From positions 18,232 through 82,231 of the forward strand of contig MERI01000103.1 of NCBI GenBank assembly GCA_001772005.1: a stretch of 64,000 nt of DNA. The letters are read 5' to 3'. The notes below the pieces were generated by a model, which was not told the origin of the DNA, did not search any database, and saw only the letters and a program-made list of their open reading frames with translations. This DNA comes from Betaproteobacteria bacterium RIFCSPLOWO2_12_FULL_62_58 (GTDB taxonomy: Bacteria; Pseudomonadota; Gammaproteobacteria; Burkholderiales; SG8-41). The position numbers were made by a program, and so were the translations under genes. Below, piece after piece: positions 1 to 64,000 of this stretch; position 1 is the stretch's first letter, and the number at the start of each line of letters is the position of its first letter.

Positions 1-2
1 AA

Positions 3-1553
3 GTGCGCGAGAAGGGCGGACGGCTGGTCGCGCTGTGGGGTGCCGACAATAGCGATCGGGGCGAGGCATTCGCCGTGCACGCGGCGCTGACGGTGCAGTC
101 GGGACTGCTGGTGGTGACGTTGCCGCTGGACGGCGCGGGCTTTCCCGACGTTTCCGACGTTTTTCCTGCGGCGAACCGGATGCAGCGTGCGGTCCACGAT
201 CTGTTCGGCGTGAGCGCCGAGAACGCGGCCGATCAGCGCAAGTGGCTGCGTCACGCCGCCTGGCCGGTGGACGTCTTTCCGTTGCGGAAAGACGTCGCTG
301 GCGGTTCAAAGTTCAAAGTTCAAAGTTCAGAGTTCAAAGTTCAGGGTTCCAAGTTGCAACCCGAAACTCAGAACATTGAACCCGGAACCCAGAACCTTGA
401 ACCTGGAACCTTGAACCTGGAACCTGGAACCGAACCAACGGACGACTATCCTTTCGTGCGCGTGGAAGGAGAAGGCGTGCATGAGATACCTGTGGGGCCG
501 GTGCACGCCGGCACCATCGAGCCGGGACATTTCCGTTTCTCCATCGTCGGCGAGGGCGTTCTGCGGCTGGAAGAGCGGCTCGGCTACAAGCACAAGGGCA
601 TCGAGAAGCGCTTCGAGTCGATGACGCTTGCCGAGGGCGCCAGGCTCGCCGGACGGGTGTCAGGCGATTCCACGGTGGCGTACGCCTGGGCCTATGCGAT
701 GGCGGTGGAAAGCGTGACCGGCGTGACGCCGCCGCCGCGCGCGCTGTGGCTTCGGGCGTTGCTGCTGGAACGCGAGCGGGTCGGGCAGCACCTGTGGGAC
801 TTGGGTTTCCTCGGGAACGATGCGGGACTCGCGTTCGGGCTGGCGCAGTTTTCGCGACTCAGGGAAGACTGGTTGCGTGTAAGCCACGCGTTGTTCGGCC
901 ACCGCTACCTGATGGACGCCATCGTGCCGGGCGGCGTTGCGCGGGACATCCACGCCGAAGGCATTGCCCGAATTCGGGGCGAAATCGACGGGATCGGCAA
1001 GACAGTCGTGCTGCTGAAGGACATCTACGATGAGCACGCCGGGCTGCAGGACCGCTTCATCGGCTGCGGGCGCGTCAAACCCGATCTCGCGGACCGGATG
1101 GGACTGACCGGACTGGCCGGTCGCGCAAGCGCGGTAGCGTGGGATCTGCGCGTGCAGTTCCCGCCGATCCCCTACGACGAGTTCGAAGTGCGCATGGCCA
1201 CGCACCGCAACGGTGACGTCGCGGCGCGCGTCACGGTGCGCTTTGAGGAGATCGCGGAGTCGCTGCGTCTGATCGGCCTGATCCTTTCCAGCCTGCCCAT
1301 AGGCGACATCGCTGCGCGCGTGCCGGATGCGCCCGAGAACGCATTCGGCATCGGCTGGGTGGAGGGCTGGCGCGGCGAAGTGCTGATTGCGCTGGAGACG
1401 GGTGCGAACAACAGCATCCGCCGGCTGCACCCGCACGATCCGTCGTGGCAGAACTGGCCGCTGCTCGAACGCGCGGTGCTGGGCAACATCGTGCCGGATT
1501 TTCCGCTGATCAACAAGTCATTCAACCTGTCGTATAGCGGGCAGGACTTATAG
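3..1553 (+). CDS. Hydrogenase-4/Ehr complex large subunit (HyfG/HycE-like, NuoC+NuoD architecture), probably 5'-truncated by the window edge; lacks Ni-binding cysteines
   Basis: GPVHAGTIEPGHFRF and LGYKHKGIEK motifs. RVSGDS replaces RxCxxC and DFPLINKSFNLSYSGQDL replaces DPCxxC. Contains a repeat-derived insertion at 304-430. Confidence 0.88.
   Translation: MREKGGRLVALWGADNSDRGEAFAVHAALTVQSGLLVVTLPLDGAGFPDVSDVFPAANRMQRAVHDLFGVSAENAADQRKWLRHAAWPVDVFPLRKDVAGGSKFKVQSSEFKVQGSKLQPETQNIEPGTQNLEPGTLNLEPGTEPTDDYPFVRVEGEGVHEIPVGPVHAGTIEPGHFRFSIVGEGVLRLEERLGYKHKGIEKRFESMTLAEGARLAGRVSGDSTVAYAWAYAMAVESVTGVTPPPRALWLRALLLERERVGQHLWDLGFLGNDAGLAFGLAQFSRLREDWLRVSHALFGHRYLMDAIVPGGVARDIHAEGIARIRGEIDGIGKTVVLLKDIYDEHAGLQDRFIGCGRVKPDLADRMGLTGLAGRASAVAWDLRVQFPPIPYDEFEVRMATHRNGDVAARVTVRFEEIAESLRLIGLILSSLPIGDIAARVPDAPENAFGIGWVEGWRGEVLIALETGANNSIRRLHPHDPSWQNWPLLERAVLGNIVPDFPLINKSFNLSYSGQDL
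304..430. repeat. Inverted heptamer tandem array (8x GTTCAAA-like, 10x CTGGAAC-like) in frame within the large-subunit gene
   Basis: Units read directly; central palindrome GTTGCAAC at 353-360. Confidence 0.92.
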
Positions 1554-1557
1554 AAGC

Positions 1558-1701
1558 GTGAACGAGTGAACGGGTGAACAAGTGAACGGGCCAGAAAAGC
1601 GCAATACCCTCTCTCCCGGTCTTCGGGGGAGAGCCTGCACAGTAGGCGAGGGGGCCGGGCAGGGTGAGGGGGCTCACTCGTTCACCCGTTCAGTCGTTCA
1701 C
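1558..1701. repeat. Inverted octamer array (GTGAACGR / YCGTTCAC) enclosing a CCCTCTC..GGGAGAG..GGGTGAGGG palindromic element
   Basis: 4 units at 1558-1589, 3-4 complementary units at 1671-1701, nested element at about 1607-1672. Confidence 0.85.
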
Positions 1702-1741
1702 CGAGCAATGTGTAAGTGGTTTGCATACCGAGAGAGATGGC

Positions 1742-2257
1742 ATGTATCAACTGCTTAAGCAAATCGCCGTCGTTGGCATCAAGACCGAGGCGCCGCCTGA
1801 AGCGGATGAGGCGCTGCGTGTCGCTGCGCAGCGCCTACAGGCGGAAATCCTCGGTCATTTCGTGGGGGCGCTGACGATCCGCCACGTCGACGCCGGTTCG
1901 TGCAACGGCTGCGAGTTGGAGATCAACGCGCTCAGCAACCCGTACTACAACCTCGAAGGGCTGGGGATCAAGTTCGTTGCCAGCCCGCGCCATGCGGATA
2001 TGCTGCTCGTCACCGGCCCGGTGTCACGCCACATGGAGGTGGCGCTCAAGCGCACCTACGACGCGACGCCGGATCCGAAGCTGGTGATCGCCATCGGCGA
2101 TTGCGGCTGCACCGGCGGGATCTTCGGCGAGAGCTACGCGAGTTGCGGGCGCGTTTCGAACTTGATTCCGGTGGATGTCGCGGTGCCGGGTTGCCCGCCC
2201 ACGCCAATCGCAATCATGCAGGGCATCCTCACGGCGATTGCCTTAAAAAAAGCTTAG
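1742..2257 (+). CDS. Hydrogenase-4/Ehr small subunit (NuoB/HycG/HyfI-like Fe-S protein)
   Basis: GSCNGCELE, ASPRHADMLLVTGPV, GDC, VPGCPPTP; ATG at 1742. Confidence 0.9.
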   Translation: MYQLLKQIAVVGIKTEAPPEADEALRVAAQRLQAEILGHFVGALTIRHVDAGSCNGCELEINALSNPYYNLEGLGIKFVASPRHADMLLVTGPVSRHMEVALKRTYDATPDPKLVIAIGDCGCTGGIFGESYASCGRVSNLIPVDVAVPGCPPTPIAIMQGILTAIALKKA

Positions 2258-2377
2258 CCGCCAAGGACGCTAAGGACGCAGAGGAAATACTGAAAAATAG
2301 CAAGAAGGAATCATGGATCGGTGACAGCCCTGCGAGTGGGGACCGGTTGGAGCGATGAGAGCTAGGCGGAGCGTCGA

Positions 2378-3235
2378 GTGACGCCCGGCGTCGAACACGC
2401 GCTCGGCGCGATGCTGTTTTACGGGCTGGCGGACCTCGTCTACAAGCGCGCCGCCGCGGCGGGCGTGCAGGCTCGCCATTTCCTGATGGTGCAGGCCTGG
2501 TGCTTTGCGCCGGCCATCGTGCTCTACGGTCTTGCCACCGGCACGCTCCAGGCCGGAACCGCCATGCTGTGGGGCATGGGAGCGGGTCTTCTCATATTCG
2601 TCGCGCTCTACAACTTCGCGCGCAGCCTCGCGGGCGGTGCCGTAAGCGTCAATGCACCGATCTTCCGCCTGAGCTTCGCGATCACCGTGGCGCTCGCGGT
2701 GCTCCTGCTCGCGGAGCCGCTCACTGCCTGGAAGCTCGGCGGCCTCGCGGCCGCGCTCGCGGCGGTGTGGCTGCTCTTGGGTGCGCGGGAATCCGGCGCG
2801 AGACCGGAGCGCCGCGAGAGCGGATCGTCCCTCGCGCGCGTGCTCGTCGCCACCATCGCGATGGGAATCGTCAATCTGTTCTACAAGCTGGGAACGCTCG
2901 CTGGCGGGAGCTCCGCCACCGTGCTCGCCGGGCAGGCGAGCGTCTTCATAGTGCTCGCCACCGGTTTTGCCTGGACGGCGGACCGCGGGATCCGGCCGTC
3001 GCGCGCAACCTGGTCCCATGCCCCGGCGGCGGCCGTGCTCCTTCTTTTCGCGACCGTGATGCTGCTCGCAGGCCTCGCGCACGGCGAAGCGAGTGTGCTG
3101 GTGCCGATCGCGCAGATGAGCTTCGTCGTCACCGCGACGCTGGGGCTCGCATTCCTGCGCGAGTCGTTTACCGCGCGCAAGGCGGCGGGCCTCGCCTTTG
3201 CCGTCGCCGCGCTCGCGTTCCTCGCGAAAAGCTGA
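2378..3235 (+). CDS. EamA/DMT family transporter
   Basis: About 10 hydrophobic segments in two repeats; ASVLVPIAQMSFVV and LRESFT motifs. Confidence 0.8.
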   Translation: MTPGVEHALGAMLFYGLADLVYKRAAAAGVQARHFLMVQAWCFAPAIVLYGLATGTLQAGTAMLWGMGAGLLIFVALYNFARSLAGGAVSVNAPIFRLSFAITVALAVLLLAEPLTAWKLGGLAAALAAVWLLLGARESGARPERRESGSSLARVLVATIAMGIVNLFYKLGTLAGGSSATVLAGQASVFIVLATGFAWTADRGIRPSRATWSHAPAAAVLLLFATVMLLAGLAHGEASVLVPIAQMSFVVTATLGLAFLRESFTARKAAGLAFAVAALAFLAKS

Positions 3236-3414
3236 ATCGCCAGGACGCGAACTGATTAATCCGCGGTCATCGTTCGAGCCCAGCTTGGGCAGGCAATTAA
3301 GAGCAGAACTCGGTAACGGATTTCCCCTGATTTTGCTTTAAGCTGATATGCGGGCGTATTATCGTAACGGACGTATCCGTAGCCCGGTGTTACCGCGTAC
3401 GTAAAGCAAAGTTC

Positions 3415-4572
3415 ATGACTGCGACAGAAGAACCCGTGGATCGAGAAGAGCCGCAACGTATGCGCGACGCGACGAATGGGCCAACGTTAGGTGACTCGGG
3501 AACAGAAACTACGGACGGCTACCTTTATATCCTCGTCAATCAATACGTCCCAAGTCTTGTCAAGATAGGTTACACCGACCGCGATCCCCATGTTCGCGCA
3601 ACCGAGCTTAGCGGCACAACCGGGGTTCCAGGGCAATGGGTGGTTAGACACTACTGGCTGCTTGAGAACGCCTTCCAGTGGGAGCAGAGGATATTTTTGG
3701 CGCTACGTAAGCACCGCGAAACTGGCGAGTTTTTTAAAATCAGCGCCGAGACCGCTATTGGCCGGATAGAACTATTGCTACTCCAAGCAGGCGCAATAGA
3801 TGCGTCCGGCATGTCCGCAGCAGGGCGGCGCGAACTAGCACGACAGGATGCAGCAAGAAAACGAGAAGAACAAAGGCTCATCGACCAACAGCAAGAACAA
3901 ATTGCCGAACAAGACAGACAACGACAATTTGACACTGCTTGGGAACAAGGTTGGCCGAGCCACGTGCAACCCTGGTGCAAGCTAGTTCACTTCTGCGGTG
4001 AACAGATGAAAACGTACTCGCGTCCGGGCCTTCTCCATAAAATGATAAACGGCACCATTGACGTTGACATTAGTGTGACCAAATGCCTCGTCCACATTCT
4101 CGGATGGGAGCGTCGTAGCTTTCCGAGCACCCAGAAGGTAGCACGTGAGATCAACGAATTAATTCCCCACCTCCGCAAATGGCATGGATACCCGCGTTTG
4201 CTTGCGCTTCTTCCAGAGATGTTCACTGCCTCACGCCGAGCACGCGAGTTCATTCTTCATCTAAACAGCCAGTATGGGCGACGGACGCCAAGTGGATGGG
4301 GCGGCAACGGACCTTGCTGCAAGCGGAGCCAATATTGGAATGGAGGAGAATGGTACGAGAAACCAGATATTACGTTTTTATACGGGATGCCCGAAACTTG
4401 GCCAGCGTTAGAGATACGATTGGCAACGCAAAAAGTCTTTGGGCTAAGTGGTGACGAGGCTACCGCGCTCTTGCAAAGCGAACCCGCGATGAGAACCACC
4501 CTGATGAACCTCGCAACAAACTCACTTCCTCCCGAGTCCCAGTACGGGAAGGATTGCGTCCCATACGTCTGA
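3415..4572 (+). CDS. T5orf172 (GIY-YIG-like) domain protein with coiled coil and unknown C-terminus; start uncertain
   Basis: GYLYILVN..LVKIGYT..DPHVRATELS..TGVP..EQRIF..GEFF; codon usage differs from the core genes. Confidence 0.72.
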   Translation: MTATEEPVDREEPQRMRDATNGPTLGDSGTETTDGYLYILVNQYVPSLVKIGYTDRDPHVRATELSGTTGVPGQWVVRHYWLLENAFQWEQRIFLALRKHRETGEFFKISAETAIGRIELLLLQAGAIDASGMSAAGRRELARQDAARKREEQRLIDQQQEQIAEQDRQRQFDTAWEQGWPSHVQPWCKLVHFCGEQMKTYSRPGLLHKMINGTIDVDISVTKCLVHILGWERRSFPSTQKVAREINELIPHLRKWHGYPRLLALLPEMFTASRRAREFILHLNSQYGRRTPSGWGGNGPCCKRSQYWNGGEWYEKPDITFLYGMPETWPALEIRLATQKVFGLSGDEATALLQSEPAMRTTLMNLATNSLPPESQYGKDCVPYV

Positions 4573-4702
4573 CCAGCCCACCCTGAACGCGACGCGCGAA
4601 ACAGTCTCGCATGCCGATTCGCTCATATCGTCATGCAAGATTCTTCGTTCGGCCGAGGCAAACGACATTTTTGAAACGCGAAGAAGGCCAGACGGTACTC
4701 CC

Positions 4703-5512
4703 TTGCTGACCGAAACACTCGGGCAGCCCACGGTCTACCTCGACAACTGGGCGTTGAATGACATCGCCACAGCGAACGCTCTCTGCTCCCGCTTTGTATC
4801 TGCCATGACGCGCAAATCCGGGACACTACGGATTTCAGTCTCAAACATCGTGGAACTTCTCAAGCAGACGGACAGCGCGCAGGTCAAGCAGATATTGCAC
4901 TTGATCGATGCGGTTGACACCGGTTTCATCAACGTCAACTTCGGGGAAGTCATACGGCAAGAGAACCGACTCCTTATTGATCCAACAGAGTGCGAGAATC
5001 CCAGCCGCGAGTTCACGGTGATTTACAATTACCTGCTGGCTCTACAATGGCCGGAAGTCTGGTCAATCGCTGATATCGTGCAACATGTTCTTGCCAACAG
5101 TGATAATCGCGTGTTCTTGCAAAGCTATGGCTCTTTCGCAGACAAGATGAAAGCGTTCTTCAGTGTCCACCGCGCCAACCCAGAGTACATGAAGAAAGAG
5201 GTGGCCAGATCTTATTCGGGACGGCAGCAGAAGCCAAAGTATTGCACCGCTACGCGTGAACTCGTGACACACAGCTTTGATTTCATAATTCAAAATAGAG
5301 AGATGAACATGCCAGCGAAGGAGTGGCATGATCTCTACCACACTATCGTTCCCGTTGCATATTGCGATATCGTGTTTGTTGACGGTCGCTGGGCGGACTT
5401 CGTCTCGCAGTCTGGTCTCAAACCACCAGCGATTGCGGCGGTTTTCAAGAAGCAATCTCTTGACGCGGGTATGGATGCCATTGAGGGCTGGGAACCATCT
5501 GTCGAACTGTGA
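4703..5512 (+). CDS. Hypothetical protein, possibly PIN-like fold
   Basis: N-terminal VYLDNWAL and C-terminal DLYH..AYCDIVFVD acidic pattern; TTG start; atypical composition. Confidence 0.55.
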   Translation: MLTETLGQPTVYLDNWALNDIATANALCSRFVSAMTRKSGTLRISVSNIVELLKQTDSAQVKQILHLIDAVDTGFINVNFGEVIRQENRLLIDPTECENPSREFTVIYNYLLALQWPEVWSIADIVQHVLANSDNRVFLQSYGSFADKMKAFFSVHRANPEYMKKEVARSYSGRQQKPKYCTATRELVTHSFDFIIQNREMNMPAKEWHDLYHTIVPVAYCDIVFVDGRWADFVSQSGLKPPAIAAVFKKQSLDAGMDAIEGWEPSVEL

Positions 5513-5521
5513 GCGGTAGGC

Positions 5522-5613
5522 ATGCAACATCGGCATCGATCTCACAGTCGCAAACATAGCTTGCGACTCCTCGGTCTATAGGCCTCGGCCGGAGCTCATG
5601 CCGGGCGCTAAAT
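5522..5613 (+). mobile_element. Degenerate attC-like site
   Basis: ATGCAAC..CGGCATCGA..TC-ATGCCG..GCTAAAT, with the same stem and extrahelical base as the intact attC at 60939-61017. GCTAAATCTTC (5607-5617) is nearly complementary to GAAGATCTAAT (6339-6349) at the end of the next gene. Confidence 0.6.
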
Positions 5614-5622
5614 CTTCATCAT

Positions 5623-6348
5623 ATGCCTCCTGAACGCGAAAGCCCGACCTGGCTTGATTACTTCTCCGGCGGCGTACCGACTGGTGAGTTCTTCCGAATG
5701 ACGTTGGAAGATTTAGCCATGATCGTCGATGAATCCTCAAAAAGACCGAGCCGCGTCAACGAGGTCTGCTACATCGGACTCATCGCATATTTCGAAGCAT
5801 TCTGTAAAGACCACTTCGCGTCTGTGCTGAACATTGAGCCGACGCTACTGGGTGCTCTGCGTCAACAAGGGCAGGACATACAAATAGATCCCACGCGCTT
5901 GATAGAGCTACAGGAGGAGTGGCCATATCGTCTCGGCTTCCTCGTCGCGGAGAAGTTCGACTTTGGCACGCCCCAGAAGGTCAATGCACTGTACGGTGCC
6001 TTGCTCAAGGTAAGCCCGTTCTCAAAAGACGAAGCAACGTTCTACGAGAAAATGCTGAACGATAGGAACTTGCTAGTGCACCACGGCGGAACGCACACGT
6101 TCACGTACCTGCGCCAGGCCAAGCTTGGGACTGATGGCGCCGGGTACCGTCCCTATTTCAGCTCCCTACCCGTGACTGCGGAGTATTTCGAGAAACGACG
6201 GGTGTTCGTTGAAGGGATCGCCAAGAAGACTTTGAAGACCACGCACGCAGCGCTTAAGCACTATTCGACGGAACTGGGCGTCCAATACACACCGGAACGA
6301 GAGAAGGCGATGAATGCATTCTTGTGGTGGGGCGAGGAGAAGATCTAA
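5623..6348 (+). CDS. HEPN-domain protein (putative RNase)
   Basis: IAYFEAFCKD helix and RNLLVH (Rx4H) motif. Confidence 0.68.
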   Translation: MPPERESPTWLDYFSGGVPTGEFFRMTLEDLAMIVDESSKRPSRVNEVCYIGLIAYFEAFCKDHFASVLNIEPTLLGALRQQGQDIQIDPTRLIELQEEWPYRLGFLVAEKFDFGTPQKVNALYGALLKVSPFSKDEATFYEKMLNDRNLLVHHGGTHTFTYLRQAKLGTDGAGYRPYFSSLPVTAEYFEKRRVFVEGIAKKTLKTTHAALKHYSTELGVQYTPEREKAMNAFLWWGEEKI

Positions 6349-6569
6349 TGTTCGCGTGCAAGGGTGGCGCTCTTCCCCGATGGTGGTCGTTAAGGCGGCA
6401 CCTTAATCAGCCAAGAGTGCCTATGGTTGCCCGAATCGGGGAGGCAGATAGGGCTCGAACTCCTGAGGCGATCCCATTGATACTGTACCTTACGAGTGTC
6501 CGCTGCTAACCTGTCGGGCACGTCATCACTTATCGCACGACCAGCAACGCCACTCGCATCTTGCAACTC

Positions 6570-6998
6570 ATGGCACGTTTACTAACAGTTCTCCTGCTCA
6601 CAGGCCTGAGCTCGGCAATCATCGCGCTGGTCTCATGTGCGGGCGGAGGTGCTCCGAGTGATCGCTCGCCGGCGAGCGGCGAGCGCGCGAGAGTCTTGGC
6701 GCCGATCGAGGCGGCGGAACTCGTTGTGCGCGAATCGCTTCCGCCCCAATATGCAGTGCGCATTACATCGGGATTGCCAAGCGGCTGCGCCGCCTTCGAC
6801 GGCATCGAAGTCAAACGCGAAGCGAGAAACGCCGATCTCACCGTCTGGAACACGGTACCGGCCGACAAGCGCATCATCTGCACGATGATCTACGGGATCG
6901 CCCGCCACACCGTGGAACTCGGCAGCGATTTCGCGCCGGGGGAGACCTACACCGTGCGCGTCAACGGCGAGCCGAAGATCACGTTCACTGCCCGATAA
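6570..6998 (+). CDS. Hypothetical lipoprotein/exported protein
   Basis: Hydrophobic signal ending LVSC; GLPSGC..ICTMIYG..YTVRVNG. Confidence 0.65.
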   Translation: MARLLTVLLLTGLSSAIIALVSCAGGGAPSDRSPASGERARVLAPIEAAELVVRESLPPQYAVRITSGLPSGCAAFDGIEVKREARNADLTVWNTVPADKRIICTMIYGIARHTVELGSDFAPGETYTVRVNGEPKITFTAR

Positions 6999-7036
6999 AG
7001 GAAGGTTAGGAAAGAGGTGACGCAAGGAGTTAGATT

Positions 7037-7074
7037 CACCCCCACCTTGATCCTCCCCCATCAAGGGGGAGGAG
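7037..7074. repeat. CACCCC..CCTCCCCC-loop-GGGGGAGG palindromic (REP-like) element between convergent genes
   Basis: CACCCCCACCTTGATCCTCCCCCATCAAGGGGGAGGAG; same family as the elements inside mod. Confidence 0.75.
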
Positions 7075-7171
7075 AAGTTTTTCTATCTTCCCCACCGAGC
7101 GAGAGGAGAAGTTTTTTGTCGGCTTCCACCCGGCGACCGTCCGAGCATCTCGCCGTGCGGGCGAGAGCAGT

Positions 7172-8038
7172 TCACTTCTTGAGTGCCTGCGCGAAGAATT
7201 CCGTGGTGCGCCGTATTGCGTCCTCGCGTGCCTGCGGATTCTCGCCGACGGTGGCACCGAGGCGGTCCGGCTTGTTGAGGTTCCGCACGTTCGGCCGGTA
7301 GCGGACCGGCGAGTTGATGCGGTCGAAGCTGTGATAGGCGCCGGGATAGGTGACGATCTCGATCGTCGCGCCTGCGGTTTGAGCGATGGAGACAAGTTCC
7401 CTGCATGCCACGGCCGGCGTCCAGTCATCCGCTTCTCCGGAAAGAATCAGCAGCGGCGCGTAAGGCCGGTAGGGCGTTTTCGCTTTTGAGAGCGTGCGGC
7501 AGCCGGGATAGAACGCGACTGCCGCGCGGAAGTCCGGCTCGCGGTGGCTCGCCTCGCGCATGCTGTAGAGCGTTCCGGTCCCGCCATTCGACCAGCCCAG
7601 CAAACCAATTCTTCCCGCAGCGACGTACGGCTGCTTGCTGAGCCATTGCAGGGCGGCATAAGCGTCTTCAACCCGTTCCCGGCTTTCCAGGATCGGGCGC
7701 TTCTGCAGCTCGCAGATCGACCATTGGCCGCGCGGCCTGAAGCTGTCGACGAGCAGCGCGACATAACCTTCCTCGCTCAGCGTTTCCGCCCAGTACCGAT
7801 AAGAAGTCGTCACGTATCCCGAAGGTGTGTACATGCCGCCGCAACCGTGGAGCATCACGACGGCGGGAAACGGTCCCGGTCCCTGCGGTCGGAACTGCAG
7901 CCCGCTCAACTGCACCGGCGCGTCGTTGAATTCCTTGAGCGCCGGAAACTCGACCCACTCGGTGTCGTAAGCGCCGCGCGCGGGAACGCAGGTGAACAGC
8001 GTCAGCAACAGCAGGAGGGCGGGAAGAGTTGAACGCAT
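7172..8038 (-). CDS. Dienelactone hydrolase-family alpha/beta hydrolase, exported
   Basis: Signal peptide; HGCGG, GWSNGG nucleophile elbow, DDWTP, YPGAYHSFD. Confidence 0.85.
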   Translation of the reverse strand: MRSTLPALLLLLTLFTCVPARGAYDTEWVEFPALKEFNDAPVQLSGLQFRPQGPGPFPAVVMLHGCGGMYTPSGYVTTSYRYWAETLSEEGYVALLVDSFRPRGQWSICELQKRPILESRERVEDAYAALQWLSKQPYVAAGRIGLLGWSNGGTGTLYSMREASHREPDFRAAVAFYPGCRTLSKAKTPYRPYAPLLILSGEADDWTPAVACRELVSIAQTAGATIEIVTYPGAYHSFDRINSPVRYRPNVRNLNKPDRLGATVGENPQAREDAIRRTTEFFAQALKK

Positions 8039-8044
8039 CGCAGT

Positions 8045-9154
8045 TCAATTCGCACGATATCTGCGGATCATGTCCTGGTCGAGAGCGAGCCCGAAGCCGG
8101 GATCTTTCGAGACCTCGAACATGCCGTCCTTGACCGGCGGCCGGTTCGCCCACATTGCCTGCCACACCGGGTCACGGTCGGGATCGGCGAAGCACTCGAG
8201 ATAGGTGCCGTGCGGCACGGCGGCGAGCAGGTGCTGTGCGATCTGCGCTTCCTCGTGATGCGCCATCTGCACGCCGGCCGCGGCACAGAGTGCCGCGGCG
8301 CGCCGCCAGTCGGTGACGCCGCCGCCTTCCGAGACGTCGTAATTGACGAAGTCCACGGCGTTACCGTCGACAAGCCGCCGCACACCGTGGCTGGTAATCT
8401 CGCACTGTCCAGCGTTGATCGGAATGCGTGTAGCCTGTCGCACGCGCGCCATCAGCGCCACGTCATCGTACCAGTGGCAGGGTTCCTCGAACCAGCGGAT
8501 ATCAAGGGGCTCAACCAGATGGGCGAAACGGATCGCGTCCTGTGCGGTCCAGCCGCGGTTCGCGTCCACGGCAAGGATGAAATCGTCGCCGGCGGCCATG
8601 CGCGCGGCCTCCACGCGCTTGGCGTCCTCTTCCGGCGCGAGGCCGCCGACCTTGAACTTGCAGCCCGCCATACCGGCTTTGCGGTATAGCTCGATCTCCC
8701 GGCCGATGTCGGCGAGCGTCTTGCCGGGCATGTAGTAGCCGCCAATGGAAATGATCGGCAGGCGGTTGCGATAGCCGCCAAGCAGGGCGCAGACGCTCTT
8801 GCCGAGCGCCTTGCCGACCAGATCCCACACAGCGCAGTCGACGCACGCAATGGCTTCAAGCAGCGTCTTGCGGTCACGGCTCGTGTGGGTGAGCGCGAAC
8901 ATCTTCTCCCAGATGCGCTCGCCCTCGAAGATGCTCATGCCTTTGATGAGTGGCGCGAGTTCAACCTGAATGAGCCGCACGATTTCGCGCCCATGCTCGC
9001 GGTTGTCGCCGTTGTAGACTTCGCTGACCAGTCCTTCCCCGGTGCGCATGCGCGTGACGATGGTGCAGCGCTTGAGGACGGAGTAGGTCGAACCGCCGAA
9101 GTTCTTCTTCAGCGGGATCTCGATCGCAATCGCTTCAATTGTTTCGATGCGCAT
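8045..9154 (-). CDS. Mandelate racemase/muconate lactonizing enzyme (enolase superfamily) protein
   Basis: VDCAVWDLVGK, KFKVG, VDANRGW, WFEEP; likely ATG at 9154. Confidence 0.88.
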   Translation of the reverse strand: MRIETIEAIAIEIPLKKNFGGSTYSVLKRCTIVTRMRTGEGLVSEVYNGDNREHGREIVRLIQVELAPLIKGMSIFEGERIWEKMFALTHTSRDRKTLLEAIACVDCAVWDLVGKALGKSVCALLGGYRNRLPIISIGGYYMPGKTLADIGREIELYRKAGMAGCKFKVGGLAPEEDAKRVEAARMAAGDDFILAVDANRGWTAQDAIRFAHLVEPLDIRWFEEPCHWYDDVALMARVRQATRIPINAGQCEITSHGVRRLVDGNAVDFVNYDVSEGGGVTDWRRAAALCAAAGVQMAHHEEAQIAQHLLAAVPHGTYLECFADPDRDPVWQAMWANRPPVKDGMFEVSKDPGFGLALDQDMIRRYRAN

Positions 9155-9164
9155 GATGATATTT

Positions 9165-9225
9165 GTAGCGCAGGCGCCTCGCATGCCGCAGTTGATTTGG
9201 TATGCAGGCGAGGCGCCTGCGCTAC
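9165..9225. repeat. GTAG-type REP inverted doublet
   Basis: GTAGCGCAGGCGCCTCGC...GCGAGGCGCCTGCGCTAC perfect 18-bp arms. Confidence 0.8.
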
Positions 9226-9230
9226 GTTTG

Positions 9231-11450
9231 TTACTTCACTTTCATGCCGGGCTGCGCGCCGGAGTCGGGCGACAGTAGATAAAGTCCCGGCGCATCGCCG
9301 CTCGCGGCCAGTACCATGCCTTCCGACATGCCGAATTTCATCTTGCGTGGCGCGAGGTTGGCGACAACGACCGTCAGCCGGCCGATCAGAGTGGCGGGGT
9401 CGTAGGCCGACTTGATGCCGGCGAACACCGTGCGTGTTTCGCCACCGAGATCGAGTGTGAGCTTCAGAAGCTTGTCCGCGCCTTCGACATGCTCGGCGTT
9501 GACGATCTTCGCGATGCGCAGGTCGATTTTCGCGAAGTCGTCGATCGATATCGTTGTAGGCGCGGCAGGTTTTGCTTCCTCCTGTTTCGGAGGGGAGGCG
9601 GGATGGGGCGTCGAGGCAGTCACTTTGGCGGACTCCTTTTCGATTTCGAACAGCGCGTCGAGCTGCTTCGGGTCGACGCGGGTCATCAGATGTTGATATG
9701 GACGAATGGTATGTCCTGGTGCGAGCGGTGCGTCTACATCTTCCCACCGGAGGGGATTGATGTTGAGGAACACCTCAGCTTTCGAGGCAAGCTCGGGCAG
9801 AATTGGTTTTAAATAAAGTGTCAATAACCGGAATAGATTAAGACCCACAGTACATACGACTTGGAGTTCCTCTTCCTCGGAAGAATTTTTCGCCAACTCC
9901 CAAGGTTTTTTGTCATCTATGTACCGATTGGCGATATCAGCAAGTTCCATAATCAGCCGCAACGCTCGCCCAAACTCACGTCCAGCATATGCCTCCGCAA
10001 CGGAAAATCCGAGACCGCGGAACCAGCCAAAGATGTCTTTCGTGTCGTAACCCCGTGGATGTGTATATCCACGTCCAATTGGAGGAGTTTCTCCTTTTAA
10101 CCGGCTTGTAACAACATCCTTGTTGTGTTCCTCTTGCGCGACTTGGTTTACGTAGGGAGTAGGATCGATTTTCGGAAGCTGTGCAGCAAACTTTCCGTCA
10201 AATCGTTTAGAAATGAAACCCGCGCACCTACTTGCGATATTTACGTACTTCCCGATCAGATCGCTATTTACCCGAGCCAAGAAATCGTCCGGATTGAAAT
10301 CGATATCCTCGACGTTCGCATTGAGCTTGGCGGCGATGTAGTAGCGCAGCCACTCCGGGTTCATGCCGATGTCGAGGTAGCGCAGCGGGCTGATGCCGGT
10401 GCCGCGCGACTTGGACATTTTCTCGCCCGAGATGTTGATGAAGCCGTGGACGTAGACGTGGTCGGGTACGCGGTAAGGTTTTCCCGCGTACTTGAGCATC
10501 GCCGGCCAGAACAGGGTGTGGAAGTAGATGATGTCCTTGCCGATGAAATGAATCTGCTCGGTATCCGGCGCAGACAGGAATTCCTCGAACGAACGCGTCT
10601 CCCCCTTGGCGCGCGCCTTGCCGCTGCCAAAGTAGTTTTTCAAGCTTGCAAGATAGCCGACCGGTGCATCGAGCCACACATAGAAAAACTTGCCGGGCGC
10701 ATCGGGGATCGGTATGCCGAAATAGGGTTCGTCGCGTGAAATGTCCCAGTCGCCGAGCGTCTTGCCACCGTCGCCTTCGAGCCATTCCTTGGCCTTGTTC
10801 GCGACCTGGGACTGAAGCCGGCCGGGTTCGTTGATCCATTCTTTCAAGAACTCGACGCACTTCAGATCGGATAGCCTGAAGAAGTAGTGCTCCGAGCTTT
10901 TGAGCACCGGCGTGGCGCCGGAGAGCGTGGAGTAGGGGTTCTTGAGGTCGGTAGGCGTATAGACGGAGCCGCATACTTCGCAGGCATCTCCATACTGATC
11001 TTTCGCGCCGCACTTGGGGCATTCACCCTTGATGTAGCGGTCAGCGAGGAACATGCCCTTCACCGGATCGTAGAACTGCTCTACCGGCTTGGTATAGACA
11101 AGGCTTGCGGCTTTGAGCTTGCGGTAGATGTCCTGTGAAAGTTCAATATTCTCGGGCGAATCGGTCGAATGCCAGTTGTCGAAGGCGATGTGGAAACCGT
11201 GCAGGTATTTCGGCCGCTCGGCGCCAATGCGGGTGACGAGCTGTTCCGGCGTGACGCCCTCCGCCTCCGCCTTGAGCATGATCGGCGCACCGTGCGCGTC
11301 GTCGGCGCATACAAAGTGTACTTCGTGGCCCTGCATGCGCTGGAACCGCACCCAGATGTCGGCCTGGATGTACTCCATGATGTGGCCGATGTGGAACGAG
11401 CCGTTGGCGTAGGGCAGGGCCGTGGTGACGAAGATGCGGCGTTTTTCCAT
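9231..11450 (-). CDS. metG: Methionine--tRNA ligase with C-terminal tRNA-binding domain
   Basis: [14 protein letters not shown], Zn knuckle CPKC..CEVC, KMSKS, C-terminal [12 protein letters not shown] domain. Confidence 0.97.
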
Positions 11451-11632
11451 TTATTACGGGAACTTAAAGACTGGCATTGTAACAAACGGACCTTAGCGGC
11501 CCGGGCTGGGAGCCGTTTGTGGCGCCGGCCCCGCGCGTCCATGAGAAAACCTTTTTACGTCAAGGGTGAAGGCATGTTGAGCGCGCGGATTTGCTAGAAT
11601 CGCGTCCTACCCGAATTAATAGAAGAGATCCC

Positions 11633-12721
11633 ATGGCCATCACAGAGCAGCAGGTCCAGGACGCGCTGAAGCAACTGGTCGACCCGAACACCAGGAAGGA
11701 CTACGTCTCCACCAAGTCGGCGCGCAACATCAGGATCGACGGCGACAATGTGTCGGTGGATATCCTTTTGGGCTACCCGGCGAAGAGCCAGCTCGAGCCG
11801 ATCCGCAAGCAAGTCGTCGCCAAGCTGAAGACCATTCCCGGCATCGGCAACGTGGCCGTCAACATCTCGATGAAAATCGTCTCTCACGCCGTGCAGCGCG
11901 GCGTCAAGCTCGTCCCGGGGGTGAAGAACATCATCGCGATCGCCTCCGGCAAGGGCGGCGTGGGCAAGAGCACGACGGCGGTCAATCTCGCGCTTGCGCT
12001 CGCCGCCGAGGGCGCCAGTGTCGGGGTGCTGGACGCCGATATCTACGGCCCGTCACAGCCCATGATGCTGGGTATTACCGGCCGGCCCGAGTCGAAGGAC
12101 GGCAAGAGCCTGGAGCCGATGGAAGGCCACGGCTTGCAGGCGATGTCGATCGGCTTCCTGATCGACGTCGAGACACCCATGGTGTGGCGCGGCCCGATGG
12201 TGACCCAGGCGCTGGAGCAGCTCACGAATGAAACCAAGTGGCGGGACATCGACTACCTGGTAGTGGACCTGCCGCCGGGCACCGGTGATATCCAGTTGAC
12301 GCTCGCCCAGCGCGTGCCGGTGACCGGCGCCATCATTGTCACCACCCCCCAGGACATCGCGCTGATCGACGCCCGCAAGGGGCTCAAGATGTTCGAGAAA
12401 GTCGGCATCCCCATCCTCGGCATCGTCGAGAACATGAGTATCCATATCTGCTCCAAGTGCGGCCACGAGGAGCGCATTTTCGGCGAGGGCGGCGGGGAGC
12501 GCATGGGCAAGGACTACGACGTCGAACTCCTCGGCGCGCTGCCGCTCGACATCGGCATCCGCGAGCAGGCCGACTCCGGCAAACCGACCGTGGTGTCCGA
12601 CCCCGACGGCCGGGTGGCGCAAATCTACAAGCAGATCGCCCGGCGCGTGGCGGTGAAGATTGCCGAGAAGCAGCAGGACCATTCGGCGGCATTCCCCAAG
12701 ATCGTCGTCCAGAATACCTAG
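11633..12721 (+). CDS. apbC: Iron-sulfur cluster carrier ATPase Mrp/ApbC
   Basis: ASGKGGVGKST, DADIYGPS, DLPPGTGD, CSKC; divergent from metG. Confidence 0.95.
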   Translation: MAITEQQVQDALKQLVDPNTRKDYVSTKSARNIRIDGDNVSVDILLGYPAKSQLEPIRKQVVAKLKTIPGIGNVAVNISMKIVSHAVQRGVKLVPGVKNIIAIASGKGGVGKSTTAVNLALALAAEGASVGVLDADIYGPSQPMMLGITGRPESKDGKSLEPMEGHGLQAMSIGFLIDVETPMVWRGPMVTQALEQLTNETKWRDIDYLVVDLPPGTGDIQLTLAQRVPVTGAIIVTTPQDIALIDARKGLKMFEKVGIPILGIVENMSIHICSKCGHEERIFGEGGGERMGKDYDVELLGALPLDIGIREQADSGKPTVVSDPDGRVAQIYKQIARRVAVKIAEKQQDHSAAFPKIVVQNT

Positions 12722-12890
12722 GATTCAGGATCGAGGATTCAGGATCGAGGATTCAGGATCAAGGATCAAGGATTCAGGATCAAGGATTCAGGACTGAGGA
12801 AGGATTTGGGTTCCGCGGGCGCACCAAAGCGGCTTATAATCCAGAGCCAATCAAGCTTCCCTCAATCCTAATAACTCAATCCTCGATCCT
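12721..12890. repeat. Inverted heptamer array (11x GGATYVA / 4x TCRATCC) filling the apbC-dcd spacer
   Basis: Starts within the apbC stop codon and ends 3 bp before the dcd ATG; TATAAT at 12835-12840 lies between the arms. Confidence 0.92.
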
Positions 12891-12893
12891 GCG

Positions 12894-13466
12894 ATGAGCA
12901 TCAAATCCGACCGCTGGATCCGCCGCATGGCGGAGAGTCAGCGCATGATCGAGCCGTTCGAGCCCAACCAGATCAAGGAAGTGAACGGCCAGCGCATCGT
13001 CTCCTACGGCACCTCCAGCTACGGCTACGATATCCGCTGCTCCAGCGAATTCAAGCTGTTTACGAACCTCAACACCACCATCGTCGATCCCAAGAGCTTC
13101 GACCCCAAATCCTTCGTCGACGTCACGGGCGATTTCTGCATCATTCCGCCCAACTCATTTGCGCTCGCCCGGACCGTCGAGTATTTTCGCGTCCCGCGCA
13201 ACGTACTGGTGCTTTGCCTTGGAAAAAGTACATATGCCCGTTGCGGCATCATCGTCAACGTGACGCCCCTCGAACCGGAGTGGGAGGGCTACGTGACCCT
13301 GGAGTTTTCCAATACCACGCCCTTGCCCGCCAAGATCTACGCCAACGAGGGTGTGGCGCAGGTGATTTTCCTCGAGTCGGCGCCCGACGATGTCTGCGCG
13401 ACCTCCTACAAGGACCGCGGCGGCAAGTATCAGGGCCAGGTCGGCGTAACACTGCCCAAAATTTGA
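12894..13466 (+). CDS. dcd: dCTP deaminase
   Basis: [40 protein letters not shown]. Confidence 0.96.
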
Positions 13467-13653
13467 TCGGTGCAGCTGTCGCTCGCGCGGCCTGTGGAAG
13501 GACGGCGCGAGGGCGCGACAGCGTTACGCCGGCCAGTCGAATACCCTCCCGCGCCGCGCTCGCTCCGCTCGCGAAGCCGAGAACCGAGGCGCTTCGCTCG
13601 CCCGAGTCGGGGCTGTCCTCCAAAAATATTTTCGCCAAAACCGCAAAAAACTC

Positions 13654-13681
13654 TTGATTCCTGGGAAATAGATCTTATAAT
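13654..13681 (+). promoter_or_regulatory. Sigma70-like promoter
   Basis: TTGATT-16 bp-TATAAT with an A-tract upstream. Confidence 0.65.
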
Positions 13682-13737
13682 TCGCGGAAATTTGCAGTTT
13701 TGTGATTGACGGTAGCGCTGAGTGACAGGAGGTCATC

Positions 13738-13803
13738 ATGACAGTTATGAGGAACTGCTGCTGTACGGGTGATGTGGTTGGTTTGCTCATTCCGGAAACC
13801 TAG
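13738..13803 (+). CDS. Putative 21-aa leader peptide MTVMRNCCCTGDVVGLLIPET
   Basis: AGGAGG RBS 5 nt before ATG 13738; TAG at 13801-13803 just before the decarboxylase RBS. Confidence 0.5.
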   Translation: MTVMRNCCCTGDVVGLLIPET

Positions 13804-13821
13804 GTCGTAGGAGATACTTTG

Positions 13822-15009
13822 ATGGCCGTGCGCCCTGTCGCCGTTAAGAAACAGCAATCCGCTCTCGAAAACGAACCGCATCTTTTCGACACCCACCCTG
13901 AAGTACGCCTGGACTTCAGCCACGTCCGGGAAGCCCTGAAACAGGGCTATACGAAACCCTTCCTGCTGGTTGACACCAACATCGTCCGTACGAAAGCCCG
14001 GCGCTTCAAGGCCGCGATGCCGCGCGTGCAGCCGCATTACGCCGTGAAGGCGAATCCCGATCCGCGCGTGCTGAAAACCTTGATCGAGGAGGGCGTGGGC
14101 TTCGAGATCGCATCCATTGCCGAGCTCGACCTCCTGCTCGGTTTGGGCGTGCCGGCGGCGGAGGTCTACTACAGCAACCCCATGAAGTCGCGCGCCTACC
14201 TTGAGTATGCGGCGGTCAAGGGCGTCGAGTGGTACGTGCTGGATAGCCTCGAGGAGCTGCGCAAGATTCATAGCGTCAAGCCTGACGCCAAGCTTTACGT
14301 GCGGATCGAGGCGCCCAACGTCGGCAGCGACTGGCCGCTCACGGGCAAGTTCGGGGTGAAGAACGAGGAGGTAGACGGCATCATAGCCGAGGCTGCGCGC
14401 ATAAAGGCCGACCTGTGCGGCGTGACGTTCCACGTCGGCTCCCAATGCCGCAACCCGGAAAACTGGCGCGTCGGCATCCAGAGCGCCAAGCGCGCGTTCA
14501 AGAAGATGCGCCTGGCCGGCCTGAAGCCGCTCCTTCTCAACATCGGCGGCGGCTACCCGGTGCGCCATGTGAAGCCGATTCCCGCGATCGAGAAGATCGC
14601 CGAGGTCGTCAATCATGCGATCCGCGACATCCCGCAGAACGTGCGCATCATGGCCGAGCCGGGCCGCTTCCTGGTCTCCGACGCCGGCTACTTCGTGTGC
14701 CGGGTCGTCGGCACCGCCACCCGCAACGGCAAGCGCTGGATGTACTGGGACGCGGGTGTGTTCGGCGGCGTGATCGAGACCACCGAGGGCCTGCGCTACG
14801 ACATCATCACCGACCGCAGCGGCAAGCCGATCCCGTGGTGCATCGCCGGCCCTACCTGCGACTCGGTGGACGTGTGCATGCGCGACGAGATGTTCCCCGA
14901 GGACATGCAGGAAGGCGATTTTATCTACATCGCCAACGCCGGCGCCTACACCACGGCCTACGCCAGCAATTTCAACGGCTTTCCGCTGCCGGAAGTGCGG
15001 GTCTTTTAG
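13822..15009 (+). CDS. Fold-type III PLP-dependent ornithine/lysine decarboxylase
   Basis: PHYAVKAN (PLP Lys), FHVGSQC, NIGGG, AEPGR, GPTCDSVD, GAYT. Confidence 0.92.
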   Translation: MAVRPVAVKKQQSALENEPHLFDTHPEVRLDFSHVREALKQGYTKPFLLVDTNIVRTKARRFKAAMPRVQPHYAVKANPDPRVLKTLIEEGVGFEIASIAELDLLLGLGVPAAEVYYSNPMKSRAYLEYAAVKGVEWYVLDSLEELRKIHSVKPDAKLYVRIEAPNVGSDWPLTGKFGVKNEEVDGIIAEAARIKADLCGVTFHVGSQCRNPENWRVGIQSAKRAFKKMRLAGLKPLLLNIGGGYPVRHVKPIPAIEKIAEVVNHAIRDIPQNVRIMAEPGRFLVSDAGYFVCRVVGTATRNGKRWMYWDAGVFGGVIETTEGLRYDIITDRSGKPIPWCIAGPTCDSVDVCMRDEMFPEDMQEGDFIYIANAGAYTTAYASNFNGFPLPEVRVF

Positions 15010-15035
15010 AAACAACAGCGCGGCGGCATGCTCAT

Positions 15036-15063
15036 AAAGGCGGGCCATGAACCCGCCTTTTTT
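15036..15063. terminator. Intrinsic terminator, probably bidirectional
   Basis: AAAGGCGGG-loop-CCCGCCTTTTTT between convergent genes. Confidence 0.85.
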
Positions 15064-15072
15064 ATTCGAGAT

Positions 15073-15615
15073 TCAAGCGGAGGCGCGGTCGTAAACCGCA
15101 AAGCGATAGTTGTAGCGGTGCGTGTCATCGGCCTCGAAAGCTTGTGCCGAAGTTTCGCGCCAGTCTGAAAGATCGAATTCCGGCATGTAGGTATCGCCGG
15201 CTGGTTCGGCATCGACCGTAGTCAGGTAGATGCGGTTGGCGAGGGGAAGCGCCGCTTTGTAGAGTTCGCCGCCACCGATCACGAAGACCTCGTCATCTCC
15301 GTTGCAGGCGGCGATCGCCGCTTCGAGCGAACGCGCGACCAGCGCACCCCGCACGCGATAACCGGCCTGGCGCGTGACGATCACCGTGGTCCGGCCGGGC
15401 AGAAGCCGCCCGATCGACTCATAAGTCTTGCGCCCCATGATGATGTGATGGCCCATGGTGAGGCGCTTGAACAGCTTCAGTTCGTTCGGCAGACGCCAGG
15501 GAATCGCGCCGTGCGCGCCGATCACGCGGTTTTTGGCCATCGCGACAATAATCGAGAGGCGAGAGGCGAGAGGCGAGAGGCGTAAAGAGGCCGCGCCCTG
15601 ATTAATGTTTGTCAC
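15073..15615 (-). CDS. folA: Dihydrofolate reductase with repeat-derived N-terminal extension
   Basis: IIVAMAKNRVIG..IPWRLP, IMGRKTYESIGR.LPGR, FVIGGG; directly downstream of thyA. Confidence 0.93.
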   Translation of the reverse strand: MTNINQGAASLRLSPLASRLSIIVAMAKNRVIGAHGAIPWRLPNELKLFKRLTMGHHIIMGRKTYESIGRLLPGRTTVIVTRQAGYRVRGALVARSLEAAIAACNGDDEVFVIGGGELYKAALPLANRIYLTTVDAEPAGDTYMPEFDLSDWRETSAQAFEADDTHRYNYRFAVYDRASA

Positions 15616-15656
15616 CTCGCTTTTGCTCCTCTCTCCTATCCCCTCTCTCCTCTCTC
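15553..15656. repeat. Inverted heptamer array (4x CGAGAGG / 4x CTCCTCT-like) at the thyA-folA junction
   Basis: Units read at 15553-15580 and 15626-15656. Confidence 0.8.
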
Positions 15657-16449
15657 ATATGGCGATCGGCGCCTTGATCGCCGGATGCGGATCGTAGCCC
15701 TCGAGGGTGAAGTCCTCGTACTTGAAATCAAAGATGCCTTTCACTGCCGGGTTGAGCCTCATCACCGGCAGCTTGCGCGGCGCGCGCGAAAGCTGCTCGC
15801 GCGCCTGGTCGAGATGGTTGAGATAGAGGTGGGTGTCGCCGAAGGTGTGCACGAAATCGCCGAGCTTGAGCCCGCAGGCCTGCGCCATCATCATGGTGAG
15901 CAAGGAATATGACGCGATATTGAACGGCACGCCGAGGAAGAAGTCGGCGCTCCTTTGGTAGATCTGGCACGAGAGCTTTCCGTTCGCAACATAAAACTGG
16001 AAAAACGCGTGGCACGGCATCAGCGCCATCTTGTCCAGGTCGGCGACGTTCCAGGCCGAAACGATCATGCGCCGCGAGTCGGGATTCGTCCTGATCAGCT
16101 CGATGACCTGGCTGATCTGGTCGATATGCCGGCCATCGGCTGCCGGCCACGAGCGCCACTGGTAGCCGTAGACCGGGCCAAGATTTCCGTTGGCATCCGC
16201 CCATTCATCCCAGATCGTCACGCCGTTTTCTTTCAGGTACTTGATGTTGGTCTCGCCCTTCAAGAACCACAGCAGCTCGTGGATGATGGACTTGAGGTGC
16301 ACCTTCTTGGTGGTGAGCAGGGGGAATCCGGCGTTGAGATCGAATCGCAGTTGGGCGCCGAAGATGCTCAGCGTGCCGGTGCCGGTGCGATCGCTCTTGT
16401 GCGCTCCGTGCTCGAGCACGTGCCGCATGAGGTCCAGGTATTGGCGCAT
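15655..16449 (-). CDS. thyA: Thymidylate synthase (264 aa)
   Basis: MRQYLDL start, DRTGTGT, PCH catalytic motif, YQRSAD, PFNIASY. Confidence 0.97.
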
Positions 16450-16453
16450 AACG

Positions 16454-16485
16454 TCAGGATTCAGGATCCGGGATTCAGGATTCAG
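16454..16485. repeat. Single-arm heptamer array (TCAGGAT x4) immediately upstream of thyA
   Basis: TCAGGAT TCAGGAT CCGGGAT TCAGGAT TCAG. Confidence 0.8.
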
Positions 16486-16593
16486 AGAAAAGGGATTGCA
16501 TGACTGCAATTTTAATCGAATTCGCTTTGGCGAGGTTGGCTGCGGCAGTTGGTTATAATCCCATCTCTTGTGCATTTCTTCATCGGGATTTTC

Positions 16594-18066
16594 ATGATTG
16601 CCAAGCTCGAACAAAGTTCCGCGTTGCTGACCGACGGGGACGCGAAGCGCGTGTCCCATTTGCTGCTGGTGCTGCCGAAAGCCAAGACTCTTGACGCCCT
16701 GCCAGCAGTGCCGTTTCGGGATGCGCTGGATGCCGGGCTCTTGCGTCGCCGCAAGCAATTCAGCGAACTCGCCAAAGGGCCGCTCGCAGCCGATTTGCCG
16801 CACGGCGCGCTCGCGGCCTGGGTGATGCTCGACCCCGCCCAATCGGCATTCGAGCAGCAAACGGCGGTGCGCAAGGGACTGCAGCTGCTGTTAGCCGAAA
16901 AACCGGAGGAAATCGCAATCGGCGTTTTCGGCAACAGCGGGCAGCGCCGCCACGCCGCTGAACTTGCGGTATACGCGGCATGGATAAACGGCGCGCGGTT
17001 ACCCCAGCGCAAGAAGAAGTCGGACGAAAAAGTTCTGCAGCGGGTCCGGCTGCATGGCCATCGTGAGAGAGACGCGTTTGCGACGTTGCGAGCGCAAGCC
17101 GCGGGCAACACGCTATGCCGGGAGCTGACGGTATTGCCGCCCAACGAACTGACGCCCGGCGCCTATCGTGAGCGGGTGAAAAAGCTCGCAAAGAAATATG
17201 GCTGGGAGCGCGAGGAGTACGACCTGAGGAAACTACGCAAGATGGGGGCCGGCGCGTTTGTTGCGGTGGCGCAGGGCAGCGCCGAGGACGATGCCGCGAT
17301 TGTGCACTTGCGCTATCGGCACAAGAAGGCAAAGAAAACCGTGGCGCTGGTCGGCAAGGGCATCTGTTTCGATACCGGTGGCCATAATTTGAAGACCGCA
17401 CGCTACATGCATGGCATGCACGAGGACATGAACGGATCGGCTGTTGCGCTGGGCATACTGCTTGCCGCGAGCGAGGCACGCCTGCCGGTCAATCTCGATT
17501 GCTGGATGGCGCTGGCGCAAAATCACCTGAGCCCGAAGGCCTACAAGCAGAACGAGGTGGTGACCGCGTTGAACGGCACCACCATCGAGATCGTCCACAC
17601 CGACGCCGAAGGGCGCATGGTGTTATCCGATACCTTGACCCTTGCCGCGCGCGCCAAGCCCGACCTCATTGTCGATTTTGCGACGCTCACCGGCAGCATG
17701 CACGTCGCGCTCGGCGATCGCCACAGCGGCATCTTCGCCACCGGCGGCGATCTGGAAAAAAAGGCGGTCGCCGCCGGTATCGCCTCAGGCGAACGGGTGT
17801 GCGCTTTTCCGTTGGCCGAGGACTACGACACGGCGCTCGAGAGCAACATTGCCGATGTCAAGCAGTGCACCATGGAAGGCGAGGCGGATCACATACTCGC
17901 CGCGCGCTTCCTGAAGCGCTTCACCGACGACCGGCCGTGGATCCACATGGATCTATCCGGCAGCAGCTGCAAAGGGGGCCTGGGCGCGGTCGCGACCGAC
18001 GTCACTGGCTTCGGCGTGGCGTGGGGCGTCGAGCTCCTGAAGATGGCGCTCGGCCGGGCGCGTTGA
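16594..18066 (+). CDS. M17 leucyl aminopeptidase family protein
   Basis: [35 protein letters not shown]; ATG 16594 after TATAAT at 16554. Confidence 0.9.
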
Positions 18067-18160
18067 GCACGCCGCAACGTCCGGCATACATAATCTGTAG
18101 GGGCTCAGACGTGATCTGGCACACCGTGTCCGATCTTTGCATCGGTTCTGCGATTTTCCG

Positions 18161-18360
18161 AACGTCTCAGAACGGCCAACTTCGGACGGTCAAGGTCACC
18201 TCCGGCAATGACTGCTCCTCGGCCAGTGCCGCCGTTAACTCCACGGAACGCCGAAGTCCGCTATGGATTCCGAACCGGACGCAGGCGTAAAAGAACTGCG
18301 CGGGAAGGACCGCTGTGGGCTGGGATGCCGTATGCGTGCTGCCGGCACAAAACGGCCGTA
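18161..18360 (+). repeat. Degenerate ~30-bp semi-palindromic motif repeated with 46-bp period (left island flank)
   Basis: Copies at 18161, 18207, 18253, weaker at 18305 and 18331: AAYGWCYGC..GGCC..CGGAC-like. Confidence 0.55.
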
Positions 18361-18611
18361 AAGGCACTTGAAGAATTCGCGTAAAGCAGACGTTTGACTA
18401 GAAGCGCTGGGCCGTGCCGGTTCTAAAGAGATGTACCACGGTCTCCAGTATCCCGCAAAGTACATCGCGAGCGAGTATTGCGACCTAACATGATGCTGCG
18501 TTTGCCACAGTGCGCCCACGTTGAACTCGATATGTTTCTCCGATCACCATGACCGCGTCAGTGGTTCAGTTCATCGGTGACACGTCGTCATAGAGGAACC
18601 GGCGTCTATAT

Positions 18612-20045
18612 TCATAGGATCGACTCGGGGTGCCACCTCCCCTGCGCTTTCAGCGCGTCGATATAGCCGCATTGCGTCACTGCCTCCAGGACTTCCTCCT
18701 TCGTCGAGTGCCGGATCAAAGGTTCATCAGTCTGCGCGAGAGCCATCATGAGCTCGGCTAACACGACGGCATACTGTTTGACGAGGTGCCTATCGATCTT
18801 ATCCATCGTGTCACAAATCGTGTGATCCCTCAAAGCTGCACCACGGCCTGTCGTGCCCACGGCGGATGCCCGCTTCCGTCCGCCGATTTGCACAGTCGGG
18901 ATGCCCTGCATGGCGAACGGATGATTGTCAGAGGTGCTGCACCAGGCCGGATTGCGCCCATCCGTGAATCCCACGGCAGCATCAATCTTCCATGCCTTGA
19001 CGAGTTTCGATAGCGGAGCGCAGAGTCCTGAAGGATTATTCACAGAGACGAATGGTTCCGGGTATCGTCCGAGTCCGTCGCCATTGATCATGACGTCGAT
19101 ATTCTTGATGTCGCTTTCATGGTGGGCAACATAATTGGTTGACCCGACGGCCCAGCATTCTTCATTTCCAAAGGCTACAAATTGCATCGTTCGCAGGAAC
19201 TTGCCTTTGAAGTTGGCCAGTGTCCGTGCAACATCGAGCATCACCATTGCGCCCAGAAGGTCGTCGCTCGCCGCTTCTTGTCCGATATCGTGGCCATCGA
19301 AATGAGCACCGACCAGGATCTTGCGTTCCGGGTATTTCGTGCCTCTGATATCGCCAACGACGTTCCACCCGACAGCATTGGGCACAACCTCGTTGCGCAT
19401 ATCGATGCTTACGGTTACAGGTCCCTTTTGCAGTTGGCGCTCAATGAACGCACCGGTTTCAAAAGACACGGCGACCACAGGGATGTCGCCGCTTTTCCGA
19501 TAACCGGTGGCGATTGTCCCCGCTTCAATAAGTCCCCCCGGCGTCTCGTTCCTGATGATGAGGCCGACCGCGCCAAAATCGCGCGCCCAACCGTGCTTCC
19601 CCGTTCTGTGACCGATAAAATAACTCTGCCCGGGATACCAACCCGTGGTTACCATGGCGATCTTGCCTTTCACCTGCCCGGCCTTGGCCTCAAAATCCTG
19701 CTTCACACCCTTGCCGAGGTCGATGACCTGCGCTTGGATGCCTCCAGCCGGCGTTGAGGCGGAATGCGCATGGGCAAAGGCCCAAATTTCCCGTTGGACA
19801 GGCGATAGCATTTTCACCGTGCATGGGCCGCGTTTCCACCCGTGGTAGCGATACGACTCCTCATGGGGGTTCTCGAGACCGGAAGCTTTAAACAGCTCCA
19901 GGATATAGTCCTTCGCCTGCCTCTCGCTCTCCGTACCCATGAACCTGTTGCCAAAGTGATCGACCACGTACTCCGTGTGCTCATAAGCTTTGCTGTTGAA
20001 CCAGAGATCACCTACAACCATTTTCCGAACATCAGTGAAGTCCAT
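18612..20045 (-). CDS. M28 family metallopeptidase with PA domain
   Basis: VGAHFD, ASDD, FGNEE, MINGD, SDNHPF, HT..DT. Confidence 0.85.
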   Translation of the reverse strand: MDFTDVRKMVVGDLWFNSKAYEHTEYVVDHFGNRFMGTESERQAKDYILELFKASGLENPHEESYRYHGWKRGPCTVKMLSPVQREIWAFAHAHSASTPAGGIQAQVIDLGKGVKQDFEAKAGQVKGKIAMVTTGWYPGQSYFIGHRTGKHGWARDFGAVGLIIRNETPGGLIEAGTIATGYRKSGDIPVVAVSFETGAFIERQLQKGPVTVSIDMRNEVVPNAVGWNVVGDIRGTKYPERKILVGAHFDGHDIGQEAASDDLLGAMVMLDVARTLANFKGKFLRTMQFVAFGNEECWAVGSTNYVAHHESDIKNIDVMINGDGLGRYPEPFVSVNNPSGLCAPLSKLVKAWKIDAAVGFTDGRNPAWCSTSDNHPFAMQGIPTVQIGGRKRASAVGTTGRGAALRDHTICDTMDKIDRHLVKQYAVVLAELMMALAQTDEPLIRHSTKEEVLEAVTQCGYIDALKAQGRWHPESIL

Positions 20046-20337
20046 ATCTCTATTCCTCCGTGGCGATCGTTTTATCGCTCGATCCTCTTACAAAAACCGG
20101 TTTCGTATCGTTCGTCGAATGTCCCCGGTCGCATAGATTTCTCTCGCGGCGCTACATCGCGATGCACCGCACGCTTCCATCTGCATAATTAGAAACGTTG
20201 TCGCGGCCAGAAAGGTCCGCAGCGCCGTGCATGTTGTTTGTTTTAGCACTACCGGCCTGCTACGGTGCGCCATTCCTTAAGAAGCGGACCATAGCGTTGC
20301 TGTTCCTTCTTGATGTTCATGCGCTCTCTCCATAACT

Positions 20338-22218
20338 TTACGCTGGCAGGAGCGGGAGGATCAAATGGCTCGGGTGCTCCGCGTCGTGAAAGACAGTGTT
20401 TCGCGCCGTGACGGTGTGCGTGTGATAGCCGACGGGCTCCCCAGTGTTCGGATTCGGGTCGAACGTCGGGAAGTTGCTGCTCGAGATGTCGAGGCGAATC
20501 CGGTGGCCGCGTTCGAAGCGATTCGCGGTGGCCCAGAGGTCGATCGTCACCTCGTATACCTCTCCCGGCGTCATCGGCTCGGCCCGCTCGAGTGAATTGC
20601 GGTAGCGCATGCGCCGAATGCTGTCGATCAGGATCATCGCGTAGCCGCGGGGATAGTCCGGATTCGGCGGGTAGACGTCGATGAGCTTTGCGGTGAAGTC
20701 GGTGTCGACCGCGGTCGAGGAGACGTAGAGCTTCACGCTCAGCGGTCCGACGACCTCCACCGCCTGGGCCAGCGGCGGCGTCTGGAAGCTCAGCACGTCC
20801 GGCCGCGACTCCAGCGGCAGATGGTCGATGCAGCCGAGAATATCCGGACGACAGACCTGATCCTGGGGACCAGTGCTGAACGGATAGGTGTAGTTACCGC
20901 CGATTTGCGGACAGGGGTCGTTCGGGGCATAGCTGTAAGCCGTCGGTGCAACGCCAAGCGGTGATGGCTCCGGCCGAAGCGTGCCATCACCGTGAAGGTA
21001 CAGCCGCCGCTCGACCGCACCGGGTACCGGCCAATCGTCGACGGTGATCCAGCGACCACCGTGCTGCATACGGCCGTCGGGATTCTTGCGGCCGCTTCCG
21101 CCCCCCATGATGAAGACTCTAACTCGTGGCTCCTCGTTCAGGATCTCAACGGGCATTTCCTTCAGTACGCGATCGAAGAACGCCAGGCGGAGGTGGTTCC
21201 AGTCGACGTACGCATCGGGGCCGAAGTCGACGTCGCCCTGCCACGTCTTGCGCGCGCGAACCGGCCCGTGGCAGGAGGGCCCGAGCACGAAGTAGGTCGG
21301 TGAGCGGTGGAGGCGCGAGAGGTTCTGGTAGTTGACCATCGTGCCCCGGAGGAGAAAATCGTAAAACCCGCCGTAGAAGAACATCGGGATGTCGGCAAAC
21401 CGGTCGTAGTAACCCTCGTAGTAGTAACCGTTCTGCTTCCAGTAATCGTCGTGATCCTGATGGTCGACCCACTCGCGGTACCAGGTCTGAACGTTCGGCA
21501 GCCGCTCGAAGATCGAGAAGTGCTTGCTGAGCGGGCGTTTGAACCACTCGTAGACGTGCTCCTCGGCCTCGGCTATCCATGCTGCCAGAACCGGATCGGC
21601 CAGCGTCTTCTGATCCATTCTTGCATGATGCAGACTGTAGAAGAGGTTGTGAGCGAGGCGGAAGGCCCCGCCGCAGGCCTCGGTATCTTGATGGTAGTCG
21701 GCCGTGCCGAATGCAGGGAACATCGCAGTCAAGTTCGGCGCTCCCTCGCGCGCGAGCGCCATCTGGGTAGCGCAGTCGTACGAGTAGCCGCTGGTTCCGA
21801 CTTTGCCATTAGACCAGGGTTGCCGGCCGATCCATTCGAGGAGGTCGTAGCCGTCGCGACCTTCATTGAGGTACATCCGGAACTCGCCTTCAGATCGACC
21901 GTGGCCGCGGGAGTCCTGAAACACGAAGACGTAACCGCGCCGCGCGAAGAATTCAGGATCGTTCGCCGCCAAGGCTCGTGGCACCTTGTCGTACGGCGTT
22001 CGGTCGACGATTACCGGAAAGCTCCCCGCTACCGGCTTGCCCTCCTTGGCCGGGAAGTAGAGGTCGGTCGCAAGTCGGACTCCGTCCCGCATCGGCACCA
22101 TAACGTCGCGGACCAAAGCATATTCACGATACTCTGCAGGCCGATCGTAGCCGAGGAGCCGGAGTGCTGCGTCGGAGCTCTTGGCGATGGTGGTCACGTC
22201 GGCGATTGTTTGCACCAT
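20338..22218 (-). CDS. CocE/NonD family serine hydrolase (S15-like)
   Basis: VPMRDGVRLATDLY, RTPYDK, DSRGHGRSEG, GYSY, GHRIRLDISSSNFP. Confidence 0.92.
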   Translation of the reverse strand: MVQTIADVTTIAKSSDAALRLLGYDRPAEYREYALVRDVMVPMRDGVRLATDLYFPAKEGKPVAGSFPVIVDRTPYDKVPRALAANDPEFFARRGYVFVFQDSRGHGRSEGEFRMYLNEGRDGYDLLEWIGRQPWSNGKVGTSGYSYDCATQMALAREGAPNLTAMFPAFGTADYHQDTEACGGAFRLAHNLFYSLHHARMDQKTLADPVLAAWIAEAEEHVYEWFKRPLSKHFSIFERLPNVQTWYREWVDHQDHDDYWKQNGYYYEGYYDRFADIPMFFYGGFYDFLLRGTMVNYQNLSRLHRSPTYFVLGPSCHGPVRARKTWQGDVDFGPDAYVDWNHLRLAFFDRVLKEMPVEILNEEPRVRVFIMGGGSGRKNPDGRMQHGGRWITVDDWPVPGAVERRLYLHGDGTLRPEPSPLGVAPTAYSYAPNDPCPQIGGNYTYPFSTGPQDQVCRPDILGCIDHLPLESRPDVLSFQTPPLAQAVEVVGPLSVKLYVSSTAVDTDFTAKLIDVYPPNPDYPRGYAMILIDSIRRMRYRNSLERAEPMTPGEVYEVTIDLWATANRFERGHRIRLDISSSNFPTFDPNPNTGEPVGYHTHTVTARNTVFHDAEHPSHLILPLLPA

Positions 22219-22252
22219 GAAGTCTCCCTATCCCCCAAACAGAGCGGTGGAG

Positions 22253-23452
22253 CTAGATTTCAACGAATTTCATTGGATATTTCTGCAGCGCCTCGGCGCC
22301 AGTTTCAGTAACGAGAACGAGGGAGCCGATCTGAAGCCCCCGCCGTTTATCCGCTGAGAGGACGTGGGGCTGAACGACCATACACATGCCGGGCTTGAAT
22401 ACGATTGGCTCTTGGGGCCGCTTGATCAGCGCGATTTCGAAAAGATCCAGCCGGGGCGGCTCGATGCTGAGTCCCCAACCATGCACGAGGGCATCAAAGG
22501 TCCAGAATCCTTTCTCCTTGATCGGAGCAGCGGCTCGGCGCACATCCTCGTCCGTCTTGCCAGGGCCCATCGCGCCGAGCACGCGCTGATAGGTCTCTTT
22601 GGCGACCTCAAAGATCTCTTGATATGCCTGTGTCGGCTTGCTGCTGACAACGAGCGGGCGGTGGATCTGACCGGCATAGCCCGAGTAGCTCGAGCTGAGC
22701 TCGGTCAGAACCACGTCGCCCTTCTGGAGCTTACGATGAGAAGGCTCCTGGCGGGGGAAAATGATCTGCGGATCGTCCATCGAGGTGGCGCCGATGAAGC
22801 TCACTCGCTGGTCGCCGTTCAGGCCATAGCAGGTCTTGGCGATGATGCCAGCGAGCTGGAGCTCTGTCATGCCCTCCTTAGCTTCCTGCTCGAGAGCGAC
22901 GACGGTCGCATCGGTGAGCTCAGCACCCTTCCGGAGCCACTCGATCTCTTCGTTGCTCTTGATCCTCCGTATCTGCTGGAGAATCTCGGTCGCATCTTCC
23001 AACGTTGCATTGGGCAGCGCCGATCTGAGGCCCTCGACGTGCTCGTGGGGCAGCGTACTCTTTTGGATCCCACGCAGCCCGACTAATCCGAGACGGGCCC
23101 TGTCCAGCTTCAGCCTCTTCAGCTCGACGGCGACGCGCTCTGGCGGGTTCCAGGTTACCCAGTCGACATTCTTGACCACCGCCATCGTCTTCGCGTGGGG
23201 TAGATAGAGCTCGTTGCTCATGATCAGGATCGGTTCCTGGCCGAGAGGGACCAGGACGTAGCTGAAGAGCGGATCGCGATAGCCGGTAAGATAGAAAATG
23301 TTGGCCTGATTTCCGCTGTGGCTTCCCGAGTCACCGTAGACCACCAGGCCGTCCAGGTGCCGCTTTTCCATCTCCGCCCACACAGCCTGGTGGCGTCGCT
23401 GGTATTCCTCGGAGCTAAAGCTGGGGAAAATCTGCGTCTGCTGCTGAATCAT
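22253..23452 (-). CDS. M24 (Xaa-Pro peptidase/creatinase-like) family protein with altered metal ligands
   Basis: FSSEEYQRR, NIFYLTGY, RRIKSNEEI, HGWGL; ATG 23452 after GGAGG. Confidence 0.82.
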   Translation of the reverse strand: MIQQQTQIFPSFSSEEYQRRHQAVWAEMEKRHLDGLVVYGDSGSHSGNQANIFYLTGYRDPLFSYVLVPLGQEPILIMSNELYLPHAKTMAVVKNVDWVTWNPPERVAVELKRLKLDRARLGLVGLRGIQKSTLPHEHVEGLRSALPNATLEDATEILQQIRRIKSNEEIEWLRKGAELTDATVVALEQEAKEGMTELQLAGIIAKTCYGLNGDQRVSFIGATSMDDPQIIFPRQEPSHRKLQKGDVVLTELSSSYSGYAGQIHRPLVVSSKPTQAYQEIFEVAKETYQRVLGAMGPGKTDEDVRRAAAPIKEKGFWTFDALVHGWGLSIEPPRLDLFEIALIKRPQEPIVFKPGMCMVVQPHVLSADKRRGLQIGSLVLVTETGAEALQKYPMKFVEI

Positions 23453-23484
23453 CGGGCCTCCTTCCAATCCTGAGGATTAATTGT

Positions 23485-24624
23485 TTATTGCTTAGCCGGC
23501 TTCACGGCAGCACCAGCCTCGGGCGGGCGGGCCAACAATCCGCCTTTCGGCCGACAAGTAGAGATTCCACGAGTCGGAGTTATCGAGCTTTGGTACAGGT
23601 GACAGGCCACATGGTGCTCAGGGCTGACTTCCCGCCATGGGGGCGCCACCCGCAAGCAAATATCCATCACACAAGGGCATCGCGTCCGGAAGCGGCAACC
23701 GGATGGAATGTCGATCGGAGTCGGCACCTCGCCCGGTAGCTCGACTCGCTTGCGAGCAGCTGTCGGGTCGGCAATCGGCACTGCCGCCATCAGGCTCTGT
23801 GTGTATGGGTGGGCCGGGTGATCGATCACCTCATCTGTCTCTCCGTGTTCGACGAAGACGCCGAGGTACATGATCGCGACCCGATCGCAGACGTAGCGAA
23901 CGGTCGAGATATCGTGCGAGACGTAGAGCACGCCGAGGCCAAGATCCTTTGAGAGCGTCTCGAGCAGGTCGAGTATCCCTGCTCGAATCGATACGTCGAG
24001 CATCGAGATCGGCTCGTCGGCGACGACAAAGTCAGGCTTGAGCACGAGCGTGCGGGCGATGACTGCGCGCTGCCGCTGACCACCGGATAATTCGTGGGGG
24101 TAACGGTGAAGGAAGTGGCGAGGCTGCAGATTCACCCGCTCGAGCGACTCGACGACGCGGACGGCCCGCTCGGCGCGATCGCCGATACCGTGAATCTTGA
24201 GCGGCTCCTCGACCGCCTCGCCCACGGTCAGCCTGGGATTGAGGGAGCCATAGGGGTCCTGGAAAATGATCTGGGCCCGACGCCGGAATCGCCGGAGGCC
24301 ATCGCCGTGGATATGAGTGACTTCCTCGCCGCTCAGGAAGATGCTGCCGGCACTCGGCTCATAAAGCCGGACGAGCGTCATTCCCAGCGTCGACTTTCCA
24401 CTGCCGCTCTCGCCGACCAGACCAAAGATACTTCGGCTCGATACGCTCACGTCGACGCCATCAACCGCCTTGACGGTTCGGGGCGGCCCGCGCCGAACGA
24501 GCGCCGCGATCACACCGGTGTCGATCGGGAAGTGCTTCTTCAGTCCTTTGGCCTCGATCACCGGGGCGGGTGTAGCTGCCTGATCCTGGACCAGCCTATC
24601 GCCCGGCTCGCGTCGAGCGGTCAT
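23485..24624 (-). CDS. Peptide ABC transporter ATP-binding subunit (OppF/DppF-like)
   Basis: GESGSGKST, LSGGQRQR, VADEP, HPYT, GCRFRTRC. Confidence 0.92.
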   Translation of the reverse strand: MTARREPGDRLVQDQAATPAPVIEAKGLKKHFPIDTGVIAALVRRGPPRTVKAVDGVDVSVSSRSIFGLVGESGSGKSTLGMTLVRLYEPSAGSIFLSGEEVTHIHGDGLRRFRRRAQIIFQDPYGSLNPRLTVGEAVEEPLKIHGIGDRAERAVRVVESLERVNLQPRHFLHRYPHELSGGQRQRAVIARTLVLKPDFVVADEPISMLDVSIRAGILDLLETLSKDLGLGVLYVSHDISTVRYVCDRVAIMYLGVFVEHGETDEVIDHPAHPYTQSLMAAVPIADPTAARKRVELPGEVPTPIDIPSGCRFRTRCPCVMDICLRVAPPWREVSPEHHVACHLYQSSITPTRGISTCRPKGGLLARPPEAGAAVKPAKQ

Positions 24625-24661
24625 CGATCGTTCTCCAAGCGCAAGCGTGTGCTCCAGCAGG

Positions 24662-25759
24662 TTAGCCGAGGCCGATTCGCACAGCAACCTCGTCCCAGGT
24701 CGATTTCTCCTTCGCCCGTTCCCGCAAACTGGCGGCCTGATCGGTGTAGTGGCACGCGGCCGAGTGATCGGTCCCAACGTGGCGCAGTGATGGCTTGAGG
24801 TCCCGGCAACGGTCGCTCGCGAAAGGACATCGCTCGGCGAAGCAACAGCCGCGCGGCGGGTCGATCAAGCTTGGTGGACTGCCCGGAATGGCGATCAGCT
24901 TGTTGATCGCGCCCTTGATGTTCGGGAATGCGTTCTTGAGCCCCATCGTGTAAGGATGGCATGGCTCCTGAAGGACACCGATCGTCGGCCCGTATTCGAC
25001 GATCTTGCCCGCGTACATGACGGCCGTGTCATTGCACGTCTCGGCGATGACGGAGATATCGTGCGTGACGAGGATCATCGAAGCGCCCACCGCCTCATGA
25101 ATGCGGCGAATCCGGCCGAGGATTTGGTCTTGCGTGATTACGTCGAGCGCAGTCGTCGGCTCGTCGGCGATGATCAAGCCCGGCTGCAGTACCAGGGCGA
25201 GCGCGATGATCGCGCGCTGGCGCATCCCTCCACTAAATTGGTGCGGATAGTTCCTGAGCCGGTCTGGAGCCAGCTCAACCAAATCGAACATCTCGACGGC
25301 TCGCTGCCAGGCATCGTCATAGCTAACGTCCCCGTGCGCCCGGATCGCCTCGACGATCTGGTCGCCAACCCGATAGACCGGATCGAGGCTATTCATCGCG
25401 CTCTGCGTGATCAGCGACATTCGCGTCCAGCGAATCTGGCGAAGCTCGTTCGACTTCATCGCCAGCACGTTGCGGCCGTCGAGTCGGACCTCGCCGTCAA
25501 CGAACGCATCCTCGGGAAGCAGTCGGAAGATCGCTTTAACCAGCGTCGTCTTGCCGCAGCCCGACTCGCCGACCATGCCGAGATAATCGCCCGGCCGCAC
25601 CTCGAAGCTGACGTCGTCCACGGCCCTGACGTAGCCGCTCCGGGTCGCGTAGTAGGCGCGAAGGCGGTCGACGGAGAGCTCCCCCGGCCTCGTTTGTTGC
25701 CGAAGGTGCTCGATCAACCGGGACTTACGAGTCGTTGGCCTCGCCGCCTGCTGGGTCAT
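24662..25759 (-). CDS. Peptide ABC transporter ATP-binding subunit (OppD/DppD-like)
   Basis: GESGCGKTT, FSGGMRQR, IADEPTTALD, HPYT. Confidence 0.92.
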   Translation of the reverse strand: MTQQAARPTTRKSRLIEHLRQQTRPGELSVDRLRAYYATRSGYVRAVDDVSFEVRPGDYLGMVGESGCGKTTLVKAIFRLLPEDAFVDGEVRLDGRNVLAMKSNELRQIRWTRMSLITQSAMNSLDPVYRVGDQIVEAIRAHGDVSYDDAWQRAVEMFDLVELAPDRLRNYPHQFSGGMRQRAIIALALVLQPGLIIADEPTTALDVITQDQILGRIRRIHEAVGASMILVTHDISVIAETCNDTAVMYAGKIVEYGPTIGVLQEPCHPYTMGLKNAFPNIKGAINKLIAIPGSPPSLIDPPRGCCFAERCPFASDRCRDLKPSLRHVGTDHSAACHYTDQAASLRERAKEKSTWDEVAVRIGLG

Positions 25760-26754
25760 GCCGCCCTCTGTCGGAGTCGAGGATTCGTTTTCTCTTCGAA
25801 TGCTCGACCGATGAAGTAGATCGATGAGATCAGCAGGATCAGGCCAAGCGATGGCGGCAGGACCCACCACCAGGCCGAGCGGATTGAGGCGGTCTGGAAG
25901 GCAAGGTTCAGCATCTGCCCCCAGCTTGCCATGCTGGGGTCACCCAGCCCGATAAAACTCAAGCTCGCCTCGGTGAGTACCGCAAAAGCGATCGACATCG
26001 TCATCCACAAAAAGGCGACCGGAAGCACGTTCGGCAAGATATGGTAAGTCATGATCCGCCAGTGGCTTGCGCCGAGTGCTCTGGCTGCAGCGATGAATGG
26101 CCGCTCCTTCTGGGTCAGCACGGCTGATCTCACGATTCGGGCGCCATTCCGCCAATACAGGAGGACGATGACGAACAGCACGTTCTCCAGACTTGGGCCG
26201 AGCACAGCGACCATGATGATTGCAAACGGAAGAGTCGGAATGCTGAGCGCGATATCGACGATTCGCATGATCGCGTCGTCGAGGTAGCCCCCGAAGTAGC
26301 CTGAGACCAGGCCGAGAACGGTGCTGATCAGCCCGACGGCAACAGCTGCGCTGAGCCCAACCAGGAACGCGATCCGGATTCCCAGGATGAACTGCGAGAG
26401 GACCGAGTGGGCAAAGTAATCGGTGCCGAATGGGTGGGCTGCACTTGGCTCGGCGAGACGAAGCATGGTTCCGTCAGGTGCCTTCAAGGCCTGAAACGGG
26501 GGAAGCGGCACGATCAGTGGGCCGAGAATGCCAACAACTGCCAGCGTGGCGATGATCGCCATCCCGACTACCGCCATTCGATCCTTGACGAGCAGCCCGA
26601 ATGTCTCGATGAGCGGAGCAAACACCGAGCGCGATCGCCCGGCCGCCCAGATCGCCATCGCCTCCTGAACCCTGGACGGGTCAAACGCGGCAGCCCGATC
26701 CTCTGAATAAACCGCGCTCGCACGTCTGATTTTCGATTTCTTCAGCAGAGTCAT
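25756..26754 (-). CDS. Peptide ABC transporter permease (OppC/DppC-like)
   Basis: HPFGTD, AARALGAS..RI..HILPNV, EASLSFIGLG. Confidence 0.92.
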   Translation of the reverse strand: MTLLKKSKIRRASAVYSEDRAAAFDPSRVQEAMAIWAAGRSRSVFAPLIETFGLLVKDRMAVVGMAIIATLAVVGILGPLIVPLPPFQALKAPDGTMLRLAEPSAAHPFGTDYFAHSVLSQFILGIRIAFLVGLSAAVAVGLISTVLGLVSGYFGGYLDDAIMRIVDIALSIPTLPFAIIMVAVLGPSLENVLFVIVLLYWRNGARIVRSAVLTQKERPFIAAARALGASHWRIMTYHILPNVLPVAFLWMTMSIAFAVLTEASLSFIGLGDPSMASWGQMLNLAFQTASIRSAWWWVLPPSLGLILLISSIYFIGRAFEEKTNPRLRQRAA

Positions 26755-26773
26755 TTCAGCTTCCTCACTGCCG

Positions 26774-27745
26774 TTACTTATAGACGACCCGAGGGTCGAG
26801 GTAGCTGTAGACAAGATCGGCAAGAAGATTCGATGCGACGATCATCACAGCGAGCAGGAAGAAGCCGGCCTGGGCAATCGGCATGTCTTGCCTCGTGACC
26901 GAGAATACCAGCTCCCGGCCTACCCCGGGCCAGCTGAAGACCACCTCGACGAGCACGATCCCCGCGACCGTCTCGGCTAAGCTGGGAAATAGCCACGTAA
27001 TGACCGGCAGCAGCGAGTTCCGACCGGCGTGCCACATGACCCGGAATTCGCTCACACCCTTGGCTCGGACCATTTCGAGATAGTCTTCTCCTCGGGCTTC
27101 AAGTACGCCAGTGCGCATGAGCAGCAGGTTTTCAGGAATGAACGTCAGGGCGACGACCGCGACCGGGAGAATCAAGTGTTGGAGAAAGTCGCCGTTCAGG
27201 TATGTCGCTGCGAAGCCCGAAGGATTCGCTCCAGGGGTTCTCATGCCGAAACCCGGCAGTAGGTCGAAAAAGCCGCTGAAGACCATGAGCGCGAGGATCC
27301 CGGTTACGAAAGGTGGCGCTCCACGGATGACGGTCGCCAACAGAATACCCAGCCCGTCGATCGCCCCACCCCGGCGGGACCAGCCGACGAACATCCCGAG
27401 GACTGAGCCGAACGTGGCGCCAAGCAGCAAGCCAGGGATCGCGATCCAGAGCGTGTTGAGAACCTTGGGTGCGAGGATTTCCCAGACGGGCTTGCTGTAG
27501 AAGAAGGAAAGCCCGAAGTCGCCTTGGAAAAGGTTCGTGAGGTAGCGAACATACTGAACGTAGAGTGGCCCCGTGAGTCCCCACTGCTCGAGCAGCCGCT
27601 GGCGGGTCTCCTCCGGCATGCCGCGCTCGACGAGCATCGCCGTCGGATCGGACGGGATGATCCTGAAAATCACGAACATGAGAGTGACCATCACGAAGAC
27701 GACGATGATCGACTGGATGATTCGGCGGGCTAAGTAGACTCGCAT
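26774..27745 (-). CDS. Peptide ABC transporter permease (OppB/DppB-like)
   Basis: GDFGLSF, HLILP, RAKG, EVVFSWPGVG, DLVYSYLDPR. Confidence 0.92.
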   Translation of the reverse strand: MRVYLARRIIQSIIVVFVMVTLMFVIFRIIPSDPTAMLVERGMPEETRQRLLEQWGLTGPLYVQYVRYLTNLFQGDFGLSFFYSKPVWEILAPKVLNTLWIAIPGLLLGATFGSVLGMFVGWSRRGGAIDGLGILLATVIRGAPPFVTGILALMVFSGFFDLLPGFGMRTPGANPSGFAATYLNGDFLQHLILPVAVVALTFIPENLLLMRTGVLEARGEDYLEMVRAKGVSEFRVMWHAGRNSLLPVITWLFPSLAETVAGIVLVEVVFSWPGVGRELVFSVTRQDMPIAQAGFFLLAVMIVASNLLADLVYSYLDPRVVYK

Positions 27746-27887
27746 CCGGGCAAGCCCCCTCCAGTCAACGTTAACCCTGCGCGATGTTCCGGGCGAAATT
27801 GCACAGCTTGTTGAACATCGTGTCCCGATTGAGCCGGCAAACTACCGGTTCTGCATCCGTGCAAGCGTGGGCAGAGCACACCCGCGC

Positions 27888-29639
27888 CTACCTCATGCTG
27901 GCATCTGATGGTATGTTCGGACCGTTCGGCGGGAAATGCAACCGCCCGTCCTTGCCCCAGCCATAACCGGCGTTTTTCAGGACCTGCCTCGCCTGGTTGA
28001 GGTTATAGTCCCACTTCTTCAGGGTCTTGTCGTACCAGAAATCCATCACGATCGGGATCGGACCCTCGCCGGGCACGGTCCCGTGCCCGAGCAGCGCCTC
28101 TTCGTTGATTCTGCTCTTGTTCGTCGCCAGCCGGAGGGCCTGCCGTACCGCCGGGTCCTGGAACAGCTCCTTCTTGTGATTCACGACGACACATTGTGTG
28201 CCATGGACCGGAATGTTCACAAACGTCAGCTGTTTGTTCTGCTTGGCGAGGTCGCTCGCCTTGGCACCGGTGATCAGGTCGGTGGTGAAGTCGATCTGTC
28301 CCTGCTGCATGGCGGCGACCATGGCGTCACTGGAGGAGAAGACGACCTTCCGGATCCCCTCAATCTTGGCTGGCTGGAAAAATCCGTCGAACCGCTTGAG
28401 GAAGTGTTCCTGATCTTTGGTCCAGTGGTCGAAGACGAACGGACCGCTGCCAATGACCTTGTCTGGCCGTGGATCCCACTGCATCGGAGTCTTGACGCTA
28501 ACCCGTTCGGGCACCTGGGACCAGATATGCTCGGGCAGCACCGGCACAAACGTCAGGGTCTTGCGGAAAAACGCCGCGTCGGGCTCCTTGAGCATGATGC
28601 GAACGGTCAGCTTGTCGACCGCTTTGGCGCCCGCGACGTTCTGCATCGCAACCTGATAGGTCGGTGGCTTCCACTTGAGGAGGTAATCGAACGTGAACGC
28701 GGCGTCCTTCGCGGTCACTTCCCGCCCGTCGTGGAACTTCGCGCCGTCGCGAAGTTTGAGTTCGATCGTCGTCGGGTCGATTACTTTCCACCCGGTTGCG
28801 GCCCAGTCGCCGAGCTTGCTGCCGTCATCCCGGAGGAATGTCTGGTAGACCATACGAAGCCAGCCGAAGGAGGCCGTCTCGGCCAAGACATTCCAGGTGC
28901 TTACGTCCTCGGGAGCACCGGTATCCAGTATCTTATCGTCGGTCTTGGGGGTGATGCTCAGCCAGGGTTCCTTTCTTCCATCGTTAACCTGCACAGGGGT
29001 TGGGTTCGGGAAGTTCTCGAACTTCCGGTTGTTGTAGAGCATGAAATCGGCACTATGCGTCACCGGCCACTGCGGCAGCCGCTCGTTGTGGTAAGCCGAC
29101 ATCTTGAAGACGAGAGCCCGGCGCTTGGACTCGTCGAGCTCGACTCGCTGCGCCTTGAACATCTTGTCCCACTCGGGGTCGCACCAGTGGCCGGAGTTGC
29201 GCCTCGAATTACACGTGTTCAAATCGCCTAACCAGTGGTTTGGATCGAGGCGCTCCGGATCGCCGCCCCAGCTTACCAGGGCCAGGTCGTTGATCTGCCC
29301 GCCGACCGTGATCTGACTGACAAAGGTGTTGAAGTTCATCGGCTTGAGCTGAATGTCGAAGCCGATCTTCTTGAAGTCCTCCATGAGAATGCGGGCGATA
29401 GCCACGAAAAATGGGCTGTAGTCGGCCGAGTAGTGTGCAAACTCAAGGGTTGGTACGATGGTGCCAAGCTGTCCTGCTGGGGGGGCTGCTGTTGCGCTCG
29501 CGGCGGGCTGGCTGCGGGCCGCCAGCAGCGCGCTCGCAGCCGAGAGCGAAAGTCCTAACCGAATGGCTCGAGCCAAAAACTGGCGGCGGCCGATGCGTCC
29601 CGCGGTGAACTGCTCTACCAAACTGTCCAGGGTTGCCAT
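27888..29639 (-). CDS. Family 5 ABC substrate-binding protein with Tat signal; domain order appears permuted
   Basis: GRRQFL Tat motif; LRDGAKFHDG.EVTAKD, IGSGPF, DPAVRQAL. The normally C-terminal DESKRRALV segment occurs in the N-terminal third. Confidence 0.88.
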   Translation of the reverse strand: MATLDSLVEQFTAGRIGRRQFLARAIRLGLSLSAASALLAARSQPAASATAAPPAGQLGTIVPTLEFAHYSADYSPFFVAIARILMEDFKKIGFDIQLKPMNFNTFVSQITVGGQINDLALVSWGGDPERLDPNHWLGDLNTCNSRRNSGHWCDPEWDKMFKAQRVELDESKRRALVFKMSAYHNERLPQWPVTHSADFMLYNNRKFENFPNPTPVQVNDGRKEPWLSITPKTDDKILDTGAPEDVSTWNVLAETASFGWLRMVYQTFLRDDGSKLGDWAATGWKVIDPTTIELKLRDGAKFHDGREVTAKDAAFTFDYLLKWKPPTYQVAMQNVAGAKAVDKLTVRIMLKEPDAAFFRKTLTFVPVLPEHIWSQVPERVSVKTPMQWDPRPDKVIGSGPFVFDHWTKDQEHFLKRFDGFFQPAKIEGIRKVVFSSSDAMVAAMQQGQIDFTTDLITGAKASDLAKQNKQLTFVNIPVHGTQCVVVNHKKELFQDPAVRQALRLATNKSRINEEALLGHGTVPGEGPIPIVMDFWYDKTLKKWDYNLNQARQVLKNAGYGWGKDGRLHFPPNGPNIPSDASMR

Positions 29640-29929
29640 CTCGTTCTTCCTCCTTCGTGTGGTTAAAATAAACGACGAGACGATAGAAAAAGGAAATCAA
29701 TCCGGCGCCGATTTCGCTGCGCCGAGCCCATACGCCAGGAGCAAGTGCAAAAGCACTCGCAGAGTGCGCATAGGCCTTATGTTTATGCTTGCTTTCTCCT
29801 CCCCCGGAGAAAAACCATCATCGGAGCGAGTATCGGACAGGTTTTACCGCGCAATCTATTCCAACCGCGGGAACAAGGCAAGCTCTTGCCCGCCGTCCTG
29901 CTCAAGGGCGAGCACCCACCAGAAAGTAC

Positions 29930-30205
29930 TTGTGATGGAGTCCGCCCAGGACCGATTTGACTCTCACATCCCTCGAATACGGATCCGGTCCAGAGACTTT
30001 GTCCTGCTGGTAACGCAATCAGTTTTGGAGGATCAGGCACGCCAGGTCCCAACGACATGTGCGGTGCATTACCCACGCGGTCAAGATCAATCGAAGGTGG
30101 GCCGCGGACATCGGTATCGACCAGTCAAGACACTCCCGCCTGATCGTGCCAACTACACGCTTACAAATCGCGTTGGCATTCGGCGCCCGCAGCGGAGTCT
30201 CATTC
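29930..30205 (-). pseudogene. Integrase-core (rve) transposase remnant
   Basis: TPLRAPNANAICKRVVGTIRRECLD..SAAHLRLIL resembles the C-terminal rve segment; fragment only. Confidence 0.7.
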
Positions 30206-30218
30206 GCCCGACATCGCC

Positions 30219-30341
30219 AACGACTGCAATCGGCCACATTGCCGACGTAACAGTTGGGCGGTCCCAATGACCGCACTGGCCGAATAGCGGACGGTCGGCT
30301 GCATCGGCCTGTATGACCGCAGAGGGTCGATCTGAGTCGTT
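30219..30341 (+). repeat. Same ~30-bp semi-palindromic motif, three copies with 47/46-bp period (right island flank)
   Basis: Copies at 30219, 30266, 30312. Confidence 0.62.
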
Positions 30342-30423
30342 CGTGACGATCTACGATTTATTCCGTCGCTGCAAGATTGTGCATCGTCTCCGACTGACAC
30401 TGTCCGTCAGATCGAGTCTGGGC

Positions 30424-30694
30424 TAGAGCCTGTCTCAATAATATCCACGTGTGCGACGGGGCAATGTGGGATGCAGTTCTAGGAGCAGAGCCCGCGGCAA
30501 TATCGCGAATATTGCAAGGACTCGCGACAACGAAATGCGCCCAGATTGCCCCGTCCCTTCGGGTTGCGGCCAAAACAGGCGTCTGCGTTGTCCCGTCGCT
30601 TGCCAATATTCGCGATATTGGCTGCGCTCCGCTCCTAGCAGCCATCCCGTTTGGGCCGCAACGCATCGCGCGGATATTATTGAGACAGGCTCTA
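30424..30694. mobile_element. MITE-like element, 271 bp, perfect 23-bp terminal inverted repeats including flanking TA
   Basis: TAGAGCCTGTCTCAATAATATCC (30424-30446) and GGATATTATTGAGACAGGCTCTA (30672-30694); no credible ORF. Confidence 0.85.
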
Positions 30695-30718
30695 CACATA
30701 ATTCCGTTTTCCGCCATC

Positions 30719-30758
30719 AAAAACCGTGGCCGGGCCGCTAGCCCCGGCCACGGTTTTT
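30719..30758. terminator. Bidirectional intrinsic terminator
   Basis: AAAAACCGTGGCCGGG-loop-CCCGGCCACGGTTTTT. Confidence 0.85.
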
Positions 30759-31028
30759 GTCCCAAACGTAGCGCACAAGCCGCTGCCAGCGACTTTGCGG
30801 CTGCGTGAGCTTGTTGTGCGCCTTGCCCCCTGCCTGATCGCGCAAGTGGCTGCGCTTCACCAACTCGTGCAGCTCGCGCATCGTCATGCCGCCGGGGCCT
30901 GTGCCGAGCGTTCGATCTTCGACGGGCTCAGACTGAACGCGCTGCTCGGACTTTTTCCTGGACGTACGACTTGTGTCTTCTTCAGTCGAAGGGCCCTTCA
31001 GCTTGTCGGGATCGGGTTTGTCAGCCAT
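30738..31028 (-). CDS. Hypothetical small basic protein
   Basis: 96-aa ORF divergent from aroC, ending in the terminator; no recognisable motif. Confidence 0.4.
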   Translation of the reverse strand: MADKPDPDKLKGPSTEEDTSRTSRKKSEQRVQSEPVEDRTLGTGPGGMTMRELHELVKRSHLRDQAGGKAHNKLTQPQSRWQRLVRYVWDKNRGRG

Positions 31029-31095
31029 CGTTCGGGGTCGTGGAAAGATGCCGATATGTTAAACTCGTTGCCGGTGATTTGCGAGTGAAAATGCC

Positions 31096-32259
31096 ATGTC
31101 CGGCAGCACGTTAGGCAAGCTTTTTTGTGTCACGTCATTTGGCGAGAGCCACGGGCCGGCGATCGGCTGCGTGGTCGACGGCTGCCCGCCGGGCATGCAC
31201 CTCAGCGAAACGGACATTCAGGCTGATCTCGACCGCCGCAAGCCGGGCACCTCGCGCCATGTCACGCAACGGCGTGAAGAAGATATCGTGGAAATTCTTT
31301 CGGGCGTCTTCGAAGGCAAAACCACCGGCACACCGATCGCGCTCTTGATCCGCAATGTCGATGCGCGAAGCCGGGACTACTCCAAGATCAAGGACATGTT
31401 CCGTCCGGGGCATGCCGACTACACCTACTGGCAGAAGTATGGCATTCGCGACTACCGCGGCGGCGGCCGGCAGTCGGCGCGCGAGACCGCCGTGCGCGTC
31501 GCCGCTGGCGCGATTGCGAAAAAGTGGCTGCGTGAAAAATACGGCGTCGTGATCCGCGGCTACCTCGCGCAATTGGGGCCGATCGCGATCCCATTCAAAT
31601 CATGGGAGGGGGTCAACACCAATCCATTTTTCGTTGCTGATGCCAGTGTCGTGCCGCAGCTCGAGGAGTTCATGGACAAGCTCAGGAAGTCGGGCGACTC
31701 GGTCGGCGCGAAGATCACGACCATCGCTTCCGGCGTGCCGGTCGGCTGGGGCGAGCCGGTGTACGACAAGCTCGACGCCGATCTCGCCTACAACATGATG
31801 AACATCAATGCGGTGAAAGGCGTCGAGATCGGCGCCGGTTTTGCCGCGGTCACGCAAAAGGGCACCGAGCATTCCGACGAGATGGCGCCGCAGGGATTCT
31901 TGTCGAACAACGCCGGCGGCATCCTCGGCGGCATCTCGACGGGGCAGGACATCGTGGTCAACGTGGCCGTCAAACCCACATCGAGCATCCGGCTCGCGCG
32001 GCGCACCGTCGACAAGCAGGGCAATCCGACCGTGATCGAAACCCACGGCCGCCACGATCCGTGCGTGGGCATTCGCGCGACTCCGATCTGCGAAGCGATG
32101 ATGGCGTTGACGTTGATGGATCACGCACTGCGGCACCGCGCGCAAAACGCAGACGTCGCGTGCGAAACGCCGAAGATCCCCGCGGCCGCGCCGCAGTCGG
32201 TGATCGACCAGCTACGCAACGCTGCCGCGACTGAGAACCCCGATCCCGACGAGGCTTGA
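31096..32259 (+). CDS. aroC: Chorismate synthase
   Basis: [28 protein letters not shown]. Confidence 0.97.
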
Positions 32260-32264
32260 TTGCC

Positions 32265-32858
32265 ATGAACGAAACCGCAACCGTTTACCAACTGAGAATT
32301 GCGCTCGCCTATATCGAACCCAGCGTCTGGCGGCGGCTGGAGGTCCCGAGTACCATGACTTTCGGTGATCTTCACGGCGCGATCCAGGCGGCGATGGGCT
32401 GGGAGGACTGCCACCTGTGGGCGTTTTACGTTGGGAAGACAGAAGTCAGTCCGGATCCGGAACAGTTTGATTTCCCCGGCGAGCCGCGCGCCCAAGCGGC
32501 GGACTGGACCGCGCTCGATGACATGCTCGCCGGCCGCCGCATCAAGTTCCGCTACATCTACGACATGGGTGATGACTGGCTGCACGAGATCAAGGTCGAA
32601 AAGATTCTCGCCCCCGAGCCGGGTGTGCAGTACCCGCGCTGCACCGGTGGCGAGCGCGCCTGCCCGCCGGAGGATTGCGGTGGGTTCCCTGGCTACTACA
32701 ATGTTCTGGAAGCGCTGGCGGACCCGAAACATCCTGAGTACGAAGAGATGCTCGATTGGATCGGCGGCGAGTGGGACCCGGAAGCCTTCGACATCAAGGC
32801 CGTGAACGCGAGGCTCCAGCCCCGTAAACGCAGGCCTGCACGACGCCCGAAAAAGTAG
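32265..32858 (+). CDS. Plasmid pRiA4b ORF-3 family protein
   Basis: YQLRIAL..VWRRLEVP..LHGAIQ.AMGW...HL, YIYDMGDDWLHEI, ACPPEDCGG. Confidence 0.88.
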   Translation: MNETATVYQLRIALAYIEPSVWRRLEVPSTMTFGDLHGAIQAAMGWEDCHLWAFYVGKTEVSPDPEQFDFPGEPRAQAADWTALDDMLAGRRIKFRYIYDMGDDWLHEIKVEKILAPEPGVQYPRCTGGERACPPEDCGGFPGYYNVLEALADPKHPEYEEMLDWIGGEWDPEAFDIKAVNARLQPRKRRPARRPKK

Positions 32859-32979
32859 TCATCCGGTCGCCGTAAGGCGCCGAAAGGTGCATGTCCGGCC
32901 GCGAATCTGAACCGTTGCTGGGGTGGGCAGGGCGTACGCAGCATTGCTCCCGCCGTGCACGCTGCATTAAGATGCCCAG

Positions 32980-35922
32980 ATGGCGAAAAGAACAAGCAGC
33001 CCGCGCCCGAAAAAGGCCTCCGTAATTTCCCGCCAGACGGCGGAGTACCGCCATCCGGAAGAAACACCGGCCCGGCCGGATGTTGGCACCCAGCCGCAGT
33101 TCAAGAAGCGCGCCGCCCCCAGAACATACCGCTACGACTCATCGCTCGCCCCCGCGCTTGATTGGGATGGGCAGAACCCCGCGCGCGAACAGGGCGAGGC
33201 GCTGATCGCCGCGCTGGAAGCGCGTATTCGAAATCTCCGCGAGACTATCGCTAAAGTGGCATCTGGCAATTCCGCGCAGCTTGCAAGCACGACCGCCAAA
33301 AAGAAGGCCCCCTCTCCCTCGAAGGGAGAGGGTTGGGGTGAGGGTGAACCTGAACTGCGACGCCTGCTTGACGAAGCCGAGGACGCGCTACGCAAGCTCA
33401 AGGCGTTGTCCAAGTCCTTCCTGAATTGGGCCGGCAAGGCCGAGCGCCTGTCGTTCGACGTCCCGACGCTGCCGCTCTTCATCCACGAGCGGCTGTCCAC
33501 CCGCGCCATTCTCGAAACCCTGAAGGGCCACAAGCGCGACAAGCAACTGGATCTTTTTGACCTCTTTTCCGATCCGCAGCGGCCGATCCACGACCAGGTG
33601 CTGCGCGCGTACGAGTATCAGGACAAGTGGGTCAACCGCATGATCCTCGGCGATTCGATGGTGGTGATGAACTCGCTGCTGCACTACGAGTCGCTCGGCG
33701 GGCAGGTGCAGATGATCTACATGGACCCGCCCTACGGCGTGAAATTCGGCTCCAATTTCCAGCCGTTCGTGCGCAAGCGCGATGTCACACATGGCGACGA
33801 TGACGACATGACGCGCGAACCGGAGATGGTGCAGGCGTACCGAGACACCTGGGAGTTGGGGCTGCACTCATACCTCACCTATATGCGCGACCGGCTGTTA
33901 CTGTCGCGCGAATTGCTTGCGCCGTCCGGTTCGATCTTCGTGCAGATTTCCGACGAGAATCTGCATCATGTGCGCGAAGTGATGGATGAGGTTTTTGGAG
34001 CAGAAAACTTTGTCAGCGCGATTACCTTTAAGAAAACGAGTAGTTCCTCCGGCGCATTGCTGTCTACTGTTGCCGATTATTTGCTCTGGTACGGAAAAGA
34101 TCGGACACGACTGAAATATCGGCAACTGTTTCAGCCCAAAGTAATTGGTGATGAGGGCGGAACGCAATACACATGGGTTGAATATCCGGACGGAACACGG
34201 AAGAACCTCACCGCACGAGGTGATTTCTCGAACCTGCCTTCTGGAGCGAAGGTATTTCGGCAAGATAATTTGACAAGCCAACGTCCAGCAAACGAAAACG
34301 ACGTTCGCGAGTTCGAGTTTGAAGGTAAGACATTTACTCCGGGGCGAGGGACCTTCAAAACCGATCGAAAAGGTCTTGATAACCTCAAGAAATCGAAGCG
34401 TCTTATTGCCCTTGGGAATACGTTGGCCTACGTTCGTTATTTCGACGACTTTCCAGTTTTTCCCATGTCTAACGTTTGGCAGGACACGGTGACCTCAGGG
34501 TTCGCAGCAGATAAGCTGTATGTCGTTCAAACTGGAACAACTGTGGTTGAGCGCTGCGTGCTCATGACCACCGATCCGGGCGACATAGTGCTTGACCCCA
34601 CCTGCGGTTCTGGCACGACAGCCTATGTTTCTGAGCTGTGGGGGAGACGCTGGATCACGATCGACACTTCCCGCGTGCCGCTTGCGCTTGCGCGGCAGCG
34701 GCTGCTCACGGCGACTTATGCTTGGTTCGAATTGAAGGATGAGTCGGGTGGGCCTGCGGGTGGCTTCATCTATCAGCGCAGGCAAAACCAGAAAGGCGAA
34801 GAAGTTGGCGGAATCGTCCCACACATAATGCTCAGTACCATTTCCAACAACGAGCCGCCGCAGGAAGAAGTGCTCGTCGATCGGCCCGAAGAGACGAAAG
34901 GTGTCACACGTGTTTCCGGTCCGTTCGTGGTCGAGGCGACGATACCAACGGCGATGGATGTCGAGGGTACCCACCCCCATCCTGACCTTCCCCCTGAGGG
35001 GGAAGGAAAGCAACTCCCTCCCCTTCAAGGGGAGGGTAGGGGTGGGGATGGGGCGGCAGATTTCATCGAGCGCATGCTGGAAGTGTTGCGCCGCTCGCCG
35101 GTGCTGCGGCTGGAGGGCAATCGCACGGTGACGTTGAAGAACGTGCGTAGGCCGGCGAAAACGCTTTCGCTCACGGCCGAGGCGATGGTGGTGAACGGAA
35201 ACGGAAAATCCCCTCACCCCAGCCCTCTCCCGGGGGGAGAGGGAGGTAAGCCGGTCGCATTGGTGTTTGGACCCGAGAACGGCGCCGTGGCGGAAAAACT
35301 CGTGTGGGAGGCGGCTCGCGAAGCCAAAGCCAAGGATTACGACCATCTCTACGTCATCGGTTTCGCAATCCAGCCGCCCGCGCGGCAGTTCGTCGAGTCC
35401 TGCGAGCAGGTGACGGGCATCGCCGCGACTTACGTGCAGGCGACGCCCGACCTGATGATGGGCGACCTGCTCAAGAACATGCGCTCGTCGCAGATTTTCT
35501 CGGTCTGCGGCCTACCTGAGATCGCGCTGCGTAAGACCAAGGCGCCGGCGCACGAAATTTCGAAGGAAAAAAAGGCCGCGCCGTGGTATGAGGTCGAGCT
35601 GCTCGGTCTTGACGTGTTTGACCCGGGAACAATGGAGGTCCATCACAAGCGCGGCGATGACGTGCCGGCGTGGTTACTCGATACCGACTATAACGGCCTC
35701 TCGTTTCACGTCTGTCAGGCGTTTTTTCCGCGCACCGCTGCATGGGACAACCTCAAGCGCGCGCTGAAGGGGGAGTACGAAGACTCGGTCTGGGAACACC
35801 TCGCGAAAAACGTCTCGGTACCCTTTGAGGCAGGCGAGCAAGGGCAGATCGCCGTCAAGGTCATCGACGACCGCGGCAACGACCTGATGGTGGTCAAAAG
35901 CTTGAAGGAGGCCCGTGGATGA
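32980..35922 (+). CDS. mod: Type III-like R-M DNA methyltransferase (N6A/N4C, beta class)
   Basis: IYMDPPYG precedes DPTCGSGTT with a variable region between; C-terminal IAVKVIDDRG; upstream of a Res helicase-nuclease. Confidence 0.9.
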   Translation: MAKRTSSPRPKKASVISRQTAEYRHPEETPARPDVGTQPQFKKRAAPRTYRYDSSLAPALDWDGQNPAREQGEALIAALEARIRNLRETIAKVASGNSAQLASTTAKKKAPSPSKGEGWGEGEPELRRLLDEAEDALRKLKALSKSFLNWAGKAERLSFDVPTLPLFIHERLSTRAILETLKGHKRDKQLDLFDLFSDPQRPIHDQVLRAYEYQDKWVNRMILGDSMVVMNSLLHYESLGGQVQMIYMDPPYGVKFGSNFQPFVRKRDVTHGDDDDMTREPEMVQAYRDTWELGLHSYLTYMRDRLLLSRELLAPSGSIFVQISDENLHHVREVMDEVFGAENFVSAITFKKTSSSSGALLSTVADYLLWYGKDRTRLKYRQLFQPKVIGDEGGTQYTWVEYPDGTRKNLTARGDFSNLPSGAKVFRQDNLTSQRPANENDVREFEFEGKTFTPGRGTFKTDRKGLDNLKKSKRLIALGNTLAYVRYFDDFPVFPMSNVWQDTVTSGFAADKLYVVQTGTTVVERCVLMTTDPGDIVLDPTCGSGTTAYVSELWGRRWITIDTSRVPLALARQRLLTATYAWFELKDESGGPAGGFIYQRRQNQKGEEVGGIVPHIMLSTISNNEPPQEEVLVDRPEETKGVTRVSGPFVVEATIPTAMDVEGTHPHPDLPPEGEGKQLPPLQGEGRGGDGAADFIERMLEVLRRSPVLRLEGNRTVTLKNVRRPAKTLSLTAEAMVVNGNGKSPHPSPLPGGEGGKPVALVFGPENGAVAEKLVWEAAREAKAKDYDHLYVIGFAIQPPARQFVESCEQVTGIAATYVQATPDLMMGDLLKNMRSSQIFSVCGLPEIALRKTKAPAHEISKEKKAAPWYEVELLGLDVFDPGTMEVHHKRGDDVPAWLLDTDYNGLSFHVCQAFFPRTAAWDNLKRALKGEYEDSVWEHLAKNVSVPFEAGEQGQIAVKVIDDRGNDLMVVKSLKEARG
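33308..33346. repeat. In-frame palindromic element in mod (PSPSKGEGWGEG)
   Basis: CCCTCTCCC-TCGAA-GGGAGAGGG-TTGGGGTGAGGGTG. Confidence 0.85.
34972..35052. repeat. In-frame inverted doublet of the palindromic element in mod (HPHPDLPPEGEGKQLPPLQGEGRGGDG)
   Basis: CACCCCCATCCTGACCTTCCCCCTGAGGGGGAAGG and CCCTCCCCTTCAAGGGGAGGGTAGGGGTGGGGATGGG. Confidence 0.85.
35210..35245. repeat. In-frame palindromic element in mod (PHPSPLPGGEG)
   Basis: CCCCTCACCCCAGCCCTCTCCC-GGG-GGGAGAGGG. Confidence 0.85.
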
Positions 35923-36338
35923 TCACGCAAGCCCAGGCTGATCAGCTGATTGCTGCGTTGAAAGAGGCCGCTCGCAACGACCCTTTCATCTGGCAGGAAA
36001 ATTTGCGGCAGGACGAAATAGTTCTCGCGGTCGGCGATCGAAAACTCAAGTTCGTGCTGACGTTGAAGCGCAATTTGAATGAAATCAAGCTGCACATGCG
36101 CACACAGGATCGAAACATCGGATTAGCGCGAATCGATAACGCACCATATCACTGCAATCCGGATGGATCCGAGATCAGGAGCCAGCCTCATTTGCATCTT
36201 TACCGAGAGGGACATGAATTGGCATGGGCGGAGCCGATCGATTGGTGCGATTTGGGTCGTCCGTTGGATACGCTCGAAAAGTTCCTGAATATCATTAACA
36301 CTCGCTTCCGAGCGGGCTACTCGGTGTCTCTCATCTGA
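35919..36338 (+). CDS. DUF6978-like protein
   Basis: LARID...HCNPDG....PHLHLYREG...WA motif; ATGA overlap with mod. Confidence 0.7.
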   Translation: MITQAQADQLIAALKEAARNDPFIWQENLRQDEIVLAVGDRKLKFVLTLKRNLNEIKLHMRTQDRNIGLARIDNAPYHCNPDGSEIRSQPHLHLYREGHELAWAEPIDWCDLGRPLDTLEKFLNIINTRFRAGYSVSLI

Positions 36339-36340
36339 AT

Positions 36341-37150
36341 ATGGCCGCAATACTGAAACCTGACTTGGCCAAGGAGTACATCGACTGGCTGCGTGGGCGG
36401 GTTGTTTCTATCACCCGTGGTGAAACGCAAATACTCAGCACACCATTTCTCGATCCTTTCAACGATGGCATCAAGATTCATGTTGAGTCAAGAAACGGGG
36501 AGATTGTGCTTCATGACAACGGGGACACCTTAGACAATCTGTCCGCCTTGGGTGTAAAGATAGAAGAGTCTGAAAGAAGGAAGGCCCTAATCCAGCGCGC
36601 CACTGCAGGGTGCGCCGTAACGTTCAATGGGAGCCGCTTAGAGACTATTGCGACGCCGGCTAGTCTTCCGCAGAGAGCCCATTTTCTTATTACGGCAATC
36701 CTGCGGCTCAATGACCTTTGGATGAGCACCACTGGTCACCGTTGGGCCGACTTTTTCGAAGTTGTTGCGGAATTCTTGGAACAAAAGCAAGTTCTCTTTA
36801 CCCCGAATGTTTCCATACCAGGGCGCACGGTGGATCACAATATTGATCTGGTCATCCCGTTGCCGAAGCGCCGTGAGCGTTTGGTGAAATTGATCGGTGA
36901 TCCCAAACCTCAAACTGCCAAGGTGATCTCGTTTACGTGGATGGAATTGCAGGAGTCACGACCTGAAGCGGAACGCGTGGTCGTGCTTAATGATGTCTAT
37001 GCGCCGGATCCCCTGGAAGAGGAAAGCGAGCAGGAGTTCAAGCGAATCAGCGAGCAGACCATATCGATCCTCAGTGGCTACAGCAACGCAGTTTATAAGT
37101 GGAGCCAGCGTGGCCAACCTGAGTTCAGTGGGCTGTGGCAGCCAAATTGA
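36341..37150 (+). CDS. DUF1828/DUF1829-like protein
   Basis: STPFLDPFNDGI..LHDNGDTL in the N-terminus; FFEVVAEFL..NVSIPG..HNIDLVIP in the C-terminus. Confidence 0.75.
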   Translation: MAAILKPDLAKEYIDWLRGRVVSITRGETQILSTPFLDPFNDGIKIHVESRNGEIVLHDNGDTLDNLSALGVKIEESERRKALIQRATAGCAVTFNGSRLETIATPASLPQRAHFLITAILRLNDLWMSTTGHRWADFFEVVAEFLEQKQVLFTPNVSIPGRTVDHNIDLVIPLPKRRERLVKLIGDPKPQTAKVISFTWMELQESRPEAERVVVLNDVYAPDPLEEESEQEFKRISEQTISILSGYSNAVYKWSQRGQPEFSGLWQPN

Positions 37151-37161
37151 CAGGGTATGTG

Positions 37162-37365
37162 ATGTCAATCAGAGCGATGACACATCAGGAACGGGAGCAA
37201 GGTTACGCCGTGTGCGAGTGCGGGAGGTTTGCGCACATATGGCGCGCGAGCGTTTTGAGGCAGTTACCGCGTGACTATCACGGAGAGCTTTGCCCCGACT
37301 GCAGTCTTTGGATGTGCGCCGTTGAAAAACTGCGGGTAAGTCACAGTACGACTGCTCGCTCATGA
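37162..37365 (+). CDS. Small Cys-rich (Zn-ribbon-like) hypothetical protein
   Basis: CECG..CPDC; ATGA overlap with res; start uncertain. Confidence 0.35.
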   Translation: MSIRAMTHQEREQGYAVCECGRFAHIWRASVLRQLPRDYHGELCPDCSLWMCAVEKLRVSHSTTARS

Positions 37366-40300
37366 GCAACTTCGAAGTCACCGAACCGATCCTCAACTCA
37401 CCGTTTGAGGAGCCGCGCGAGCACTGGTGGATACTCGAGGGCGAGGTGCCCGAGCGTCGGCCGGGGCGGCGCTTCGCGCATTACTTCTACCGCGACCCGC
37501 GGTCGGCGACGAAGGAATCTGCCGAAACCGACGTCGGCACGATGATCGAGCTCAAGGGCGTCACGCGCATACGCGAGCGGCTCGCGGCATGGCGCGCTGC
37601 GGGTTATCCGGGCGCGTCGCGCACGACGCTGGAACTGCTGGCTTACTGGAGCCGCGAGGGGCGCAAACATCCTCTGTTCTTCGCGCAGCGCGAGGCAGCA
37701 GAGACGGTGATCTTTCTGACCGAAGCGCGCGCGGATTTCCGGCAGGGCATCGATATTCCGCGCGACGAGCCTTCCCCGGACAAGAAGGCGGAGGGCTACG
37801 CCGGCTTTCTGCGCTATGCCTGCAAGATGGCGACGGGCTCAGGCAAATCTACCGTCATGGCGATGCTCGCCGCGTGGAGCATCCTGAACAAGCAGGCGGA
37901 CCGCTCCGATGCGCGCTTCTCCGACGTGGTGCTGATCGTTTGCCCGAACGTGACGATCCGCGACCGGCTGCGCGAACTGGACCCGGAGACGGGCGATGCC
38001 AGCGTTTATCGGACGCGCGATCTGCTGCCGGCACACCTGATGCCATTGATCGTGAACGGCAAAGTGTTCGTCACCAACTGGCATGTCTTTGAGCCCCAGA
38101 CGCCGCAGGTGGCCGGCGACAGCGCAAAGGTCATCCGCGCCGGCGTGCCGGAGCGCCGCGTCGAAACCATCATCATCGGCGAGAAGACCACGACCGCGCG
38201 CGGCAAGCGCTATCTCACGCAGTCGGACTTCGAGCGCCAGGTCGCGGCCGGGTTGGTTACGGTCATCGAAGAGGATCGCGACAAGACCGGCAACCTCGTG
38301 AAAGCGCGTGTCGAGTCGGTGCGCTACCTGGAGAGCGACACGGCGCTGGTTGATCGCGTGCTGGGGCGGGAGATCGGCGGCAAGCGGAATCTTCTCGTTC
38401 TGAACGACGAAGCGCACCACGCGTACCGCATACGCCGTGAGGAGCCCGACGAAGACGAAGACGAGGACGAGGATGACGACCTCGATGAGTTCTACCGCGA
38501 GGCGACGGTCTGGATTGACGGGCTGGATAAGGTCCAGAAGCAGCGGGGGATCAACTTTTGCGTCGATTTTTCGGCGACACCGTATTACCTCGGCCGCGTC
38601 GGACAGGAGACGAACCGCCCGTTCCCGTGGGTTGTGAGCGACTTCGGCTTGATCGACGCGATCGAGTCGGGGCTGGTTAAGATACCGCAACTCGCCGTGC
38701 GCGACACGACCGGCTCGTCAATCCCAGGTTACTTCAACATCTGGCAATGGATACTGCCGCAGTTGACGACATCGGAGCGGGGCGGCAAGAAGGCGGCGCC
38801 CAAACCGGAAGCAATTCTCAAGTACGCGCATACACCGATCGCGATGCTCGCCGGCTTGTGGGAGGAGGAGTGGCGCCGCAGGCAATCTGACGATGAGGAC
38901 AAACGCCCGCCCGTTTTCATCATCGTGTGCAAGAACACGCAGGTTGCGCGCGTGCTCTATGAATGGATTGCCGAAGACAAGCCGCCGCAGGGTATCCCAC
39001 ATTCCAAGATCGCATCGTTCAGGAACGCGAACGGCGAGATCAACACGATCCGCGTGGACTCGAAGGTGGTTGCCGAAACCGACACCGGCGAGGCCAAGTC
39101 CGACGAGTCGCGCTGGATGCGTTTCACTCTGGACACGGTGGGCAAGACGGTTTGGCCGACCGACACACTCGGCCGGCCGGTGTATCCGGAGGGCTTCGAG
39201 GCGCTCACGGAGAAGCTCGGCCGCCCCATGTACCCGCCCGGGCGTGACGTGCGCTGCATCGTGAGCGTGGGCATGCTCACCGAGGGCTGGGACTGCAACA
39301 CCGTGATGCATATCGTGGGCCTGCGCCCATTCATGTCACAGCTTCTGTGCGAGCAGGTGGTCGGGCGTGGTCTGCGCCGAACACGTTATGAACTGAACGA
39401 CGACGGGAAATTCTCGGAGGAAACGGCCAAGGTTTTTGGGGTGCCGTTCCAGATTATTCCATTCAAGGCAAATCCCGGCGGCGTGGCCCCGCCTCCGGCG
39501 AAGCGCTGGCATGTGCGCGCATTGCCGGCGAAAGCAATATATGAGATTCGTTTCCCGCGTGTTGAGGGCTATACTCAGGCGATTCGCAATCGTATAGCGG
39601 TCAATTGGGAGAGTATTCCGCGGATCACGGTGAATCCGCAGAAGATTCCTCCTGAAGTCCAACTGGGCAGATTGCTGCCCAGTGCGACTGGACGCCTCTC
39701 AGTCTTGGGGCCCGGCAGATCCGAAGAAGCGACGCTCGACCCTTATCGAGCACAGCGCCGGCTGCAGGAACTGAAATTCGATCTCGCTCAAGCGCTGGTC
39801 CGTGACTGCGTGCAGAGCCGGCGTTGCGAGGTGCCTGCGCATGCACTTTTTCCGCAGCTTCTCGGTGTGGTCGAGCGCTATTTGCGTGAAAAAGTGGTCG
39901 TTCAAGCACCGGCCGATCTGCGCGACGTATTTCTCGCGCCGTACTACACCTGGGTCGTAGAACGACTGACGGATGCAATTGCTCCCGACACCGCTGCAGG
40001 AGAAGCGCCGGAGATGCCGCGATACGAGTCGCGGCGCGGCGCCGGATCGACGGCGGAAGTTGACTTCTGGACTAGTCGCGAGCCGCGGGAAGTCGTACGC
40101 AGCCACGTCAACTTCATGGTTCCTGATACGAAGAAATGGGAGCAGTCGGCAGCATACTTGATCGACACGCATCCCGCGACGCAGGCTTTCGTGAAAAATG
40201 CCGGGCTCGGATTTGCAATTCCCTACGTCCATAACGGCCAGACGCATGAATATATTCCAGATTTCATCATTCGGCTTAAGGGCGATTCGGATCAATACCT

Positions 40301-40469
40301 CATTGCTGAAACCAAGGGCTTTGACGAACTGGAAGAGGTGAAGCGGGAAGCGGCGGAACGGTGGGTGAACGCGGTCAACGTTGAGGGAAGTTTCGGTCGC
40401 TGGCGCTACAGGGTCGCGAAGCAGGTCTCCGACATTTCGCGCCTGATATCTTCCGCCGCCGGGGCTTGA
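37362..40469 (+). CDS. res: Type III-like restriction subunit (SF2 helicase + PD-(D/E)XK nuclease)
   Basis: MATGSGKS, LNDEAHH, FSATP, MLTEGWD, QVVGRGLR, YIPDF..AETKG. Confidence 0.9.
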   Translation: MSNFEVTEPILNSPFEEPREHWWILEGEVPERRPGRRFAHYFYRDPRSATKESAETDVGTMIELKGVTRIRERLAAWRAAGYPGASRTTLELLAYWSREGRKHPLFFAQREAAETVIFLTEARADFRQGIDIPRDEPSPDKKAEGYAGFLRYACKMATGSGKSTVMAMLAAWSILNKQADRSDARFSDVVLIVCPNVTIRDRLRELDPETGDASVYRTRDLLPAHLMPLIVNGKVFVTNWHVFEPQTPQVAGDSAKVIRAGVPERRVETIIIGEKTTTARGKRYLTQSDFERQVAAGLVTVIEEDRDKTGNLVKARVESVRYLESDTALVDRVLGREIGGKRNLLVLNDEAHHAYRIRREEPDEDEDEDEDDDLDEFYREATVWIDGLDKVQKQRGINFCVDFSATPYYLGRVGQETNRPFPWVVSDFGLIDAIESGLVKIPQLAVRDTTGSSIPGYFNIWQWILPQLTTSERGGKKAAPKPEAILKYAHTPIAMLAGLWEEEWRRRQSDDEDKRPPVFIIVCKNTQVARVLYEWIAEDKPPQGIPHSKIASFRNANGEINTIRVDSKVVAETDTGEAKSDESRWMRFTLDTVGKTVWPTDTLGRPVYPEGFEALTEKLGRPMYPPGRDVRCIVSVGMLTEGWDCNTVMHIVGLRPFMSQLLCEQVVGRGLRRTRYELNDDGKFSEETAKVFGVPFQIIPFKANPGGVAPPPAKRWHVRALPAKAIYEIRFPRVEGYTQAIRNRIAVNWESIPRITVNPQKIPPEVQLGRLLPSATGRLSVLGPGRSEEATLDPYRAQRRLQELKFDLAQALVRDCVQSRRCEVPAHALFPQLLGVVERYLREKVVVQAPADLRDVFLAPYYTWVVERLTDAIAPDTAAGEAPEMPRYESRRGAGSTAEVDFWTSREPREVVRSHVNFMVPDTKKWEQSAAYLIDTHPATQAFVKNAGLGFAIPYVHNGQTHEYIPDFIIRLKGDSDQYLIAETKGFDELEEVKREAAERWVNAVNVEGSFGRWRYRVAKQVSDISRLISSAAGA

Positions 40470-41614
40470 TGCTGGGTTTGCCCTACCGGCGTCTTGCCGG
40501 TTTTTATTTTTTCTACTTCGCCTACATTGGCGCGTTCGCGCCGTTTTTCAGCGTCTATCTGAAGGCGGCCGGCATCTCCGCCGTGGAGATCGGCGTGCTG
40601 ATGTCGCTGCCGCAATTGACGCGCATTGTTGCGCCTCATCTGTGGGGCTGGCTTGCCGACCGCAGCGCGAGGCGATTGCGAGTCGTGCGCCTTACCGGTG
40701 CGGCCGGGTTGGCCTGTTTTCTCGGCGTATTCGCCGGCACCGGGTTTGCGCTGCTGTTCGTGGTGCTCTTCACCATGACCTTTTTCTGGAGCGCCGCGCT
40801 GCCGCTTGTCGAAGCGACCACGCTGTCGCACCTGGGTGAGGAGACGGCGCGCTATGGCCGCATCCGTGTATGGGGTTCCGTCGGATTCATCGTGGCGGTG
40901 GTCGCCGTCGGCTACCTGCTGGACTGGTTCGGGGTCGGCGTGCTGCCGTGGGTCGTGCTGGCAATGATGGCGGGCATGCTGGCGTTATGCTGGCAGATTC
41001 CGGAACCGACAACTGCGCCGCACGCTGCGGATCAGCAGCCGATCTGGGGCATCGTGCGCAAACCCGAGGCGTTGGCATTGATTGTCGCGGGCGCGCTGAT
41101 GGCCGCGGCGCACGGGCCCTACTACACGTTCTATTCCATACACGTCATCGATCACGGCTACAGCAAGGCGGTGACCGGGTGGCTGTGGGCGCTGGGCGTG
41201 ATCTGCGAGATCGGCATCTTCATCTGGATGCCGCATCTTTATCGCGCGTTCACGTTGCGGCAGATCCTGATCGGGAGTTTCGCGCTGGCAGTGGTGCGTT
41301 TCCTCGCGATCGGCTGGGGTGTCGACAGCGTGCTCCTGCTGCTTCTGGCGCAGACCTTGCACGCCGCGACATTCGGTTCGTTCCACGCCGCGGCAATCGG
41401 CGTGGTGCACCGGTTATTCCGCGGCCGTCATCAGGCGCGAGGTCAGGCGATCTACGGCAGCCTTTCGTACGGTCTCGGCGGGACGCTCGGCGGTTTCGCG
41501 AGCGGTTATTCATGGGAGCACCTGGGGGCGGCGGCGACGTTCTCGCTCGCGGCGGCGTGCGCGTTTGCCGGCATGCTGATTCTGTGGTGGAAATTGCAGT
41601 TCAACGCGCGTTAA
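40469..41614 (+). CDS. MFS transporter (HcaT/MFS_1-like)
   Basis: About 12 TM segments; FYFFYF, WGWLAD, YGRIRVWGSVGF. Confidence 0.88.
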   Translation: MLGLPYRRLAGFYFFYFAYIGAFAPFFSVYLKAAGISAVEIGVLMSLPQLTRIVAPHLWGWLADRSARRLRVVRLTGAAGLACFLGVFAGTGFALLFVVLFTMTFFWSAALPLVEATTLSHLGEETARYGRIRVWGSVGFIVAVVAVGYLLDWFGVGVLPWVVLAMMAGMLALCWQIPEPTTAPHAADQQPIWGIVRKPEALALIVAGALMAAAHGPYYTFYSIHVIDHGYSKAVTGWLWALGVICEIGIFIWMPHLYRAFTLRQILIGSFALAVVRFLAIGWGVDSVLLLLLAQTLHAATFGSFHAAAIGVVHRLFRGRHQARGQAIYGSLSYGLGGTLGGFASGYSWEHLGAAATFSLAAACAFAGMLILWWKLQFNAR

Positions 41615-41694
41615 GCACGCATCAGTGAAACGCGCCCTGTTCCGGGTGGTCTGAATATGCAACAATCCAAAATTTCCATGAGGTTACGTAAGAG

Positions 41695-43104
41695 ATGACG
41701 GCGCGGACCCTATACGACAAGCTGTGGCAAAGCCATCTTGTTCACGAGGACAAGGACGGCACGGCGCTGGTCTACATCGACCGTCACCTGGTGCACGAGG
41801 TCACGAGTCCGCAGGCCTACGAAGGGCTCAGAGTTGCCAAGCGCAAGCCGTGGCGGGTGGATTCCATCGTCGCCACCGCCGATCACAACACGCCGACCAA
41901 GGATTGGGATCAGGGTATCAAGGAACCGGTCTCGCGGCTTCAGGTCGAGACGTTGGACGCCAACATCAAGGAATACGGCGCCAAAGTCTATTTTCCGTTC
42001 CGTGACAAGCAGCAAGGCATCGTGCACGTGATCGGGCCGGAACAGGGCGCCACACTGCCCGGCATGACGGTGGTGTGCGGTGACTCGCACACCAGCACGC
42101 ACGGCGCGTTCGCAGCGCTCGCGTTCGGCATCGGCACGAGCGAGGTTGAGCACGTGCTTGCGACGCAGTGCATGGTGATGAAGAAGTCGAAAGCGATGCA
42201 GATCGTCGTCGATGGCGTGCTCGGCGCGGGCGTGACGGCCAAGGACATCATCCTTTCGATCATCGGCAACATCGGAAGTGCCGGCGGCACAGGCTATGCG
42301 CTCGAGTTTGCGGGCAGCGCCATTCGCGGCCTGTCGATGGAAGGACGCATGACCGTGTGCAACATGGCGATCGAGGCGGGCGCACGCACCGGGCTGGTCG
42401 CAGCCGACGACAAGACCATCGATTACGTCAAAGGCCGGCCGTTCTCCCCGGCCGGAGCGATGTGGGACAAGGCGGTTGCCTACTGGCGCACGCTTCAGAG
42501 CGACGACGGCGCCAAGTTCGACAGGGTGGTCACGCTTCGCGCTGAGGAAATCAAGCCGCAGGTGACGTGGGGCACGAATCCGCAGATGGTGACGACGGTG
42601 GACGGCAAGGTGCCCGATCCCGCGGAAGAGCAAGACCCCGTGCGGCGCGAGTGGATGGAGCGCGCGCTCAAGTACATGGATCTCAAACCCAATACGCCGA
42701 TTGCCGAAATCCGGCTCGACAAGGTATTCATCGGCGCCTGCACCAATTCGCGCATCGAGGACCTGCGTGCCGCGGCGCAGGTGGTGGTGGGCAAACGCGT
42801 GGCGGGCAACATCAAGCTCGCCATGGTCGTGCCGGGTTCGGGGCTGGTGAAGGCGCAGGCCGAGAAGGAGGGCCTGGACAAGGTGTTTACCGCCGCCGGT
42901 TTTGAATGGCGTGAACCGGGTTGCTCGATGTGCCTCGGCATGAACGAGGACCAGTTGTCGCCGGGCGAGCGTTGTGCCTCGACTTCCAACCGTAATTTCG
43001 AGGGGCGGCAGGGTGCGGGCGGCAGGACGCATCTGGTGAGTCCGGTGATGGCGGCAGCGGCGGCGATCGCGGGGCATTTTGTTGATGTGCGCAATTTCAA
43101 CTGA
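41695..43104 (+). CDS. leuC: 3-isopropylmalate dehydratase large subunit
   Basis: [49 protein letters not shown]. Confidence 0.97.
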
Positions 43105-43114
43105 CGGAGGCGAT

Positions 43115-43237
43115 ATGAAATTGACTGCGCTCATTGTGGCCTTGTGCGCGCTTGCGCTGGCCGGTTGCAACACCGTCGAAGGCATGGGCAAGGACATCAA
43201 GAAGGCGGGCCAAACGATCGAAAAGGCGGCGAAGTAA
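43115..43237 (+). CDS. Entericidin EcnA/B family lipoprotein (40 aa; absent from the ORF track)
   Basis: GGAGG RBS; [40 protein letters not shown]; TAATG coupling to leuD. Confidence 0.9.
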
Positions 43238-43875
43238 TGGAGAAATTTGTACGCAAGGAAGGGCTGGTGGCGCCGCTCGACCGCGCGAATGTCGATACCG
43301 ACTCGGTGATTCCGAAGCAATTCCTGAAGTCGATCCAGCGCACCGGCTTCGGCCCCAACCTCTTCGATGAGTGGCGCTATCTCGACCACGGCGAGCCGGG
43401 GGCAGACAACTCGAAGCGTCCGCTCAATCCCGATTTCGTGCTCAACCAGGAGCGCTACCGCGGCGCGACCGTGCTGCTCACACGCGAGAACTTCGGCTGC
43501 GGCTCGTCGCGCGAGCACGCGCCGTGGGCACTCTTGCAGTATGGTTTCCAGGCGGTCATTGCGCCAAGCTTCGCCGACATCTTTTACAACAACTCGTTCA
43601 AGAATGGTCTGCTGCTGATCAAGCTCGATCCGAAGATCGTCGATCGACTATTCCGCGAAGTGCAAGCCGCGCCAGGCTACCGGCTGGCGGTCGATCTCGA
43701 GGCGCAGACGGTCACCGCGCCAGGCGGTGAAACTTTCAGGTTCGACATCGATCCGTTCCGCAAGCACTGCCTGCTGAACGGGCTGGACGAAATCGGGCTT
43801 ACGCTTGAGCGCGCCGACAAGATCAGGACGTTCGAGGCGAAGCACCGCGGCGAACAGCCATGGCTGTTTAACTAG
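43237..43875 (+). CDS. leuD: 3-isopropylmalate dehydratase small subunit
   Basis: [28 protein letters not shown]. Confidence 0.97.
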
Positions 43876-43961
43876 GATTGAGGATCAAGGATCGAGGATC
43901 GAGGTGCAAATCTCAGCGCCTTGGCGGTTCCCTCAATCCTGAATCCTCAATCCTCGATCCT
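43875..43961. repeat. Inverted heptamer array (4x GGATYRA / 4x TSRATCC) between leuD and leuB
   Basis: Begins in the leuD stop codon; same unit family as 12721-12890. Confidence 0.9.
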
Positions 43962-43971
43962 GGAATCGAAG

Positions 43972-45036
43972 ATGAAGATCGCAGTGCTGGCCGGCGACGG
44001 CATCGGCCCTGAAATCGTCGGGCAGGCCCTCAAGGTGCTGAAGGCGCTGGCACGGGACGGGCTGAAGATTGAACTCGAGGAAGCGCCTTTCGGCGGCGCG
44101 GGCTTTGATGCGCACGGTGACCCGTTGCCGGAGCCGACTCTGAAGCTGGCGCGCGTGGCCGATGCGGTGCTGTGCGGCGCAGTCGGCGGCCCCAAATATG
44201 ATGTGCTGCCACGCGCAAAGCGCCCTGAGCAAGGAATACTCCGGATCCGCAAAGAGTTGGGGCTCTTCGCGAATCTACGTCCGGCAGTGCTGTATCCGGA
44301 ACTCGTTGGCGCTTCCACGCTCAAGCCCGAAGTGGTGTCGGGGCTGGACCTGATGATCGTGCGCGAACTCACCGGCGATATTTATTTCGGCGAGCCGCGC
44401 GGGCGGCGCAACAATGCGCGGGGCGAGCGCGAGGGCTTCGATACCATGCTTTATTCGGAGCCGGAGATCCGCAGAATCGCCGAGATCGGCTTTCAGGCCG
44501 CGCTGAAACGCGGGAAGAAGCTCTGCTCGGTTGACAAGGAGAACGTGCTCGAAACGAGCCGCCTGTGGCGCGAAGTGGTGAGCGACGTGGCGAAGAAATA
44601 TCCCCAGGTCACGCTTGCCCACATGTACGTGGATAACGCCGCGATGCAGCTCGTGCGCAAACCGAAGCAGTTCGACGTAGTCGTGACCGGCAACATGTTC
44701 GGGGACATCCTTTCCGACGAGGCCTCGATGCTGACGGGCTCGATCGGCATGCTGCCTTCGGCTTCTCTCGATGCGCAGGCCAAGGGCCTCTATGAGCCGA
44801 TTCACGGTTCGGCGCCGGACATCGCCGGCAGGAACGTGGCGAATCCGCTGGCGACGATCCTGTCGTCAGCCATGATGCTGCGTTACACGTTTAATCAGGA
44901 TGAATGGGCGTACCGCATCGAGAGGGCCGTGAAAGACGTCCTGGCCCAAGGCTACCGCACGGCGGACATCCATGAGCCAGGGACCCGCAAGGTCGGCACA
45001 AAAGAAATGGGTGACGCGGTGGTTGCCGCGCTGTGA
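43972..45036 (+). CDS. leuB: 3-isopropylmalate dehydrogenase
   Basis: [42 protein letters not shown]. Confidence 0.97.
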
Positions 45037-45037
45037 G

Positions 45038-45128
45038 GGGTGATGGGTGATGAGTAATGGGTGATGGGCGACGAAACCTGCGAAAAAAGGACCTTATCCC
45101 ATGACCCATCACTCATTACCCATTACCA
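45038..45128. repeat. Inverted heptamer array (GGGTGAT / ATCACCC-like) between leuB and asd
   Basis: 5 units at 45038-45072 and 5 complementary units at 45094-45128. Confidence 0.88.
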
Positions 45129-45174
45129 TTCAGAACCTTGCTAAGATGCAGGTCGTGGAATTGAGGTGGATGTC

Positions 45175-46308
45175 ATGAAGAAGGTGGGTATCATCGGCTG
45201 GCGCGGCATGGTGGGCTCCGTGCTGATGCAGCGCATGCAGGCGGAGCGCGACTTCGACCTCATCGATCCCGTGTTCTTTTCGACTTCCCGGGCCGGAGGC
45301 AAGGGCCCGTCGATCGGCAAGGACACGCCGCTCGTCAAGGACGCGCGCGACGTCGATGCATTGAAAGCGATGGACATGATCGTAACATGCCAGGGCGGCG
45401 ATTACACCAACGAGGTGTATCCGAAGCTGCGTGCCGCCGGATGGAACGGCTACTGGATCGATGCCGCCAGGACGCTGCGCATGAAAGATGACGCGATCAT
45501 CATTCTCGATCCCGTGAACCTGTCGGTCATCAAGGACGCGCTGTCCAAAGGGATCAAGAACTACATTGGCGGCAACTGCACGGTGAGCTGCATGCTGATG
45601 GGCATGCACGGCCTGTTCAGGCACGACCTCGTCGAATGGATGACGTGCATGACCTATCAGGCGGCCTCCGGCGGCGGCGCTCAGCACATGCGCGAGCTGC
45701 TGACCCAGTTCGGGCTGATCAACGCCGAGGTCAGGGAGCTGCTCGCCGATCCGGCTTCGGCCATTCTGGAAATCGACCGCAAGGTGCACGCGATACAGAC
45801 CGACGGCACGTTGCCGATGGAGAACTTTGGCGGTGTGCCGCTTGCGGGCAATCTGATTCCCTGGATCGACAAGGACATGGGCAACGGCATGTCGCTGGAG
45901 GAATGGAAGGGCGGCGCCGAAACCAACAAGATCCTCGGGCGGGGCGAGGCGTTTGGCGCCCCAGCCATGCCGATAGACAGTATTTGTGTGCGCATCGGGG
46001 CCATGCGTTGCCATAGCCAGGCACTGACCATCAAGCTGAAGAAAGATGTGCCGCTCGATGAGCTTACCGACATCATCGCGTCAGCCAACGACTGGGTGCG
46101 CGTGGTCCCGAACGAGCGCGAACATTCGATGCGCGAACTGACCCCGGCCGCCGTGACCGGGCGCATGCACATTCCCGTAGGCCGGCTGCGCAAACTGGCA
46201 ATGGGCGGCACGTATCTGGGGGCATTCACGGTCGGCGACCAGTTGCTGTGGGGCGCTGCCGAGCCGTTGCGCCGCATGTTACGCATTCTGCTTGAAACCA
46301 CCGTGTAG
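45175..46308 (+). CDS. asd: Aspartate-semialdehyde dehydrogenase
   Basis: [39 protein letters not shown]. Confidence 0.97.
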
Positions 46309-46367
46309 CGATGTGGAGTTTGGTGTTATTCTGAACGCTGCTTAACAGGGATGAGAAGGGTGACGTC

Positions 46368-47420
46368 GTGAGCAAACCTATTGACAAGCGATGGCTCTGG
46401 GCGATGTTGTTGATGCTGGCGTCTTCGGTAGCGAGCGCAGTCGGAATGGGTAGGCTGACTGTTCTGTCGTCGCTGGGCCAGCCGCTCAACGCGGAAGTCG
46501 ACCTGGTATCGGTGCAGAAAGAGGAACTCGCCACGCTCTCGGCGCGCCTGGCATCGCCCGATGCATACCGGCAGGCCAATCTTCAGTACGGCGCCGCAGC
46601 GGCGGGCATGCGCTTCAGGATTGAAAAGCGACCCGGCGGCCAGCTCTATATCAAGATCACATCGGTGCGATCGGTTGACGAGCCATTCGTGAATCTGCTG
46701 ATCGAGTTGACTTGGGCGTCCGGGCGCCTCGTGCGGGAGTATACGGCGCTCATCGATCCGCCCGACTATACGCCGCCCCAATCGGTTGCGTCTGCGCCGG
46801 CTCCCGCGCCAGAGACGCGTCCGGTGCCAGTGCCCCAGCCGACGGTCGCGGTGGCCGCGCCCGCATCGGCAAGACCGGCCGCCGGCGGCGAGTATGGACC
46901 GATCAAGCGCGGCGAGACGCTGTCGAAGATCGCCGCCAGCGTGAAGCCGGAAGGTGTTTCCCTGGAGCGGATGCTGGTGGGTATTCTTCGCAGCAATCCC
47001 GATGCTTTTGTGAACAACAACATGAATCGCATGAAAGCCGGCAAGATGCTGCGCATTCCGGACAAGGAACAACTGACCGCAATGCCGCAAGCCGACGCCG
47101 TAAAGGAAGTCCGGGTGCAGGCAGCGGATTGGAAGAGGTATCGCCGGAAACTGGCCGATACGGCCGGCACGGTATCCGAAAGGAAAACCGCAGCGAGCAG
47201 GCGTGACAAGGTGAGCGTAAAAGACAAAACGGCGGATGGGAAACCCGTATTGCGCCTTTCAAGTGGTGAACCCCCGGGCGGCGCGGGCGCGAAGGGGCGC
47301 AGCAAGGCGGACCGTGTCCAGGCGCTGGAAGAAGAACTCATCGCGCGCGAGCGGGCCCTGAAGGAAGCCAACGAGCGGATCAAGGAGCTTGAAAAGGCGG
47401 TCAAGGAGTCCGCCAAATAA
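46368..47420 (+). CDS. Short FimV-like protein (periplasmic N-terminal/LysM region only)
   Basis: Signal peptide, GRLTVLSSLGQPLNAE, GRLVREYT.LIDPP, GETLSKIA, NPDAF; no TM or C-terminal domain. Confidence 0.82.
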   Translation: MSKPIDKRWLWAMLLMLASSVASAVGMGRLTVLSSLGQPLNAEVDLVSVQKEELATLSARLASPDAYRQANLQYGAAAAGMRFRIEKRPGGQLYIKITSVRSVDEPFVNLLIELTWASGRLVREYTALIDPPDYTPPQSVASAPAPAPETRPVPVPQPTVAVAAPASARPAAGGEYGPIKRGETLSKIAASVKPEGVSLERMLVGILRSNPDAFVNNNMNRMKAGKMLRIPDKEQLTAMPQADAVKEVRVQAADWKRYRRKLADTAGTVSERKTAASRRDKVSVKDKTADGKPVLRLSSGEPPGGAGAKGRSKADRVQALEEELIARERALKEANERIKELEKAVKESAK

Positions 47421-47561
47421 CCGGCACCGACTGCTGAAATTTCATTAAAAATAGCAAATTAGCCAGAAACATCAGAGTCAATATTAGCTTGCATCGCTAA
47501 CTGGCTGATGTTATTTTAGTTGTCCGGGTGTTCCCCACAAAATATCCATAGGGGTGGCGTT

Positions 47562-49865
47562 GTGCGCGATTTCACTCTAAAAAAATGGCTATTAGCGGTG
47601 TTGCTGCTGACGCCATGGATTGCCAGCGCAGCCGGATTGGGGAGGCTCACTGTTCTGTCGACGCTGGGTCAGCCGTTCAACGCGGAAATTGATCTGGTAT
47701 CGGTGCAGAAGGAGGACCTCTCCTCGCTTTCAGTGCGTCTGGCATCGTTCGACGCGTATCGGCAGGCCAATCTTCAATACAGCGCCGTGGTTGCGGGGCT
47801 GCGTTTAAGGGTTGAAACGCGACCCAACGGCCAGCCTTATGTCAAAGTCACATCAGAGCGAGCGGTCAATGACCCGTTCGTCGATCTGCTGATCGAATTG
47901 AATTGGGCCTCCGGGCGTCTCATGCGCGAATATACGGCGCTCATCGATCCGCCCGGCGTGGCTCCGGTCCAGGCAACCGCACCGGCACCGGTGGCGGTTC
48001 CCGAACCCGGTCCCGCGCCCGCGCCGCAGCCTGCTGCAGCGCGGCCGATTGACGGGTCCGAGGTCGCGGCCGGCGGTTACGGCCCGATTCAGCGCGGTGA
48101 GACGCTTTCCAAGATCGCGCGCAGCCTGAAGCCCGAAGACGTGACGCTCGAGCAGATGCTGGTCGGGCTCTTTCGCAGCAATCCGGACGCTTTCATCAGG
48201 AAGAACATGAACCTTGTCAGGAGCGGCAAGATCCTGCGCGTGCCTGAGAGAACGGAAGTTGCCGCGATTCCGCAGCAGGAAGCGGTGAAGGAATATCGCG
48301 CGCAAGTCGCGGACTGGAATGCCTATCGCGGGAAGCTCGCTGATGCGGCCGGCATCGCGGCGGAAGCGCGTACGGCGGCAAGCGGCCGGATCACGACCCG
48401 AATCGAAGACAAGGCAACTGCTGAAGCAAAAGACGTTGTGCGGCTTTCCAAGAGCGAAGCGCTGGGCGACGCCGCCGGCGCGGGGAAAGGCGGCAAGCCA
48501 CGCAGCACGGCTGATCGCATCCGTTCGCTCGAAGAAGAAGTGACCGCGCGCGAGAAAGCGCTGACCGAAGCCAACGAACGCATCGCGCTGCTCGAGAAGA
48601 CGATCAAGGACATGCAGCGGCTGGCCGAGATCAAGAGTCCGGGCATGGCGGCGGCACAGCAGCAGGCTGAGACCAAAGCAGCGCCCAAGCCGGAGGCCGC
48701 GAAACCCGAGGCAAAACCAGAAGCCGCCAAACCCGCGCCGGCTGAAAAACCGGTGGTGGAAGCCAAAGCCGAACAGCCAAAACCGAAACCCAAGCCGAAA
48801 GTAGCGCCGCCTCCACCGCCGCCCGAACCCGACCTGATCGAGACCTTGTTGAGCGATCCGCTCTACCTGGGTGCGGGTGGTGGCGTGCTGGTGCTGGCCG
48901 GCCTGGGTTTCTGGCTCTCGCGCCGTCGCCGCGCTCAGCCGGCAGCGGACAGTGAAAAAGTAAAGGTCGCTCCGACGCTGGGGACAACAGCCACCGCTGC
49001 GTCCGCGGGTTCAGCGGCTTTAGCGGCACCCGCAGTGGCTGCGGCCGCGGCAGCGGCAGACGTGGACCCGATGGACGAGGCCAGAGTCTATCTTTCCCAC
49101 GGCCGCGATGCGCAGGCTGAAGCGACCCTGAAAGAGGCGGTGGCCAAGAATCCCCGTCGGCACGACATTCAAGTCACGCTGCTTGAAATTTATGCTGCAC
49201 GCAAGGACAAAGCGGCGTTTGCCAAGCAGGCGGGCGAGTTTCACAATGTGTCCGGAGACCAGGCCGAGAGTTGGCTCAAGGTCGCAGCGATGGGCTATGC
49301 GATCGATCCCGGCAATTCGCTGTATGCGGCGGGCAAGGATGCCCCGAGCGCGGCGCCGCCCGCAGCCGAAGCGCCGGCGGTCGATCTCGATTTCAACCTC
49401 GACGCTGCCGCCCCGAGCGACACTGCCGCCAGTGCGACCGATGCCGGCGCCGGCTTCAAGATCGAAATCCCGCCCGCCGAACCGGAAATGAAGCCCGACA
49501 TTGCGCATGGCGCGCACGAATCCGTGCCTGCCGCCTTGGATTTCAACCTCGAACTGCCCAAGGTTGACGTGCCGCAGGCGGGCGCGCCAGCGCAGCCGAA
49601 GCAGGAGCAGGGCGCGGACGTCGATTTCAAGCTCGATTTTGGCAGTGTTAACCTCAACCTCGATGACAAACAGCCGGCTGGCGCCGCGTCGCGCGGCGAC
49701 AAGGACGCCCACTGGTACGACGTCCAGCAAAAGTTCGATCTGGCCAAGGTGTATCAGGAGATGGGGGAAAAAAACAACGCCGTGGAAATTCTGGAGGAAG
49801 TGATGAAAGAGGGCGACGCCGAACAGCGGGCCCAGGCGAAGGCGCTGCTGGATACCCTGGGCTAG
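47562..49865 (+). CDS. fimV: FimV/HubP polar landmark protein
   Basis: FimV N-terminus, LysM-like motif, coiled coil, TM, TPR-like region, C-terminal KFDLAKVYQEMG; located between asd and truA. Confidence 0.9.
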   Translation: MRDFTLKKWLLAVLLLTPWIASAAGLGRLTVLSTLGQPFNAEIDLVSVQKEDLSSLSVRLASFDAYRQANLQYSAVVAGLRLRVETRPNGQPYVKVTSERAVNDPFVDLLIELNWASGRLMREYTALIDPPGVAPVQATAPAPVAVPEPGPAPAPQPAAARPIDGSEVAAGGYGPIQRGETLSKIARSLKPEDVTLEQMLVGLFRSNPDAFIRKNMNLVRSGKILRVPERTEVAAIPQQEAVKEYRAQVADWNAYRGKLADAAGIAAEARTAASGRITTRIEDKATAEAKDVVRLSKSEALGDAAGAGKGGKPRSTADRIRSLEEEVTAREKALTEANERIALLEKTIKDMQRLAEIKSPGMAAAQQQAETKAAPKPEAAKPEAKPEAAKPAPAEKPVVEAKAEQPKPKPKPKVAPPPPPPEPDLIETLLSDPLYLGAGGGVLVLAGLGFWLSRRRRAQPAADSEKVKVAPTLGTTATAASAGSAALAAPAVAAAAAAADVDPMDEARVYLSHGRDAQAEATLKEAVAKNPRRHDIQVTLLEIYAARKDKAAFAKQAGEFHNVSGDQAESWLKVAAMGYAIDPGNSLYAAGKDAPSAAPPAAEAPAVDLDFNLDAAAPSDTAASATDAGAGFKIEIPPAEPEMKPDIAHGAHESVPAALDFNLELPKVDVPQAGAPAQPKQEQGADVDFKLDFGSVNLNLDDKQPAGAASRGDKDAHWYDVQQKFDLAKVYQEMGEKNNAVEILEEVMKEGDAEQRAQAKALLDTLG

Positions 49866-49886
49866 CCTTTTTCGCGGCACGGACCG

Positions 49887-49926
49887 AACCGCGGCAGTTG
49901 ACGCTGTCGCGGTTTTTGTTTTTTTG
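49887..49926 (+). terminator. Intrinsic terminator after fimV
   Basis: AACCGCGGCAG-loop-CTGTCGCGGTT followed by a T-run. Confidence 0.78.
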
Positions 49927-49984
49927 TGATGGTCTGGCCCGGATGGGTTATCGTTGAACGGCATGCGGATAAGCGGGTGATGCC

Positions 49985-50785
49985 ATGAGAATCGCGCTCG
50001 GTATCGAATACGACGGCAGCGCTTTCTGCGGCTGGCAGACGCAGCCCGCGGGCTGCGCGGCGCAGGACAAGCTGGAATCCGCCCTGTCGCAGATCGCCGG
50101 CGAACGCGTTGCGACGGTATGCGCCGGCCGCACCGATGCCGGCGTGCATGCGCTCGCGCAGGTCGTGCATTTCGACACTGTTGCGGAGCGCCCGGTGACG
50201 GCATGGGTGCGCGGCTCGAACGCGCTGCTGCCGTCTGCGCTGGCCGTGACGTGGGCCAAGGTCATGAGCGATCAGTTCCACGCGCGCTACTCGGCGCACG
50301 AGCGCTGCTATCGCTACGTGCTGCTCAACCGGCCGGTGCGGCCGGCGGCCGACCGGGCACGGGTCGGCTGGTTTCACTTGCCGCTCGCGCTCGACAATAT
50401 CCAGAGCGCCGCCCGTCTGCTGATCGGCGAGCACGATTTCAGCGCGTTTCGTTCGAGCGAATGCCAGGCGCGCTCGCCGGTCAGACATCTGCGCCGGCTG
50501 GACATCGAGCGCCGCGGCGATTATGTGGTCTTCGAGTTCTGTGCCAACGCGTTCCTGCACCATATGGTGCGCAACATCGTGGGTTGTCTCATCTACGTCG
50601 GCAAGGGCAAGCATCCGCCCGCGTGGGTAGGTGACGTGTTGGCGGGCCGCGATCGGAGGCAAGCGGCCCCGACATTCGATGCGGCCGGCCTTTACCTCGC
50701 GCGCGTGGTGTACGATGCGGCTTGGGGTCTGCCGGAAGCCCCGCGCGCCGCACTGCCGGGGCTGGCCAACCTGATGGACGCCTAA
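49985..50785 (+). CDS. truA: tRNA pseudouridine(38-40) synthase
   Basis: YDGSAFCGWQ, AGRTDAGVHA, AFLHHMVRNIVG. Confidence 0.96.
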   Translation: MRIALGIEYDGSAFCGWQTQPAGCAAQDKLESALSQIAGERVATVCAGRTDAGVHALAQVVHFDTVAERPVTAWVRGSNALLPSALAVTWAKVMSDQFHARYSAHERCYRYVLLNRPVRPAADRARVGWFHLPLALDNIQSAARLLIGEHDFSAFRSSECQARSPVRHLRRLDIERRGDYVVFEFCANAFLHHMVRNIVGCLIYVGKGKHPPAWVGDVLAGRDRRQAAPTFDAAGLYLARVVYDAAWGLPEAPRAALPGLANLMDA

Positions 50786-50811
50786 TTGGTCTTTGAGGAG
50801 CGGCTCTTAAT

Positions 50812-51421
50812 TTGGCAACAGCAGTGAAAATCTGCGGCATCACCCGCATCGAGGATGCGCTCGCCGCCGCGCGCTGCGGCGCGCACGCGATCGGGTTGGT
50901 GTTTTATCGCCCCAGTCCGCGTTACGTTGCGCCCGGCCGTGCCGGTGACATCATCCGCGCGTTGCCGCCGTTCGTGACGGCGGTAGGGCTGTTTGTCGAC
51001 GCGCCGGCGCAGGAAGTGCGCGAAGTGCTGGCGCAGGCGCCGGTCAGTCTGCTGCAATTCCACGGCGCCGAAGCGCGCGCGTTCTGCCGCCGGTTCGGAC
51101 TGCCGTATATGAAGGCGGTCCGGGTCCGGGCCGGAGTGGATTTGTTACAATACGCGCACGATTATCACGATGCCAAGGCGTTGCTGCTCGACGCTTTCAT
51201 CGACGGTGCGCACGGCGGCACGGGCGAGACCTTCGACTGGAACTTGATCCCGGGAACATTGCCGCTGCCGATTGTGCTGTCCGGCGGGCTTACCGCCGAT
51301 AACGTAACCGAGGCGATTCGCGCCGTCCATCCCTGGGCGGTCGATGTGTCGAGCGGCGTGGAGGCGGCGAAGGGCATCAAGGATGCGGCGAAGATCGCCG
51401 CATTCATGTCAGGAGTGCGCA

Positions 51422-51435
<14 letters not shown>
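50812..51435 (+). CDS. trpF: Phosphoribosylanthranilate isomerase
   Basis: [29 protein letters not shown]. Confidence 0.96.
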
Positions 51436-52619
<1,184 letters not shown>

Positions 52620-52621
<2 letters not shown>

Positions 52622-52701
52622 CGATGAACGCGGAACGCGGAACGATGAACAGAATGGTCGAACAAAGCTTGTTCATCGCTCATCGTTCATCGCTCATCGT
52701 T
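52620..52701. repeat. Inverted heptamer array (AACGATG/AACGCGG and GYTCATC) between trpB and trpA
   Basis: Begins in the trpB stop codon; 4+4 units. Confidence 0.88.
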
Positions 52702-52709
52702 TGCTAGAT

Positions 52710-53528
52710 ATGTCACGCATCGCCGCCACATTCACGCGCCTCAAGAGCGAGGGCAAGAAGGCGCTCATCCCCTTCATCACCGCCGGCGATCCCGATCCGG
52801 CGCTGGCGGTGCCGGTGATGCACGCGCTGGTTGCGGGCGGGGCGAACGTGATCGAATTGGGTGTCCCATTCTCCGATCCGATGGCGGACGGACCGACGAT
52901 CCAGCGTTCGAGCGAGCGGGCGCTGAAGCACGGCGTATCGCTCAAGGGCGTGATCGGTTATGTTGCCGAGTTCCGCAAGACGAATCGTACCACGCCGGTC
53001 GTGCTGTTCGGTTATGCCAACCCGATCGAGGCCATCGGCCTGGAGCGCTTCGCCGACCTGGCCAAGGCCGCCGATGCTGATGGCGCGCTGGTCGTTGACT
53101 ACCCGCCGGAGGAAGCGCACAAGCTGGTCGAATTGCTGGATCAACGCGGGCTGGATACGATTTTCCTGCTGTCGCCGACCACCGGGACCCCGCGGCTCAA
53201 GCAGATCGCGGCGCTTGGCCGCGGTTATCTCTACTACGTTTCGCTCAAGGGTGTAACCGGCGCCGGGCACCTCGATCTCGCCGATGTCAAAGCGCGCATC
53301 GCGCATATCCGTTCCTTCACCAGGCTGCCCGTCGGCGTCGGTTTCGGCATCCGCGACGCGGAAACCGCCAGGAGCATCGCCGCGTTTGCCGACGCGGTCG
53401 TGATCGGCAGCCGCCTCGTCGAGGAAATCGAAAACTCGCCCCGCGAGCAGGTAACCGCCAACGTCACCGCGTTGCTCGCGGGCGTGCGCCGCGCCATGGA
53501 TGCGCCGACACAAGAGAAGGTCGCATGA
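52710..53528 (+). CDS. trpA: Tryptophan synthase alpha chain
   Basis: [33 protein letters not shown]. Confidence 0.97.
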
Positions 53529-54391
53529 GCTGGCTGCAGAAACTGCTGCCGCCGAAGATCAAGCGCGACACGGGCGGCCCGAAAAAGGTCGTGCCGGAAG
53601 GGCTGTGGAGCAAGTGCGATTCGTGCGAAGCCGTGCTCTACCGCGCTGATCTGGAGAAAAACCTCTACGTCTGCCCGAAGTGCAGCCATCACAACCGGAT
53701 TTCGGCGCGCGAGCGCCTTGACTGGCTGCTCGACCTCGAGGGGCGCTATGAAATCGGGGCCGAAGTGGTGCCGGTCGATACCCTCAAGTTCAAGGACAGC
53801 AGGCGTTATACCGAGCGTCTTGAAGAAGCGCGCAACGAAACCTCGGAAGAGGACGCGCTGATCGTCATGCAGGGCAGCATCAAGACGTTGCTGATAGTGG
53901 CGGCAGCGTTCGAGTTCAAATTCCTCGGCGGGTCGATGGGCTCGGTCGTCGGCGAGCGCTTCGTGCGCGGTGCGCGGGTGTGCCTCGAGCAGCGCCTGCC
54001 GTTCATCTGCTTCACCGCCACCGGCGGCGCGCGCATGCAGGAAGGACTGCTGTCACTGATGCAGATGGCCAAGACCTGCGCCGCGTTGACGCAACTGGCG
54101 GAAGAGCGCCTGCCCTTCATCCCGGTGCTGACGGATCCCACCATGGGCGGCGTGTCGGCAAGCTTTGCCATGATCGGTGACGTAGTGGTGGCCGAACCGG
54201 GCGCGCTGATCGGGTTCGCCGGGCCGCGCGTGATCGAGCAGACCGTGCGCGAGACGCTGCCGGAAGGCTTCCAGCGCTCGGAGTTCCTGCTCCAGCATGG
54301 TGCGATCGACATGATCGTCGACCGGCGCCAGATGCGTGACCAGCTTGCCAGCCTGATCACCTTGCTGCTGAAGCTTCCCGCTGCATCGTGA
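53525..54391 (+). CDS. accD: Acetyl-CoA carboxylase carboxyltransferase beta subunit
   Basis: LWSKC..C..VCPKC Zn finger, [28 protein letters not shown]. Confidence 0.97.
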
Positions 54392-54394
54392 AGT

Positions 54395-54541
54395 TCCGCG
54401 TTCCGGGTTTGGTGTTCCAGGTTCCGAGTTCCAAGTTCCAAATTCGGTGCCCCCGGTTCCTGGTTCACAGTTGCAAACCCTGAACCCTGAACCCTGAACC
54501 CTGAACGTTGAACCTTGAACGTTGAACCTTGAACCTTGAAC
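54395..54541. repeat. Inverted heptamer array (GTTCCRN / CYTGAAC) between accD and folC
   Basis: About 11+10 units around a GTTGCAAAC centre; same family as 304-430. Confidence 0.92.
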
Positions 54542-55816
54542 CGCAAACCCGTAACGCTAGAGCAGTGGCTGGAATACATCGAGCGCTCGCATCCCCAGAC
54601 CATAGCCATGGGGCTGGAGCGCGTCGCCAAGGTGAGGGACGCGCTCAAACTGACGCCGGCTTTTCCCGTCATCACGGTCGGCGGCACCAATGGCAAAGGC
54701 TCGGCGTGCGCGATGCTCGAGGCGATCCTGTGCCATGCCGGCTATACAGTGGGTTGCTACACTTCGCCGCACCTGCTGCGTTACAACGAGCGCGTGAGGA
54801 TAGCCCGGCGTGAGGCAAGCGACGTGCAACTCGAGCGCGCGTTCGCCGCCGTCAACGAAGCGCGCGCTACGACACAGCTCACTTATTTCGAATTCGGCAC
54901 GCTGGCGGCAGCCTGGCTGTTTGTAGAGGAGCGAGTCGATGTTGCCGTACTCGAAGTCGGGCTCGGGGGCCGGCTCGATGCCGTCAATCTGTTCGACACC
55001 GATTGCGCGCTGGTGATGAGCATCGCGCTCGATCATATGAATTACCTGGGCACGACGCGCGAGCAGATCGGTTACGAAAAAGCCGGAATTTTCCGCCCGG
55101 GCCGGCCGGCGATCTGCGCCGATCGTGATATGCCTGAAAGCGTTCGTCGTCATGCCGGGGAAATCGGCGCGGGGCTGCTGGTGATCGGCGCTGATTTTGG
55201 TTTCGTGCCCGACAAGGCGCAGTGGCAGTACTGGGGGCCGCATCGCAAGAAAACCGGCTTGCCGTACCCGGCGCTGCGCGGTGCTTATCAACTTGCCAAC
55301 GCCAGTGCGTGCCTCACGGCGCTTGACGCGCTGCGCGACCGCTTGCCGGTGACGATGAACGATATCCGTAGCGGCCTGCTGCAAGCGGAAAATCCGGGCC
55401 GCTTTCAGGTGCTGCCGGGACGGCCGGCAGTCATCCTCGACGTCGCGCACAACCCGCATGCGGCTGCGGCGCTGGCGGATAATCTCGCGCAGATGGGACC
55501 GTGTCGGCATACGATCGCGGTGTTCGCAATGCTGCGGGACAAGGACATCGCTGGTGTCGTCAATGCCGTCAGAGCCCGCATCGATCACTGGTTTGTCGCC
55601 GGCATCAACTCGCCGCGCGGCGCGGACGCTGAACTCCTGGTCCAGACGCTGCGCGCGGCCGGTGCGGAGGCGCCGGTCACGCGCTGCGGCAGCGTCGCCG
55701 CCGCCTACGCGCAAGCCTGTGATACGGCGACGGAAAATGATAGAATTTTGGTTTTCGGATCGTTTTACACGGTGGCTGCGGTGATGCAGGTGCGCACCAC
55801 GCGGAAGACCTCGTGA
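54536..55816 (+). CDS. folC: Bifunctional folylpolyglutamate/dihydrofolate synthase
   Basis: GGTNGKGS, YTSPHL..YNER, EVGLGGRLDA, DVAHNP, FGSF; TTG start lies inside the repeat. Confidence 0.95.
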   Translation: MNRKPVTLEQWLEYIERSHPQTIAMGLERVAKVRDALKLTPAFPVITVGGTNGKGSACAMLEAILCHAGYTVGCYTSPHLLRYNERVRIARREASDVQLERAFAAVNEARATTQLTYFEFGTLAAAWLFVEERVDVAVLEVGLGGRLDAVNLFDTDCALVMSIALDHMNYLGTTREQIGYEKAGIFRPGRPAICADRDMPESVRRHAGEIGAGLLVIGADFGFVPDKAQWQYWGPHRKKTGLPYPALRGAYQLANASACLTALDALRDRLPVTMNDIRSGLLQAENPGRFQVLPGRPAVILDVAHNPHAAAALADNLAQMGPCRHTIAVFAMLRDKDIAGVVNAVRARIDHWFVAGINSPRGADAELLVQTLRAAGAEAPVTRCGSVAAAYAQACDTATENDRILVFGSFYTVAAVMQVRTTRKTS

Positions 55817-55867
55817 AAAACGGCCGAGATACCACAGGTTGAGCATTGAGTGCTGGATTGACGGCGC

Positions 55868-56479
55868 ATGGCAAGACCAATCAGCGACGAAGAACTGCAA
55901 CTTAGAAAGCGCGCACGACGGCGTCTGATCGGCGCCGTCGTCCTGGTGACGGCGGTGGTCGTGGCGCTGCCGATGGTGCTCGACAGCGAGCCCAAACCGG
56001 TCAGTCAGGATATCAATATTCGCATCCCCTCGCCCGACTCGGGCACGTTCACGTCGAAAGTCGTCCCGGTCACCCCGGCTCCGGAATCCAAACCGGCTCC
56101 CAAGCCGCCGGCCTCGGCTCCGGCGGCGAAGCCGGAAGCAACGAGGGCAACGAAGGAGACGGCGAAACAGGCGGAAGAGGCGCAGGCCGCGAAAGCAGCA
56201 GCCGAAACACAGGCACCTCGGGAAGCCGGCAAGAAGGCCGGCGAATCAGCCGGTCAGTTTGTTGTGCAAGTGATTGCGCTCGCCGACGCCCAGAAAGCCC
56301 AACAGATGCAGCAGCGGATTTCAGCAGCCGGGATCAAGTCCTATACCGAGGTCGTCAAGACCAAGAAAGGCGACGTGACGCGGGTGCGCGCGGGTCCATT
56401 TGCTACGCGCGAGGCCGCGGAAGAGGCGCGGGCCCAGCTCAAGACCATTGAGCTTGACGGCAAGGTCATCCCGAAATAG
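55868..56479 (+). CDS. dedD: SPOR-domain cell division protein DedD
   Basis: RARRRLIGAVVL TM, Pro/Ala linker, TRVRAGPF SPOR domain; folC-dedD-cvpA-purF synteny. Confidence 0.88.
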   Translation: MARPISDEELQLRKRARRRLIGAVVLVTAVVVALPMVLDSEPKPVSQDINIRIPSPDSGTFTSKVVPVTPAPESKPAPKPPASAPAAKPEATRATKETAKQAEEAQAAKAAAETQAPREAGKKAGESAGQFVVQVIALADAQKAQQMQQRISAAGIKSYTEVVKTKKGDVTRVRAGPFATREAAEEARAQLKTIELDGKVIPK

Positions 56480-56485
56480 AACGCA

Positions 56486-56977
56486 ATGACGCTGTTCGAT
56501 TACGCGGTGGCGCTCATCGTCGGAGTCTCGGTGCTTATCAGCGTAATGAGGGGCATGGTGCGCGAAGTGATCGCGCTTGCCGGCTGGATCGTCGCTTTCG
56601 TGGTTGCGAACCTGTATAGTGGCGCGGTCGCGGCGTGGCTGCCTGCCGGGATAGCCAATGAATCGCTGCGCATGCTGGTGGCGTTTCTAATATTATTTTT
56701 TGGGGCGCTGCTCGCAATGGGCTTGCTCGCGGTAGCGGCCTCGCGCCTGATGAAGCGAGCCGGGCTCAGCATCGAAGATCGCGTGCTGGGCGCAGTATTC
56801 GGGTTCGCGCGCGGCGTGCTGATCGTCATGGTGTTCGTGCTGATGGCGGGACTGACTTCATTGCCGCGGCAACCCATGTGGAAGGATGCCATGCTCTCCG
56901 CGCCTCTGGAAGCCTTCGCGGTATTCATCAGGGCGTGGCTGCCGAACGACTTGTCGCAACGCATCAGATACGACTGA
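56486..56977 (+). CDS. cvpA: CvpA family membrane protein
   Basis: RGMVRE, DRVLGAVFGFARG; upstream of purF. Confidence 0.92.
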   Translation: MTLFDYAVALIVGVSVLISVMRGMVREVIALAGWIVAFVVANLYSGAVAAWLPAGIANESLRMLVAFLILFFGALLAMGLLAVAASRLMKRAGLSIEDRVLGAVFGFARGVLIVMVFVLMAGLTSLPRQPMWKDAMLSAPLEAFAVFIRAWLPNDLSQRIRYD

Positions 56978-56986
56978 GGACACGCG

Positions 56987-58507
56987 ATGTGCGGAATTCT
57001 TGGTGTGGTGGCGAAGAACCCGGTAAACCAGCTGCTCTATGACGGTTTGCTGGTGTTGCAGCATCGCGGGCAGGATGCCGCGGGCATCGTCACCGCCGAG
57101 GGCGCGACCTTCCACATGCACAAGGGCGGCGGCATGGTGCGCGACGTGTTCCGCACCCGCAACATGCGTGCGCTGGTGGGTCACGCCGGCATCGCCCACA
57201 CGCGTTATCCCACGGCCGGCTCGGCCTGGTCGGCGGCGGAATCGCAGCCGTTCTACGTGAACTCCCCCTTCGGCATCGTGCTCGGACACAATGGCAATCT
57301 CACCAATACCGAGCAATTGAAGAACGATCTTTTCCGCCAGGATCTGCGCCACGTCAACACGAACTCGGATTCCGAAGTGCTGTTGAACGTTCTCGCGCAC
57401 GAGTTGCAGGAGGGGGCGACCAATTACAAGCTCGATCCGGCGACGATCTTCGGCGCGGTTTCCGGCGTGCACCGGCGCTGCCGCGGGGCCTATGCGGTGG
57501 TGGCGATGATTGCCGGCTACGGACTGCTCGCGTTCCGCGACCCCTACGGTATCCGGCCGCTGGTGTTCGGCCGGGCCGAGACCGATCGCGGTTACAATTA
57601 CCAGGTCGCGTCGGAAAGCGTCGCGCTCGACACGCTCGGCTTCGAGCTGATGCGCGACGTGGCGCCGGGCGAGGCGATTTTCATCGACCTGGACGGCAAT
57701 TTCTACAGTCGCCAGTGCGCGCAGAATACCTCGCTCAATCCGTGCATCTTCGAGTTCGTGTATCTCGCGCGGCCGGACTCGGTGATCGACGGGATATCGG
57801 TTTACGAGACGCGGCTGCGGATGGGTGAAAGCCTCGCCGACAAGATCAAGCGTCATTACGGGCACCTCGACATCGACGTGGTGATTCCGATTCCCGATTC
57901 GAGCCGGCCGGCCGCGATGGAGCTTTCCAAGCGCCTCAACCTGCCGTATCGCGAGGGCTTCATCAAGAACCGTTACATCGGGCGCACCTTTATCATGCCG
58001 GGGCAGGGGATCCGCAGGAAATCGGTGCGCCAGAAGCTCAACGCGATCGGCATGGAGTTCAAGGGCAAGAATGTGCTGCTGGTGGACGATTCCATCGTGC
58101 GCGGCCACACCAGCAGCGAGATCGTGCAAATGGCGCGCGAAGCCGGCGCGCGCAAGGTGTTCTTCGCTTCGGCTGCGCCGCCGGTCAGATTCCCCAACGT
58201 TTACGGCATCGACATGCCGACGCGTGAGGAACTCATCGCCAACGGCCGGTCGGAGGCCGAGGTCGCGCGTGAAGTCGGCTGCGACGAGTTGATCTATCAG
58301 GATCTTGACGCCTTGATCGAGGATGTGAGGAGCGTCAATCCCAAGGTGACCAATTTCGAGGACTCGTGTTTCAGCGGCATCTACATCACCGGCGATGTGA
58401 CCCGGGAATATCTCGATGGCGTAGAAGCGCAGCGCCGGGACGGCGCCAAGCAGGCCGACATCGCCGCGGCGGCCCAGCTCGATCTGGGACTGGAGCTGGT
58501 CGAGTGA
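56987..58507 (+). CDS. purF: Amidophosphoribosyltransferase
   Basis: MCGI, QHRGQDAAG, HTRYPTAG, VDDSIVRG, YGIDMP. Confidence 0.97.
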   Translation: MCGILGVVAKNPVNQLLYDGLLVLQHRGQDAAGIVTAEGATFHMHKGGGMVRDVFRTRNMRALVGHAGIAHTRYPTAGSAWSAAESQPFYVNSPFGIVLGHNGNLTNTEQLKNDLFRQDLRHVNTNSDSEVLLNVLAHELQEGATNYKLDPATIFGAVSGVHRRCRGAYAVVAMIAGYGLLAFRDPYGIRPLVFGRAETDRGYNYQVASESVALDTLGFELMRDVAPGEAIFIDLDGNFYSRQCAQNTSLNPCIFEFVYLARPDSVIDGISVYETRLRMGESLADKIKRHYGHLDIDVVIPIPDSSRPAAMELSKRLNLPYREGFIKNRYIGRTFIMPGQGIRRKSVRQKLNAIGMEFKGKNVLLVDDSIVRGHTSSEIVQMAREAGARKVFFASAAPPVRFPNVYGIDMPTREELIANGRSEAEVAREVGCDELIYQDLDALIEDVRSVNPKVTNFEDSCFSGIYITGDVTREYLDGVEAQRRDGAKQADIAAAAQLDLGLELVE

Positions 58508-58565
58508 CGGCTCTCGCCGACCGCATCTCTGCCCTCTCGTCGCCTGTGGTCTGTCGCCTGTCGTC

Positions 58566-58594
58566 TTGACATTCGCCCGGCCCAAGAGTAGTTT
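58566..58594 (+). promoter_or_regulatory. Sigma70-like promoter of the metZ leader
   Basis: TTGACA-17 bp-TAGTTT just upstream of the riboswitch; preceded by a degenerate CTGTCGY heptamer arm. Confidence 0.65.
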
Positions 58595-58600
58595 CCCCAA

Positions 58601-58655
58601 TGCGCCGATTTGATGATCAGCTTGCGGGCGCGTAAAAAATACGGCTAAAGCGAGG
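58601..58655 (+). ncRNA. SAM-II-class riboswitch
   Basis: GCGCCGATTTGA..GCTTGCGGGCGC..AAATACGGCTAAAG fits the SAM-II pseudoknot pattern; upstream of a Met biosynthesis gene. Confidence 0.85.
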
Positions 58656-58657
58656 GC

Positions 58658-58694
58658 AAACCCGTTTTTAGCGAGAGCTGAAACGGGTTTTTTA
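58658..58694 (+). terminator. Leader terminator downstream of the SAM aptamer
   Basis: AAACCCGTTTTTAGC-GAGA-GCTGAAACGGGTTTTTT. Confidence 0.8.
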
Positions 58695-58719
58695 TTTTCG
58701 ACAACCGATGGCGAGGAGT

Positions 58720-59895
58720 ATGGCTGAAAACTACAGACTTGAAACCCTGGCGGTGCGCGCCGGCATCGAGCGCAGCCAGTTCGGCGAGCATTCCGAGGCG
58801 CTGTATCTCACTTCGAGCTTCGTGTTCAAGTCGGCGGCGCAGGCCGCGGCGCGCTTCGCCAACCAGGAACCGGGCAACATTTATGCGCGCTTCACCAACC
58901 CGACGGTGACCGTGTTCGAGCAGCGGCTCGCCGCGCTCGAAGGCGCGGAGTGTTGCATTGCGACCTCATCTGGAATGGCCGCCATCCTGTCATGTGTGAT
59001 GGGGATGCTCAAGGCGGGCGATCATATCGTGTGTTCATCCGGCGTGTTCGGCGCCACCGTGCAGCTGCTGGGCAACATCATGAAGCGTTTCGGCGTCGAT
59101 ACGACATTCGTTTCGGGAACCGAGGTCGCCAAGTGGCAGGCGGCGGTAAAGCCGAGTACGCGGATGCTGTATCTCGAGACGCCGTCCAATCCGCTGACCG
59201 AGGTCTACGACATCGTGGCGCTCGCCGCGGTTGCGAAAAAGGCGGGCGTGCTGCTGGTGGTGGACAACTGTTTTTGCACGCCGGTGCTGCAGCGGCCGCT
59301 TGATCTTGGCGCCGATATCGTGATCCATTCGGCCACCAAGTATCTCGACGGGCAGGGCAGGGTGCTGGGCGGCGCGGTTCTCGGCCAAAAGAGCGTGATC
59401 TATGAGGGCGTATTCGGGTTTCTGCGCACCGCTGGTCCCACTTTGAGTCCGTTCAACGCCTGGGTGATTCTGAAAGGGCTGGAAACACTGCAGCTGCGCC
59501 TGGAGGCGCAATCGGCGCGCGCGCTGGAGCTTGCGCGCTGGCTCGAAGCTCAGCCGGGGATCGAGCGCGTCCACTATCCGGGGTTGCCGTCGCACCCGCA
59601 GTACGAACTCGCCCGACGGCAGCAGAAAGGCCCCGGGGCGATCGTGTCGTTCGACGTGAAAGGCGGCAAAGAGGCGGCGTGGCGCATCGTCGACAATACC
59701 CGGCTGATTTCGATTACGGCCAACCTTGGCGATACCAAGACCACGATCACCCATCCGGCATCGACCACCCACGGCCGCATCTCTCCTGAGGCGCGTGCTG
59801 CGGCGGGCATCGGCGACGGTTTACTTCGGATTGCCGTGGGTTTGGAGAATATCGAGGACATCAAAGCAGATCTGGCGCGGGGACTGGCGACGTGA
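58720..59895 (+). CDS. metZ: O-succinylhomoserine sulfhydrylase
   Basis: EHSEALYLTSSF, YARFTNPT, HSATKYLDGQGR, NLGDTKTTITHP; GAGGAG RBS before ATG 58720. Confidence 0.94.
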   Translation: MAENYRLETLAVRAGIERSQFGEHSEALYLTSSFVFKSAAQAAARFANQEPGNIYARFTNPTVTVFEQRLAALEGAECCIATSSGMAAILSCVMGMLKAGDHIVCSSGVFGATVQLLGNIMKRFGVDTTFVSGTEVAKWQAAVKPSTRMLYLETPSNPLTEVYDIVALAAVAKKAGVLLVVDNCFCTPVLQRPLDLGADIVIHSATKYLDGQGRVLGGAVLGQKSVIYEGVFGFLRTAGPTLSPFNAWVILKGLETLQLRLEAQSARALELARWLEAQPGIERVHYPGLPSHPQYELARRQQKGPGAIVSFDVKGGKEAAWRIVDNTRLISITANLGDTKTTITHPASTTHGRISPEARAAAGIGDGLLRIAVGLENIEDIKADLARGLAT

Positions 59896-59958
59896 GGCGG
59901 GAAATCGGGAGAGCGTGAGCGGGAAGCGGATTTCTGTTGTGAGTTTTGATCTTACGAC

Positions 59959-60333
59959 TCACGGCATTTCAAACCGGGAGGGAGCTCCCGCGGTGTAACT
60001 ATGCCAAAGGCCGACAAGGGACTGCAGGACCGCCCCGAAAGCGAAAATCAGCATCGGCCGCAACCGCACCAGAAAAGACTCGAAAGCATTGGAGCCCAGA
60101 CGCGCATTAATGGCCTGAGCAAGCTTCGGGTGGTAGAAGGGAGAATGCCGCATCCAAAACGACGCAACCCCGAAGACCAGCACGGGAAGCAGAATGATAG
60201 TGGCAATGGTCAGCGGAGGCATGTCCCCCGAAAACGGAGCCTCTGAAGCTGGCAAATGCATGGCGCCATAGATAGAGGTCCAAATTGCGAGGACCCAGAT
60301 CGCGGCGATGATAAAACCGGAGTCGGATGGCAT
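59959..60333 (-). CDS. Hypothetical membrane protein (probable gene cassette, possibly 3'-truncated)
   Basis: Three hydrophobic segments; ATG 8 bp after an attC core. Confidence 0.55.
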   Translation of the reverse strand: MPSDSGFIIAAIWVLAIWTSIYGAMHLPASEAPFSGDMPPLTIATIILLPVLVFGVASFWMRHSPFYHPKLAQAINARLGSNAFESFLVRLRPMLIFAFGAVLQSLVGLWHSYTAGAPSRFEMP

Positions 60334-60341
60334 ACCGACTG

Positions 60342-60401
60342 GCCTAGACGTGTCCGGTTAAGCGGCGCGCTTTTGCGCCCGTCTTGAACCGGGGGTTAGA
60401 C
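60342..60401 (-). mobile_element. attC site, R' variant GTCTAGGC
   Basis: Minus strand GTCTAAC-CCCCGGTTCAAG...CTTAACCGG-ACAC-GTCTAGGC. Confidence 0.75.
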
Positions 60402-60651
60402 CTTTCGCCACGACCTTGCGTAATTCTTCATTGATTCGCGTTTGGTAGCCACGGCCCTGGGACCTGAAAAAGGCGATTACGTCGGCATCAAGGCGAACAG
60501 TCGTCAGCACCTTGGTCGGTGCCTTCTGTGGGCCGCGGCCGCGCTTGAGAGCGGGAGGGCCCAGCATTTCCTCGGACCACGGCGGGTTGTCCGGGTCGAT
60601 GCGTTTATTTGAAGTAGTCTTTGGCAACTTTAAAGTAATAGCGCGCTTCAT
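60358..60651 (-). CDS. brnA: BrnA antitoxin family protein
   Basis: DPDNPPW, RGPQKAPTK..TVRLDADVIAFFR..G.GYQTRIN..LR. Confidence 0.92.
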   Translation of the reverse strand: MKRAITLKLPKTTSNKRIDPDNPPWSEEMLGPPALKRGRGPQKAPTKVLTTVRLDADVIAFFRSQGRGYQTRINEELRKVVAKGLTPGSRRAQKRAA

Positions 60652-60886
60652 GTTTTTCCGCCTTGCGTAAAGAGATGATGTGTGGACCTGCGCGGCGTTC
60701 GGTATGCACCATTACGACTGCGTCACCCTCCAATATCCCGAAGGTGACCAAGCGCTTTTCGCCGTAAGCGTGGCGAATGTCCTCGCGTGTGATCGTGAAG
60801 TTGTCCCAAATGGCCTCGCACCCGGCGAAATCGAGGCCGTGATCCTTGATGTTTCTCCGGCGCTTCGCTTCGTCCCAGGTGGCCAC
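60605..60886 (-). CDS. brnT: BrnT family RNase toxin
   Basis: WDEAKRRRNIKDHGLDF, YGEKR, VHTER..IISLRKA. Confidence 0.92.
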   Translation of the reverse strand: MATWDEAKRRRNIKDHGLDFAGCEAIWDNFTITREDIRHAYGEKRLVTFGILEGDAVVMVHTERRAGPHIISLRKAEKHEARYYFKVAKDYFK

Positions 60887-60938
60887 GAGTAAATTGTAAT
60901 AACAAAATGCTCGCTACGCAAGGACAATATTTCGAAAG

Positions 60939-61017
60939 GTCTAACCGTTCGGCATGAGGGGCAGGCGACAGGCGGCGAAGCCGCTTGTTGATCGTCCCCT
61001 CGATGCCGTTGTTAGAG
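60939..61017 (-). mobile_element. attC site (79 bp)
   Basis: Minus strand CTCTAAC-AACGGCATCGAGGGG...CCCCTC-ATGCCG-AACG-GTTAGAC with an extrahelical base. Confidence 0.88.
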
Positions 61018-61057
61018 CGCGCCGAGCCCCTTTGCTCGTTTGCGCGAACACGCTCAC

Positions 61058-62023
61058 TCACTTGACCTTGATGCCCGCAGTCTTGACCACCTTCTTCCAG
61101 CGCTCGTGGTCTTCTCGGACGTATTCCGCCAACGCCTCGGGAGTGGTCGGGGAAGTCTCCGCGCCTCGAGACGCGAGTTCCCGGACCGTTTTGGCGTCTT
61201 TCAGGATTCTCACCACCTCGCTATTGAGCTTATCGACGATTTCCTTCGGCGTCTTCGCGGGAGTGAACAAGCCGTACCAGATTACGTACTCGAACCCCGG
61301 AACGCCGGATTCTGCGACCGTCGGAATATCGGGCAGGTCTGGTGATCGTGCGGCGCTGCCCACGGCAATCGCTCTTAGCTTTCCGGATTTGACGCGCGGC
61401 ACCGCGCCCGGCGCGGCGGCGAATTGGGTCGAGGTGTTCCCGGTGACAAGAGCCGAAACCGCCGCCGCCGCGCCTTCGAACTGAACGGGCACCATATTGA
61501 CCCCCGTCGCTGTCTTGAGCCACTCCATCGCGAGATGGGGCCTGGAACCATAACCTTGCGAGCCGTAGTTGATCTGGCCGGGTGTCGCCTTCGCCAGCGC
61601 GACCAGCTCTTTCACTGATTTGACCGGCAGCGATGGATGCACCACGAGAAGCTGAGTGACGAAAACGAGCCTGCTGATGGGCGCGAAATCGCGGTTGGGG
61701 TCGTACGCAGGCTTTGCGTGCAACGCGGGATAGATGCTCATCGGCGCCAGTTGGCCTTGCAGGAGGCTGTAACCGTCAGGTGACGCCTTCGCAATAAGTT
61801 CGGCGCCGACAGCGCCTGCACCGCCTGGCCGAATCTCAATGACAACCGGCTGCTTCAATGCCTCCGTCAATTTCTTTGCGACGATGCCGCCGATCAATTC
61901 AGCTCCGCCGCCGGCTGGAAACGGCACAACCCAGCGGATCGGCTTGTTGGGGTAGGCCTGCGCGCTCGCGACCTGCGCCAGGATCACCATCAGTGATGCG
62001 CCTGCCCACGTAACAAGTTTCAT
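61058..62023 (-). CDS. Bug/TctC tripartite tricarboxylate transporter substrate-binding protein
   Basis: AYPNKPIRWVVPFPAGG, PDGYSLL, GKLRAIAV, PDIPTVAESG; AAGGAG RBS. Confidence 0.92.
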   Translation of the reverse strand: MKLVTWAGASLMVILAQVASAQAYPNKPIRWVVPFPAGGGAELIGGIVAKKLTEALKQPVVIEIRPGGAGAVGAELIAKASPDGYSLLQGQLAPMSIYPALHAKPAYDPNRDFAPISRLVFVTQLLVVHPSLPVKSVKELVALAKATPGQINYGSQGYGSRPHLAMEWLKTATGVNMVPVQFEGAAAAVSALVTGNTSTQFAAAPGAVPRVKSGKLRAIAVGSAARSPDLPDIPTVAESGVPGFEYVIWYGLFTPAKTPKEIVDKLNSEVVRILKDAKTVRELASRGAETSPTTPEALAEYVREDHERWKKVVKTAGIKVK

Positions 62024-62162
62024 GGTTGTCTCCTTGTGGATTGGTGGCGGTTGGTTGATGTAATCGATCAGCGGATTCGGTAACCCGTTCACGGCGGCTG
62101 GCGCGCGGATGCCGATGCTATGGATCGTACGTTTCCCGGCGCTATTGTCATTTCGCGCTCTA

Positions 62163-63007
62163 GACAGAATGGCTTCGTGCGAGTGGTAGGCGGTCTGCCT
62201 CCTTGGTAACGTGGATTGCGTGGCGAGCCACGCCGAGCCACATGTTGAGCACGCAGGCGTCAACCGAGTAAAGGAGGCGGACCATGAGTAAGTCTAGCAA
62301 GTTATTCGTCGGAATGGACGTGCACAAAGATTCCATCGATCTGGCCACGGGGGAAGAGCGAGGGGAGGTCCGCCACCACGGCGCCATCGGCGGGGATCTC
62401 GCCGCGCTGGGCCGGGCGGTGCGCAAACTCGAATCGCTGGGGAAGGCGCTCGTGTTCGTCTACGAGGCGGGCCCGTGCGGTTTCGTGATCTACCGCTTTT
62501 TGCGCGCGCGGGCACGAGTGCTGGGTGGTCGCGCCCTCGATGATCCCGCGCCAGAGTTCGGACCGGGTCAAGACCGACCGGCGCGACTGCCTGAAGCTTT
62601 GCCGGCTCGCGCGCGCGGGCGAACTCACCCCGATCTACGTGCCCGATGCGGCCGATGAGGCGATGCGGGATTTGGTGCGCACGCGCGAAGACGCCGTCAT
62701 CATGCAGCGCCAGGCGCGCCAACGGCTGGCAGCGCTTTTGCTTCGCAACGACGTGCGCTATGCGGGTAAGACGGCATGGACGGCGGCGCACCGGCGCTGG
62801 ATCGCACAGCTCAAACTGCCGGCGCAGCCGCAGCAAATCGCCTTCGAGGAGTATGTGCAAGCCGTCAACGAAGCTACCGCCAGAATCGAGCGGCTCGAGC
62901 AGGCGATTGCCACCGAACGTGGACACTGGCGCTGGCTGCCGGTGGCGCACGCGCTCGAAGCGTTTCGCGGTATCCAGGTGATTCACGCCACGCGCATCAT
63001 GGCCGAA
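62163..63007 (+). mobile_element. IS110-family element remnant: structured non-coding left end plus frameshifted, 3'-truncated DEDD transposase (CDS from 62284)
   Basis: FVGMDVHKDS, YEAGPCG, KTDRRD, RDLVRTRE; frameshift in the (GC)n run near 62502-62512; similarity stops at RIMAE (63007). Confidence 0.9.
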
Positions 63008-63072
63008 CGCCCACGCTCACCCTCAACTTGCCTGCTGCGAGCAAGTTGTAGGGGTGGAGCGCGTTGTTCGAC
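63002..63072 (-). mobile_element. attC site (71 bp)
   Basis: Minus strand GTCGAAC-AACGCGCTCCACCC...GGGTGAGCGTG-GGC-GTTCGGC; 3 bp after the cassette stop codon. Confidence 0.82.
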
Positions 63073-63075
63073 GCG

Positions 63076-63852
63076 TCATTTCATCCGTCTTTCCATCACG
63101 GCTTTCATGATCGGTTTGACCGTTGCCAGATCATCGTCACCCTTGATGGAATATTCCTTCCACTCGTCATCGGAATCAAAGGTGCCGATGAGATAGTGCT
63201 GCCGTCGTGGGTAGAGGTAAGCGAACACGCGACCGTTGACCTTCATCGAGATCGCATATTTGATCGGGTCGAGGGAGATGTTGCCAGGCTTCCAGTTCTT
63301 GATCTCGTCGAGCAGCGTTGTGACCTTCGCCCGGACTGCCGCATCTGTAATGTAGTTTAGATGATCGTCGAGGTGTGCCACCTCGACGATTTCCGGCGGC
63401 GCTACAGTTTGTTGTTCCGTGAAGATCGGAACGACGTCGGCCTCACCTTCGAACTTGAGGCAATTGAACGTGAACAAGGAGATGGGGAGGTCAAGCCACT
63501 TGCACCGGTTGACAAGTGTCTGTGAGAAACTGGGAGCAACAAGAAAGAGGCGAACCTGTTGGGTCGGATCAATGCCGTGCGCCTTGTAAAGTCGCGCATA
63601 GGATTCCACGTGCGTTGAGACATAGTCGTAGTAGTCGAGTCCTTGGAACAACATACCGTCGTCTTGTGTGACCTTGATCTCGGCTACGACGAGCGACTTG
63701 CCGCTGTCCACCATGAGGACATCCAGTCGCCCGCGAGCCGCCGGTTTCTGGTGGTCCACATAGACGAGACCGTCCTCAATCAATCCAGCATGTCGCCGGA
63801 CGAGGTCTTCAAGCTCCTGCTCAGACACATCGGCTTTAGTGTATCTCTTCAT
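63076..63852 (-). CDS. NucS/EndoMS-like PD-(D/E)XK nuclease domain fused to a DUF5655-like C-terminus (gene cassette)
   Basis: SEQELED..GRLDVLMVD..VVAEIK..QGLDY; flanked by attC sites. Confidence 0.72.
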   Translation of the reverse strand: MKRYTKADVSEQELEDLVRRHAGLIEDGLVYVDHQKPAARGRLDVLMVDSGKSLVVAEIKVTQDDGMLFQGLDYYDYVSTHVESYARLYKAHGIDPTQQVRLFLVAPSFSQTLVNRCKWLDLPISLFTFNCLKFEGEADVVPIFTEQQTVAPPEIVEVAHLDDHLNYITDAAVRAKVTTLLDEIKNWKPGNISLDPIKYAISMKVNGRVFAYLYPRRQHYLIGTFDSDDEWKEYSIKGDDDLATVKPIMKAVMERRMK

Positions 63853-63866
63853 CTCCTATCTCTTTG

Positions 63867-63947
63867 GTCGAACGTCCGCGATGACGCGCACGAGCGAGCA
63901 GGCGAAGGAGCGCTCGCCAAGTGTCGCTGTCGATCGCGCGGTTATGC
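63867..63947 (-). mobile_element. attC site (81 bp)
   Basis: Minus strand GCATAAC-CGCGCGATCGAC...GTC-ATCGCG-GAC-GTTCGAC; R' is complementary to R'' at 63066-63072. Confidence 0.85.
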
Positions 63948-64000
63948 ACCCGCTCGGTGAAACTCAGCAACCGATACTGGCTTCCGCACGGCTATCGATT

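Follow-up and report, generated by a model that had tools for sequence, protein, structure and literature searches.

Inverted heptamer arrays at gene junctions of a betaproteobacterial genome as probable arms of foldback elements associated with a four-helix-bundle gene

Tandem heptamers located between genes, near gene ends, are known in cyanobacteria as STRR, and dispersed intergenic palindromic elements include REP/BIME, MITEs and foldback transposons, of which the eukaryotic ones have long inverted arms of short tandem repeats around a variable, sometimes coding, centre. The PF05635/TIGR02436 four-helix-bundle (4HB) protein is known as the "S23p/23S rRNA IVS protein" and is related to the DGR protein Avd. 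In the intervening sequence (IVS) of the Coxiella burnetii 23S rRNA, as presented in the relevant sections of PMC4990558, an S23p ORF is accompanied by a 28-bp terminal stem and by tandem GACAGAT heptamers, the copy number of which differs among strains, and RNase III cuts the stem at the first repeat. According to the same sections, IVSs with an S23p ORF are also found in Leptospira, the known IVSs are located in helix 25 or 45 of the 23S rRNA, their sporadic distribution suggests an element that is selfish or moves horizontally, and S23p was judged dispensable by the Coxiella authors. According to Rehm et al. 2015 (PMC4692102, in the sections on these arrays), the GGGAATC arrays of Xanthomonas and the GGGGAYT arrays of Nostoc are 89-93% intergenic and form 70-75 inverted pairs in each genome; they lie near an ORF, their flanking genes are mostly co-directional and in few cases divergent, close relatives differ in array length and sequence, and the single G-rich unit of each genome was read as a G-quadruplex former. 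The supplement of that paper lists XCC0516, a crystallised PF05635 homologue (PDB 2GSC), beside a GGGAATC array, and its main text has no occurrence of the term S23p. Of the TAACTGA repeats of Beggiatoaceae, 169 direct sets and one inverted set are reported for the Guaymas genome (PMC4679880), and the sections of this paper on the repeats contain neither four-helix nor S23 terms.

The window analyzed here is a stretch of 64,000 nucleotides from a 5.9-Mb betaproteobacterial MAG. A preliminary description had reported inverted 7-8-mer arrays at its gene junctions, and these are real, as Tandem Repeats Finder (TRF) called period-7/8 arrays at nearly all the loci (Table 1); in the window there was no TRF row for the weak run at the metZ stop, and the arrays next to thyA and purF have no inverted partner, being solo arrays. 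Eight loci in the window are predicted to form long hairpins, with z values from -2.3 to -7.9 against dinucleotide shuffles, and every element copy within it is gene-less. The octamer hairpin holds in its loop a REP-like palindromic core (CCCTCTCYCC..GGGGAGAG plus GGGTGAGGGG) and belongs to a genome-wide cluster of 39 loci with similar loops, a subfamily in which the core is conserved and appears in either orientation; hairpin loops across the genome are mostly unique. The unit family of the first hairpin is present, in this same genome, at the accD-folC locus and at a 4HB element (C217).

Table 1. Period-7/8 arrays and hairpins in the window, with their placement and predicted RNA folds.
Feature	Coordinates	Strand	Arms and loop	Call	Placement	Fold (kcal/mol)	z
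Hairpin	304..431	.	left arm GTTCAAA x7.4 (304-355), loop, right arm GAACCTK x7.7 (378-431)	TRF	between two hydrogenase/complex-I-like subunit genes; NuoD-like domain from ~483	-45.7	-4.56
Octamer hairpin	1558..1702	.	GTGAACGR x4 (1558-1590), 83-nt loop, TCACCCGT x3.6 (1674-1702)	TRF	NuoD-like and NuoB-like genes on either side	-82.3	-7.74
Hairpin	12720..12893	.	left arm AGGATYS x10.6 (12720-12793); degenerate right arm ~12860-12893	TRF (left arm)	left arm begins in apbC stop TAG; right arm stops at dcd start codon (12894)		-2.34
thyA/folA hairpin	15553..15656	-	purine arm AGAGGAG 15656-15626, pyrimidine arm 15582-15553	TRF	thyA and folA both on - strand; purine arm begins in thyA stop codon	-48.5	-3.97
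Solo array	16454..16485	+	TCAGGAT x4.6	TRF	directly 5' of thyA start, within divergent thyA/pepA spacer		
leuD-leuB hairpin	43874..43961	+	GGATYRA x4.4 (43874-43904), 26-nt loop, CCTCAAT-type arm (43931-43961)	TRF	left arm begins in leuD stop TAG	-44.1	-5.49
leuB-asd hairpin	45033..45127	+	GGGTGAT-type arm (45033-45068), loop, CCCATYA arm (45098-45127)	TRF	left arm begins in leuB stop TGA	-50.5	-7.89
trpB-trpA hairpin	52620..52701	+	AACGATG/AACGCGG units (52620-52650), loop, GTTCATC/GCTCATC arm (52671-52701)	TRF	begins in trpB stop TAA; right arm followed by TAGAT, then trpA ATG	-32.5	-4.29
accD-folC hairpin	54393..54542	+	GTTCCRR arm (54393-54445), loop, AACCYTG x9.6 arm (54476-54542)	TRF	left arm 3' of accD stop	-51.2	-3.68
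Weak solo pyrimidine-rich array	58539..58566	+	GTCGYCT x4	TRF	30 nt 3' of purF stop, 5' of SAM-II riboswitch		
Weak one-armed octamer-like run	59892..59963	+	GGGAGAGC/GTGAGCGG type		begins in metZ stop		

The genome scan that had been proposed detected around 980 period-7/8 arrays and around 342 inverted hairpin loci, with at least 67 unit families. When arrays of at least 3.5 copies were counted, 633 had period 7 and 190 period 8, no other period exceeding 72, and in 1.43 Mb there were 198 real arrays of period 7 and 53 of period 8, versus 8 and 3 in a first-order Markov simulation. An inverted partner was found within 700 nt for 512 of the 980 arrays; in a subsample, 151 of 250 real units had one, versus 7 of 250 in a reversed-unit control. 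The arrays are strongly intergenic, in such a way that only 110 of 980 midpoints fall inside ORF interiors, though these make up 79% of the genome, and the hairpins are depleted between divergent genes (12/214 versus a 16% baseline). The start of arrays in the upstream stop codon, noticed in the window, holds across the genome: among 270 gene ends running into a hairpin, 181 have their first in-frame stop between -11 and +10 nt from the array start. In 5-kb windows, 0.13-0.22 arrays were counted at GC below 0.59 and 0.85-1.06 at GC between 0.59 and 0.65. Consistent with the earlier remark that the accessory islands are free of arrays, none of three or more copies was present in any of three stretches: T5orf172 (low GC, 3.4-6.3 kb), peptidase/ABC (18.6-29.6 kb) and methylase/DUF (32-40 kb).

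The arrays are associated with the 4HB gene at the locus, genome and orthologous-junction level. All nine PF05635 genes of this genome sit between tandem arrays (eight inverted pairs of period 7/8 and one direct of period 13), and flanking arrays were found at 30/30 4HB loci in relatives and at 20/20 in 17 genomes of other families. In an automated test, both arms were complementary with at most 2 mismatches at 38 of 55 loci, and at least one array was present at all 55. Both flanks were available for 68 metagenome loci; 48 of these had an inverted pair and 65 at least one array, the flank arrays being of period 7 in 135 cases, 8 in 15, 14 in 8 and any other in at most 3. The presence or absence of arrays almost coincides with that of PF05635, even inside one genus: in a comparison of non-independent relatives, mostly MAGs, in which repeats often stay unassembled, GTGAN3 x4 arrays were found in 15/15 relatives with PF05635, and 14 of the 16 without it lack them, including the congeners G001, G005 and G007. 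In a class-wide sample, PF05635 was present in 9 of 11 array-rich genomes versus 44 of 289 others. Three genomes have arrays and no PF05635 match (G015, with 55 pattern matches, G246, with 126, and G212, with 12), thus arrays can persist without the gene. Clades of 4HB proteins share array units at different junctions; the Spearman correlation of unit distance with protein identity was -0.19 (matched by 4/2000 permutations), and pairs with a unit distance of at most 1 had a mean identity of 0.48 (matched by 0/2000). The 4HB genes are under purifying selection and encode conserved proteins, with dN/dS of 0.10-0.29 in the five measurable of nine pairs and pN < pS in 9/9.

The 4HB loci of relatives were also mapped on this genome, where 14 of 24 correspond to eight junctions, all of them with array hairpins; six are gene-less here, one has a decayed 4HB gene and one has other cargo. 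One of the six is leuD-leuB, which had been set beforehand as a test of the cargo idea, and it is gene-less here between GGATTGA/GGATCGA arms and has a PF05635 gene between AGGATTG arms in G011. In the same way, G016 carries at its folA-thyA junction a 4HB gene flanked by GGATTGA arms. Presence/absence polymorphism at identical junctions, also anticipated, is common among the relatives: at trpB-trpA, arrays with several different units were seen in 11 of 19 and none in 8 (by eye), at leuB-asd the unit family is common to G004 and most other relatives have no array, and at accD-folC the GTTC-type family is common to G004, G003, G010, G011 and G013. Orthologous junctions with differing units (folA-thyA, ruvA-ruvB, pth-ychF) require turnover or re-insertion, a point against the element reading given below. 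G001 and G007 have the same operons with plain junctions of 3-15 nt and no arrays in either genome. One possibility raised in the preliminary description was that the arrays mark vacant sites left by an insertion system; cargo and gene-less alleles do exist, but, as the truly empty junctions of relatives are stop/start overlaps of 0-15 nt without arrays, the hairpins are better described as element arms that lost, or never held, the gene.

We propose, with a probability of about 0.68, that the arrays form the arms of foldback (hairpin) insertion elements, all of one family whose full form carries one 4HB gene in the loop. The elements would enter or arise at operon stop/start junctions and be transcribed together with the host genes, and the transcripts would fold into RNA stems of 30-45 bp, the base of which places the upstream stop beside the downstream start. 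By analogy with the S23p-bearing IVS of 23S rRNA, RNase III probably cuts within the stem, which would make the elements tolerable passengers and not host regulators. The arms may afterwards grow, shrink and drift through slippage, and frequent gene loss would produce the short-loop hairpins of this window. Only two remnants of a gene were found among the around 342 hairpins, so the descent of most gene-less copies from gene-bearing ones is not demonstrable, and the reverse order, in which the 4HB gene inserts into the loops of pre-existing hairpins, fits the identical data. Neither a transposase nor any other function known to serve mobility was tied to the elements, and by eye the junctions compared with relatives showed no clean target-site duplication.

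The hairpins could instead be host-beneficial mRNA elements, selected as stabilisers, processing or translational-coupling devices, where 4HB genes merely lodge. Such a role would suit their placement, with 174 of the 214 hairpins with two coding flanks (81%) between co-directional genes versus a 68% baseline, with arms that abut stop and start codons, and with the old trpB-trpA stop/start overlap retained at the stem's right base, in such a way that coupling could be preserved. The folds are strong, but the sense strand is only marginally more stable than the antisense (-48.3 versus -47.3 kcal/mol; 101 vs 73 loci; p = 0.04) and both fold almost equally well, mirrored compensation of variant units between arms was not found (53 vs 63 loci, p = 0.69), units and copy numbers vary freely among relatives, and G001 and G007 manage the same operons without hairpins; we regard this role as unlikely. 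The comparisons of strands and of arms weigh likewise against the RNA-level steps proposed above for the foldback elements. Less likely still are DNA-level sites unrelated to transcription, such as G-quadruplexes, cruciforms or binding arrays of a global regulator, as proposed for the Xanthomonas GGGAATC and the Geobacter paired heptanucleotide sites (PMC4692102, in its sections on the arrays; PMC2700814). The polarity from a 5' purine arm to a 3' pyrimidine arm, identical on both strands, in 294/299 hairpins here and 43/51 metagenome pairs is compatible with a constraint, symmetric between the strands, on the DNA itself or on recognition by a protein. Against it, most units have no G-runs (e.g., GTGAACG, GGATTCA, AACGATG, GTTCAAA), so G4 formation cannot be general, GGGAATC was not found in this genome, and 25 of 26 4HB genes between co-directional host genes share their orientation, which suggests that RNA or expression is involved.

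Least likely of all is a mutational by-product, in which heptamer slippage expands around ordinary intergenic palindromes and the 4HB link is incidental. A slippage hypothesis for heptamer excess, as a polymerase property, is cited in PMC4692102. Slippage does seem to act here: the earlier claim that units vary at fixed positions is only mildly borne out (the two most variable columns take 62% of variant cells versus 54% expected), and its use as an argument excluding slippage finds no support. Of the 2107 variant cells, 1443 are repeated elsewhere in the same array, as expected if already-variant units get duplicated, and these recurrent units, together with the higher-order periods 14 and 21, show growth by slippage. 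As a complete explanation it faces the all-or-none distribution among congeners, tracking PF05635, the 4HB gene between arrays at nearly every locus examined, over very different GC contents, the co-variation of array unit with 4HB clade, and arrays around 5-fold rarer in the low-GC stretches of the same genome.

Compared with known systems, the foldback elements proposed here resemble REP/BIME in the REP-like core of the 39-member octamer subfamily and eukaryotic foldback transposons in having long arms of inverted, short tandem repeats, and differ from MITEs, with their fixed TIRs, in that the arms are tandem arrays with a unit that changes by locus and most loops are unique. The comparison with STRR made at the outset is apt only insofar as both are arrays of heptamers between genes; STRR too are abundant near gene ends, with a patchy distribution suggesting horizontal spread. 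They are described almost entirely as direct repeats, of one or few fixed units. The same likenesses and differences apply to the TAACTGA repeats, as far as these are described in PMC4679880. The arrays of Xanthomonas and Nostoc, in the sections of PMC4692102 that describe them, share the intergenic heptamers with inverted pairs and mostly co-directional flanks; the large number of unit families, mostly without G-runs, and the explicit 4HB tie are different here. The proposed element has the same design as the 23S rRNA IVS, with a PF05635-family ORF in the loop of a long terminal-inverted-repeat stem and with purine-rich tandem heptamers, which in Coxiella form the 5' part of the IVS (PMC4990558, in its description of the element). 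In contrast to that IVS, the present elements are located at protein-gene junctions, in hundreds per genome, mostly ORF-less and with dozens of units, and their ORFs are under purifying selection, unlike the S23p judged dispensable in that account of Coxiella. What is new here is the explicit tie between heptamer-array hairpins and the 4HB gene.

Small ORFs turned up in array pairs with long loops, and a search of the source genome (the metagenome-assembled genome, MAG, of an uncultured betaproteobacterium, 5.88 Mb in 277 contigs, 61.8% G+C, whose TrpA is at best 70% identical to that of any titled genome) with the PF05635 (23S_rRNA_IVP) profile gave nine matches, with E values from 3e-39 to 2e-13. 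All nine are flanked by tandem arrays, which are inverted and of period 7 or 8 in eight cases, and direct and of period 13 in the ninth, on contig C106. Arrays of period 13 number 43 in this genome. TIGR02436 ('four helix bundle protein', cut-off 24 bits) recognises the encoded four-helix-bundle (4HB) proteins at 107-125 bits, and there is a weaker match to DGR Avd. Among solved structures the nearest is that of Xanthomonas campestris XCC0516 (PDB 2GSC, with five chains; E = 4.6e-22).

Flanking arrays were also found at the 30 4HB loci returned from relatives, without exception, and at all 20 from other families, these in 17 genomes that include single-copy genomes with few arrays. When an automated criterion was applied to 55 4HB loci, both arms were complementary within two mismatches in 38, and at least one array was present in every one. 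A metagenome scan returned 80 4HB loci, at 30-70% G+C, and the 68 that had both flanks showed an inverted pair (48), unmatched arrays on both sides (3), a one-sided array (14) or none (3). Most of the 178 metagenome flank arrays have a period of 7 (135), with 15 of period 8, eight of period 14 and at most three of each other period. The 4HB gene itself is conserved and co-oriented with the host genes: dN/dS was 0.10-0.29 in the five pairs, out of nine, for which it was measurable, pN was well below pS in all nine, and the orientation matches that of the host genes in 25 of 26 loci between co-directional genes, despite the symmetric arms, some of these loci being orthologous, in such a way that the independent count is below 26.

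Arrays and 4HB gene are present or absent jointly. For this comparison, matches to the pattern GTGAN3 x4 were taken as a proxy for the arrays and set against the presence of PF05635 in genomes that are mostly MAGs. Among 31 related genomes, which are not independent samples, arrays occur in all 15 with PF05635 (4 to 410 matches), and 14 of the 16 without it have none, including the congeners G001, G005 and G007; only G015, with 55 matches, and G029, with a single array, break this pattern. In a class sample of 300 evenly drawn genomes, at least 10 matches were found in 11, and PF05635 is present in nine of these, from nine different families, against 44 of the other 289, with G212 and G246 having arrays without the gene. 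Three of the genomes are unpublished (G014, in the junction, tree and count tables, and G145 and G067, in the class-sample counts only), and the permission of their depositors is needed before publication.

In the whole source genome, TRF called arrays of at least 3.5 copies chiefly at period 7 (633) and period 8 (190), with no more than 72 at any other period, and period-7 arrays in the 20 longest contigs numbered 198 against 8 in a first-order Markov simulation. Merging leaves about 980 arrays, of which 512 are paired with an inverted array no more than 700 nt away; subsampling gave a partner for 151 of 250 real units against 7 of 250 in a reversed-unit control. The hairpin loci number about 342 and have loops of 37 nt at the median; the 208 strictest pairs represent at least 67 unit families. 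Array midpoints fall in ORF interiors in 110 of 980 cases, though these interiors make up 79% of the genome, and 5-kb windows of low GC have about five-fold fewer arrays. Both flanks are coding for 214 hairpins, which are found between co-directional genes in 174 cases, convergent genes in 28 and divergent genes in 12 (adjacent gene pairs in general: 68, 16 and 16%), and at 181 of the 270 gene ends reading into hairpins the first stop falls in the range -11 to +10 nt around the array start. Only one of the 554 contig ends of this genome lies inside a heptamer array. The contigs of several other MAGs start or end inside long arrays (loci L048 and L053, on Gallionella MAG contigs; contig ends of G017 and G015), so the arrays break short-read assemblies there.

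The window, part of contig C103, carries a conserved block, leuC-leuD-leuB-asd-fimV-truA-(trpF)-trpB-trpA-accD-folC-dedD-cvpA-purF-metZ, together with apbC-dcd, folA-thyA and hydrogenase/complex-I-like genes. TRF called arrays of period 7 or 8 at all but one of the loci listed in the preliminary description, which had also claimed an array start within the stop codon of the preceding gene for several loci and no arrays in the accessory islands. Direct reading bore out the former for most window loci, where the second arm stops a few bases short of the next start codon, and arrays were indeed absent from the low-GC T5orf172 and methylase/DUF stretches and from the peptidase/ABC operon. RNA folding predicts long hairpins at eight window loci (z = -2.3 to -7.9); direct reading of the window loci found spacers and start codons after the right arm instead of the T-run of intrinsic terminators, and no Rfam family matched any array, the sole Rfam match in the window being a SAM-II riboswitch (see the table). 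PF05635 has no match in the window, every copy there being ORF-less, and the window loci, like the examined 4HB loci, all lie between protein-coding genes and none inside a 23S rRNA gene. Some ORFs stay open across arrays, so that automatic annotation is likely to add array-encoded N-terminal extensions. The gene context was derived from crude flank-frame tests and not from gene calls, because a crude ORF caller mis-called some genes, such as thyA.

Features of the window and of other contigs of the source genome
Location	Feature	Details
Window 3-1553	ORF	Open across the array locus 304-431
Window 1558-1702	Member of the 39-hairpin subfamily	Core in loop 1591-1673 and at 38 other loci of this genome
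Window 32256-40469	Low-GC, array-free island, probably for restriction or defence	pRiA4 ORF3-like protein, 980-aa N6/N4 DNA methylase, DUF6978, DUF1828, 1035-aa protein without Pfam match
Window 46368-47420	FimV/HubP-family gene, 3' of asd	C-terminal FimV domain missing
Window 47520-49865	Second, adjacent FimV/HubP-family gene	
Window 54536-55816	folC ORF	Begins within the right arm
Window 58592-58665 (+)	SAM-II (SAM_alpha, RF00521) riboswitch	36.1 bits (gathering score 36); 5' of metZ (O-succinylhomoserine sulfhydrylase)
Window 59892-59963	Listed locus	No TRF call
C27:19930	4HB remnant in a loop	Truncated copy
C82:10900-12800	Locus L181, junction read as rfbB-rfbA	Other cargo beside GGTGATG/GGTAATG arms
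C106:2020-2800	4HB between direct period-13 arrays	GGTGATGA plus 5 nt
C267:2315-2861	Decayed 4HB	Between GAGAGGC arms, as in G006; contains the remnant C267:2420-2711
C267:2420-2711	4HB remnant in a loop	

The window hairpins are akin to the 4HB-bearing foldback elements. The comparison of junctions with relatives that the preliminary description had proposed was done by eye in 20 of them, whose junctions have arrays, with the same or other units, or are plain and short. Arrays are present at trpB-trpA in 11 of 19 relatives, at leuD-leuB in 6 of 14 and at accD-folC in 6 of 19, which is the anticipated presence/absence polymorphism, and at leuB-asd in 5 of 17. Cargo-filled and gene-less alleles, likewise foreseen, were found at leuD-leuB, where the relative G011 has a 4HB gene between AGGATTG arms and the source genome a gene-less GGATTGA/GGATCGA hairpin. 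The flanks of 24 4HB loci from relatives were then placed on the source genome, and 14 mapped, to eight junctions, the other ten having one flank only, different contigs, inconsistent order or no match. All eight junctions hold array hairpins, six of them gene-less, one with a decayed 4HB gene and one with other cargo. That cargo, at L181, is a two-gene cassette that by eye resembles a PIN-domain toxin with its Phd/YefM-like antitoxin, where relatives have 4HB. Only two 4HB remnants were detected in loops. Among the mapped junctions, leuD-leuB and folA-thyA are named from the window gene annotation, and pth-ychF, ruvA-ruvB, yebC-ruvC, rfbB-rfbA and a pyruvate-dehydrogenase-like junction from a reading of the flanks only. 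Units are equal at some of these junctions and different at others, so there is unit turnover or site re-use. As for target-site duplication, the pattern is only suggestive, with a stop codon on both sides of the trpB-trpA insert and inconsistency at leuD-leuB. The SAM-II riboswitch is kept in the purF-metZ spacers of most relatives.

The purine-rich strand of the arrays has a mean of 73% purine, and a purine fraction of 0.7 is reached by 70% of arrays against 2.2% of random 35-nt windows. The arms follow the order 5'-purine arm, loop, pyrimidine arm-3' in 294 of 299 hairpins and in 43 of 51 metagenome pairs (an exception is G210, with CGTCCCT/CGAGGGA), a polarity that is identical read from either strand and independent of gene direction. 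GTGA is contained in 365 of the 980 units and TGA in 518, a stop triplet is present in 612 units in the purine orientation against 87 in the opposite one, and the dominant units have no G3 runs. Two subfamilies share their loops. One comprises 39 octamer/heptamer hairpins with GTGAACGR or GTGAAAC arms around a REP-like palindromic core, CCCCTCACCC..CCCTCTCCCC-loop-GGGGAGAGGG, in either orientation, and this core by itself constitutes a dispersed element; the other is an octamer cluster of 19 members. The loops of most other hairpins are unique, and most heptamer hairpins have no family-wide conserved core.

Variation at fixed unit positions had been taken as an argument against slippage, but this fails, since 1443 of 2107 variant cells recur within their own array and TRF finds higher-order periods of 14 and 21, and arrays thus grow by duplication of already-variant units. 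No mirrored compensation of variants between arms was found in 140 hairpins (real unit order better than shuffled in 53, worse in 63, p = 0.69), and sense and antisense RNA fold nearly equally (-48.3 vs -47.3 kcal/mol; 101 vs 73 loci; p = 0.04), so complementarity is held per unit and not per base pair. A polarity set relative to transcription was rejected, as the order of the arms is strand-symmetric and is also found at 28 of 28 convergent and 12 of 12 divergent gene pairs. In view of the kinship with Avd, a reverse transcriptase was considered as a factor co-varying with the arrays, and rejected on PF00078 counts in a small sample: none in the array-rich G004, one each in the array-free G005 and G007, none in G001, one in G008 and eight in the source genome.

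The tree of 36 4HB proteins has well-supported clades in which the unit is common to copies from different junctions and genomes, one clade having AGGATCA, GAGGATT, AGGATTG and GGATTGA, another GTTCCAA, GTTCCGC and GTTCAAA, and a third GAGAGCG octamers; two copies with GAACGAT lie 4 kb apart on contig C183. Protein identity falls with unit distance over 48 loci (Spearman -0.19, reached by 4 of 2000 permutations), and pairs at a unit distance of 1 or less have a mean identity of 48%, reached by none of 2000. Such co-variation would be expected from shared descent of whole elements and from specific recognition alike. In a more speculative reading, with a probability of about 0.3, the 4HB protein would give a new kind of selfish element its specificity, each lineage recognising its own heptamer and helping foldback arrays to be copied, inserted or maintained at the junctions between genes. 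The heptamer would be recognised as RNA or DNA, possibly with one unit per subunit of the pentamer. Apart from that reading, the foldback elements most probably ride on host operon transcripts, and their stem would bring the stop codon of the gene before them next to the start codon of the gene after them. The right base of the stem at trpB-trpA still has the ancestral overlap (TGAnnATG or TGATG). As in rRNA intervening sequences (IVS), the long predicted stems would most probably be RNase III substrates; the arms would change by slippage, and the 4HB gene would often be lost.

Three puzzles have so far been treated apart, namely the over-representation of heptamers among long simple repeats in many bacteria, the role of the widespread 'four helix bundle / S23p' genes and the origin of 23S rRNA IVS. 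They are tied together by the 4HB gene being almost always bracketed by inverted heptamer arrays, by the joint gain and loss of arrays and gene, and by gene-less hairpins where relatives keep 4HB. If the protein is such a specificity factor, 23S rRNA IVS, the 'S23p' family and the heptamer excess (STRR, Xanthomonas GGGAATC, Beggiatoa TAACTGA) would have a common cause. If the link holds, there are hundreds of insertions per genome within essential operons (leu, trp, accD-folC, thyA-folA), which should affect mRNA processing and translational coupling, and the 4HB family, DGR Avd included, would gain a nucleic-acid target open to test. On the practical side, the arrays mislead ORF callers, their frames being open throughout, and can break assemblies.

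We compared the elements with known systems. Cyanobacterial STRR are likewise tandem heptamers in intergenic DNA, but the host here is a betaproteobacterial MAG, and its units differ from the canonical STRR ones. A conserved core as in REP/MITE is found in the 39- and 19-member octamer clusters, whereas most heptamer hairpins have unique loops. The Geobacter metallireducens genome has paired heptanucleotide sites on opposite strands (PMC2700814), and TAACTGA direct repeats are described by MacGregor (2015, PMC4679880). For Xanthomonas, Rehm et al. (2015, PMC4692102) give about 186 GGGAATC arrays per genome, mostly intergenic and with 70-75 inverted pairs, read as G-quadruplex formers. They resemble the present ones in that heptamer arrays lie in intergenic DNA, close to the ends of ORFs and frequently as convergent inverted pairs, and differ in their G-rich, G4-capable unit, which has no match in the source genome or in 301 class-sample genomes, a sample without Xanthomonas-like genomes. 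For that reason the Xanthomonas link comes from the supplement of that paper alone, where a table has one array overlapping the start of XCC0516, the 4HB homologue with a crystal structure; the main text has nothing on S23.

A general link between the 4HB family and heptamer arrays was in no paper found by full-text search, preprint supplements and subscription journals lying outside its reach; within the literature found, the link is drawn for one element only, the Coxiella IVS. According to Warrier et al. (2016, PMC4990558), this 23S rRNA IVS is a stem-loop that encloses an S23p ORF and has a terminal stem of 28 bp. Two or three tandem GACAGAT heptamers, depending on the strain, precede the ORF, and RNase III cleaves the stem where the first repeat begins; older proposals of IVS as mobile elements or their remnants are also quoted. 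Known S23p-type IVS lie in helix 25 or 45 of 23S rRNA, whereas the loci here lie between protein genes. Shared with them are the PF05635/TIGR02436 ORF within the element (nine copies in the source genome, none in the window), the terminal inverted repeats as a long predicted stem around it (38/55 loci; 48/68 in the metagenome) and the tandem heptamers, described for Coxiella in the 5' part of the stem (135/178 metagenome flank arrays of period 7), in such a way that the 4HB-bearing foldback elements have the same architecture as the Coxiella IVS.

Follow-up and report, generated by a model that had tools for sequence, protein, structure and literature searches.

A conserved 21-codon candidate leader peptide precedes a fold-III decarboxylase gene in betaproteobacteria

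Only a handful of arrest peptides beyond TnaC and SpeFL are known to sense metabolites in bacteria, and every one of them has brought new insight into the way the ribosome tunnel binds small molecules. According to the accessible text of its description (10.1101/604074), SpeFL stalls at its own stop codon, which is UAG in E. coli, with RF1 blocked and ornithine bound. The same text and the available part of a report on PepNL (PMC11890864) describe SpeFL, TnaC and PepNL as peptides that block release factors at the stop codon; for PepNL, both the identity of the stop codon and the penultimate residue are reported there to matter for the mechanism (PMC11890864). In alpha-proteobacteria, the accessible part of Brewer et al. 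2021 (PMC8632094) presents odc1 (uORF-25-1), a peptide-coding upstream open reading frame (uORF) that precedes a presumed ornithine decarboxylase gene and responds to an unknown signal. Two eukaryotic cases are described in the available portion of PMC7038982: AAP (fungal arg-2/CPA1), a peptide of 24 aa with an essential Asp12 that undergoes an arginine-sensing stall, and MAGDIS (mammalian AdoMetDC), which stalls with polyamines. Our literature search, in which subscription journals were little covered, returned only SpeFL, the alphaproteobacterial odc1 and eukaryotic uORFs, with nothing on the betaproteobacterial leader described here; the uORF analysed here has no description in it, in agreement with a first-pass annotation of the same DNA that had called the element undescribed.

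Within the window, by which we mean the whole 64,000-nt stretch of DNA analysed, the promoter, the strong Shine-Dalgarno (SD) sequence, the 21-codon ORF and its stop 5 nt upstream of the decarboxylase SD are all found where that annotation had placed them (Table 1). The comparisons described below indicate that the ORF is a genuine gene for a leader peptide, carried in the 5′ leader of the decarboxylase mRNA, and predict that it is translated. One promoter-like site occurs in 2 kb, against 0.5 expected. Sites of the form TTGnnn-N16-18-TAnnnT are present in 73 of 75 related leaders, where the end of the –10 element lies 36–58 nt upstream of the uORF ATG (76 nt in one leader), and A-tracts are found at the matching place upstream of –35 in most of them. 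The enzyme encoded 3′ of the uORF does belong to fold III: it carries Orn_Arg_deC_N (8.9e-58) and Orn_DAP_Arg_deC (1e-16) domains, and its best solved relative is the Vibrio lysine/ornithine decarboxylase 2plj (3.8e-67). The next gene is thyA, on the opposite strand. No speA above the cut-off was found in the window's genome; the nitrifiers and the abundant groundwater and soil betaproteobacteria that have the leader appear to be reliant on the uORF-linked decarboxylase.

Table 1. Coordinates of the leader, the decarboxylase gene and associated features in the window.
Feature	Position	Strand	Remarks
A/T-rich tract, UP-element-like	13620..13653	+	read directly, 5′ of –35; putative function
Sigma-70-type promoter, TTGATT-16-TATAAT	13654..13681	+	–35 TTGATT at 13654-13659, –10 TATAAT at 13676-13681, 16-nt spacer; 10/12 matches
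Predicted 5′ UTR, ~50 nt	13688..13737	+	start point predicted from –10
uORF Shine-Dalgarno and spacer, AGGAGGTCATC	13727..13737	+	SD AGGAGGT at 13727-13733
Candidate leader-peptide ORF, 21 codons and TAG, MTVMRNCCCTGDVVGLLIPET	13738..13803	+	ATG at 13738
TGC TGC TGT, Cys7-Cys9	13756..13764	+	not conserved
Codons 12-13, Asp-Val	13771..13776	+	conserved acidic and aliphatic pair
Codons 18-21, Ile-Pro-Glu-Thr	13789..13800	+	conserved C-terminal motif
TAG stop	13801..13803	+	invariant among motif-bearing uORFs
Spacer, 18 nt, with decarboxylase SD AGGAG (13809-13813)	13804..13821	+	five bases, GTCGT, between TAG and AGGAG
Fold-III PLP ornithine/lysine-type decarboxylase, 395 aa	13822..15009	+	Pfam, structure match
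Terminator-like hairpin and T-run, 3′ of decarboxylase	15036..15060	+	9 pairs, 6 G-C

The first-pass annotation had proposed that leaders of orthologous decarboxylases be checked for conservation of the uORF. Where the decarboxylase of a related locus is 64% identical or more, the uORF is present at 79 of 85 loci; these sequences are akin to one another and the counts not independent events. Below 64% identity, it occurs at none of 14 loci. An equal architecture at 79 of 85 orthologous loci places the uORF beyond chance. In the set of 77 unique copies, the start codon is AUG in 76 and the length exactly 21 codons in 64, and the family peptide ends in [I/L/V]-P-[E/V]-T followed by UAG. The motif is missing from six orthologous loci, one of which (L098) has no uORF whatever, while in another (L013) SD and motif are both gone; the decarboxylase can thus be expressed without the uORF. 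The hosts include uncultured groundwater and soil lineages of betaproteobacteria, Nitrosomonas, Nitrosospira and others, with cultured ammonia oxidisers, such as the Nitrosomonas isolate L050, among them.

When 201 genomes were searched for the uORF pattern without regard to genes, 15 gave one match each and the control gave no matches. The association is exclusive: 14 of the 15 matches lie directly 5′ of the decarboxylase gene, and the 15th is truncated by the end of its contig. On sequence comparison, the uORF family is confined to a single clade of betaproteobacterial fold-III decarboxylases. The 14-nt word that spans SD and start has one further exact match in the window's genome, where an ordinary protein with a signal peptide begins, and an extra copy of the leader in that genome was rejected on these grounds. 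None of 10 family peptides was found by exact look-up in ~15 billion predicted proteins, which implies that gene callers leave the peptide unannotated. The sequencing runs that contain the window sequence are metagenomes made from groundwater and soil DNA. Contigs of relatives occur in a metatranscriptome (X19); one of 237 nt, with 11 differences, spans 13776 to 14012 and crosses the end of the uORF and the start of the decarboxylase, which is compatible with co-transcription and is not proof of it (contigs do not reveal transcript ends, and such libraries can contain DNA).

Selection acts on the peptide. Pairwise amino-acid identity is 0.47 in frame versus 0.24 and 0.25 out of frame, and entropy over codons 12–21 amounts to 0.92, 0.73 and 1.61 at codon positions 1, 2 and 3, respectively. 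The pN/pS ratio is 0.22 for codons 18–21 versus 0.74 for codons 7–11, the least constrained part. Within the motif-bearing set, whose selection by a C-terminal P-x-[T/S/G] inflates the conservation figures of codons 19 and 21, the C-termini are IPET (35), IPVT (16), LPET (6), IPLT (4) and others, with position 20 permitting Glu or aliphatic residues. The codons used differ widely: ATT 41, ATC 16 and ATA 4 for Ile at –4; CCT 29, CCC 26, CCG 14 and CCA 8 for Pro at –3; ACG 33, ACC 23, ACT 12 and ACA 3 for Thr at –1. Synonymous bias, the other comparison that had been proposed, is of the kind seen when residues are kept and wobble positions vary freely. Farther from the stop, the codon-12 residue is Asp or Glu in 62 of the 77 unique copies and in 57 of the 64 with 21 codons, and position 13 is Leu or Val in 59 of these 64. 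In all, about six residues of the family peptide are constrained. The N-terminal codons are kept at the nucleotide level (ACA for 47 of 50 Thr, AGG for 32 of 33 Arg; pS only 0.54), and part of the constraint therefore falls on RNA or initiation rather than on the peptide.

In this set, picked by P-x-[TSG], amino-acid selection on the translated uORF is strongest beside the stop, as in termination-stage arrest peptides, and the overall pattern of conservation agrees with a regulatory or arrest peptide that acts in cis. It could also be asked to fit a released 21-residue micropeptide that acts in trans as the product, for instance by antizyme-like binding to the decarboxylase, since amino-acid-level selection and exclusive linkage to the decarboxylase suit a co-expressed partner as well. 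We hold this to be improbable: neither an invariant TAG and a fixed distance to the decarboxylase SD, nor conservation that is strongest in the last four residues beside the stop, would be expected of a free peptide, and the middle third is almost unconstrained.

The leader RNA shows no conserved structure. RNAalifold found 0 conserved pairs in 75 leaders, the fold of 13688-13845 is no stabler than shuffles (z +0.84), and there is no terminator-like site on the + strand between 13681 and 13822. Rfam gave only sub-threshold chance matches for positions 13000-14500 of the window at E up to 10, and nothing for thirteen related loci at the gathering score; the 21-aa peptide matched 0 families in Pfam and 0 in NCBIfam at E up to 10. 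It is conceivable that a riboswitch, a protein-binding site or an sRNA site is the regulator and that the ORF arises incidentally from conserved RNA sequence, given that the most widely kept element is GGAGGTCATCATGACA, which persists in L021, L063, L084, L085, L087 and L092 despite a differing uORF body and includes, by eye, a 5-1-5 palindrome, GTCAT-C-ATGAC. This explanation strikes us as very improbable, however, both on the folding and Rfam results and because the C-terminal half is variable at wobble positions with its residues conserved, a pattern that marks coding sequence rather than constraint on the RNA. The mean unpaired probability is 0.34 for the decarboxylase SD versus 0.36 for the uORF SD, and a hairpin that sequesters the decarboxylase SD or couples it to the uORF is unsupported. 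Several Nitrosospira spacers contain, by eye, a CCUCC...GGAG mini-hairpin, which is not general.

The first-pass annotation took the Cys-Cys-Cys run of the window as a possible mark of a tandem-codon attenuator or of a sensor of Cys, redox or metal status. The window does have three Cys codons in a row, but it is alone in this among the 77 unique uORFs, of which 3 have CC, 28 any Cys and 49 no Cys. In its close relatives, codons 7–11 are mostly YRC, so that single transitions swap Cys, Arg, Tyr and His, and these are the codons with the pN/pS of 0.74. Attenuators of the trpL, pheL and cysS-leader type keep a conserved codon run and have terminator/antiterminator hairpins between uORF and gene, whereas this family has no conserved codon run and its leader has neither terminator nor antiterminator, no alternative hairpins and no conserved pairs. 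The comparison of the 77 uORFs refutes Cys sensing, and the chance that the peptide attenuates through its Cys codons or senses Cys, redox or metal status is close to nil; by the same comparison, the three cysteines are incidental. What stands of the earlier proposal of a regulatory uORF or arrest peptide is the real, conserved uORF and its fitting pattern, and what falls is the link to Cys, redox or metals.

All 79 motif-bearing uORFs end in TAG, and stop identity was not used in their selection. The base that follows TAG varies (C36, T19, G15, A7), the wobble site beside it is near saturation (1.70 bits), and a change from TAG to TAA takes one transition. Something other than RF1 could account for the invariance. 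From TAG to the decarboxylase ATG, the gap is 16–29 nt in 76 relatives; the decarboxylase SD begins 5–12 nt past TAG in 72 of the 76, reads AGGAG in 44 of them and is normally spaced from the start. Relative to the uORF, the decarboxylase is found in each of the three frames (20/28/28), hence there is no fusion protein, and a uORF-decarboxylase fusion by read-through or frameshift was rejected.

This geometry also bears on plain translational coupling, by which the uORF would be a strong ribosome-loading site, with reinitiation 16–29 nt downstream and neither sensing nor arrest. The short gap, variable and in any frame, would suit such a device, and so would the very strong and conserved SD (GGAGGTCATC immediately 5′ of the start codon in 57 of 77 unique uORFs, GGAGG within 14 nt of it in 64 of 77) and the N-terminal codons conserved as nucleotides, which are expected of an optimised initiation region. 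Coupling, however, needs no given peptide, no fixed length of 21 codons and no given stop, and all three are conserved. The decarboxylase moreover owns a good SD at normal spacing that is not preferentially sequestered, and lineages without a functional uORF retain the decarboxylase gene. We therefore consider coupling by itself unlikely.

The uORF probably encodes an undescribed translational control peptide. Our preferred reading, to which we give a probability of roughly 0.55, is that the leader peptide acts in cis and that termination kinetics at UAG set decarboxylase output. The very strong SD would load ribosomes onto the uORF. In a ribosome that has reached UAG, the whole 21-residue chain would still be within the exit tunnel, with Ile18-Pro19-x-Thr21 at the peptidyl-transferase centre, Asp/Glu12-Leu/Val13 further in and Asn6 deeper. 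There the conserved residues may delay or prevent RF1-mediated release of the peptide, in a way that probably depends on a small polyamine-pathway molecule; feedback by the product, putrescine or spermidine, would fit the geometry best, and ornithine may serve too. A ribosome paused at UAG would cover the decarboxylase SD, which in the window starts 5 nt beyond the stop, so that a prolonged pause would shut off decarboxylase initiation. Prompt release would instead leave a ribosome beside the decarboxylase SD and start codon, allowing reinitiation or fresh initiation. Stalling, dependence on RF1, the direction of regulation and the effector are what we infer here, and decarboxylase output would follow from how fast termination proceeds at the uORF stop.

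A leader of this kind would account for the control of polyamine synthesis in nitrifiers and in the betaproteobacteria that abound in groundwater and soil. The family is also a useful one, being short and of fixed length, with some six constrained residues, an invariant UAG, a presumably purely translational read-out and cultured hosts; with these properties and with cultured ammonia oxidisers, it is directly testable by toeprinting and cryo-EM.

Among known systems, the family resembles SpeFL (orf34, DUF2618; speF-potE of gamma-proteobacteria) in that a short uORF precedes an ornithine decarboxylase gene and the conservation pattern is as expected of a termination-stage arrest peptide. The differences are considerable. 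SpeFL, in the accessible text, is a peptide of 34 aa with HIRRXXH, and the present one has 21 aa and no sequence likeness to it: HIRRXXH is absent from all family peptides examined and there is no Pfam match to DUF2618, so that the first-pass remark that the two are unlike holds. SpeFL precedes the fold-I enzyme SpeF, with potE, whereas the present uORF precedes a fold-III enzyme and then thyA on the other strand. As far as the available source tells, the SpeFL spacer is 257 nt in E. coli, with a rut site and Rho-dependent attenuation, and all three stops occur in speFL; the present spacer of 16–29 nt is too short for a rut site and for attenuation by Rho, and the stop is always UAG. SpeFL hosts are gamma-proteobacteria, those of the present family beta-proteobacteria.

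The alphaproteobacterial odc1, as described in the accessible part of its report, shares with our leader a conserved, fixed-length, peptide-coding uORF before a presumed ornithine decarboxylase gene. The same text presents odc1 as a structured RNA, with a long hairpin P1 and a pseudoknot sequestering the RBS; it has two UUG start codons separated by 2 nt, and its uORF, of 11 residues, overlaps the main ORF. The present uORF, in contrast, starts with AUG, has 21 codons, lies wholly upstream, has no Rfam match and stands in a leader that lacks conserved pairs and folds no better than shuffles; identity with the odc1 motif was rejected on structure, start codons, length and overlap. With E. coli TnaC and PepNL, according to their available descriptions, the family would have in common a short leader whose C-terminal residues prevent release-factor action. 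These two differ from it in relying on UGA and RF2, in sequence and in downstream genes, and TnaC acts through Rho.

AAP and MAGDIS, in the portion of the source available, are uORFs at which a stall lowers translation of a downstream biosynthetic gene, and the present 21-aa peptide, with its putative stall, precedes a polyamine-pathway enzyme. The essential Asp12 reported for AAP has a counterpart in D/E12 of our peptide, which may be a coincidence, as there is no sequence homology. Both belong to the eukaryotic domain with its scanning initiation, in contrast to the SD-led initiation here. We would suggest, as a tentative and somewhat doubtful extension of our reading, that this is the first bacterial leader peptide to sense a pathway product (putrescine or spermidine), through an RF1-specific block at the invariant UAG and a purely translational repression of a biosynthetic ornithine decarboxylase by a ribosome parked on the SD. 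If so, such a product-sensing leader would be to bacteria what the MAGDIS and AAP uORFs are to eukaryotes, and would have arisen independently of SpeFL.

The leader of the decarboxylase gene contains each element that the first-pass annotation had read there (a promoter, a Shine-Dalgarno (SD) sequence, a 21-codon upstream open reading frame (uORF) and a stop codon 5 nt before the decarboxylase SD), with the positions compiled in the table. No other promoter-like site occurs in the scanned 2 kb, where 0.5 would be expected. Pfam domains bear out the proposed fold-III decarboxylase downstream (Orn_Arg_deC_N, 8.9e-58; Orn_DAP_Arg_deC, 1e-16); no NCBIfam equivalog matched this protein at or above its cut-off, and the closest solved structure is Vibrio lysine/ornithine decarboxylase (2plj, 3.8e-67), followed by eukaryotic ornithine decarboxylases. 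The gene has a terminator-like hairpin on its 3′ side and is flanked by metG, an Mrp/ApbC-type ATPase gene and dcd upstream and by thyA and pepA downstream. The listed thyA frame (15655-16860, −) has 401 codons, with the thymidylate synthase domain restricted to residues 139-401, and overlaps the listed pepA frame (16549-18066, +) by ~300 nt; the true starts of these frames are probably further in. A Guanidine-III riboswitch-like match antisense within the decarboxylase gene (13895-13952, −; 18 bits against a gathering score of 36, E 0.57) was taken as chance.

Features of the leader and start of the decarboxylase gene in the window
Feature	Position	Strand	Remark
Promoter -35, TTGATT	13654-13659	+	
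Promoter -10, TATAAT	13676-13681	+	16-nt spacer from -35
uORF SD, AGGAGGT	13727-13733	+	
uORF, MTVMRNCCCTGDVVGLLIPET	ATG 13738, TAG 13801-13803	+	
Decarboxylase SD, AGGAG	13809-13813	+	5 bases after uORF TAG
Decarboxylase ATG	13822	+	395 residues

Related decarboxylase loci were collected by a protein search of 61 related genomes (loci L001-L022) and by scanning a decarboxylase alignment against one genome per species (L031-L110). Hosts of the latter are uncultured Betaproteobacteria and Burkholderiales, Nitrosospira, Nitrosomonas (including the isolate Nitrosomonas sp. Nm34) and gamma-proteobacterial Porticoccaceae and Cellvibrionales, the last two all below about 52% decarboxylase identity. 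Conservation of the uORF before orthologous decarboxylases, a check proposed by the first-pass annotation, is evident: where the decarboxylase is at least 64% identical and its 5′ end is within reach, 79 of 85 loci carry at the equivalent place a uORF ending in P-x-[T/S/G] and TAG. All 14 loci with less than 64% identity lack one (L092, L105 and L110 were left out of both counts). The 79 uORFs comprise 77 unique sequences, 64 of exactly 21 codons and the others of 16-26, with the C-termini IPET (35), IPVT (16), LPET (6), IPLT (4), VPET (3), TPVT (3) and five further forms found twice each.

The six loci without the motif are L013, L021, L063, L078, L084 and L098. Two of them resemble natural 'knock-outs': in L098 the conserved promoter is followed at once by an SD and the decarboxylase ATG, and L013 keeps a 21-codon TAG-ended frame in which SD and motif are lost and the C-terminus reads LHDS. 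Both cases speak for a modulatory uORF on which decarboxylase expression would not depend.

A search blind to the gene gave the same association. The pattern (an SD-start word, 51 free bases, CC, 7 free bases, TAG) matched once each in 15 of 201 genomes sampled from the order, and the reversed control pattern matched nowhere in the same genomes. Fourteen matches lie directly before the decarboxylase; after the fifteenth the contig ends, following 100 bases that resemble the decarboxylase N-terminus. In every one of the 15 the encoded ending is [I/L/V/T]-P-[E/V/L]-T, residues that the pattern does not demand. The uORF is almost certainly a real, translated and selected leader-peptide gene dedicated to the fold-III decarboxylase.

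Judged by its substitutions, the C-terminal half of the uORF behaves like coding sequence. Among the 77 unique uORFs, all synonymous codons occur at its conserved residues: Pro (CCT 29, CCC 26, CCG 14, CCA 8), Thr (ACG 33, ACC 23, ACT 12, ACA 3), Ile (ATT 41, ATC 16, ATA 4) and Asp (GAT 34, GAC 17). Over codons 12-21 the entropy at codon positions 1, 2 and 3 is 0.92, 0.73 and 1.61 bits. The synonymous bias that was to be looked for is seen in an uncorrected pN/pS of 0.22 for codons 18-21, a ratio that rises to 0.55 in codons 12-17 and 0.74 in codons 7-11. Because the P-x-[TSG] ending served to select the set, the values at codons 19 and 21 are inflated. Mean pairwise amino-acid identity of the uORFs, which are related to one another, is 0.47 in frame and 0.24 and 0.25 in the other frames. 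Thr21, Pro19, Ile18, Leu/Val13, Asp/Glu12 (62/77) and Asn6 (53/77) keep a constant distance from the C-terminus. A micropeptide acting in trans would account for this amino-acid selection and for the linkage to the decarboxylase, but it leaves unexplained the invariant TAG and the conservation peak beside the stop, and we consider it improbable.

The stop codon is TAG in 79 of 79 uORFs, its identity having played no part in picking them. The adjoining wobble position varies (1.70 bits), as does the following base (C 36, T 19, G 15, A 7 in the unique set). TAA, likewise a stop but read by both release factors, is a single transition away from TAG, read by RF1 only, yet TAG is kept throughout, so selection maintains its G. 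On the simplest reading, release here would have to depend on RF1 alone. The decarboxylase ATG follows the TAG by 16-29 nt, and its SD (AGGAG in 44 of 76 loci) starts 5-12 nt after the TAG in 72 of 76. Since a ribosome with UAG in the A site protects ~10 nt past the stop (the toeprint rule), one paused there would cover or abut this SD and meanwhile exclude the 30S subunit from the decarboxylase start. By then a 21-residue chain is wholly within the exit tunnel, as is the case in the arrest peptides TnaC, SpeFL, PepNL and AAP. A uORF-decarboxylase product of read-through or frameshifting is excluded, since the decarboxylase is found in every frame with respect to the uORF (20/28/28).

These features point to nascent-peptide control at uORF termination, to which we give a probability of roughly 0.55. 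The peptide would act in cis to modulate release at UAG: quick release would leave the ribosome beside the decarboxylase start, permitting reinitiation or free access, and a long pause would occlude it. Plain translational coupling, in which translation of the uORF as such serves the decarboxylase, accounts for the strong uORF SD and the short gap but not for conservation of peptide, length and stop codon, and seems rather unlikely.

The initiation region shows another kind of conservation. Thr2 is ACA in 47 of 50 cases and Arg5 is AGG in 32 of 33, codons that make up ~10% and ~5% of their families in the window (estimated roughly, with some spurious frames counted in); synonymous diversity of the N-terminal codons is low (pS 0.54), and GGAGGTCATC is nearly invariant directly 5′ of the ATG (57/77). 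Together these points suggest nucleotide-level constraint on initiation; the stretch presumably resembles an extended complement of the 16S rRNA 3′ tail. In L021, L063, L084, L085, L087 and L092 a near-invariant GGAGGTCATCATGACA start and an MT(G/S)xR beginning precede a different uORF body, of 34-35 codons and extending up to the decarboxylase start in L063 and L092, and of 15 (L084), 23 (L085), 9 (L087) and 8 codons (L021), the last two ending in TGA. By this evidence the start module would be of greater age than the IPET module, or under tighter constraint.

This deep conservation of GGAGGTCATCATGACA, even with different bodies, would suit an RNA element as the regulator, but supporting structure is lacking and we regard such an element as very improbable. 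RNAalifold called no conserved base pair in 75 aligned leaders, the window leader folds at z +0.84 (164 of 200 shuffles at least equally stable), and the Rfam scan suggested earlier gave no match in the window or 13 relatives; the element has no RNA-structure explanation. The decarboxylase SD is not preferentially base-paired (accessibility 0.34 vs 0.36 for the uORF SD). By eye, a 5-bp hairpin at codons 8-12 is seen in L010, L012, L033, L035, L036 and L037, with compensatory changes between relatives (CUGCC...GGCAG vs CCGCC...GGCGG); it is not shared across the family and was not called by RNAalifold. Nitrosospira-type spacers (e.g. L040, L042, L045) have a CCUCC-like anti-SD word right after TAG that could form a mini-hairpin with the decarboxylase SD, lineage-specific and invisible in the overall accessibility figures.

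The promoter (TTGnnn-N16-18-TAnnnT) is kept in 73 of 75 leaders and ends 36-58 nt (in one, 76) before the uORF ATG, which places the uORF on the decarboxylase mRNA leader. Conservation of this region (window 13620-13700; leaders L001-L103) extends well past the hexamers, with UP-element-like A-tracts upstream of -35 and, just past -10, a short G+C-rich stretch and a T-run (e.g. TATAATCCGCTTTTTTTT in Nitrosospira copies), reminiscent, as a likeness only, of initially transcribed T-runs that support reiterative transcription.

Sensing of cysteine, redox or metal status through Cys-Cys-Cys, as first proposed, did not hold up. The triplet occurs in one of the 77 unique uORFs, that of the window; three have Cys-Cys and 49 no Cys at all. 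Codons 7-11 are the least constrained part of the uORF, and codons 7-9 in near relatives are mostly of YRC type (TGC, CGC, TAC, CAC), so that Cys, Arg, Tyr and His interchange by single transitions. As no terminator or alternative hairpins were found in the window leader scan or by RNAalifold on related leaders, a Cys-codon attenuator or sensor is ruled out as a family property.

If a pause at the uORF stop represses, the natural signal would be the product, putrescine or spermidine, feeding back on the biosynthetic enzyme; ornithine or arginine are other candidates. We infer all four components of this scheme: stalling, RF1 dependence, regulatory direction and ligand. The window's own genome (98.6% complete) has no arginine decarboxylase (speA) above the family cut-off and three spermidine-synthase-like genes (Spermine_synth domain) over theirs, so putrescine is probably made mainly through the leader-controlled decarboxylase, which may be the only route.

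The element falls within no Pfam, NCBIfam or Rfam family, and ten peptides of the family were absent from ~15 billion predicted proteins. In keeping with the first-pass annotation, no description was found in the full-text literature, whose coverage leaves out most subscription journals, so that earlier publication is possible. SpeFL has 34 residues and an HIRRXXH sensor, lies 257 nt before the fold-I gene speF, acts through Rho, ends in any of the three stop codons depending on the species and occurs only in gamma-proteobacteria (10.1101/604074). The present peptide shares with it a place before an ornithine decarboxylase and probably action at its own stop, but none of those defining features, in line with the lack of resemblance noted at first. 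For fold-III enzymes the closest case is the alphaproteobacterial odc1 motif of the Breaker lab, a structured RNA that carries twin UUG starts and a uORF of 11 residues overlapping the main ORF (PMC8632094). Functionally, the nearest analogies are AAP (24 residues, arginine-responsive, essential Asp12) and the polyamine-responsive MAGDIS, uORF stalls that repress a biosynthetic gene (PMC7038982); the acidic residue 12 common to AAP and our peptide is a lead only. PepNL illustrates that the choice of stop codon, like the penultimate residue, can form an integral part of a termination arrest (PMC11890864). Among leader and arrest-type peptides we rate the sequence family and enzyme class of the present peptide as new, and its layout as apparently purely translational.

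Follow-up and report, generated by a model that had tools for sequence, protein, structure and literature searches.

Inverted three-subsite arms around a peptidase and transporter operon: candidate ends of a 12-kb gene module proposed to be moved in trans

Several described systems resemble, in part, the locus analysed here. The res-type sites of Tn3-family resolvases, like the sites that bound invertible segments, hold three dimer-type imperfect palindromes within about 120-140 bp. Integron attC sites, whose lengths lie above 30-44 nt, are hairpin-prone and tied to captured genes. In composite transposons bounded by MITEs (PMC13367494, PMC3934969), a pair of short gene-less elements brackets cargo, and the enzyme acts in trans. 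REP, BIME and REPIN elements with their RAYT partners (PMC3337134, PMC3116915) are imperfect palindromes outside genes that in some cases form clusters whose members alternate in orientation. The window analysed here is a 64,000-nucleotide stretch of a contig (C103) from an uncultured betaproteobacterial genome (G000). It holds a 12.2-kb module (18,159-30,343) in a variable interval between pepA and aroC, with the following features:

16,549-18,066, plus strand: pepA (M17 leucyl aminopeptidase; Pfam Peptidase_M17, E = 3.7e-99), the conserved left flank
18,159-18,300, minus strand relative to the family model: left arm L (subsites L1-L3), distal tip at 18,159
18,173-18,236, plus strand: conserved distal part of the left arm ('type A'), with copies in other genomes at 85-92% identity
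18,219-18,229, minus strand: 11-base core of L, at the centre of the middle subsite and common with R; present once per strand in the window
18,612-29,639, minus strand: cargo operon, from Pfam matches
29,690-29,893, no strand given: dispersed repeat of about 200 nt, separate from the arms, inside the module and directly upstream of the binding-protein gene
30,202-30,343, plus strand: right arm R (subsites R1-R3), distal tip at 30,343
30,273-30,283, plus strand: 11-base core of the right arm, counterpart of the L core
30,738-31,028, minus strand: small conserved ORF of 96 aa, no Pfam family
31,096-32,259, plus strand: aroC (chorismate synthase; Pfam E = 8.3e-137; orthologues in relatives), the conserved right flank

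Each arm consists of three imperfect palindromic subsites with a 46/47-bp period, and inverted copies of one 9-mer (AAYGRCNGC, with its complement) make up the subsites. A sequence-only reading of this DNA had picked out six 30-mers, three per arm, at a 46/47-base spacing, and all six are where it placed them. Their mean pairwise identity is 13.7/30, against 7.8 expected from composition. In R the motif AYGACYGC starts at 30,220, 30,267 and 30,313 (spacing 47 then 46), and the 47/46 spacing returns in a third array of the same genome (contig C142; units at 9,634, 9,681 and 9,727). The assertion that all copies share one orientation was mistaken: both the family profile described below and reverse-complement alignment place L inverted relative to R. 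Aligned without gaps from the outer tips to the core, the reverse complement of L is identical to R at 73 of 142 positions. The inverted alignment scores 21 (null 9.4 +/- 1.6; direct orientation 15), a score that one of 3000 random windows equalled. Sequence comparison thus shows that L and R have the anatomy of inverted arms. In 13 copies the arms pair at about 75%, compared with 20-45% in most slid controls (61-71% at +3). Within the window by itself the statistics are weak. Lag-46 self-similarity is 0.45 for R, within the top 2.7% of genome windows, and 0.33 for L, a value equalled or beaten by 86% of them. Tandem-repeat calling returned nothing at L or R, the arms are absent from the output of a repeat finder (seed 10, minimum length 20), and blastn and nhmmer, run on the genome at ordinary thresholds, gave no further copy of either arm. 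Genome-wide palindrome scans with relaxed settings matched mostly at gene starts.

The cargo enclosed by the arms is an operon for proline-peptide uptake and degradation. According to Pfam, it encodes an M28 aminopeptidase, an S15 X-Pro dipeptidyl peptidase and an M24 prolidase, together with two Opp/Dpp ATPases, two permeases and a family-5 solute-binding protein. On the left, pepA has orthologues in 14 relatives (69-82% identity); on the right, conservation with relatives picks up again at about 30,754. The pepA-aroC gap is only about 315-320 bp in two relatives (G003 and G006) and is occupied by other genes in five more. The two island genes tested, those of the binding protein and the M28 peptidase, have no close homologue in 40 relatives, and a sample of 400 genomes from the class likewise lacks one for the M28 gene. 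The 12-kb island that the repeat clusters had been said to bracket is thus real and lineage-specific. The accompanying idea, that the operon was inserted into an array of such sites, is unsupported: the two empty alleles hold no array. A precise empty site for the module was not found among the relatives, since these are too distant in intergenic DNA. Three other metagenome contigs carry the cargo operon without detectable arms. The module has no mobility gene, and no recombinase is encoded in or beside the island; therefore any enzyme must act in trans, as had been supposed.

The arms belong to a dispersed family, and it was comparison with other sequences that showed the repeat pattern to be real. 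Copies in other genera resemble L1-L2 at 85-92% identity along some 64 nt; this type A segment has 10 distinct copies, all intergenic (G019, two; G008; G015, two; two palsa MAGs, four), and R2-R3 matches G020 at two places. Such conservation of the distal 64 nt of L across genera is what would be expected of an enzyme-recognised end. The linkers between the units, described earlier as unique, are so within the window but are conserved among family members elsewhere. When an nhmmer profile was built from 22 copies, with L and R left out, its best match in the window was R (E = 2.3e-5; 0.0021 across the genome), and the next two were L on the plus (E = 0.0075) and on the minus strand (E = 0.085). 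Across the genome, L alone is not significant (E = 0.69). On relatives of the distal part of L, the family profile gives minus-strand matches at E = 3.7e-13, 2.2e-7 and 3.3e-6. For L and R, nhmmer profiles outperform covariance model R1, which with filters off placed neither arm high in the window (R, 8.2 bits on the minus strand, E = 1.2; L absent from its list). The covariance model, applied to 101 genomes of the taxonomic family, finds members in 28, and a single genome has as many as 13; at E <= 1 there are 5 copies in G000 and 10-19 in each of four relatives. Family arms measure 110-280 bp.

Neighbouring copies lie mostly as inverted (-,+) pairs. Counting neighbours up to 10 kb apart on the same contig gives 20 pairs, of which 13 are oriented (-,+), 3 (+,-) and 4 directly (binomial P = 1.8e-4). 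Among pairs with both partners at E <= 0.01, 9 of 15 are (-,+) (P about 0.004), and the bias is independent of gene direction. We annotated ten pair interiors, nine (-,+) and one (+,-), and found 0.7-7 kb of unrelated genes, among them DnaJ, GAF, SBP_bac_3, TctC with LysR, PIN, a TonB receptor, TspO with SOUL and hydrolases; none of the ten contains an intact transposase. Arms within a pair are 63-85% identical to each other. Comparison across genomes thus shows a family whose copies sit in inverted pairs around unrelated cargo, which supports this part of the earlier reading. No target-site duplication is visible at the outer ends of 11 pairs, whose boundaries are known only approximately. 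Some copies are solo, tandem or beside mobile-element debris; those examined are all intergenic, with varied neighbours, and two species of one genus have kept orthologous arms. For the C142 copy and for a module in another genome (G488:C10), searches for an empty site met flanks that lie on separate contigs or are not conserved.

A metagenome contig, L100, bears on what the arms do. Its aroC is 92% and its far flank 94.6% identical to the window, whereas the cargo reaches 99.4% over 3058 nt, and the step from 92% to 99.4% falls at the arm. The arm beside the M28 gene is a hybrid, running from R-distal sequence through the shared 11-base core into L-proximal sequence. A predicted hybrid fits it at 174 of 177 positions, compared with 148 for parental L and 97 for parental R, and its BLAST pieces overlap exactly at the core (18,219-18,229). 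L100 is, on the evidence of this one contig, an inverted isomer of the module, and the junction shows that the two arms have recombined, in nature, at their shared core. The earlier conclusion that the repeats are recombination sites stands to this extent; the integron-like system that it invoked finds no support. Among the joints listed for Logan contigs of public runs, none is a strand-changing L-R joint; contigs of two runs (X9 and X13) end at 30,283, the edge of the right-arm core, which is only a weak hint.

We looked for an enzyme. No autonomous copy, in which arms would enclose a transposase or recombinase gene, was found, and no arm examined adjoins a recombinase gene. The linkage to a recombinase that had been proposed as a check is not seen: the Y1, Y2, tyrosine-trio and serine recombinase genes that were examined have no family match nearby. 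In G000, none of five Y1_Tnp loci has a significant family match within 1.5 kb, and intact Y2/Y1 loci in four genomes have none either. Serine recombinase genes occur singly in G000, G503, G020 and G015 and twice in G488. A partner of Tn7, Mu or Tn402 type was not found, TniB giving only weak AAA matches; the search with Mu-transpos_C was silent in control genomes too and is therefore not proof of absence. A tyrosine-recombinase trio on another contig of the genome (C68) has its own, unrelated 33-nt inverted repeats. Scored with the integron integrase model TIGR02249 (curated cut-off 265 bits), G000 has two intact integrases (C211, 492 bits; C168, 479 bits) and a broken one with two stop codons (C116, 443 bits). 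All three lie away from the island, no PF00589 match occurs on the island's own contig, and no link between these integrases and the arms was found.

Our best explanation is that the module is transposon-like cargo with complex inverted ends, moved in trans by an enzyme encoded elsewhere, a reading that we hold to be evenly poised between right and wrong. On this view L and R, each of about 140 bp, would be the diverged inverted repeats at the two ends of the 12.2-kb module, and their subsites may be the binding sites of a multimeric transposase or recombinase. The enzyme, encoded elsewhere, would move or once have moved the whole module, in a way that can be likened to composite transposons bounded by non-autonomous elements. 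We infer, on this basis, that the 9-mers are bound by the enzyme, that it acts in trans and that the module arrived by transposition. As in MITE-bounded composite transposons, gene-less elements bracket cargo, here at L and R, at the ten annotated pairs and at a further arm pair in the same genome (G000:C30). In contrast to them, the arms here, 110-280 bp long, have an internal period and three palindromic subsites, no matching autonomous element or parent transposase was found, and no target duplication was seen at 11 pairs. The MAGs concerned are of uncultured Burkholderiales type, and what the pairs enclose in them are ordinary genes of metabolism and regulation.

One rival makes the arms multi-subsite sites of a site-specific recombinase, res- or hix-like, whose normal reaction would be inversion; they would only flip the segment between them, with no transposition. 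Three imperfect palindromes, at 47/46 bp in R and C142, within the roughly 140 bp of an arm do reproduce the res layout. The L100 crossover maps to the 11-base centre of the middle palindrome in arms otherwise 51-58% identical, which offers little homology for RecA-dependent exchange, and the five genomes named above do encode serine recombinases. We nevertheless think this unlikely: no recombinase gene stands beside any arm examined, it is hard to see what use there would be in flipping whole operons whose functions are unrelated, and microhomology-mediated template switching would just as readily put the crossover at the longest stretch of identity. Nor does flipping alone explain lineage-specific cargo that is near-identical across diverged flanks. 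Unlike res sites, of which a transposon has one, the arms flank cargo in pairs, and their crossover lies in the middle subsite. We think it quite unlikely that the arms are passive repeats, extragenic palindromes like REP, BIME or NIME, with no role in moving the operon and located at island edges because island borders are intergenic. The palindromic subunits, the uniformly intergenic position with varied neighbours, the solo, tandem and debris-associated copies and the retention of orthologous arms in two species would all suit such repeats. The (-,+) bias (13 of 20) independent of gene direction would not, nor would the identity step at the arm in L100. The family has 1-19 copies per genome (at most 19 at E <= 1), not tens to hundreds, does not flank Y1 transposase genes (none of five within 1.5 kb in G000) and occurs as widely spaced inverted pairs around genes; on copy number and missing Y1_Tnp linkage we rejected identity with REP/RAYT, as the sequence-only reading had done.

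Still less room is left for the view that the units are attC-type sites, though unusual ones, on which the genome's integron integrases act in trans; we rate it as very improbable. Three such integrases do exceed the 265-bit cut-off, and the units are hairpin-prone and often start or end with AAC or GTT. Simple insertion of a circle in the integron manner is excluded because the sites around one cargo are inverted, not direct. The units, at 30-44 nt, lack the RYYYAAC and GTTRRRY boxes and fall short of attC length; read directly they show AAT or AAC and GTT, with flanks outside the attC consensus. A strict attC scan of the genome gave two loci (C58 and C240) and a looser one a single site on C116, none at L, R or C142. 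The canonical attC-like sites on C116 and C240 look different from the arm units, which also break the attC orientation rule. The empty alleles in G003 and G006 carry no such sites, no linkage of the units to intI was found, and the contig encodes no integrase. Chance similarity of GC-rich intergenic DNA would fit the weak within-window statistics and the silence of standard repeat finders, but is already contradicted, and hardly credible, given homologues in other genera at 85-92%, the genome-wide E of 0.0021 for R from a profile built without it, the one in 3000 random windows matching the inverted alignment, and the hybrid arm in L100.

Returning to the reading of the arms as ends of a module moved in trans, a bolder version, which strikes us as rather doubtful, is that they mark a gene-module system not described before. 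The ends, each with three subsites in about 140 bp, would be served in trans by a single-copy recombinase or transposase, the cargo would be arbitrary (0.7-12 kb), and the modules would be moved between lineages and flipped in place. If so, it would be a third packaging for gene exchange, beside integron cassettes and classical transposons. Should the arms be enzyme-recognised ends, a family of uncultured soil and groundwater bacteria would be trading ordinary metabolic operons as discrete modules. Modules without a mobility gene escape searches keyed on transposases or integrases. The defined 9-mer, crossover core and natural isomers make a testable system for finding the enzyme, and the family could serve to measure what share of MAG accessory DNA is packaged as such modules.

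Two further classes were considered and rejected. The arms do not behave as structured RNA: type A copies have no compensatory pairs, covariation is not above that of shuffles, RNAalifold gives none, no Rfam family matches and folding z-scores range from -0.8 to -2.3. As had been said from the outset, they are not a CRISPR array either, the units being on average 46% identical and no tandem array being called. The dispersed repeat at 29,690-29,893 has about 20 partial or full copies in the window's genome, and further copies occur in relatives.

A 12.2-kb cargo module without a transposase is bounded by the two repeat clusters, which form its diverged arms in inverted orientation and are part of a family-wide set of modules of this sort. 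As judged from a single metagenome contig, L100, the two arms have recombined in nature. The module is laid out as follows.

left flank: pepA (M17)
18159-18300: left arm, L (units L1-L3)
between the arms, minus strand: a single operon for an M28 aminopeptidase, S15 X-Pro dipeptidyl peptidase, M24 prolidase, two Opp/Dpp ATPases, two permeases and a family-5 binding protein
30202-30343: right arm, R (units R1-R3)
right flank: a small ORF and aroC

The claim that the clusters bracket a cargo island proved correct. In related genomes G003 and G006, pepA and aroC lie 320 and 315 bp apart; conservation with the relatives ends just past the pepA stop, restarting at ~30754. The binding protein and M28 peptidase have no close homologue among 40 relatives, nor has the latter any in 400 genomes sampled from the class. 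Cargo and flanks do not differ in base composition. Elsewhere the pepA-aroC interval spans 1.4 to 6.6 kb (G011, G004, G010, G001, G008): the 1.4-kb interval of G011 gives no Pfam match, the other four hold an MFS-acyltransferase, and DUF2339 and DUF3999 (G001, G008) or DUF349 (G010) also occur. Empty alleles with contiguous clusters, suggested as a check, did not materialize, the spacer of G003 and G006 being free of arm-like units. Nor are the arms an obligate part of the operon, which occurs without detectable arms on three other contigs at ~76-90% identity to that of the window; on one of these M28 is followed by putA, and a second carries a fragment of an aldo/keto reductase as well as a Y1 gene. 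On metagenome contig L103 a related operon is mosaic (S15 94% but M28 only 76% identical to the window), lacks the M24 prolidase gene and has putA after M28. Immediately upstream of the binding-protein gene, 29690-29893 is a dispersed repeat of ~200 nt with ~20 copies in the genome holding the window (G000) and others in relatives; in G000 a contig often has 2-4 of them, directly oriented and separated by 1.5-7 kb (C1, C216, C190, C180, C245, C162), and one C1 copy adjoins a Y2 transposase fragment.

Seen from the window alone, support for the clusters is thin. All six 30-mers of the sequence-only reading are present exactly as quoted, with a mean pairwise identity of 13.7/30 vs 7.8 expected, and copies of the motif AYGACYGC in R begin at 30220, 30267 and 30313 (spacing 47 and 46). 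Lag-46 self-similarity is 0.33 for L, equalled by 86% of genome windows, and a modest 0.45 for R (top 2.7%). Neither cluster was called in the window by Tandem Repeats Finder or a repeat finder, and blastn and a first nhmmer profile gave no further copies of L or R in the 5.9-Mb genome. The same genome nevertheless holds a third array on contig C142 (units 9634, 9681, 9727), with the 47/46 spacing of R. Both arms share an 11-base core at the centre of the middle unit (18219-18229 and 30273-30283), which occurs 8 times genome-wide, both strands counted.

The clusters are real, as first observed; the shared orientation ascribed to them is not. A profile of 22 family copies, with L and R left out, ranked its matches in the window as follows.

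R, plus strand: rank 1, E 2.3e-5 (genome-wide 0.0021)
L, plus strand: rank 2, E 0.0075 (genome-wide 0.69)
L, minus strand: rank 3, E 0.085 (genome-wide not listed)

Well-conserved relatives of L in other genomes match this profile on the minus strand relative to L as written (E 3.7e-13, 2.2e-7 and 3.3e-6); the conserved distal segment of L (type A, 18173-18236) is therefore a family member's distal portion in reverse orientation. Aligning the two arms directly leads to the same conclusion: from the outer tips inward, 30202-30343 and the reverse complement of 18159-18300 line up with no gap, 73/142 positions being identical (43/71 from tip to core). The score of 21, vs 15 in direct orientation and a null of 9.4 +/- 1.6, was reached by 1/3000 random windows.

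Homologues of the arms are dispersed among relatives. The L1-L2 junction (18173-18236) has copies at 85-92% identity in G019 (two), G008 and G015 (two); with two palsa MAGs labelled Betaproteobacteria, found in a collection scan, there are 10 distinct copies, all intergenic and with unrelated neighbours. R2-R3 matches two sites in G020, and the C142 element retrieved 17 further copies in G015, G020 and G021, whose alignment defines a conserved element of 110-200 nt. According to a covariance model of 13 copies, the family is present in 28/101 genomes of the taxonomic family, with at most 13 copies per genome (tallies that include the unpublished genome G014, which underlies nothing else here). 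In public sequencing run X1, depth over 18173-18230 is ~559 at 18201 vs ~49 for neighbouring cargo; the conserved distal segment seems, from this excess, to be common to many genomes of that community.

Neighbouring family matches on one contig within 10 kb are oriented as follows (20 pairs).

(-,+): 13/20 (P 1.8e-4 for a quarter expected)
(+,-): 3/20, two of them abutting with a 27-nt gap
direct: 4/20, two of them tandem

With both partners at E<=0.01, (-,+) pairs make up 9/15 (P about 0.004); the bias does not track gene direction. The interiors of ten pairs, nine of them (-,+) and one (+,-), were annotated and measure 0.7-7 kb. They contain a DnaJ protein; a GAF protein; two SBP_bac_3 genes; TctC and LysR; an unknown ORF and PIN; DUF2946 and a TonB receptor; PNPOx-like, TspO, DUF2177 and SOUL; hydrolases and EamA; and, in the sole (+,-) pair, a tyrosine recombinase gene. 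One interior of 0.9 kb has no ORF >=110 aa. Identity between paired arms is 63-85%, along 60-130 nt in general and 281 nt in a single case; the usual end point is GGCCGA or just a few bases past it, and no target duplication is visible at the pairs compared. A second likely module of G000, C30 49609-55710, has three unknown ORFs and lies within an island carrying a P4-type integrase. At G498:C138:80-314 and G503:C325:5393-5681, arms abut tip to tip across 27 nt, as if two modules stood back to back.

All arms consist of inverted copies of the 9-mer AAYGRCNGC and its complement, alternating with ~13- and ~17-nt spacers, which accounts for the 46/47 period. Hairpins can be drawn in two registers, on the original 30-mers or on segments centred on the linkers. 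In 13 copies both pair at ~75% of cells, vs mostly 20-45% for slid controls (61-71% at a slide of +3), and neither shows covariation above shuffles. Type A copies contain no compensatory pairs, folding z-scores range from -0.8 to -2.3, and Rfam gave no match. The symmetry is therefore conserved at the level of sequence, a better fit to protein recognition than to structured RNA. That the arms are passive palindromic repeats is one of two main rival explanations, and we regard it as doubtful.

The evidence for recombination comes from L100 (8878 bp), where 3058 nt of the cargo, at its M28-S15 end, are 99.4% identical to the window, aroC being 92% and a further flank 94.6% identical. Here the M28 end faces aroC, and the arm adjoining M28 is composite: the distal half of R, in reverse, leads through the 11-base core into the proximal half of L, and the two BLAST pieces overlap precisely on the core. 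It matches the predicted recombinant at 174/177 positions, vs 148/177 for parental L and 97/177 for parental R. On this one contig, the arm is as expected on the aroC side after an inversion by exchange between both arms; had the module inserted independently the other way round, L would have stayed whole. L100 carries a 2.7-kb replacement immediately beyond the arm, with a GH18-type gene and a 228-aa ORF, so that the last 14 arm bases differ. Identity steps up at the arm, from about 92-97% to 99.4%, which points to diverged lineages having recently exchanged the module. Microhomology-mediated switching could make the same joint, since exchange at the longest identical stretch is expected from both it and a site-specific enzyme. 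A res/hix-like inversion system is the other main rival, and an unlikely one. A transposon-like module served in trans is, in our judgement, the most likely reading, to which we give about an even chance. Of the systems that general literature searches brought up, the closest are structures of composite type with MITEs or TIMEs at their ends (PMC13367494, PMC3934969) and REPINs (PMC3337134, PMC3116915).

The integron-like interpretation placed on the island is highly unlikely. The units had rightly been held not to be attC: they fail the box consensus, are too short and inverted, and differ from the canonical attC-like sites of G000. Three integron-type integrase genes of G000 exceed the TIGR02249 cut-off (C211:13783-14724, C168:58753-59691 and C116:4925-5851, the last broken by two stop codons); none is on the window's contig, and no observation connects them with the arms. 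Directly beside the integrase on C116, and likewise in G021:C48, stands an IS91-type Y2 transposase gene; on C116 a canonical 59-nt attC-like site follows. REP/RAYT, likewise dismissed earlier, is contradicted by low copy number and by 0/5 Y1 genes in G000 flanked by a copy. The anticipated linkage to a recombinase gene was not borne out, no candidate examined showing a tie with the arms. Most Y2 genes of the IS91 type are fragments; at four sites such a fragment is inside an arm or within ~320 nt of one, but no arm lies near the intact Y2 genes examined. Three consecutive tyrosine recombinase genes at G000:C68:8546-11791 (L106:2047-5292) constitute a recombinase-in-trio type element, whose own 33-nt inverted repeats (L106:1923-1955 and 5362-5394) are unrelated to the arms. 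Of five genomes, G488 has two serine recombinase genes and the other four have one each, all on other contigs; Tn7/Mu-type genes were not detected.

Several other features of the window deserve mention. The 272-bp element at 30423-30694 matches its own reverse complement at 73% and recurs many times within the genus and family, G011 alone having at least 9 copies; L100 lacks 30426-30692 with a clean joint. The element resembles a mobile MITE that has a natural empty site. After aroC, 32260-40480 (PRiA4_ORF3 and a 980-aa DNA methylase; GC dips to 48% at 34000-34500) is a second island at the same locus: L100 lacks it and joins aroC to window 40481-41988. Finally, paired tandem-heptamer arrays (4-10 copies each, 20-60 nt apart) occupy intergenic positions 304-431, 15553-15656, 43874-43961, 45033-45127, 52620-52701 and 54393-54542, and several of these pairs look mutually complementary.

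Follow-up and report, generated by a model that had tools for sequence, protein, structure and literature searches.

A copy of the candidate phage-defence pair PDC-M24 between the mod and res genes of a restriction-modification island

Results

Organisation of the island

The 64,000-nucleotide stretch of DNA analysed here (the window, to which all positions refer) contains a segment of about 8.2 kb (32256 to 40469) located between aroC and an MFS gene, in which all genes are on the forward strand. It opens with a PRiA4_ORF3-like gene (32256 to 32858; Pfam PF07929, 6.9e-67), followed by mod, two genes designated A and B, a gene for a small Cys-rich protein, and res. The mod gene (32980 to 35922) encodes a type III-like N6/N4 DNA methyltransferase of 980 residues (PF01555, N6_N4_Mtase, 2e-29; PADLOC MTase_III PDLC03632, 3.7e-161). 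The res gene (37362 to 40469) encodes a helicase-nuclease restriction subunit of the BPTD_3080 family (1035 residues; NCBIfam NF046055, 1040 bits for a cut-off of 800 bits), which carries ResIII and a weak TnsA-like endonuclease match at its C-terminus. Because most relatives have aroC, the MFS gene and leuC in uninterrupted order (13 of 19 sites are empty, or 12 of 18 without the unpublished genome G014), the segment was inserted between aroC and the MFS gene and is a horizontally acquired island. DUF6978, the family of gene A, was found in none of 60 relatives; of 400 further genomes from the phylum, 4 had it. In the closest relative (L010), mod is 71% identical, with divergence in the central residues (about 350 to 500), and a PRiA4_ORF3-like gene also lies upstream of it (67% identity), as it does in a genome of the same genus (L114).

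Gene A (35919 to 36338) encodes 139 residues and gene B (36341 to 37150) 269 residues. The start codon of A overlaps the stop codon of mod (ATGA), with an AAGGAGG sequence 8 nucleotides upstream of A, and only 2 nucleotides separate the stop codon of A from the start of B. The GC content of A and B (0.517 and 0.520) is below that of mod (0.586), res (0.616) and the flanking host genes (0.63), and the same holds for GC3 (0.62 and 0.585 versus 0.70, 0.75 and 0.81, respectively). An earlier note on this DNA had described two coupled genes, richer in AT, between mod and res, and they are present exactly where it had placed them. A and B are cargo within the mod-res island, and are probably co-transcribed with it. 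In two related operons of the same gene order (L096 and L098), mod and res are contiguous without any insert, while canonical BPTD_3080 loci have res before mod and nothing embedded. No terminal repeats or target duplications were found flanking the cassette at this locus.

A third small gene, absent from the earlier note, is located between B and res (37162 to 37365). Its product of 67 residues carries the pattern CxC..CxxC..C and matched none of the Pfam and PADLOC profiles searched, and its stop codon overlaps the start of res (ATGA). Homologues (46-84% identity) occupy the same gap between B and res in L010, L011, L013, L014 and L044, and a partial one is found in L018.

Identity of the gene pair

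Pfam profiles assign A to DUF6978 (PF22398, 2.5e-25) and B to DUF1828 and DUF1829 (PF08861, 7.9e-17; PF08862, 7e-07), which are the families suspected previously; B also matches phrog_5059 (4.6e-39). Since A and B match the PADLOC models PDC-M24A (PDLC04538, 1.1e-21) and PDC-M24B (PDLC04539, 1.7e-48), the pair is not undescribed, as had been supposed: it is almost certainly one copy of the mobile two-gene cassette catalogued in PADLOC as the phage-defence candidate PDC-M24. According to the main text of its source, PDC-M24 was predicted in 2024 through 'guilt by embedding', 145 candidates having been drawn from genes embedded in BREX, DISARM and type I restriction-modification (R-M) systems (Payne, Hughes, Fineran and Jackson; bioRxiv 10.1101/2024.01.29.577857). 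The copy studied here has the same two genes, adjacent and in the same order, and its embedding in an R-M operon corresponds to the criterion of that screen. Unlike the systems screened there, it lies in a type III-like mod-res operon of the BPTD_3080 family, and it has the extra small Cys-rich gene; the PDC systems themselves are predictions. Searching the literature, except for the supplements of the source paper, for PDC-M24, DUF6978 and DUF1828/DUF1829 yielded no experiment on this pair. What is new here is the assignment of folds to B and a predicted A-B complex for a widespread, catalogued candidate pair.

Conservation and genomic context

A search with B found 68 loci, of which 53 were informative, having at least 450 nucleotides upstream of B. 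In 51 of these 53 loci B is immediately preceded by A, which is full-length in 46 (five pairs of near-duplicates were kept in the locus counts). The order is also kept in all five distant pairs that were checked (B 21-35% identical by tblastn), which come from a Pseudomonadota genome, an Acetobacter plasmid, the IncP plasmid pRSB223, the Lactobacillus prophage Lj965 and the Streptococcus prophage Javan249, and in six of the seven B-like genes of a sample of 301 Verrucomicrobiota genomes. The pair occurs in 6 plasmid and 13 prophage records; in Lj965 it is located between the repressor module and sie/integrase. These data bear out the proposal of a conserved two-gene module nested in the R-M operon. 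The two genes form a self-contained cassette that is mobile.

R-M genes are immediately beside the pair in 9 of 22 long loci, and comprise type I hsdM/S, type IIG/ISP, REase_III and a res-A-B-mod variant; in other long loci the pair adjoins TIR/Schlafen genes or integrases. A mod or res gene of the family found here accompanies it in 16 of 59 informative loci. Metagenome loci and MAGs labelled Verrucomicrobiales and Blastocatellia share the order mod-A-B-res, with conserved mod (53-71% identical) and res (63-78%), and the four-gene unit therefore travels together. The pair is also found alone, without an R-M system, and some copies lie in plain housekeeping neighbourhoods (L051 and L058). The repeated occurrence in or beside R-M and other defence genes agrees with the defence association that the earlier note had expected. 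Its suggestion that the pair guards the R-M system, in the sense of PrrC, finds no support because the cassette is found in many settings besides this one, prophages and housekeeping regions included, and no functional tie to this R-M system was found.

Fold of the two proteins

The motif R71-x-D73, H78-x-N80-P-D-G83 and H91-x-H93 of A is invariant in 20 close homologues, and invariant or at least 90% conserved in 45 family representatives (26-62% identity); the conserved residues are R71, D73, H78, N80, P81, D82, H91, H93 and E97. The AF2 model of A reached a moderate pLDDT of 74.9 at best (53-75 for the five models), and fold searches with it gave no match to known folds. Sequence and fold searches revealed no detectable similarity to enzymes or toxins, and a profile search no recognisable DNA-binding domain. 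As modelled, A is a small beta-rich protein without recognisable fold.

The model of B (pLDDT 81.4) comprises two domains. The C-terminal domain (DUF1829, residues ~130-269) has a PD-(D/E)xK-like, restriction-endonuclease fold, as had been guessed for this half of the protein. Its matches are led by PspGI (Z 10.7, rmsd 4.9, 157 residues aligned) and AF1548 (Z 10.5, rmsd 3.1, 111 residues), and include BstEII (9.5), Cdn1 (9.4), Bax1 (9.3), the homing endonuclease I-Bth0305I (8.2) and XisH; Foldseek likewise returned AF1548 (9.6e-4), then Card1, Can2 and VC1899. Among 18 diverse sequences, positions E140 and E179 are acidic in 17 and 16, D169 and D218 are each kept in 17, position 202 is D or E in 17 and R207 is present in all 18. 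Position 183, a lysine in this clade, varies family-wide (K in 8, Q in 6, R in 4), and the spacing of the acid and the lysine on strand 3 is E-x3-K instead of (D/E)-x-K. Because of this non-canonical motif and the variable position 183, the domain could bind DNA without cutting it.

The N-terminal domain of B (DUF1828, residues ~13-133) adopts a fold like that of secretion chaperones, with PA14_16140 (Z 9.6), 3cxj (8.6), SycN-YscB (8.2), STM2138 (8.1), Spa15, SpcU and ExsC among its matches. The type III secretion chaperones (SycN-YscB, Spa15, SpcU, ExsC and InvB; Z 7.2-8.2) are protein-binding domains which hold a partner, but B has no secretion system context and its domain is joined to one of nuclease fold. 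Values of 7-10 are in the range that the fold tool calls middling, and the likeness is therefore one of fold only. The strongest family-wide invariants of B are located in this domain, outside the nuclease fold, and the loop TPFLDPFNDG is invariant.

A predicted complex between A and B

Complex structure prediction, one of the checks that the earlier note had proposed, predicts binding between A and B. Three runs each gave an ipSAE of 0.74, against 0.00 for the best of three controls; by a calibration that is rough because our own alignments were used, 116 of 157 solved complexes score as high, as do 2 of 215 mismatched pairs. The runs share at least 79% of contacts, and the partner pLDDT is at least 88. 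In the predicted interface, the conserved His-motif face of A is apposed to the TPFLDPFNDG loop of B. Nine of the 20 clade-invariant residues of A (R61, R71, D73, H78, N80, P81, H93, W103 and A104) are among its 27 interface residues out of 139 (Fisher p=0.004); for the conserved residues of B, enrichment at the interface is not significant (p=0.08 within the clade and p=0.33 across the family). The His cluster, previously read as likely catalytic or metal-binding, is present and conserved; because it lies at the predicted interface, it may serve for docking or form part of a composite site instead of being a free active site.

Discussion

We propose, with a probability of about one half, that this PDC-M24 copy, carried as cargo of the R-M island, encodes an A-B heterocomplex in which B is the nuclease effector and A its sensing or activating partner. 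The complex would provide a second, independent layer of anti-phage immunity; a phage cue at the A-B interface would turn on the nuclease domain of B, which would then cut phage or host DNA. The defence function, the nuclease activity and the direction of regulation are what we infer in this proposal. An N-terminal sensor linked to a C-terminal effector of restriction-endonuclease fold is a logic that B would share with the CARF/SAVED-type proteins Card1, Can2, Cdn1 and VC1899, which rank high among the fold matches of its C-terminal domain. However, the N-terminal domain of B is not CARF/Rossmann, its predicted ligand is protein A and not a cyclic nucleotide, and a search for cyclase or CRISPR genes near the pair found none.

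The decay of the pair argues against A being the antitoxin of B. Four loci (L015, L018, L036 and L041) combine a full-length B with an A that is frameshifted or interrupted by a stop codon, and L013 has no A, while no broken B was seen beside an intact A; these five loci come from metagenomes, where frameshifts could be assembly errors, and the asymmetry is biased because B was the query by which all loci were found. Since B stays intact beside a broken or absent A, A would not be needed to keep B harmless.

The same asymmetry also fits a tolerated orphan antitoxin, and the roles may conversely be reversed, a reading that we hold possible but rather unlikely. A would then be a small, toxic, metal-dependent enzyme with its active site at H78, H91, H93 and E97, and B its inhibitor and regulator: the chaperone-like domain of B would plug the active face of A through the TPFLDPFNDG loop, the endonuclease-fold domain would mainly bind DNA, for autoregulation or sensing, and infection would free A. 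Secretion chaperones do keep their cargo inactive, the interface covers the most conserved residues of A, and the family-wide invariants of B cluster in the domain that would do the plugging. The arrangement H91-x-H93-x3-E97 with H78 resembles a 3-His-1-Glu metal site and may be akin to cupin motifs. On the other hand, A has no detectable similarity to any enzyme or toxin in sequence or fold, the acidic residues of the nuclease-fold domain are conserved although binding DNA alone would not demand this, and a small gene upstream of a large one is the more usual antitoxin-toxin layout. A partial precedent is DS-6/HipAD of DefensePredictor, a two-gene system validated in defence. Its second protein contains DUF1829, as B does, and has been proposed to bind both DNA and its partner, the toxin, in an antitoxin-like role and not as the effector; in the text consulted, this protein combines DUF1829 with DUF3037 instead of DUF1828, its partner is a HipA-like kinase, and DUF6978 does not feature (PMC13092281).

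The coupled layout with the small gene first, the tight predicted binding, the plasmid and prophage copies and the location on an acquired island would also suit a type II toxin-antitoxin or addiction module, in which A restrains a toxic nuclease B and whose main role is to stabilise the island, plasmid or prophage carrying it, any defence being a by-product. We consider this improbable: a broken A beside an intact B should be lethal were A the sole restraint on a toxic B, and A has no recognisable DNA-binding domain.

It is likewise improbable that the pair is a selfish nuclease cassette which, like free-standing homing endonuclease genes, inserts between conserved genes, such as mod and res or hsdS and hsdR, without benefit to the host. 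Its foreign composition, the resemblance of B to I-Bth0305I and XisH, and precise intergenic insertions in unrelated operons, between hemF and hemY (L051) and in an HlyD/ABC transporter cluster (L058), as well as between mod and res and after hsdS, point that way. Against it stand the lack of terminal repeats and target duplications at this locus, the recurrence beside many kinds of R-M and defence genes, the retention of a second, non-nuclease gene with B, and the high conservation of both sequences (47-92% for B in one search, except a decayed fragment of 44% in L073, and 55-100% in another).

The heterocomplex proposed above, with B as effector, would also differ from the PrrC and RloC systems, in spite of the common nesting inside an R-M operon. 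PrrC and RloC are anticodon nucleases nested in type I R-M operons and are thought to be a back-up defence. A and B have neither an ABC-ATPase nor an anticodon-nuclease domain and no PADLOC match to PrrC, and PDC-M24 is not tied to one R-M type and gives no sign of monitoring the R-M enzyme. That A and B belong to this R-M enzyme as integral accessory subunits, acting for example in Res loading, specificity or timing, as the coupling of A to mod and the recurrent mod-A-B-res order might suggest, is very improbable given the related operons without insert, the canonical loci with nothing embedded, the 43 of 59 informative loci in which no mod or res of this family is beside the pair, and its occurrence with type I, type IIG or other R-M systems, or with none.

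Organization of the two-gene cassette

Two open reading frames lie on the + strand between mod (32980-35922, +), which encodes a 980-aa DNA methyltransferase (PF01555; PADLOC MTase_III 3.7e-161), and res (37362-40469, +), whose 1035-aa product is a helicase-nuclease scoring 1040 bits against the NCBIfam profile 'BPTD_3080 family restriction endonuclease' (cut-off 800). The first, A (35919-36338, +), encodes 139 aa matched by Pfam DUF6978 at 2.5e-25; the second, B (36341-37150, +), encodes 269 aa matched by DUF1828 (7.9e-17) and DUF1829 (7e-07). The earlier note had described two coupled, AT-richer genes with exactly these boundaries, and this description is confirmed. The start of A overlaps the stop of mod (ATGA) with AAGGAGG 8 nt upstream, and B follows A on the same strand after 2 nt. 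The GC contents of A and B are 0.517 and 0.520; mod has 0.586, res 0.616 and the flanking genes (aroC, MFS, leuC) about 0.63. The GC3 values are 0.62 and 0.585 as against 0.70, 0.75 and, for the flanking host genes, 0.81. On the + strand from 32000 to 41000 no consensus promoter was found, and the two terminator-like sites that precede the end of res (35708, 36733) have three G-C pairs each and are thus weak; the total of 14 such sites is compatible with shuffled sequence (9.2, sd 3.3). No direct or inverted repeats of note were found flanking the A-B cassette.

The pair is a further copy of PDC-M24

The product of A matched the PADLOC PDC-M24A model PDLC04538 at 1.1e-21 over residues 1-127, and three more M24A models at 3e-12 to 8.5e-3. 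Likewise, B matched the PDC-M24B models PDLC04539 (1.7e-48, residues 7-259) and PDLC04540 (6.4e-18). PDC-M24 is defined by both profiles in adjacent genes of one strand, A then B, and this is the arrangement found here. The pair is thus a further copy of a catalogued candidate family, a candidate as regards its activity, here in a type III-like restriction-modification (R-M) host; since both genes match this one PADLOC system, it is not undescribed as had been supposed. According to Payne et al. 2024 (bioRxiv 10.1101/2024.01.29.577857), 145 candidates were taken from genes lying within BREX, DISARM and type I R-M systems, the phage-defence candidates (PDC) were added to PADLOC, and the validated systems were seven Hma-embedded ones, not PDCs. 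No published report of an anti-phage test of PDC-M24 was found in a search of the full-text literature, where 'PDC-M24' had no match and 'DUF6978' occurred in unrelated papers only. The DefensePredictor article (PMC13092281) ties DUF1829 to defence via a different system, DS-6/HipAD. The window holds no other complete PADLOC system. Isolated matches lacking partner genes occur at 23488-24777 (-; mad3 7.6e-27 and mad8 2e-11) and at 3415-4569 (+; PDC-S57 8.2e-16), and are probably generic domains.

A and B are conserved together

A search based on B gave 68 loci, 4 from species genomes and 64 from metagenomes. The pair was counted by tblastn in the 53 loci that extend 450 nt or more beyond the start of B, five near-duplicate locus pairs being kept in. 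A was found directly upstream of B in 51 of these 53 loci, the exceptions being L013 and L072, and was of full length in 46; this conservation of the two genes together agrees with the earlier proposal. Profile searches extended it to distant pairs, with B 21-35% identical by tblastn, where A was directly upstream in all five: a Pseudomonadota genome, the Acetobacter plasmid pAOF1, the IncP plasmid pRSB223, and the prophages Lj965 of Lactobacillus and Javan249 of Streptococcus. Furthermore, A was directly upstream of six of the seven B-like genes in a 301-genome sample of Verrucomicrobiota. The DUF6978 family comprises 923 representative clusters (E<=1e-3, 1.84-billion-protein library), nearly all of 140-155 aa. 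It was not found in 60 relatives; a sample of 400 other genomes of the phylum yielded 4 that have it. The E. coli control genome has DUF1828 (PF08861) above cut-off, whereas DUF6978 was detected in 0 of 14 controls, showing that DUF1828 proteins also exist without a DUF6978 partner. The viral contigs scanned with the B alignment yielded no relative.

Genomic neighbourhood of the pair

Among 22 long loci annotated by Pfam and PADLOC, R-M genes were directly adjacent to the pair in nine. The arrangements seen comprise type I hsdM/hsdS genes followed by A-B-RadC (L030, L031, L035), type IIG/ISP genes next to the pair (L001, L003), REase_III with an MNT/HEPN pair (L043), a res-A-B-mod variant (L028), mod and res of the same type as in the window (L017), and A-B-RadC-PDC-S62 in a locus with its 5' end cut off (L026). 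Elsewhere the pair was near TIR, Schlafen and RelA/SpoT genes (L056) or beside integrases (L019, L042, L059), and in prophage Lj965 it lies between a repressor/metalloprotease module and sie and integrase genes. Plain housekeeping surroundings were found in L051, between hemF and hemY, and in L058. The adjacent R-M genes in nine long loci, together with the TIR/Schlafen genes or integrases in others, support the defence association that had been anticipated. In the type I R-M loci L026, L030, L031 and L035, a RadC-like JAB-domain gene follows the pair and is itself followed by DUF6880/PDC-S62 (L026, L030) or by PDC-M41A/B (L031); the pair and the RadC-like gene may form a three-gene variant or be stacked candidates.

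B has a predicted two-domain structure and A is without an assigned fold

The AF2 model of B (mean pLDDT 81.4) shows two domains. Residues ~130-269 form a restriction-endonuclease core of alpha-beta-beta-beta-alpha-beta topology (helix 134-148, strands 154-160, 165-174 and 178-185, helix 190-206, strand 211-216). Structural comparison with VIA-align related this domain to PspGI (Z 10.7, rmsd 4.9, 157 aligned) and AF1548 (Z 10.5, rmsd 3.1, 111 aligned), followed by BstEII (Z 9.5), Cdn1 (9.4), Bax1 (9.3), VC1899 (9.1) and NucS (8.9), and Foldseek retrieved AF1548 at 9.6e-4, next Card1 and Can2. These matches strengthen the suggestion that the C-terminal half of B is restriction-endonuclease-like. 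In the clade of the window, E140, D169, E179 and K183 vary little or not at all. Among 18 diverse B proteins, position 140 is acidic in 17, D169 is kept in 17, position 179 is acidic in 16, D or E occupies position 202 in 17, and R207 and D218 are found in 18 and 17, respectively. Position 183 is K, Q or R family-wide and the E-x3-K spacing is non-canonical, so that the putative metal-dependent nuclease activity of B is plausible.

The strongest invariants of B (Y13, P35, D38, D59, G61, R80 and D125) belong to its N-terminal domain. Residues ~13-133, modelled within full-length B, resemble secretion chaperones and related small proteins with VIA-align Z values of 7.2-9.6, which are middling for this tool: PA14_16140 (9.6), 3cxj (8.6), SycN-YscB (8.2), STM2138 (8.1), Spa15 (7.7), SpcU (7.7) and ExsC (7.5), as well as InvB. 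The fold used for this comparison is the alpha-beta-beta-beta-alpha-beta-beta-alpha arrangement of SycE/SycN-class chaperones.

The model of A (pLDDT 74.9) consists of a helix, an antiparallel sheet and a C-terminal helix. Foldseek against the PDB and BFVD gave no match at E<=1e-3, the wide VIA-align search reached a best Z of 5.1 with no convincing match, and the ESM Atlas returned DUF6978 clusters only. Judged by its model, A is a protein without an assigned fold, which is not proof of a new one. The matches of the A and B profiles to sequences of PDB chains, designed beta-propeller repeats sharing 'NPDG' and FprA (E 0.77), were dismissed as chance. The motif H91-x-H93-x3-E97 together with H78 is present and conserved in A. 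Cupin metal sites have the form HxH(x3-4)E plus another His, carried on a beta-barrel; the likeness is one of motif, and no cupins were seen among the fold matches of A.

Predicted A-B complex and direction of control

Co-folding of A with B gave an ipSAE of 0.74 in all three runs, the best of three controls being 0.00; as a rough guide obtained with our own alignments, 116 of 157 solved complexes attain this ipSAE mark, as do 2 of 215 mismatched pairs. The runs shared at least 79% of contacts, with a partner pLDDT of at least 88. On the B side the predicted interface comprises residues 20-45 and 65-71, including the invariant loop T34-P-F-L-D-P-F-N-D-G43. On the A side it comprises residues 48-61, 66-81, 87, 93 and 101-104, among them R61, R71, D73, H78, N80, P81, H93, W103 and A104. 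Nine of the 20 clade-invariant residues of A are among its 27 interface residues (p=0.004), and conserved residues of B showed no significant enrichment there (p=0.08 in the clade, p=0.33 family-wide). The His cluster of A had been taken as probably catalytic or metal-binding. The conserved motif stands, and its position at the predicted interface indicates that it would be, at least in part, a docking or composite site.

The best reading of the pair is that B would be a nuclease that is otherwise silent, and A its sensor or activator. The main rival holds that A is a harmful partner and B its inhibitor. Both fit the state of five loci in which B is full-length and uninterrupted while A is frameshifted (L015, L036, L041), interrupted by an internal stop (L018) or absent (L013); all five are metagenome assemblies found through the B search, and the broken copies could reflect biology or assembly error. 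Among the loci found by this search, no intact A was seen beside a broken B, and in L072 and L073, where most of B is lost, A is absent or partial. If real, the same five loci argue against A as the antitoxin of a toxic B, because a type II toxin-antitoxin system depends on its antitoxin to neutralise the toxin and would not preserve an intact toxin gene alone; the direct binding expected of such systems is present here as a prediction (ipSAE 0.74). An integral R-M subunit encoded by A or B is rejected: among 59 informative loci, 16 have mod or res of the window's family beside the pair (mod is there in 10 of 45 and res in 14 of 48), and in the nearer relatives of the window's res (L096, L098) mod and res are contiguous in this order with no space for inserted genes. 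A PrrC-like anticodon nuclease guarding the R-M system is also rejected, neither A nor B having a Pfam, NCBIfam or PADLOC match to the required ABC-ATPase N domain and anticodon-nuclease C domain. The reading of A and B as chance ORFs was considered and discarded. The earlier interpretation survives in so far as the pair is conserved, is associated with defence and includes a protein of endonuclease fold; it loses both its novelty and the guarding of the R-M system, as nothing was found that shows such a role.

This copy of PDC-M24 adds to the family a concrete structural model with named residues to mutate: a predicted A-B heterocomplex in which B has a chaperone-like domain for docking and an effector of restriction-endonuclease fold, with a partner, A, of no known fold. 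Its carriage inside type III-like R-M operons concerns a host system outside the original embedding screen. If protective, the pair would represent an added defence family in bacteria of several phyla, their prophages and plasmids, and one more case in which a single operon combines layers of immunity. A bolder proposal, which we regard as rather unlikely, is that R71, D73, H78, N80 and H93 of A, with H91 and E97 nearby, would form one composite metal or ligand pocket with the TPFLDPFNDG loop of B. PDC-M24 would then be a new kind of two-protein switch, in which a secretion-chaperone-like domain covers the site with which a new-fold protein acts or senses until a phage cue frees A as a toxin or licenses the B nuclease; the ride inside R-M operons would, if this were true, provide co-expression with first-line immunity. 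As weak evidence, no longer, fused forms of A were found at E<=1e-3 among 8000 candidates. In one representative of 243 aa, P0204, DUF6978 (residues 4-120) precedes the first half of DUF1828 (178-221); this protein may be an A-B fusion, a read-through or an assembly artefact.

The host operon is an acquired island

The cassette belongs to an island opened by a PRiA4_ORF3-like gene (PRiA4, 32256-32858), whose start overlaps the aroC stop. The MFS gene and leuC come immediately after aroC in 13 of 19 relatives, or in 12 of 18 if L123, a locus of the unpublished genome G014, is left out, which identifies the segment PRiA4-mod-A-B-zf-res (32256-40469), zf being a small ORF between B and res, as an insertion. 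The complete order recurs in L010, the closest relative; L114, of the same genus, carries PRiA4 and mod in this position, its contig stopping before A. A PRiA4-like gene 42-43% identical to that of the window directly follows aroC in L116 and L121, which suggests that this site is a recurrent insertion spot; in L116 the MFS gene comes next with no R-M genes between, and the L121 locus ends shortly after the PRiA4-like gene. Between the window and L010, identity is higher for B (92%), A (86%) and zf (84%) than for res (76%) and mod (71%).

The zf gene (37162-37365, +), overlooked in the earlier note, encodes 67 aa with the pattern CxC...CxxC...C, and its stop overlaps the ATG of res. Homologues of 46-84% identity occupy the same B-res gap in L010, L011, L013, L014 and L044, with a partial one in L018, and zf is absent from loci whose gap is 26-45 nt. 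It had no match in Pfam or PADLOC, and may represent a small regulator of res of the zinc-ribbon type. A BPTD_3080-family res was above cut-off in 25 of 401 genomes, the canonical ones being in the order res then mod. The source genome also has a second, canonical member of this family (G000:C67:4313-7303, L087; 1354 bits) with mod downstream. Within mod of the window, in-frame GC-rich palindromic repeat units of the CCCTCTCCC...GGGAGAGGG type occur at 33309-33344, 35016-35036 and 35211-35246. They encode Gly/Glu/Pro-rich inserts, of which that at about residues 741-754 is missing in L010, and look like REP/MITE-like elements tolerated within the coding sequence.
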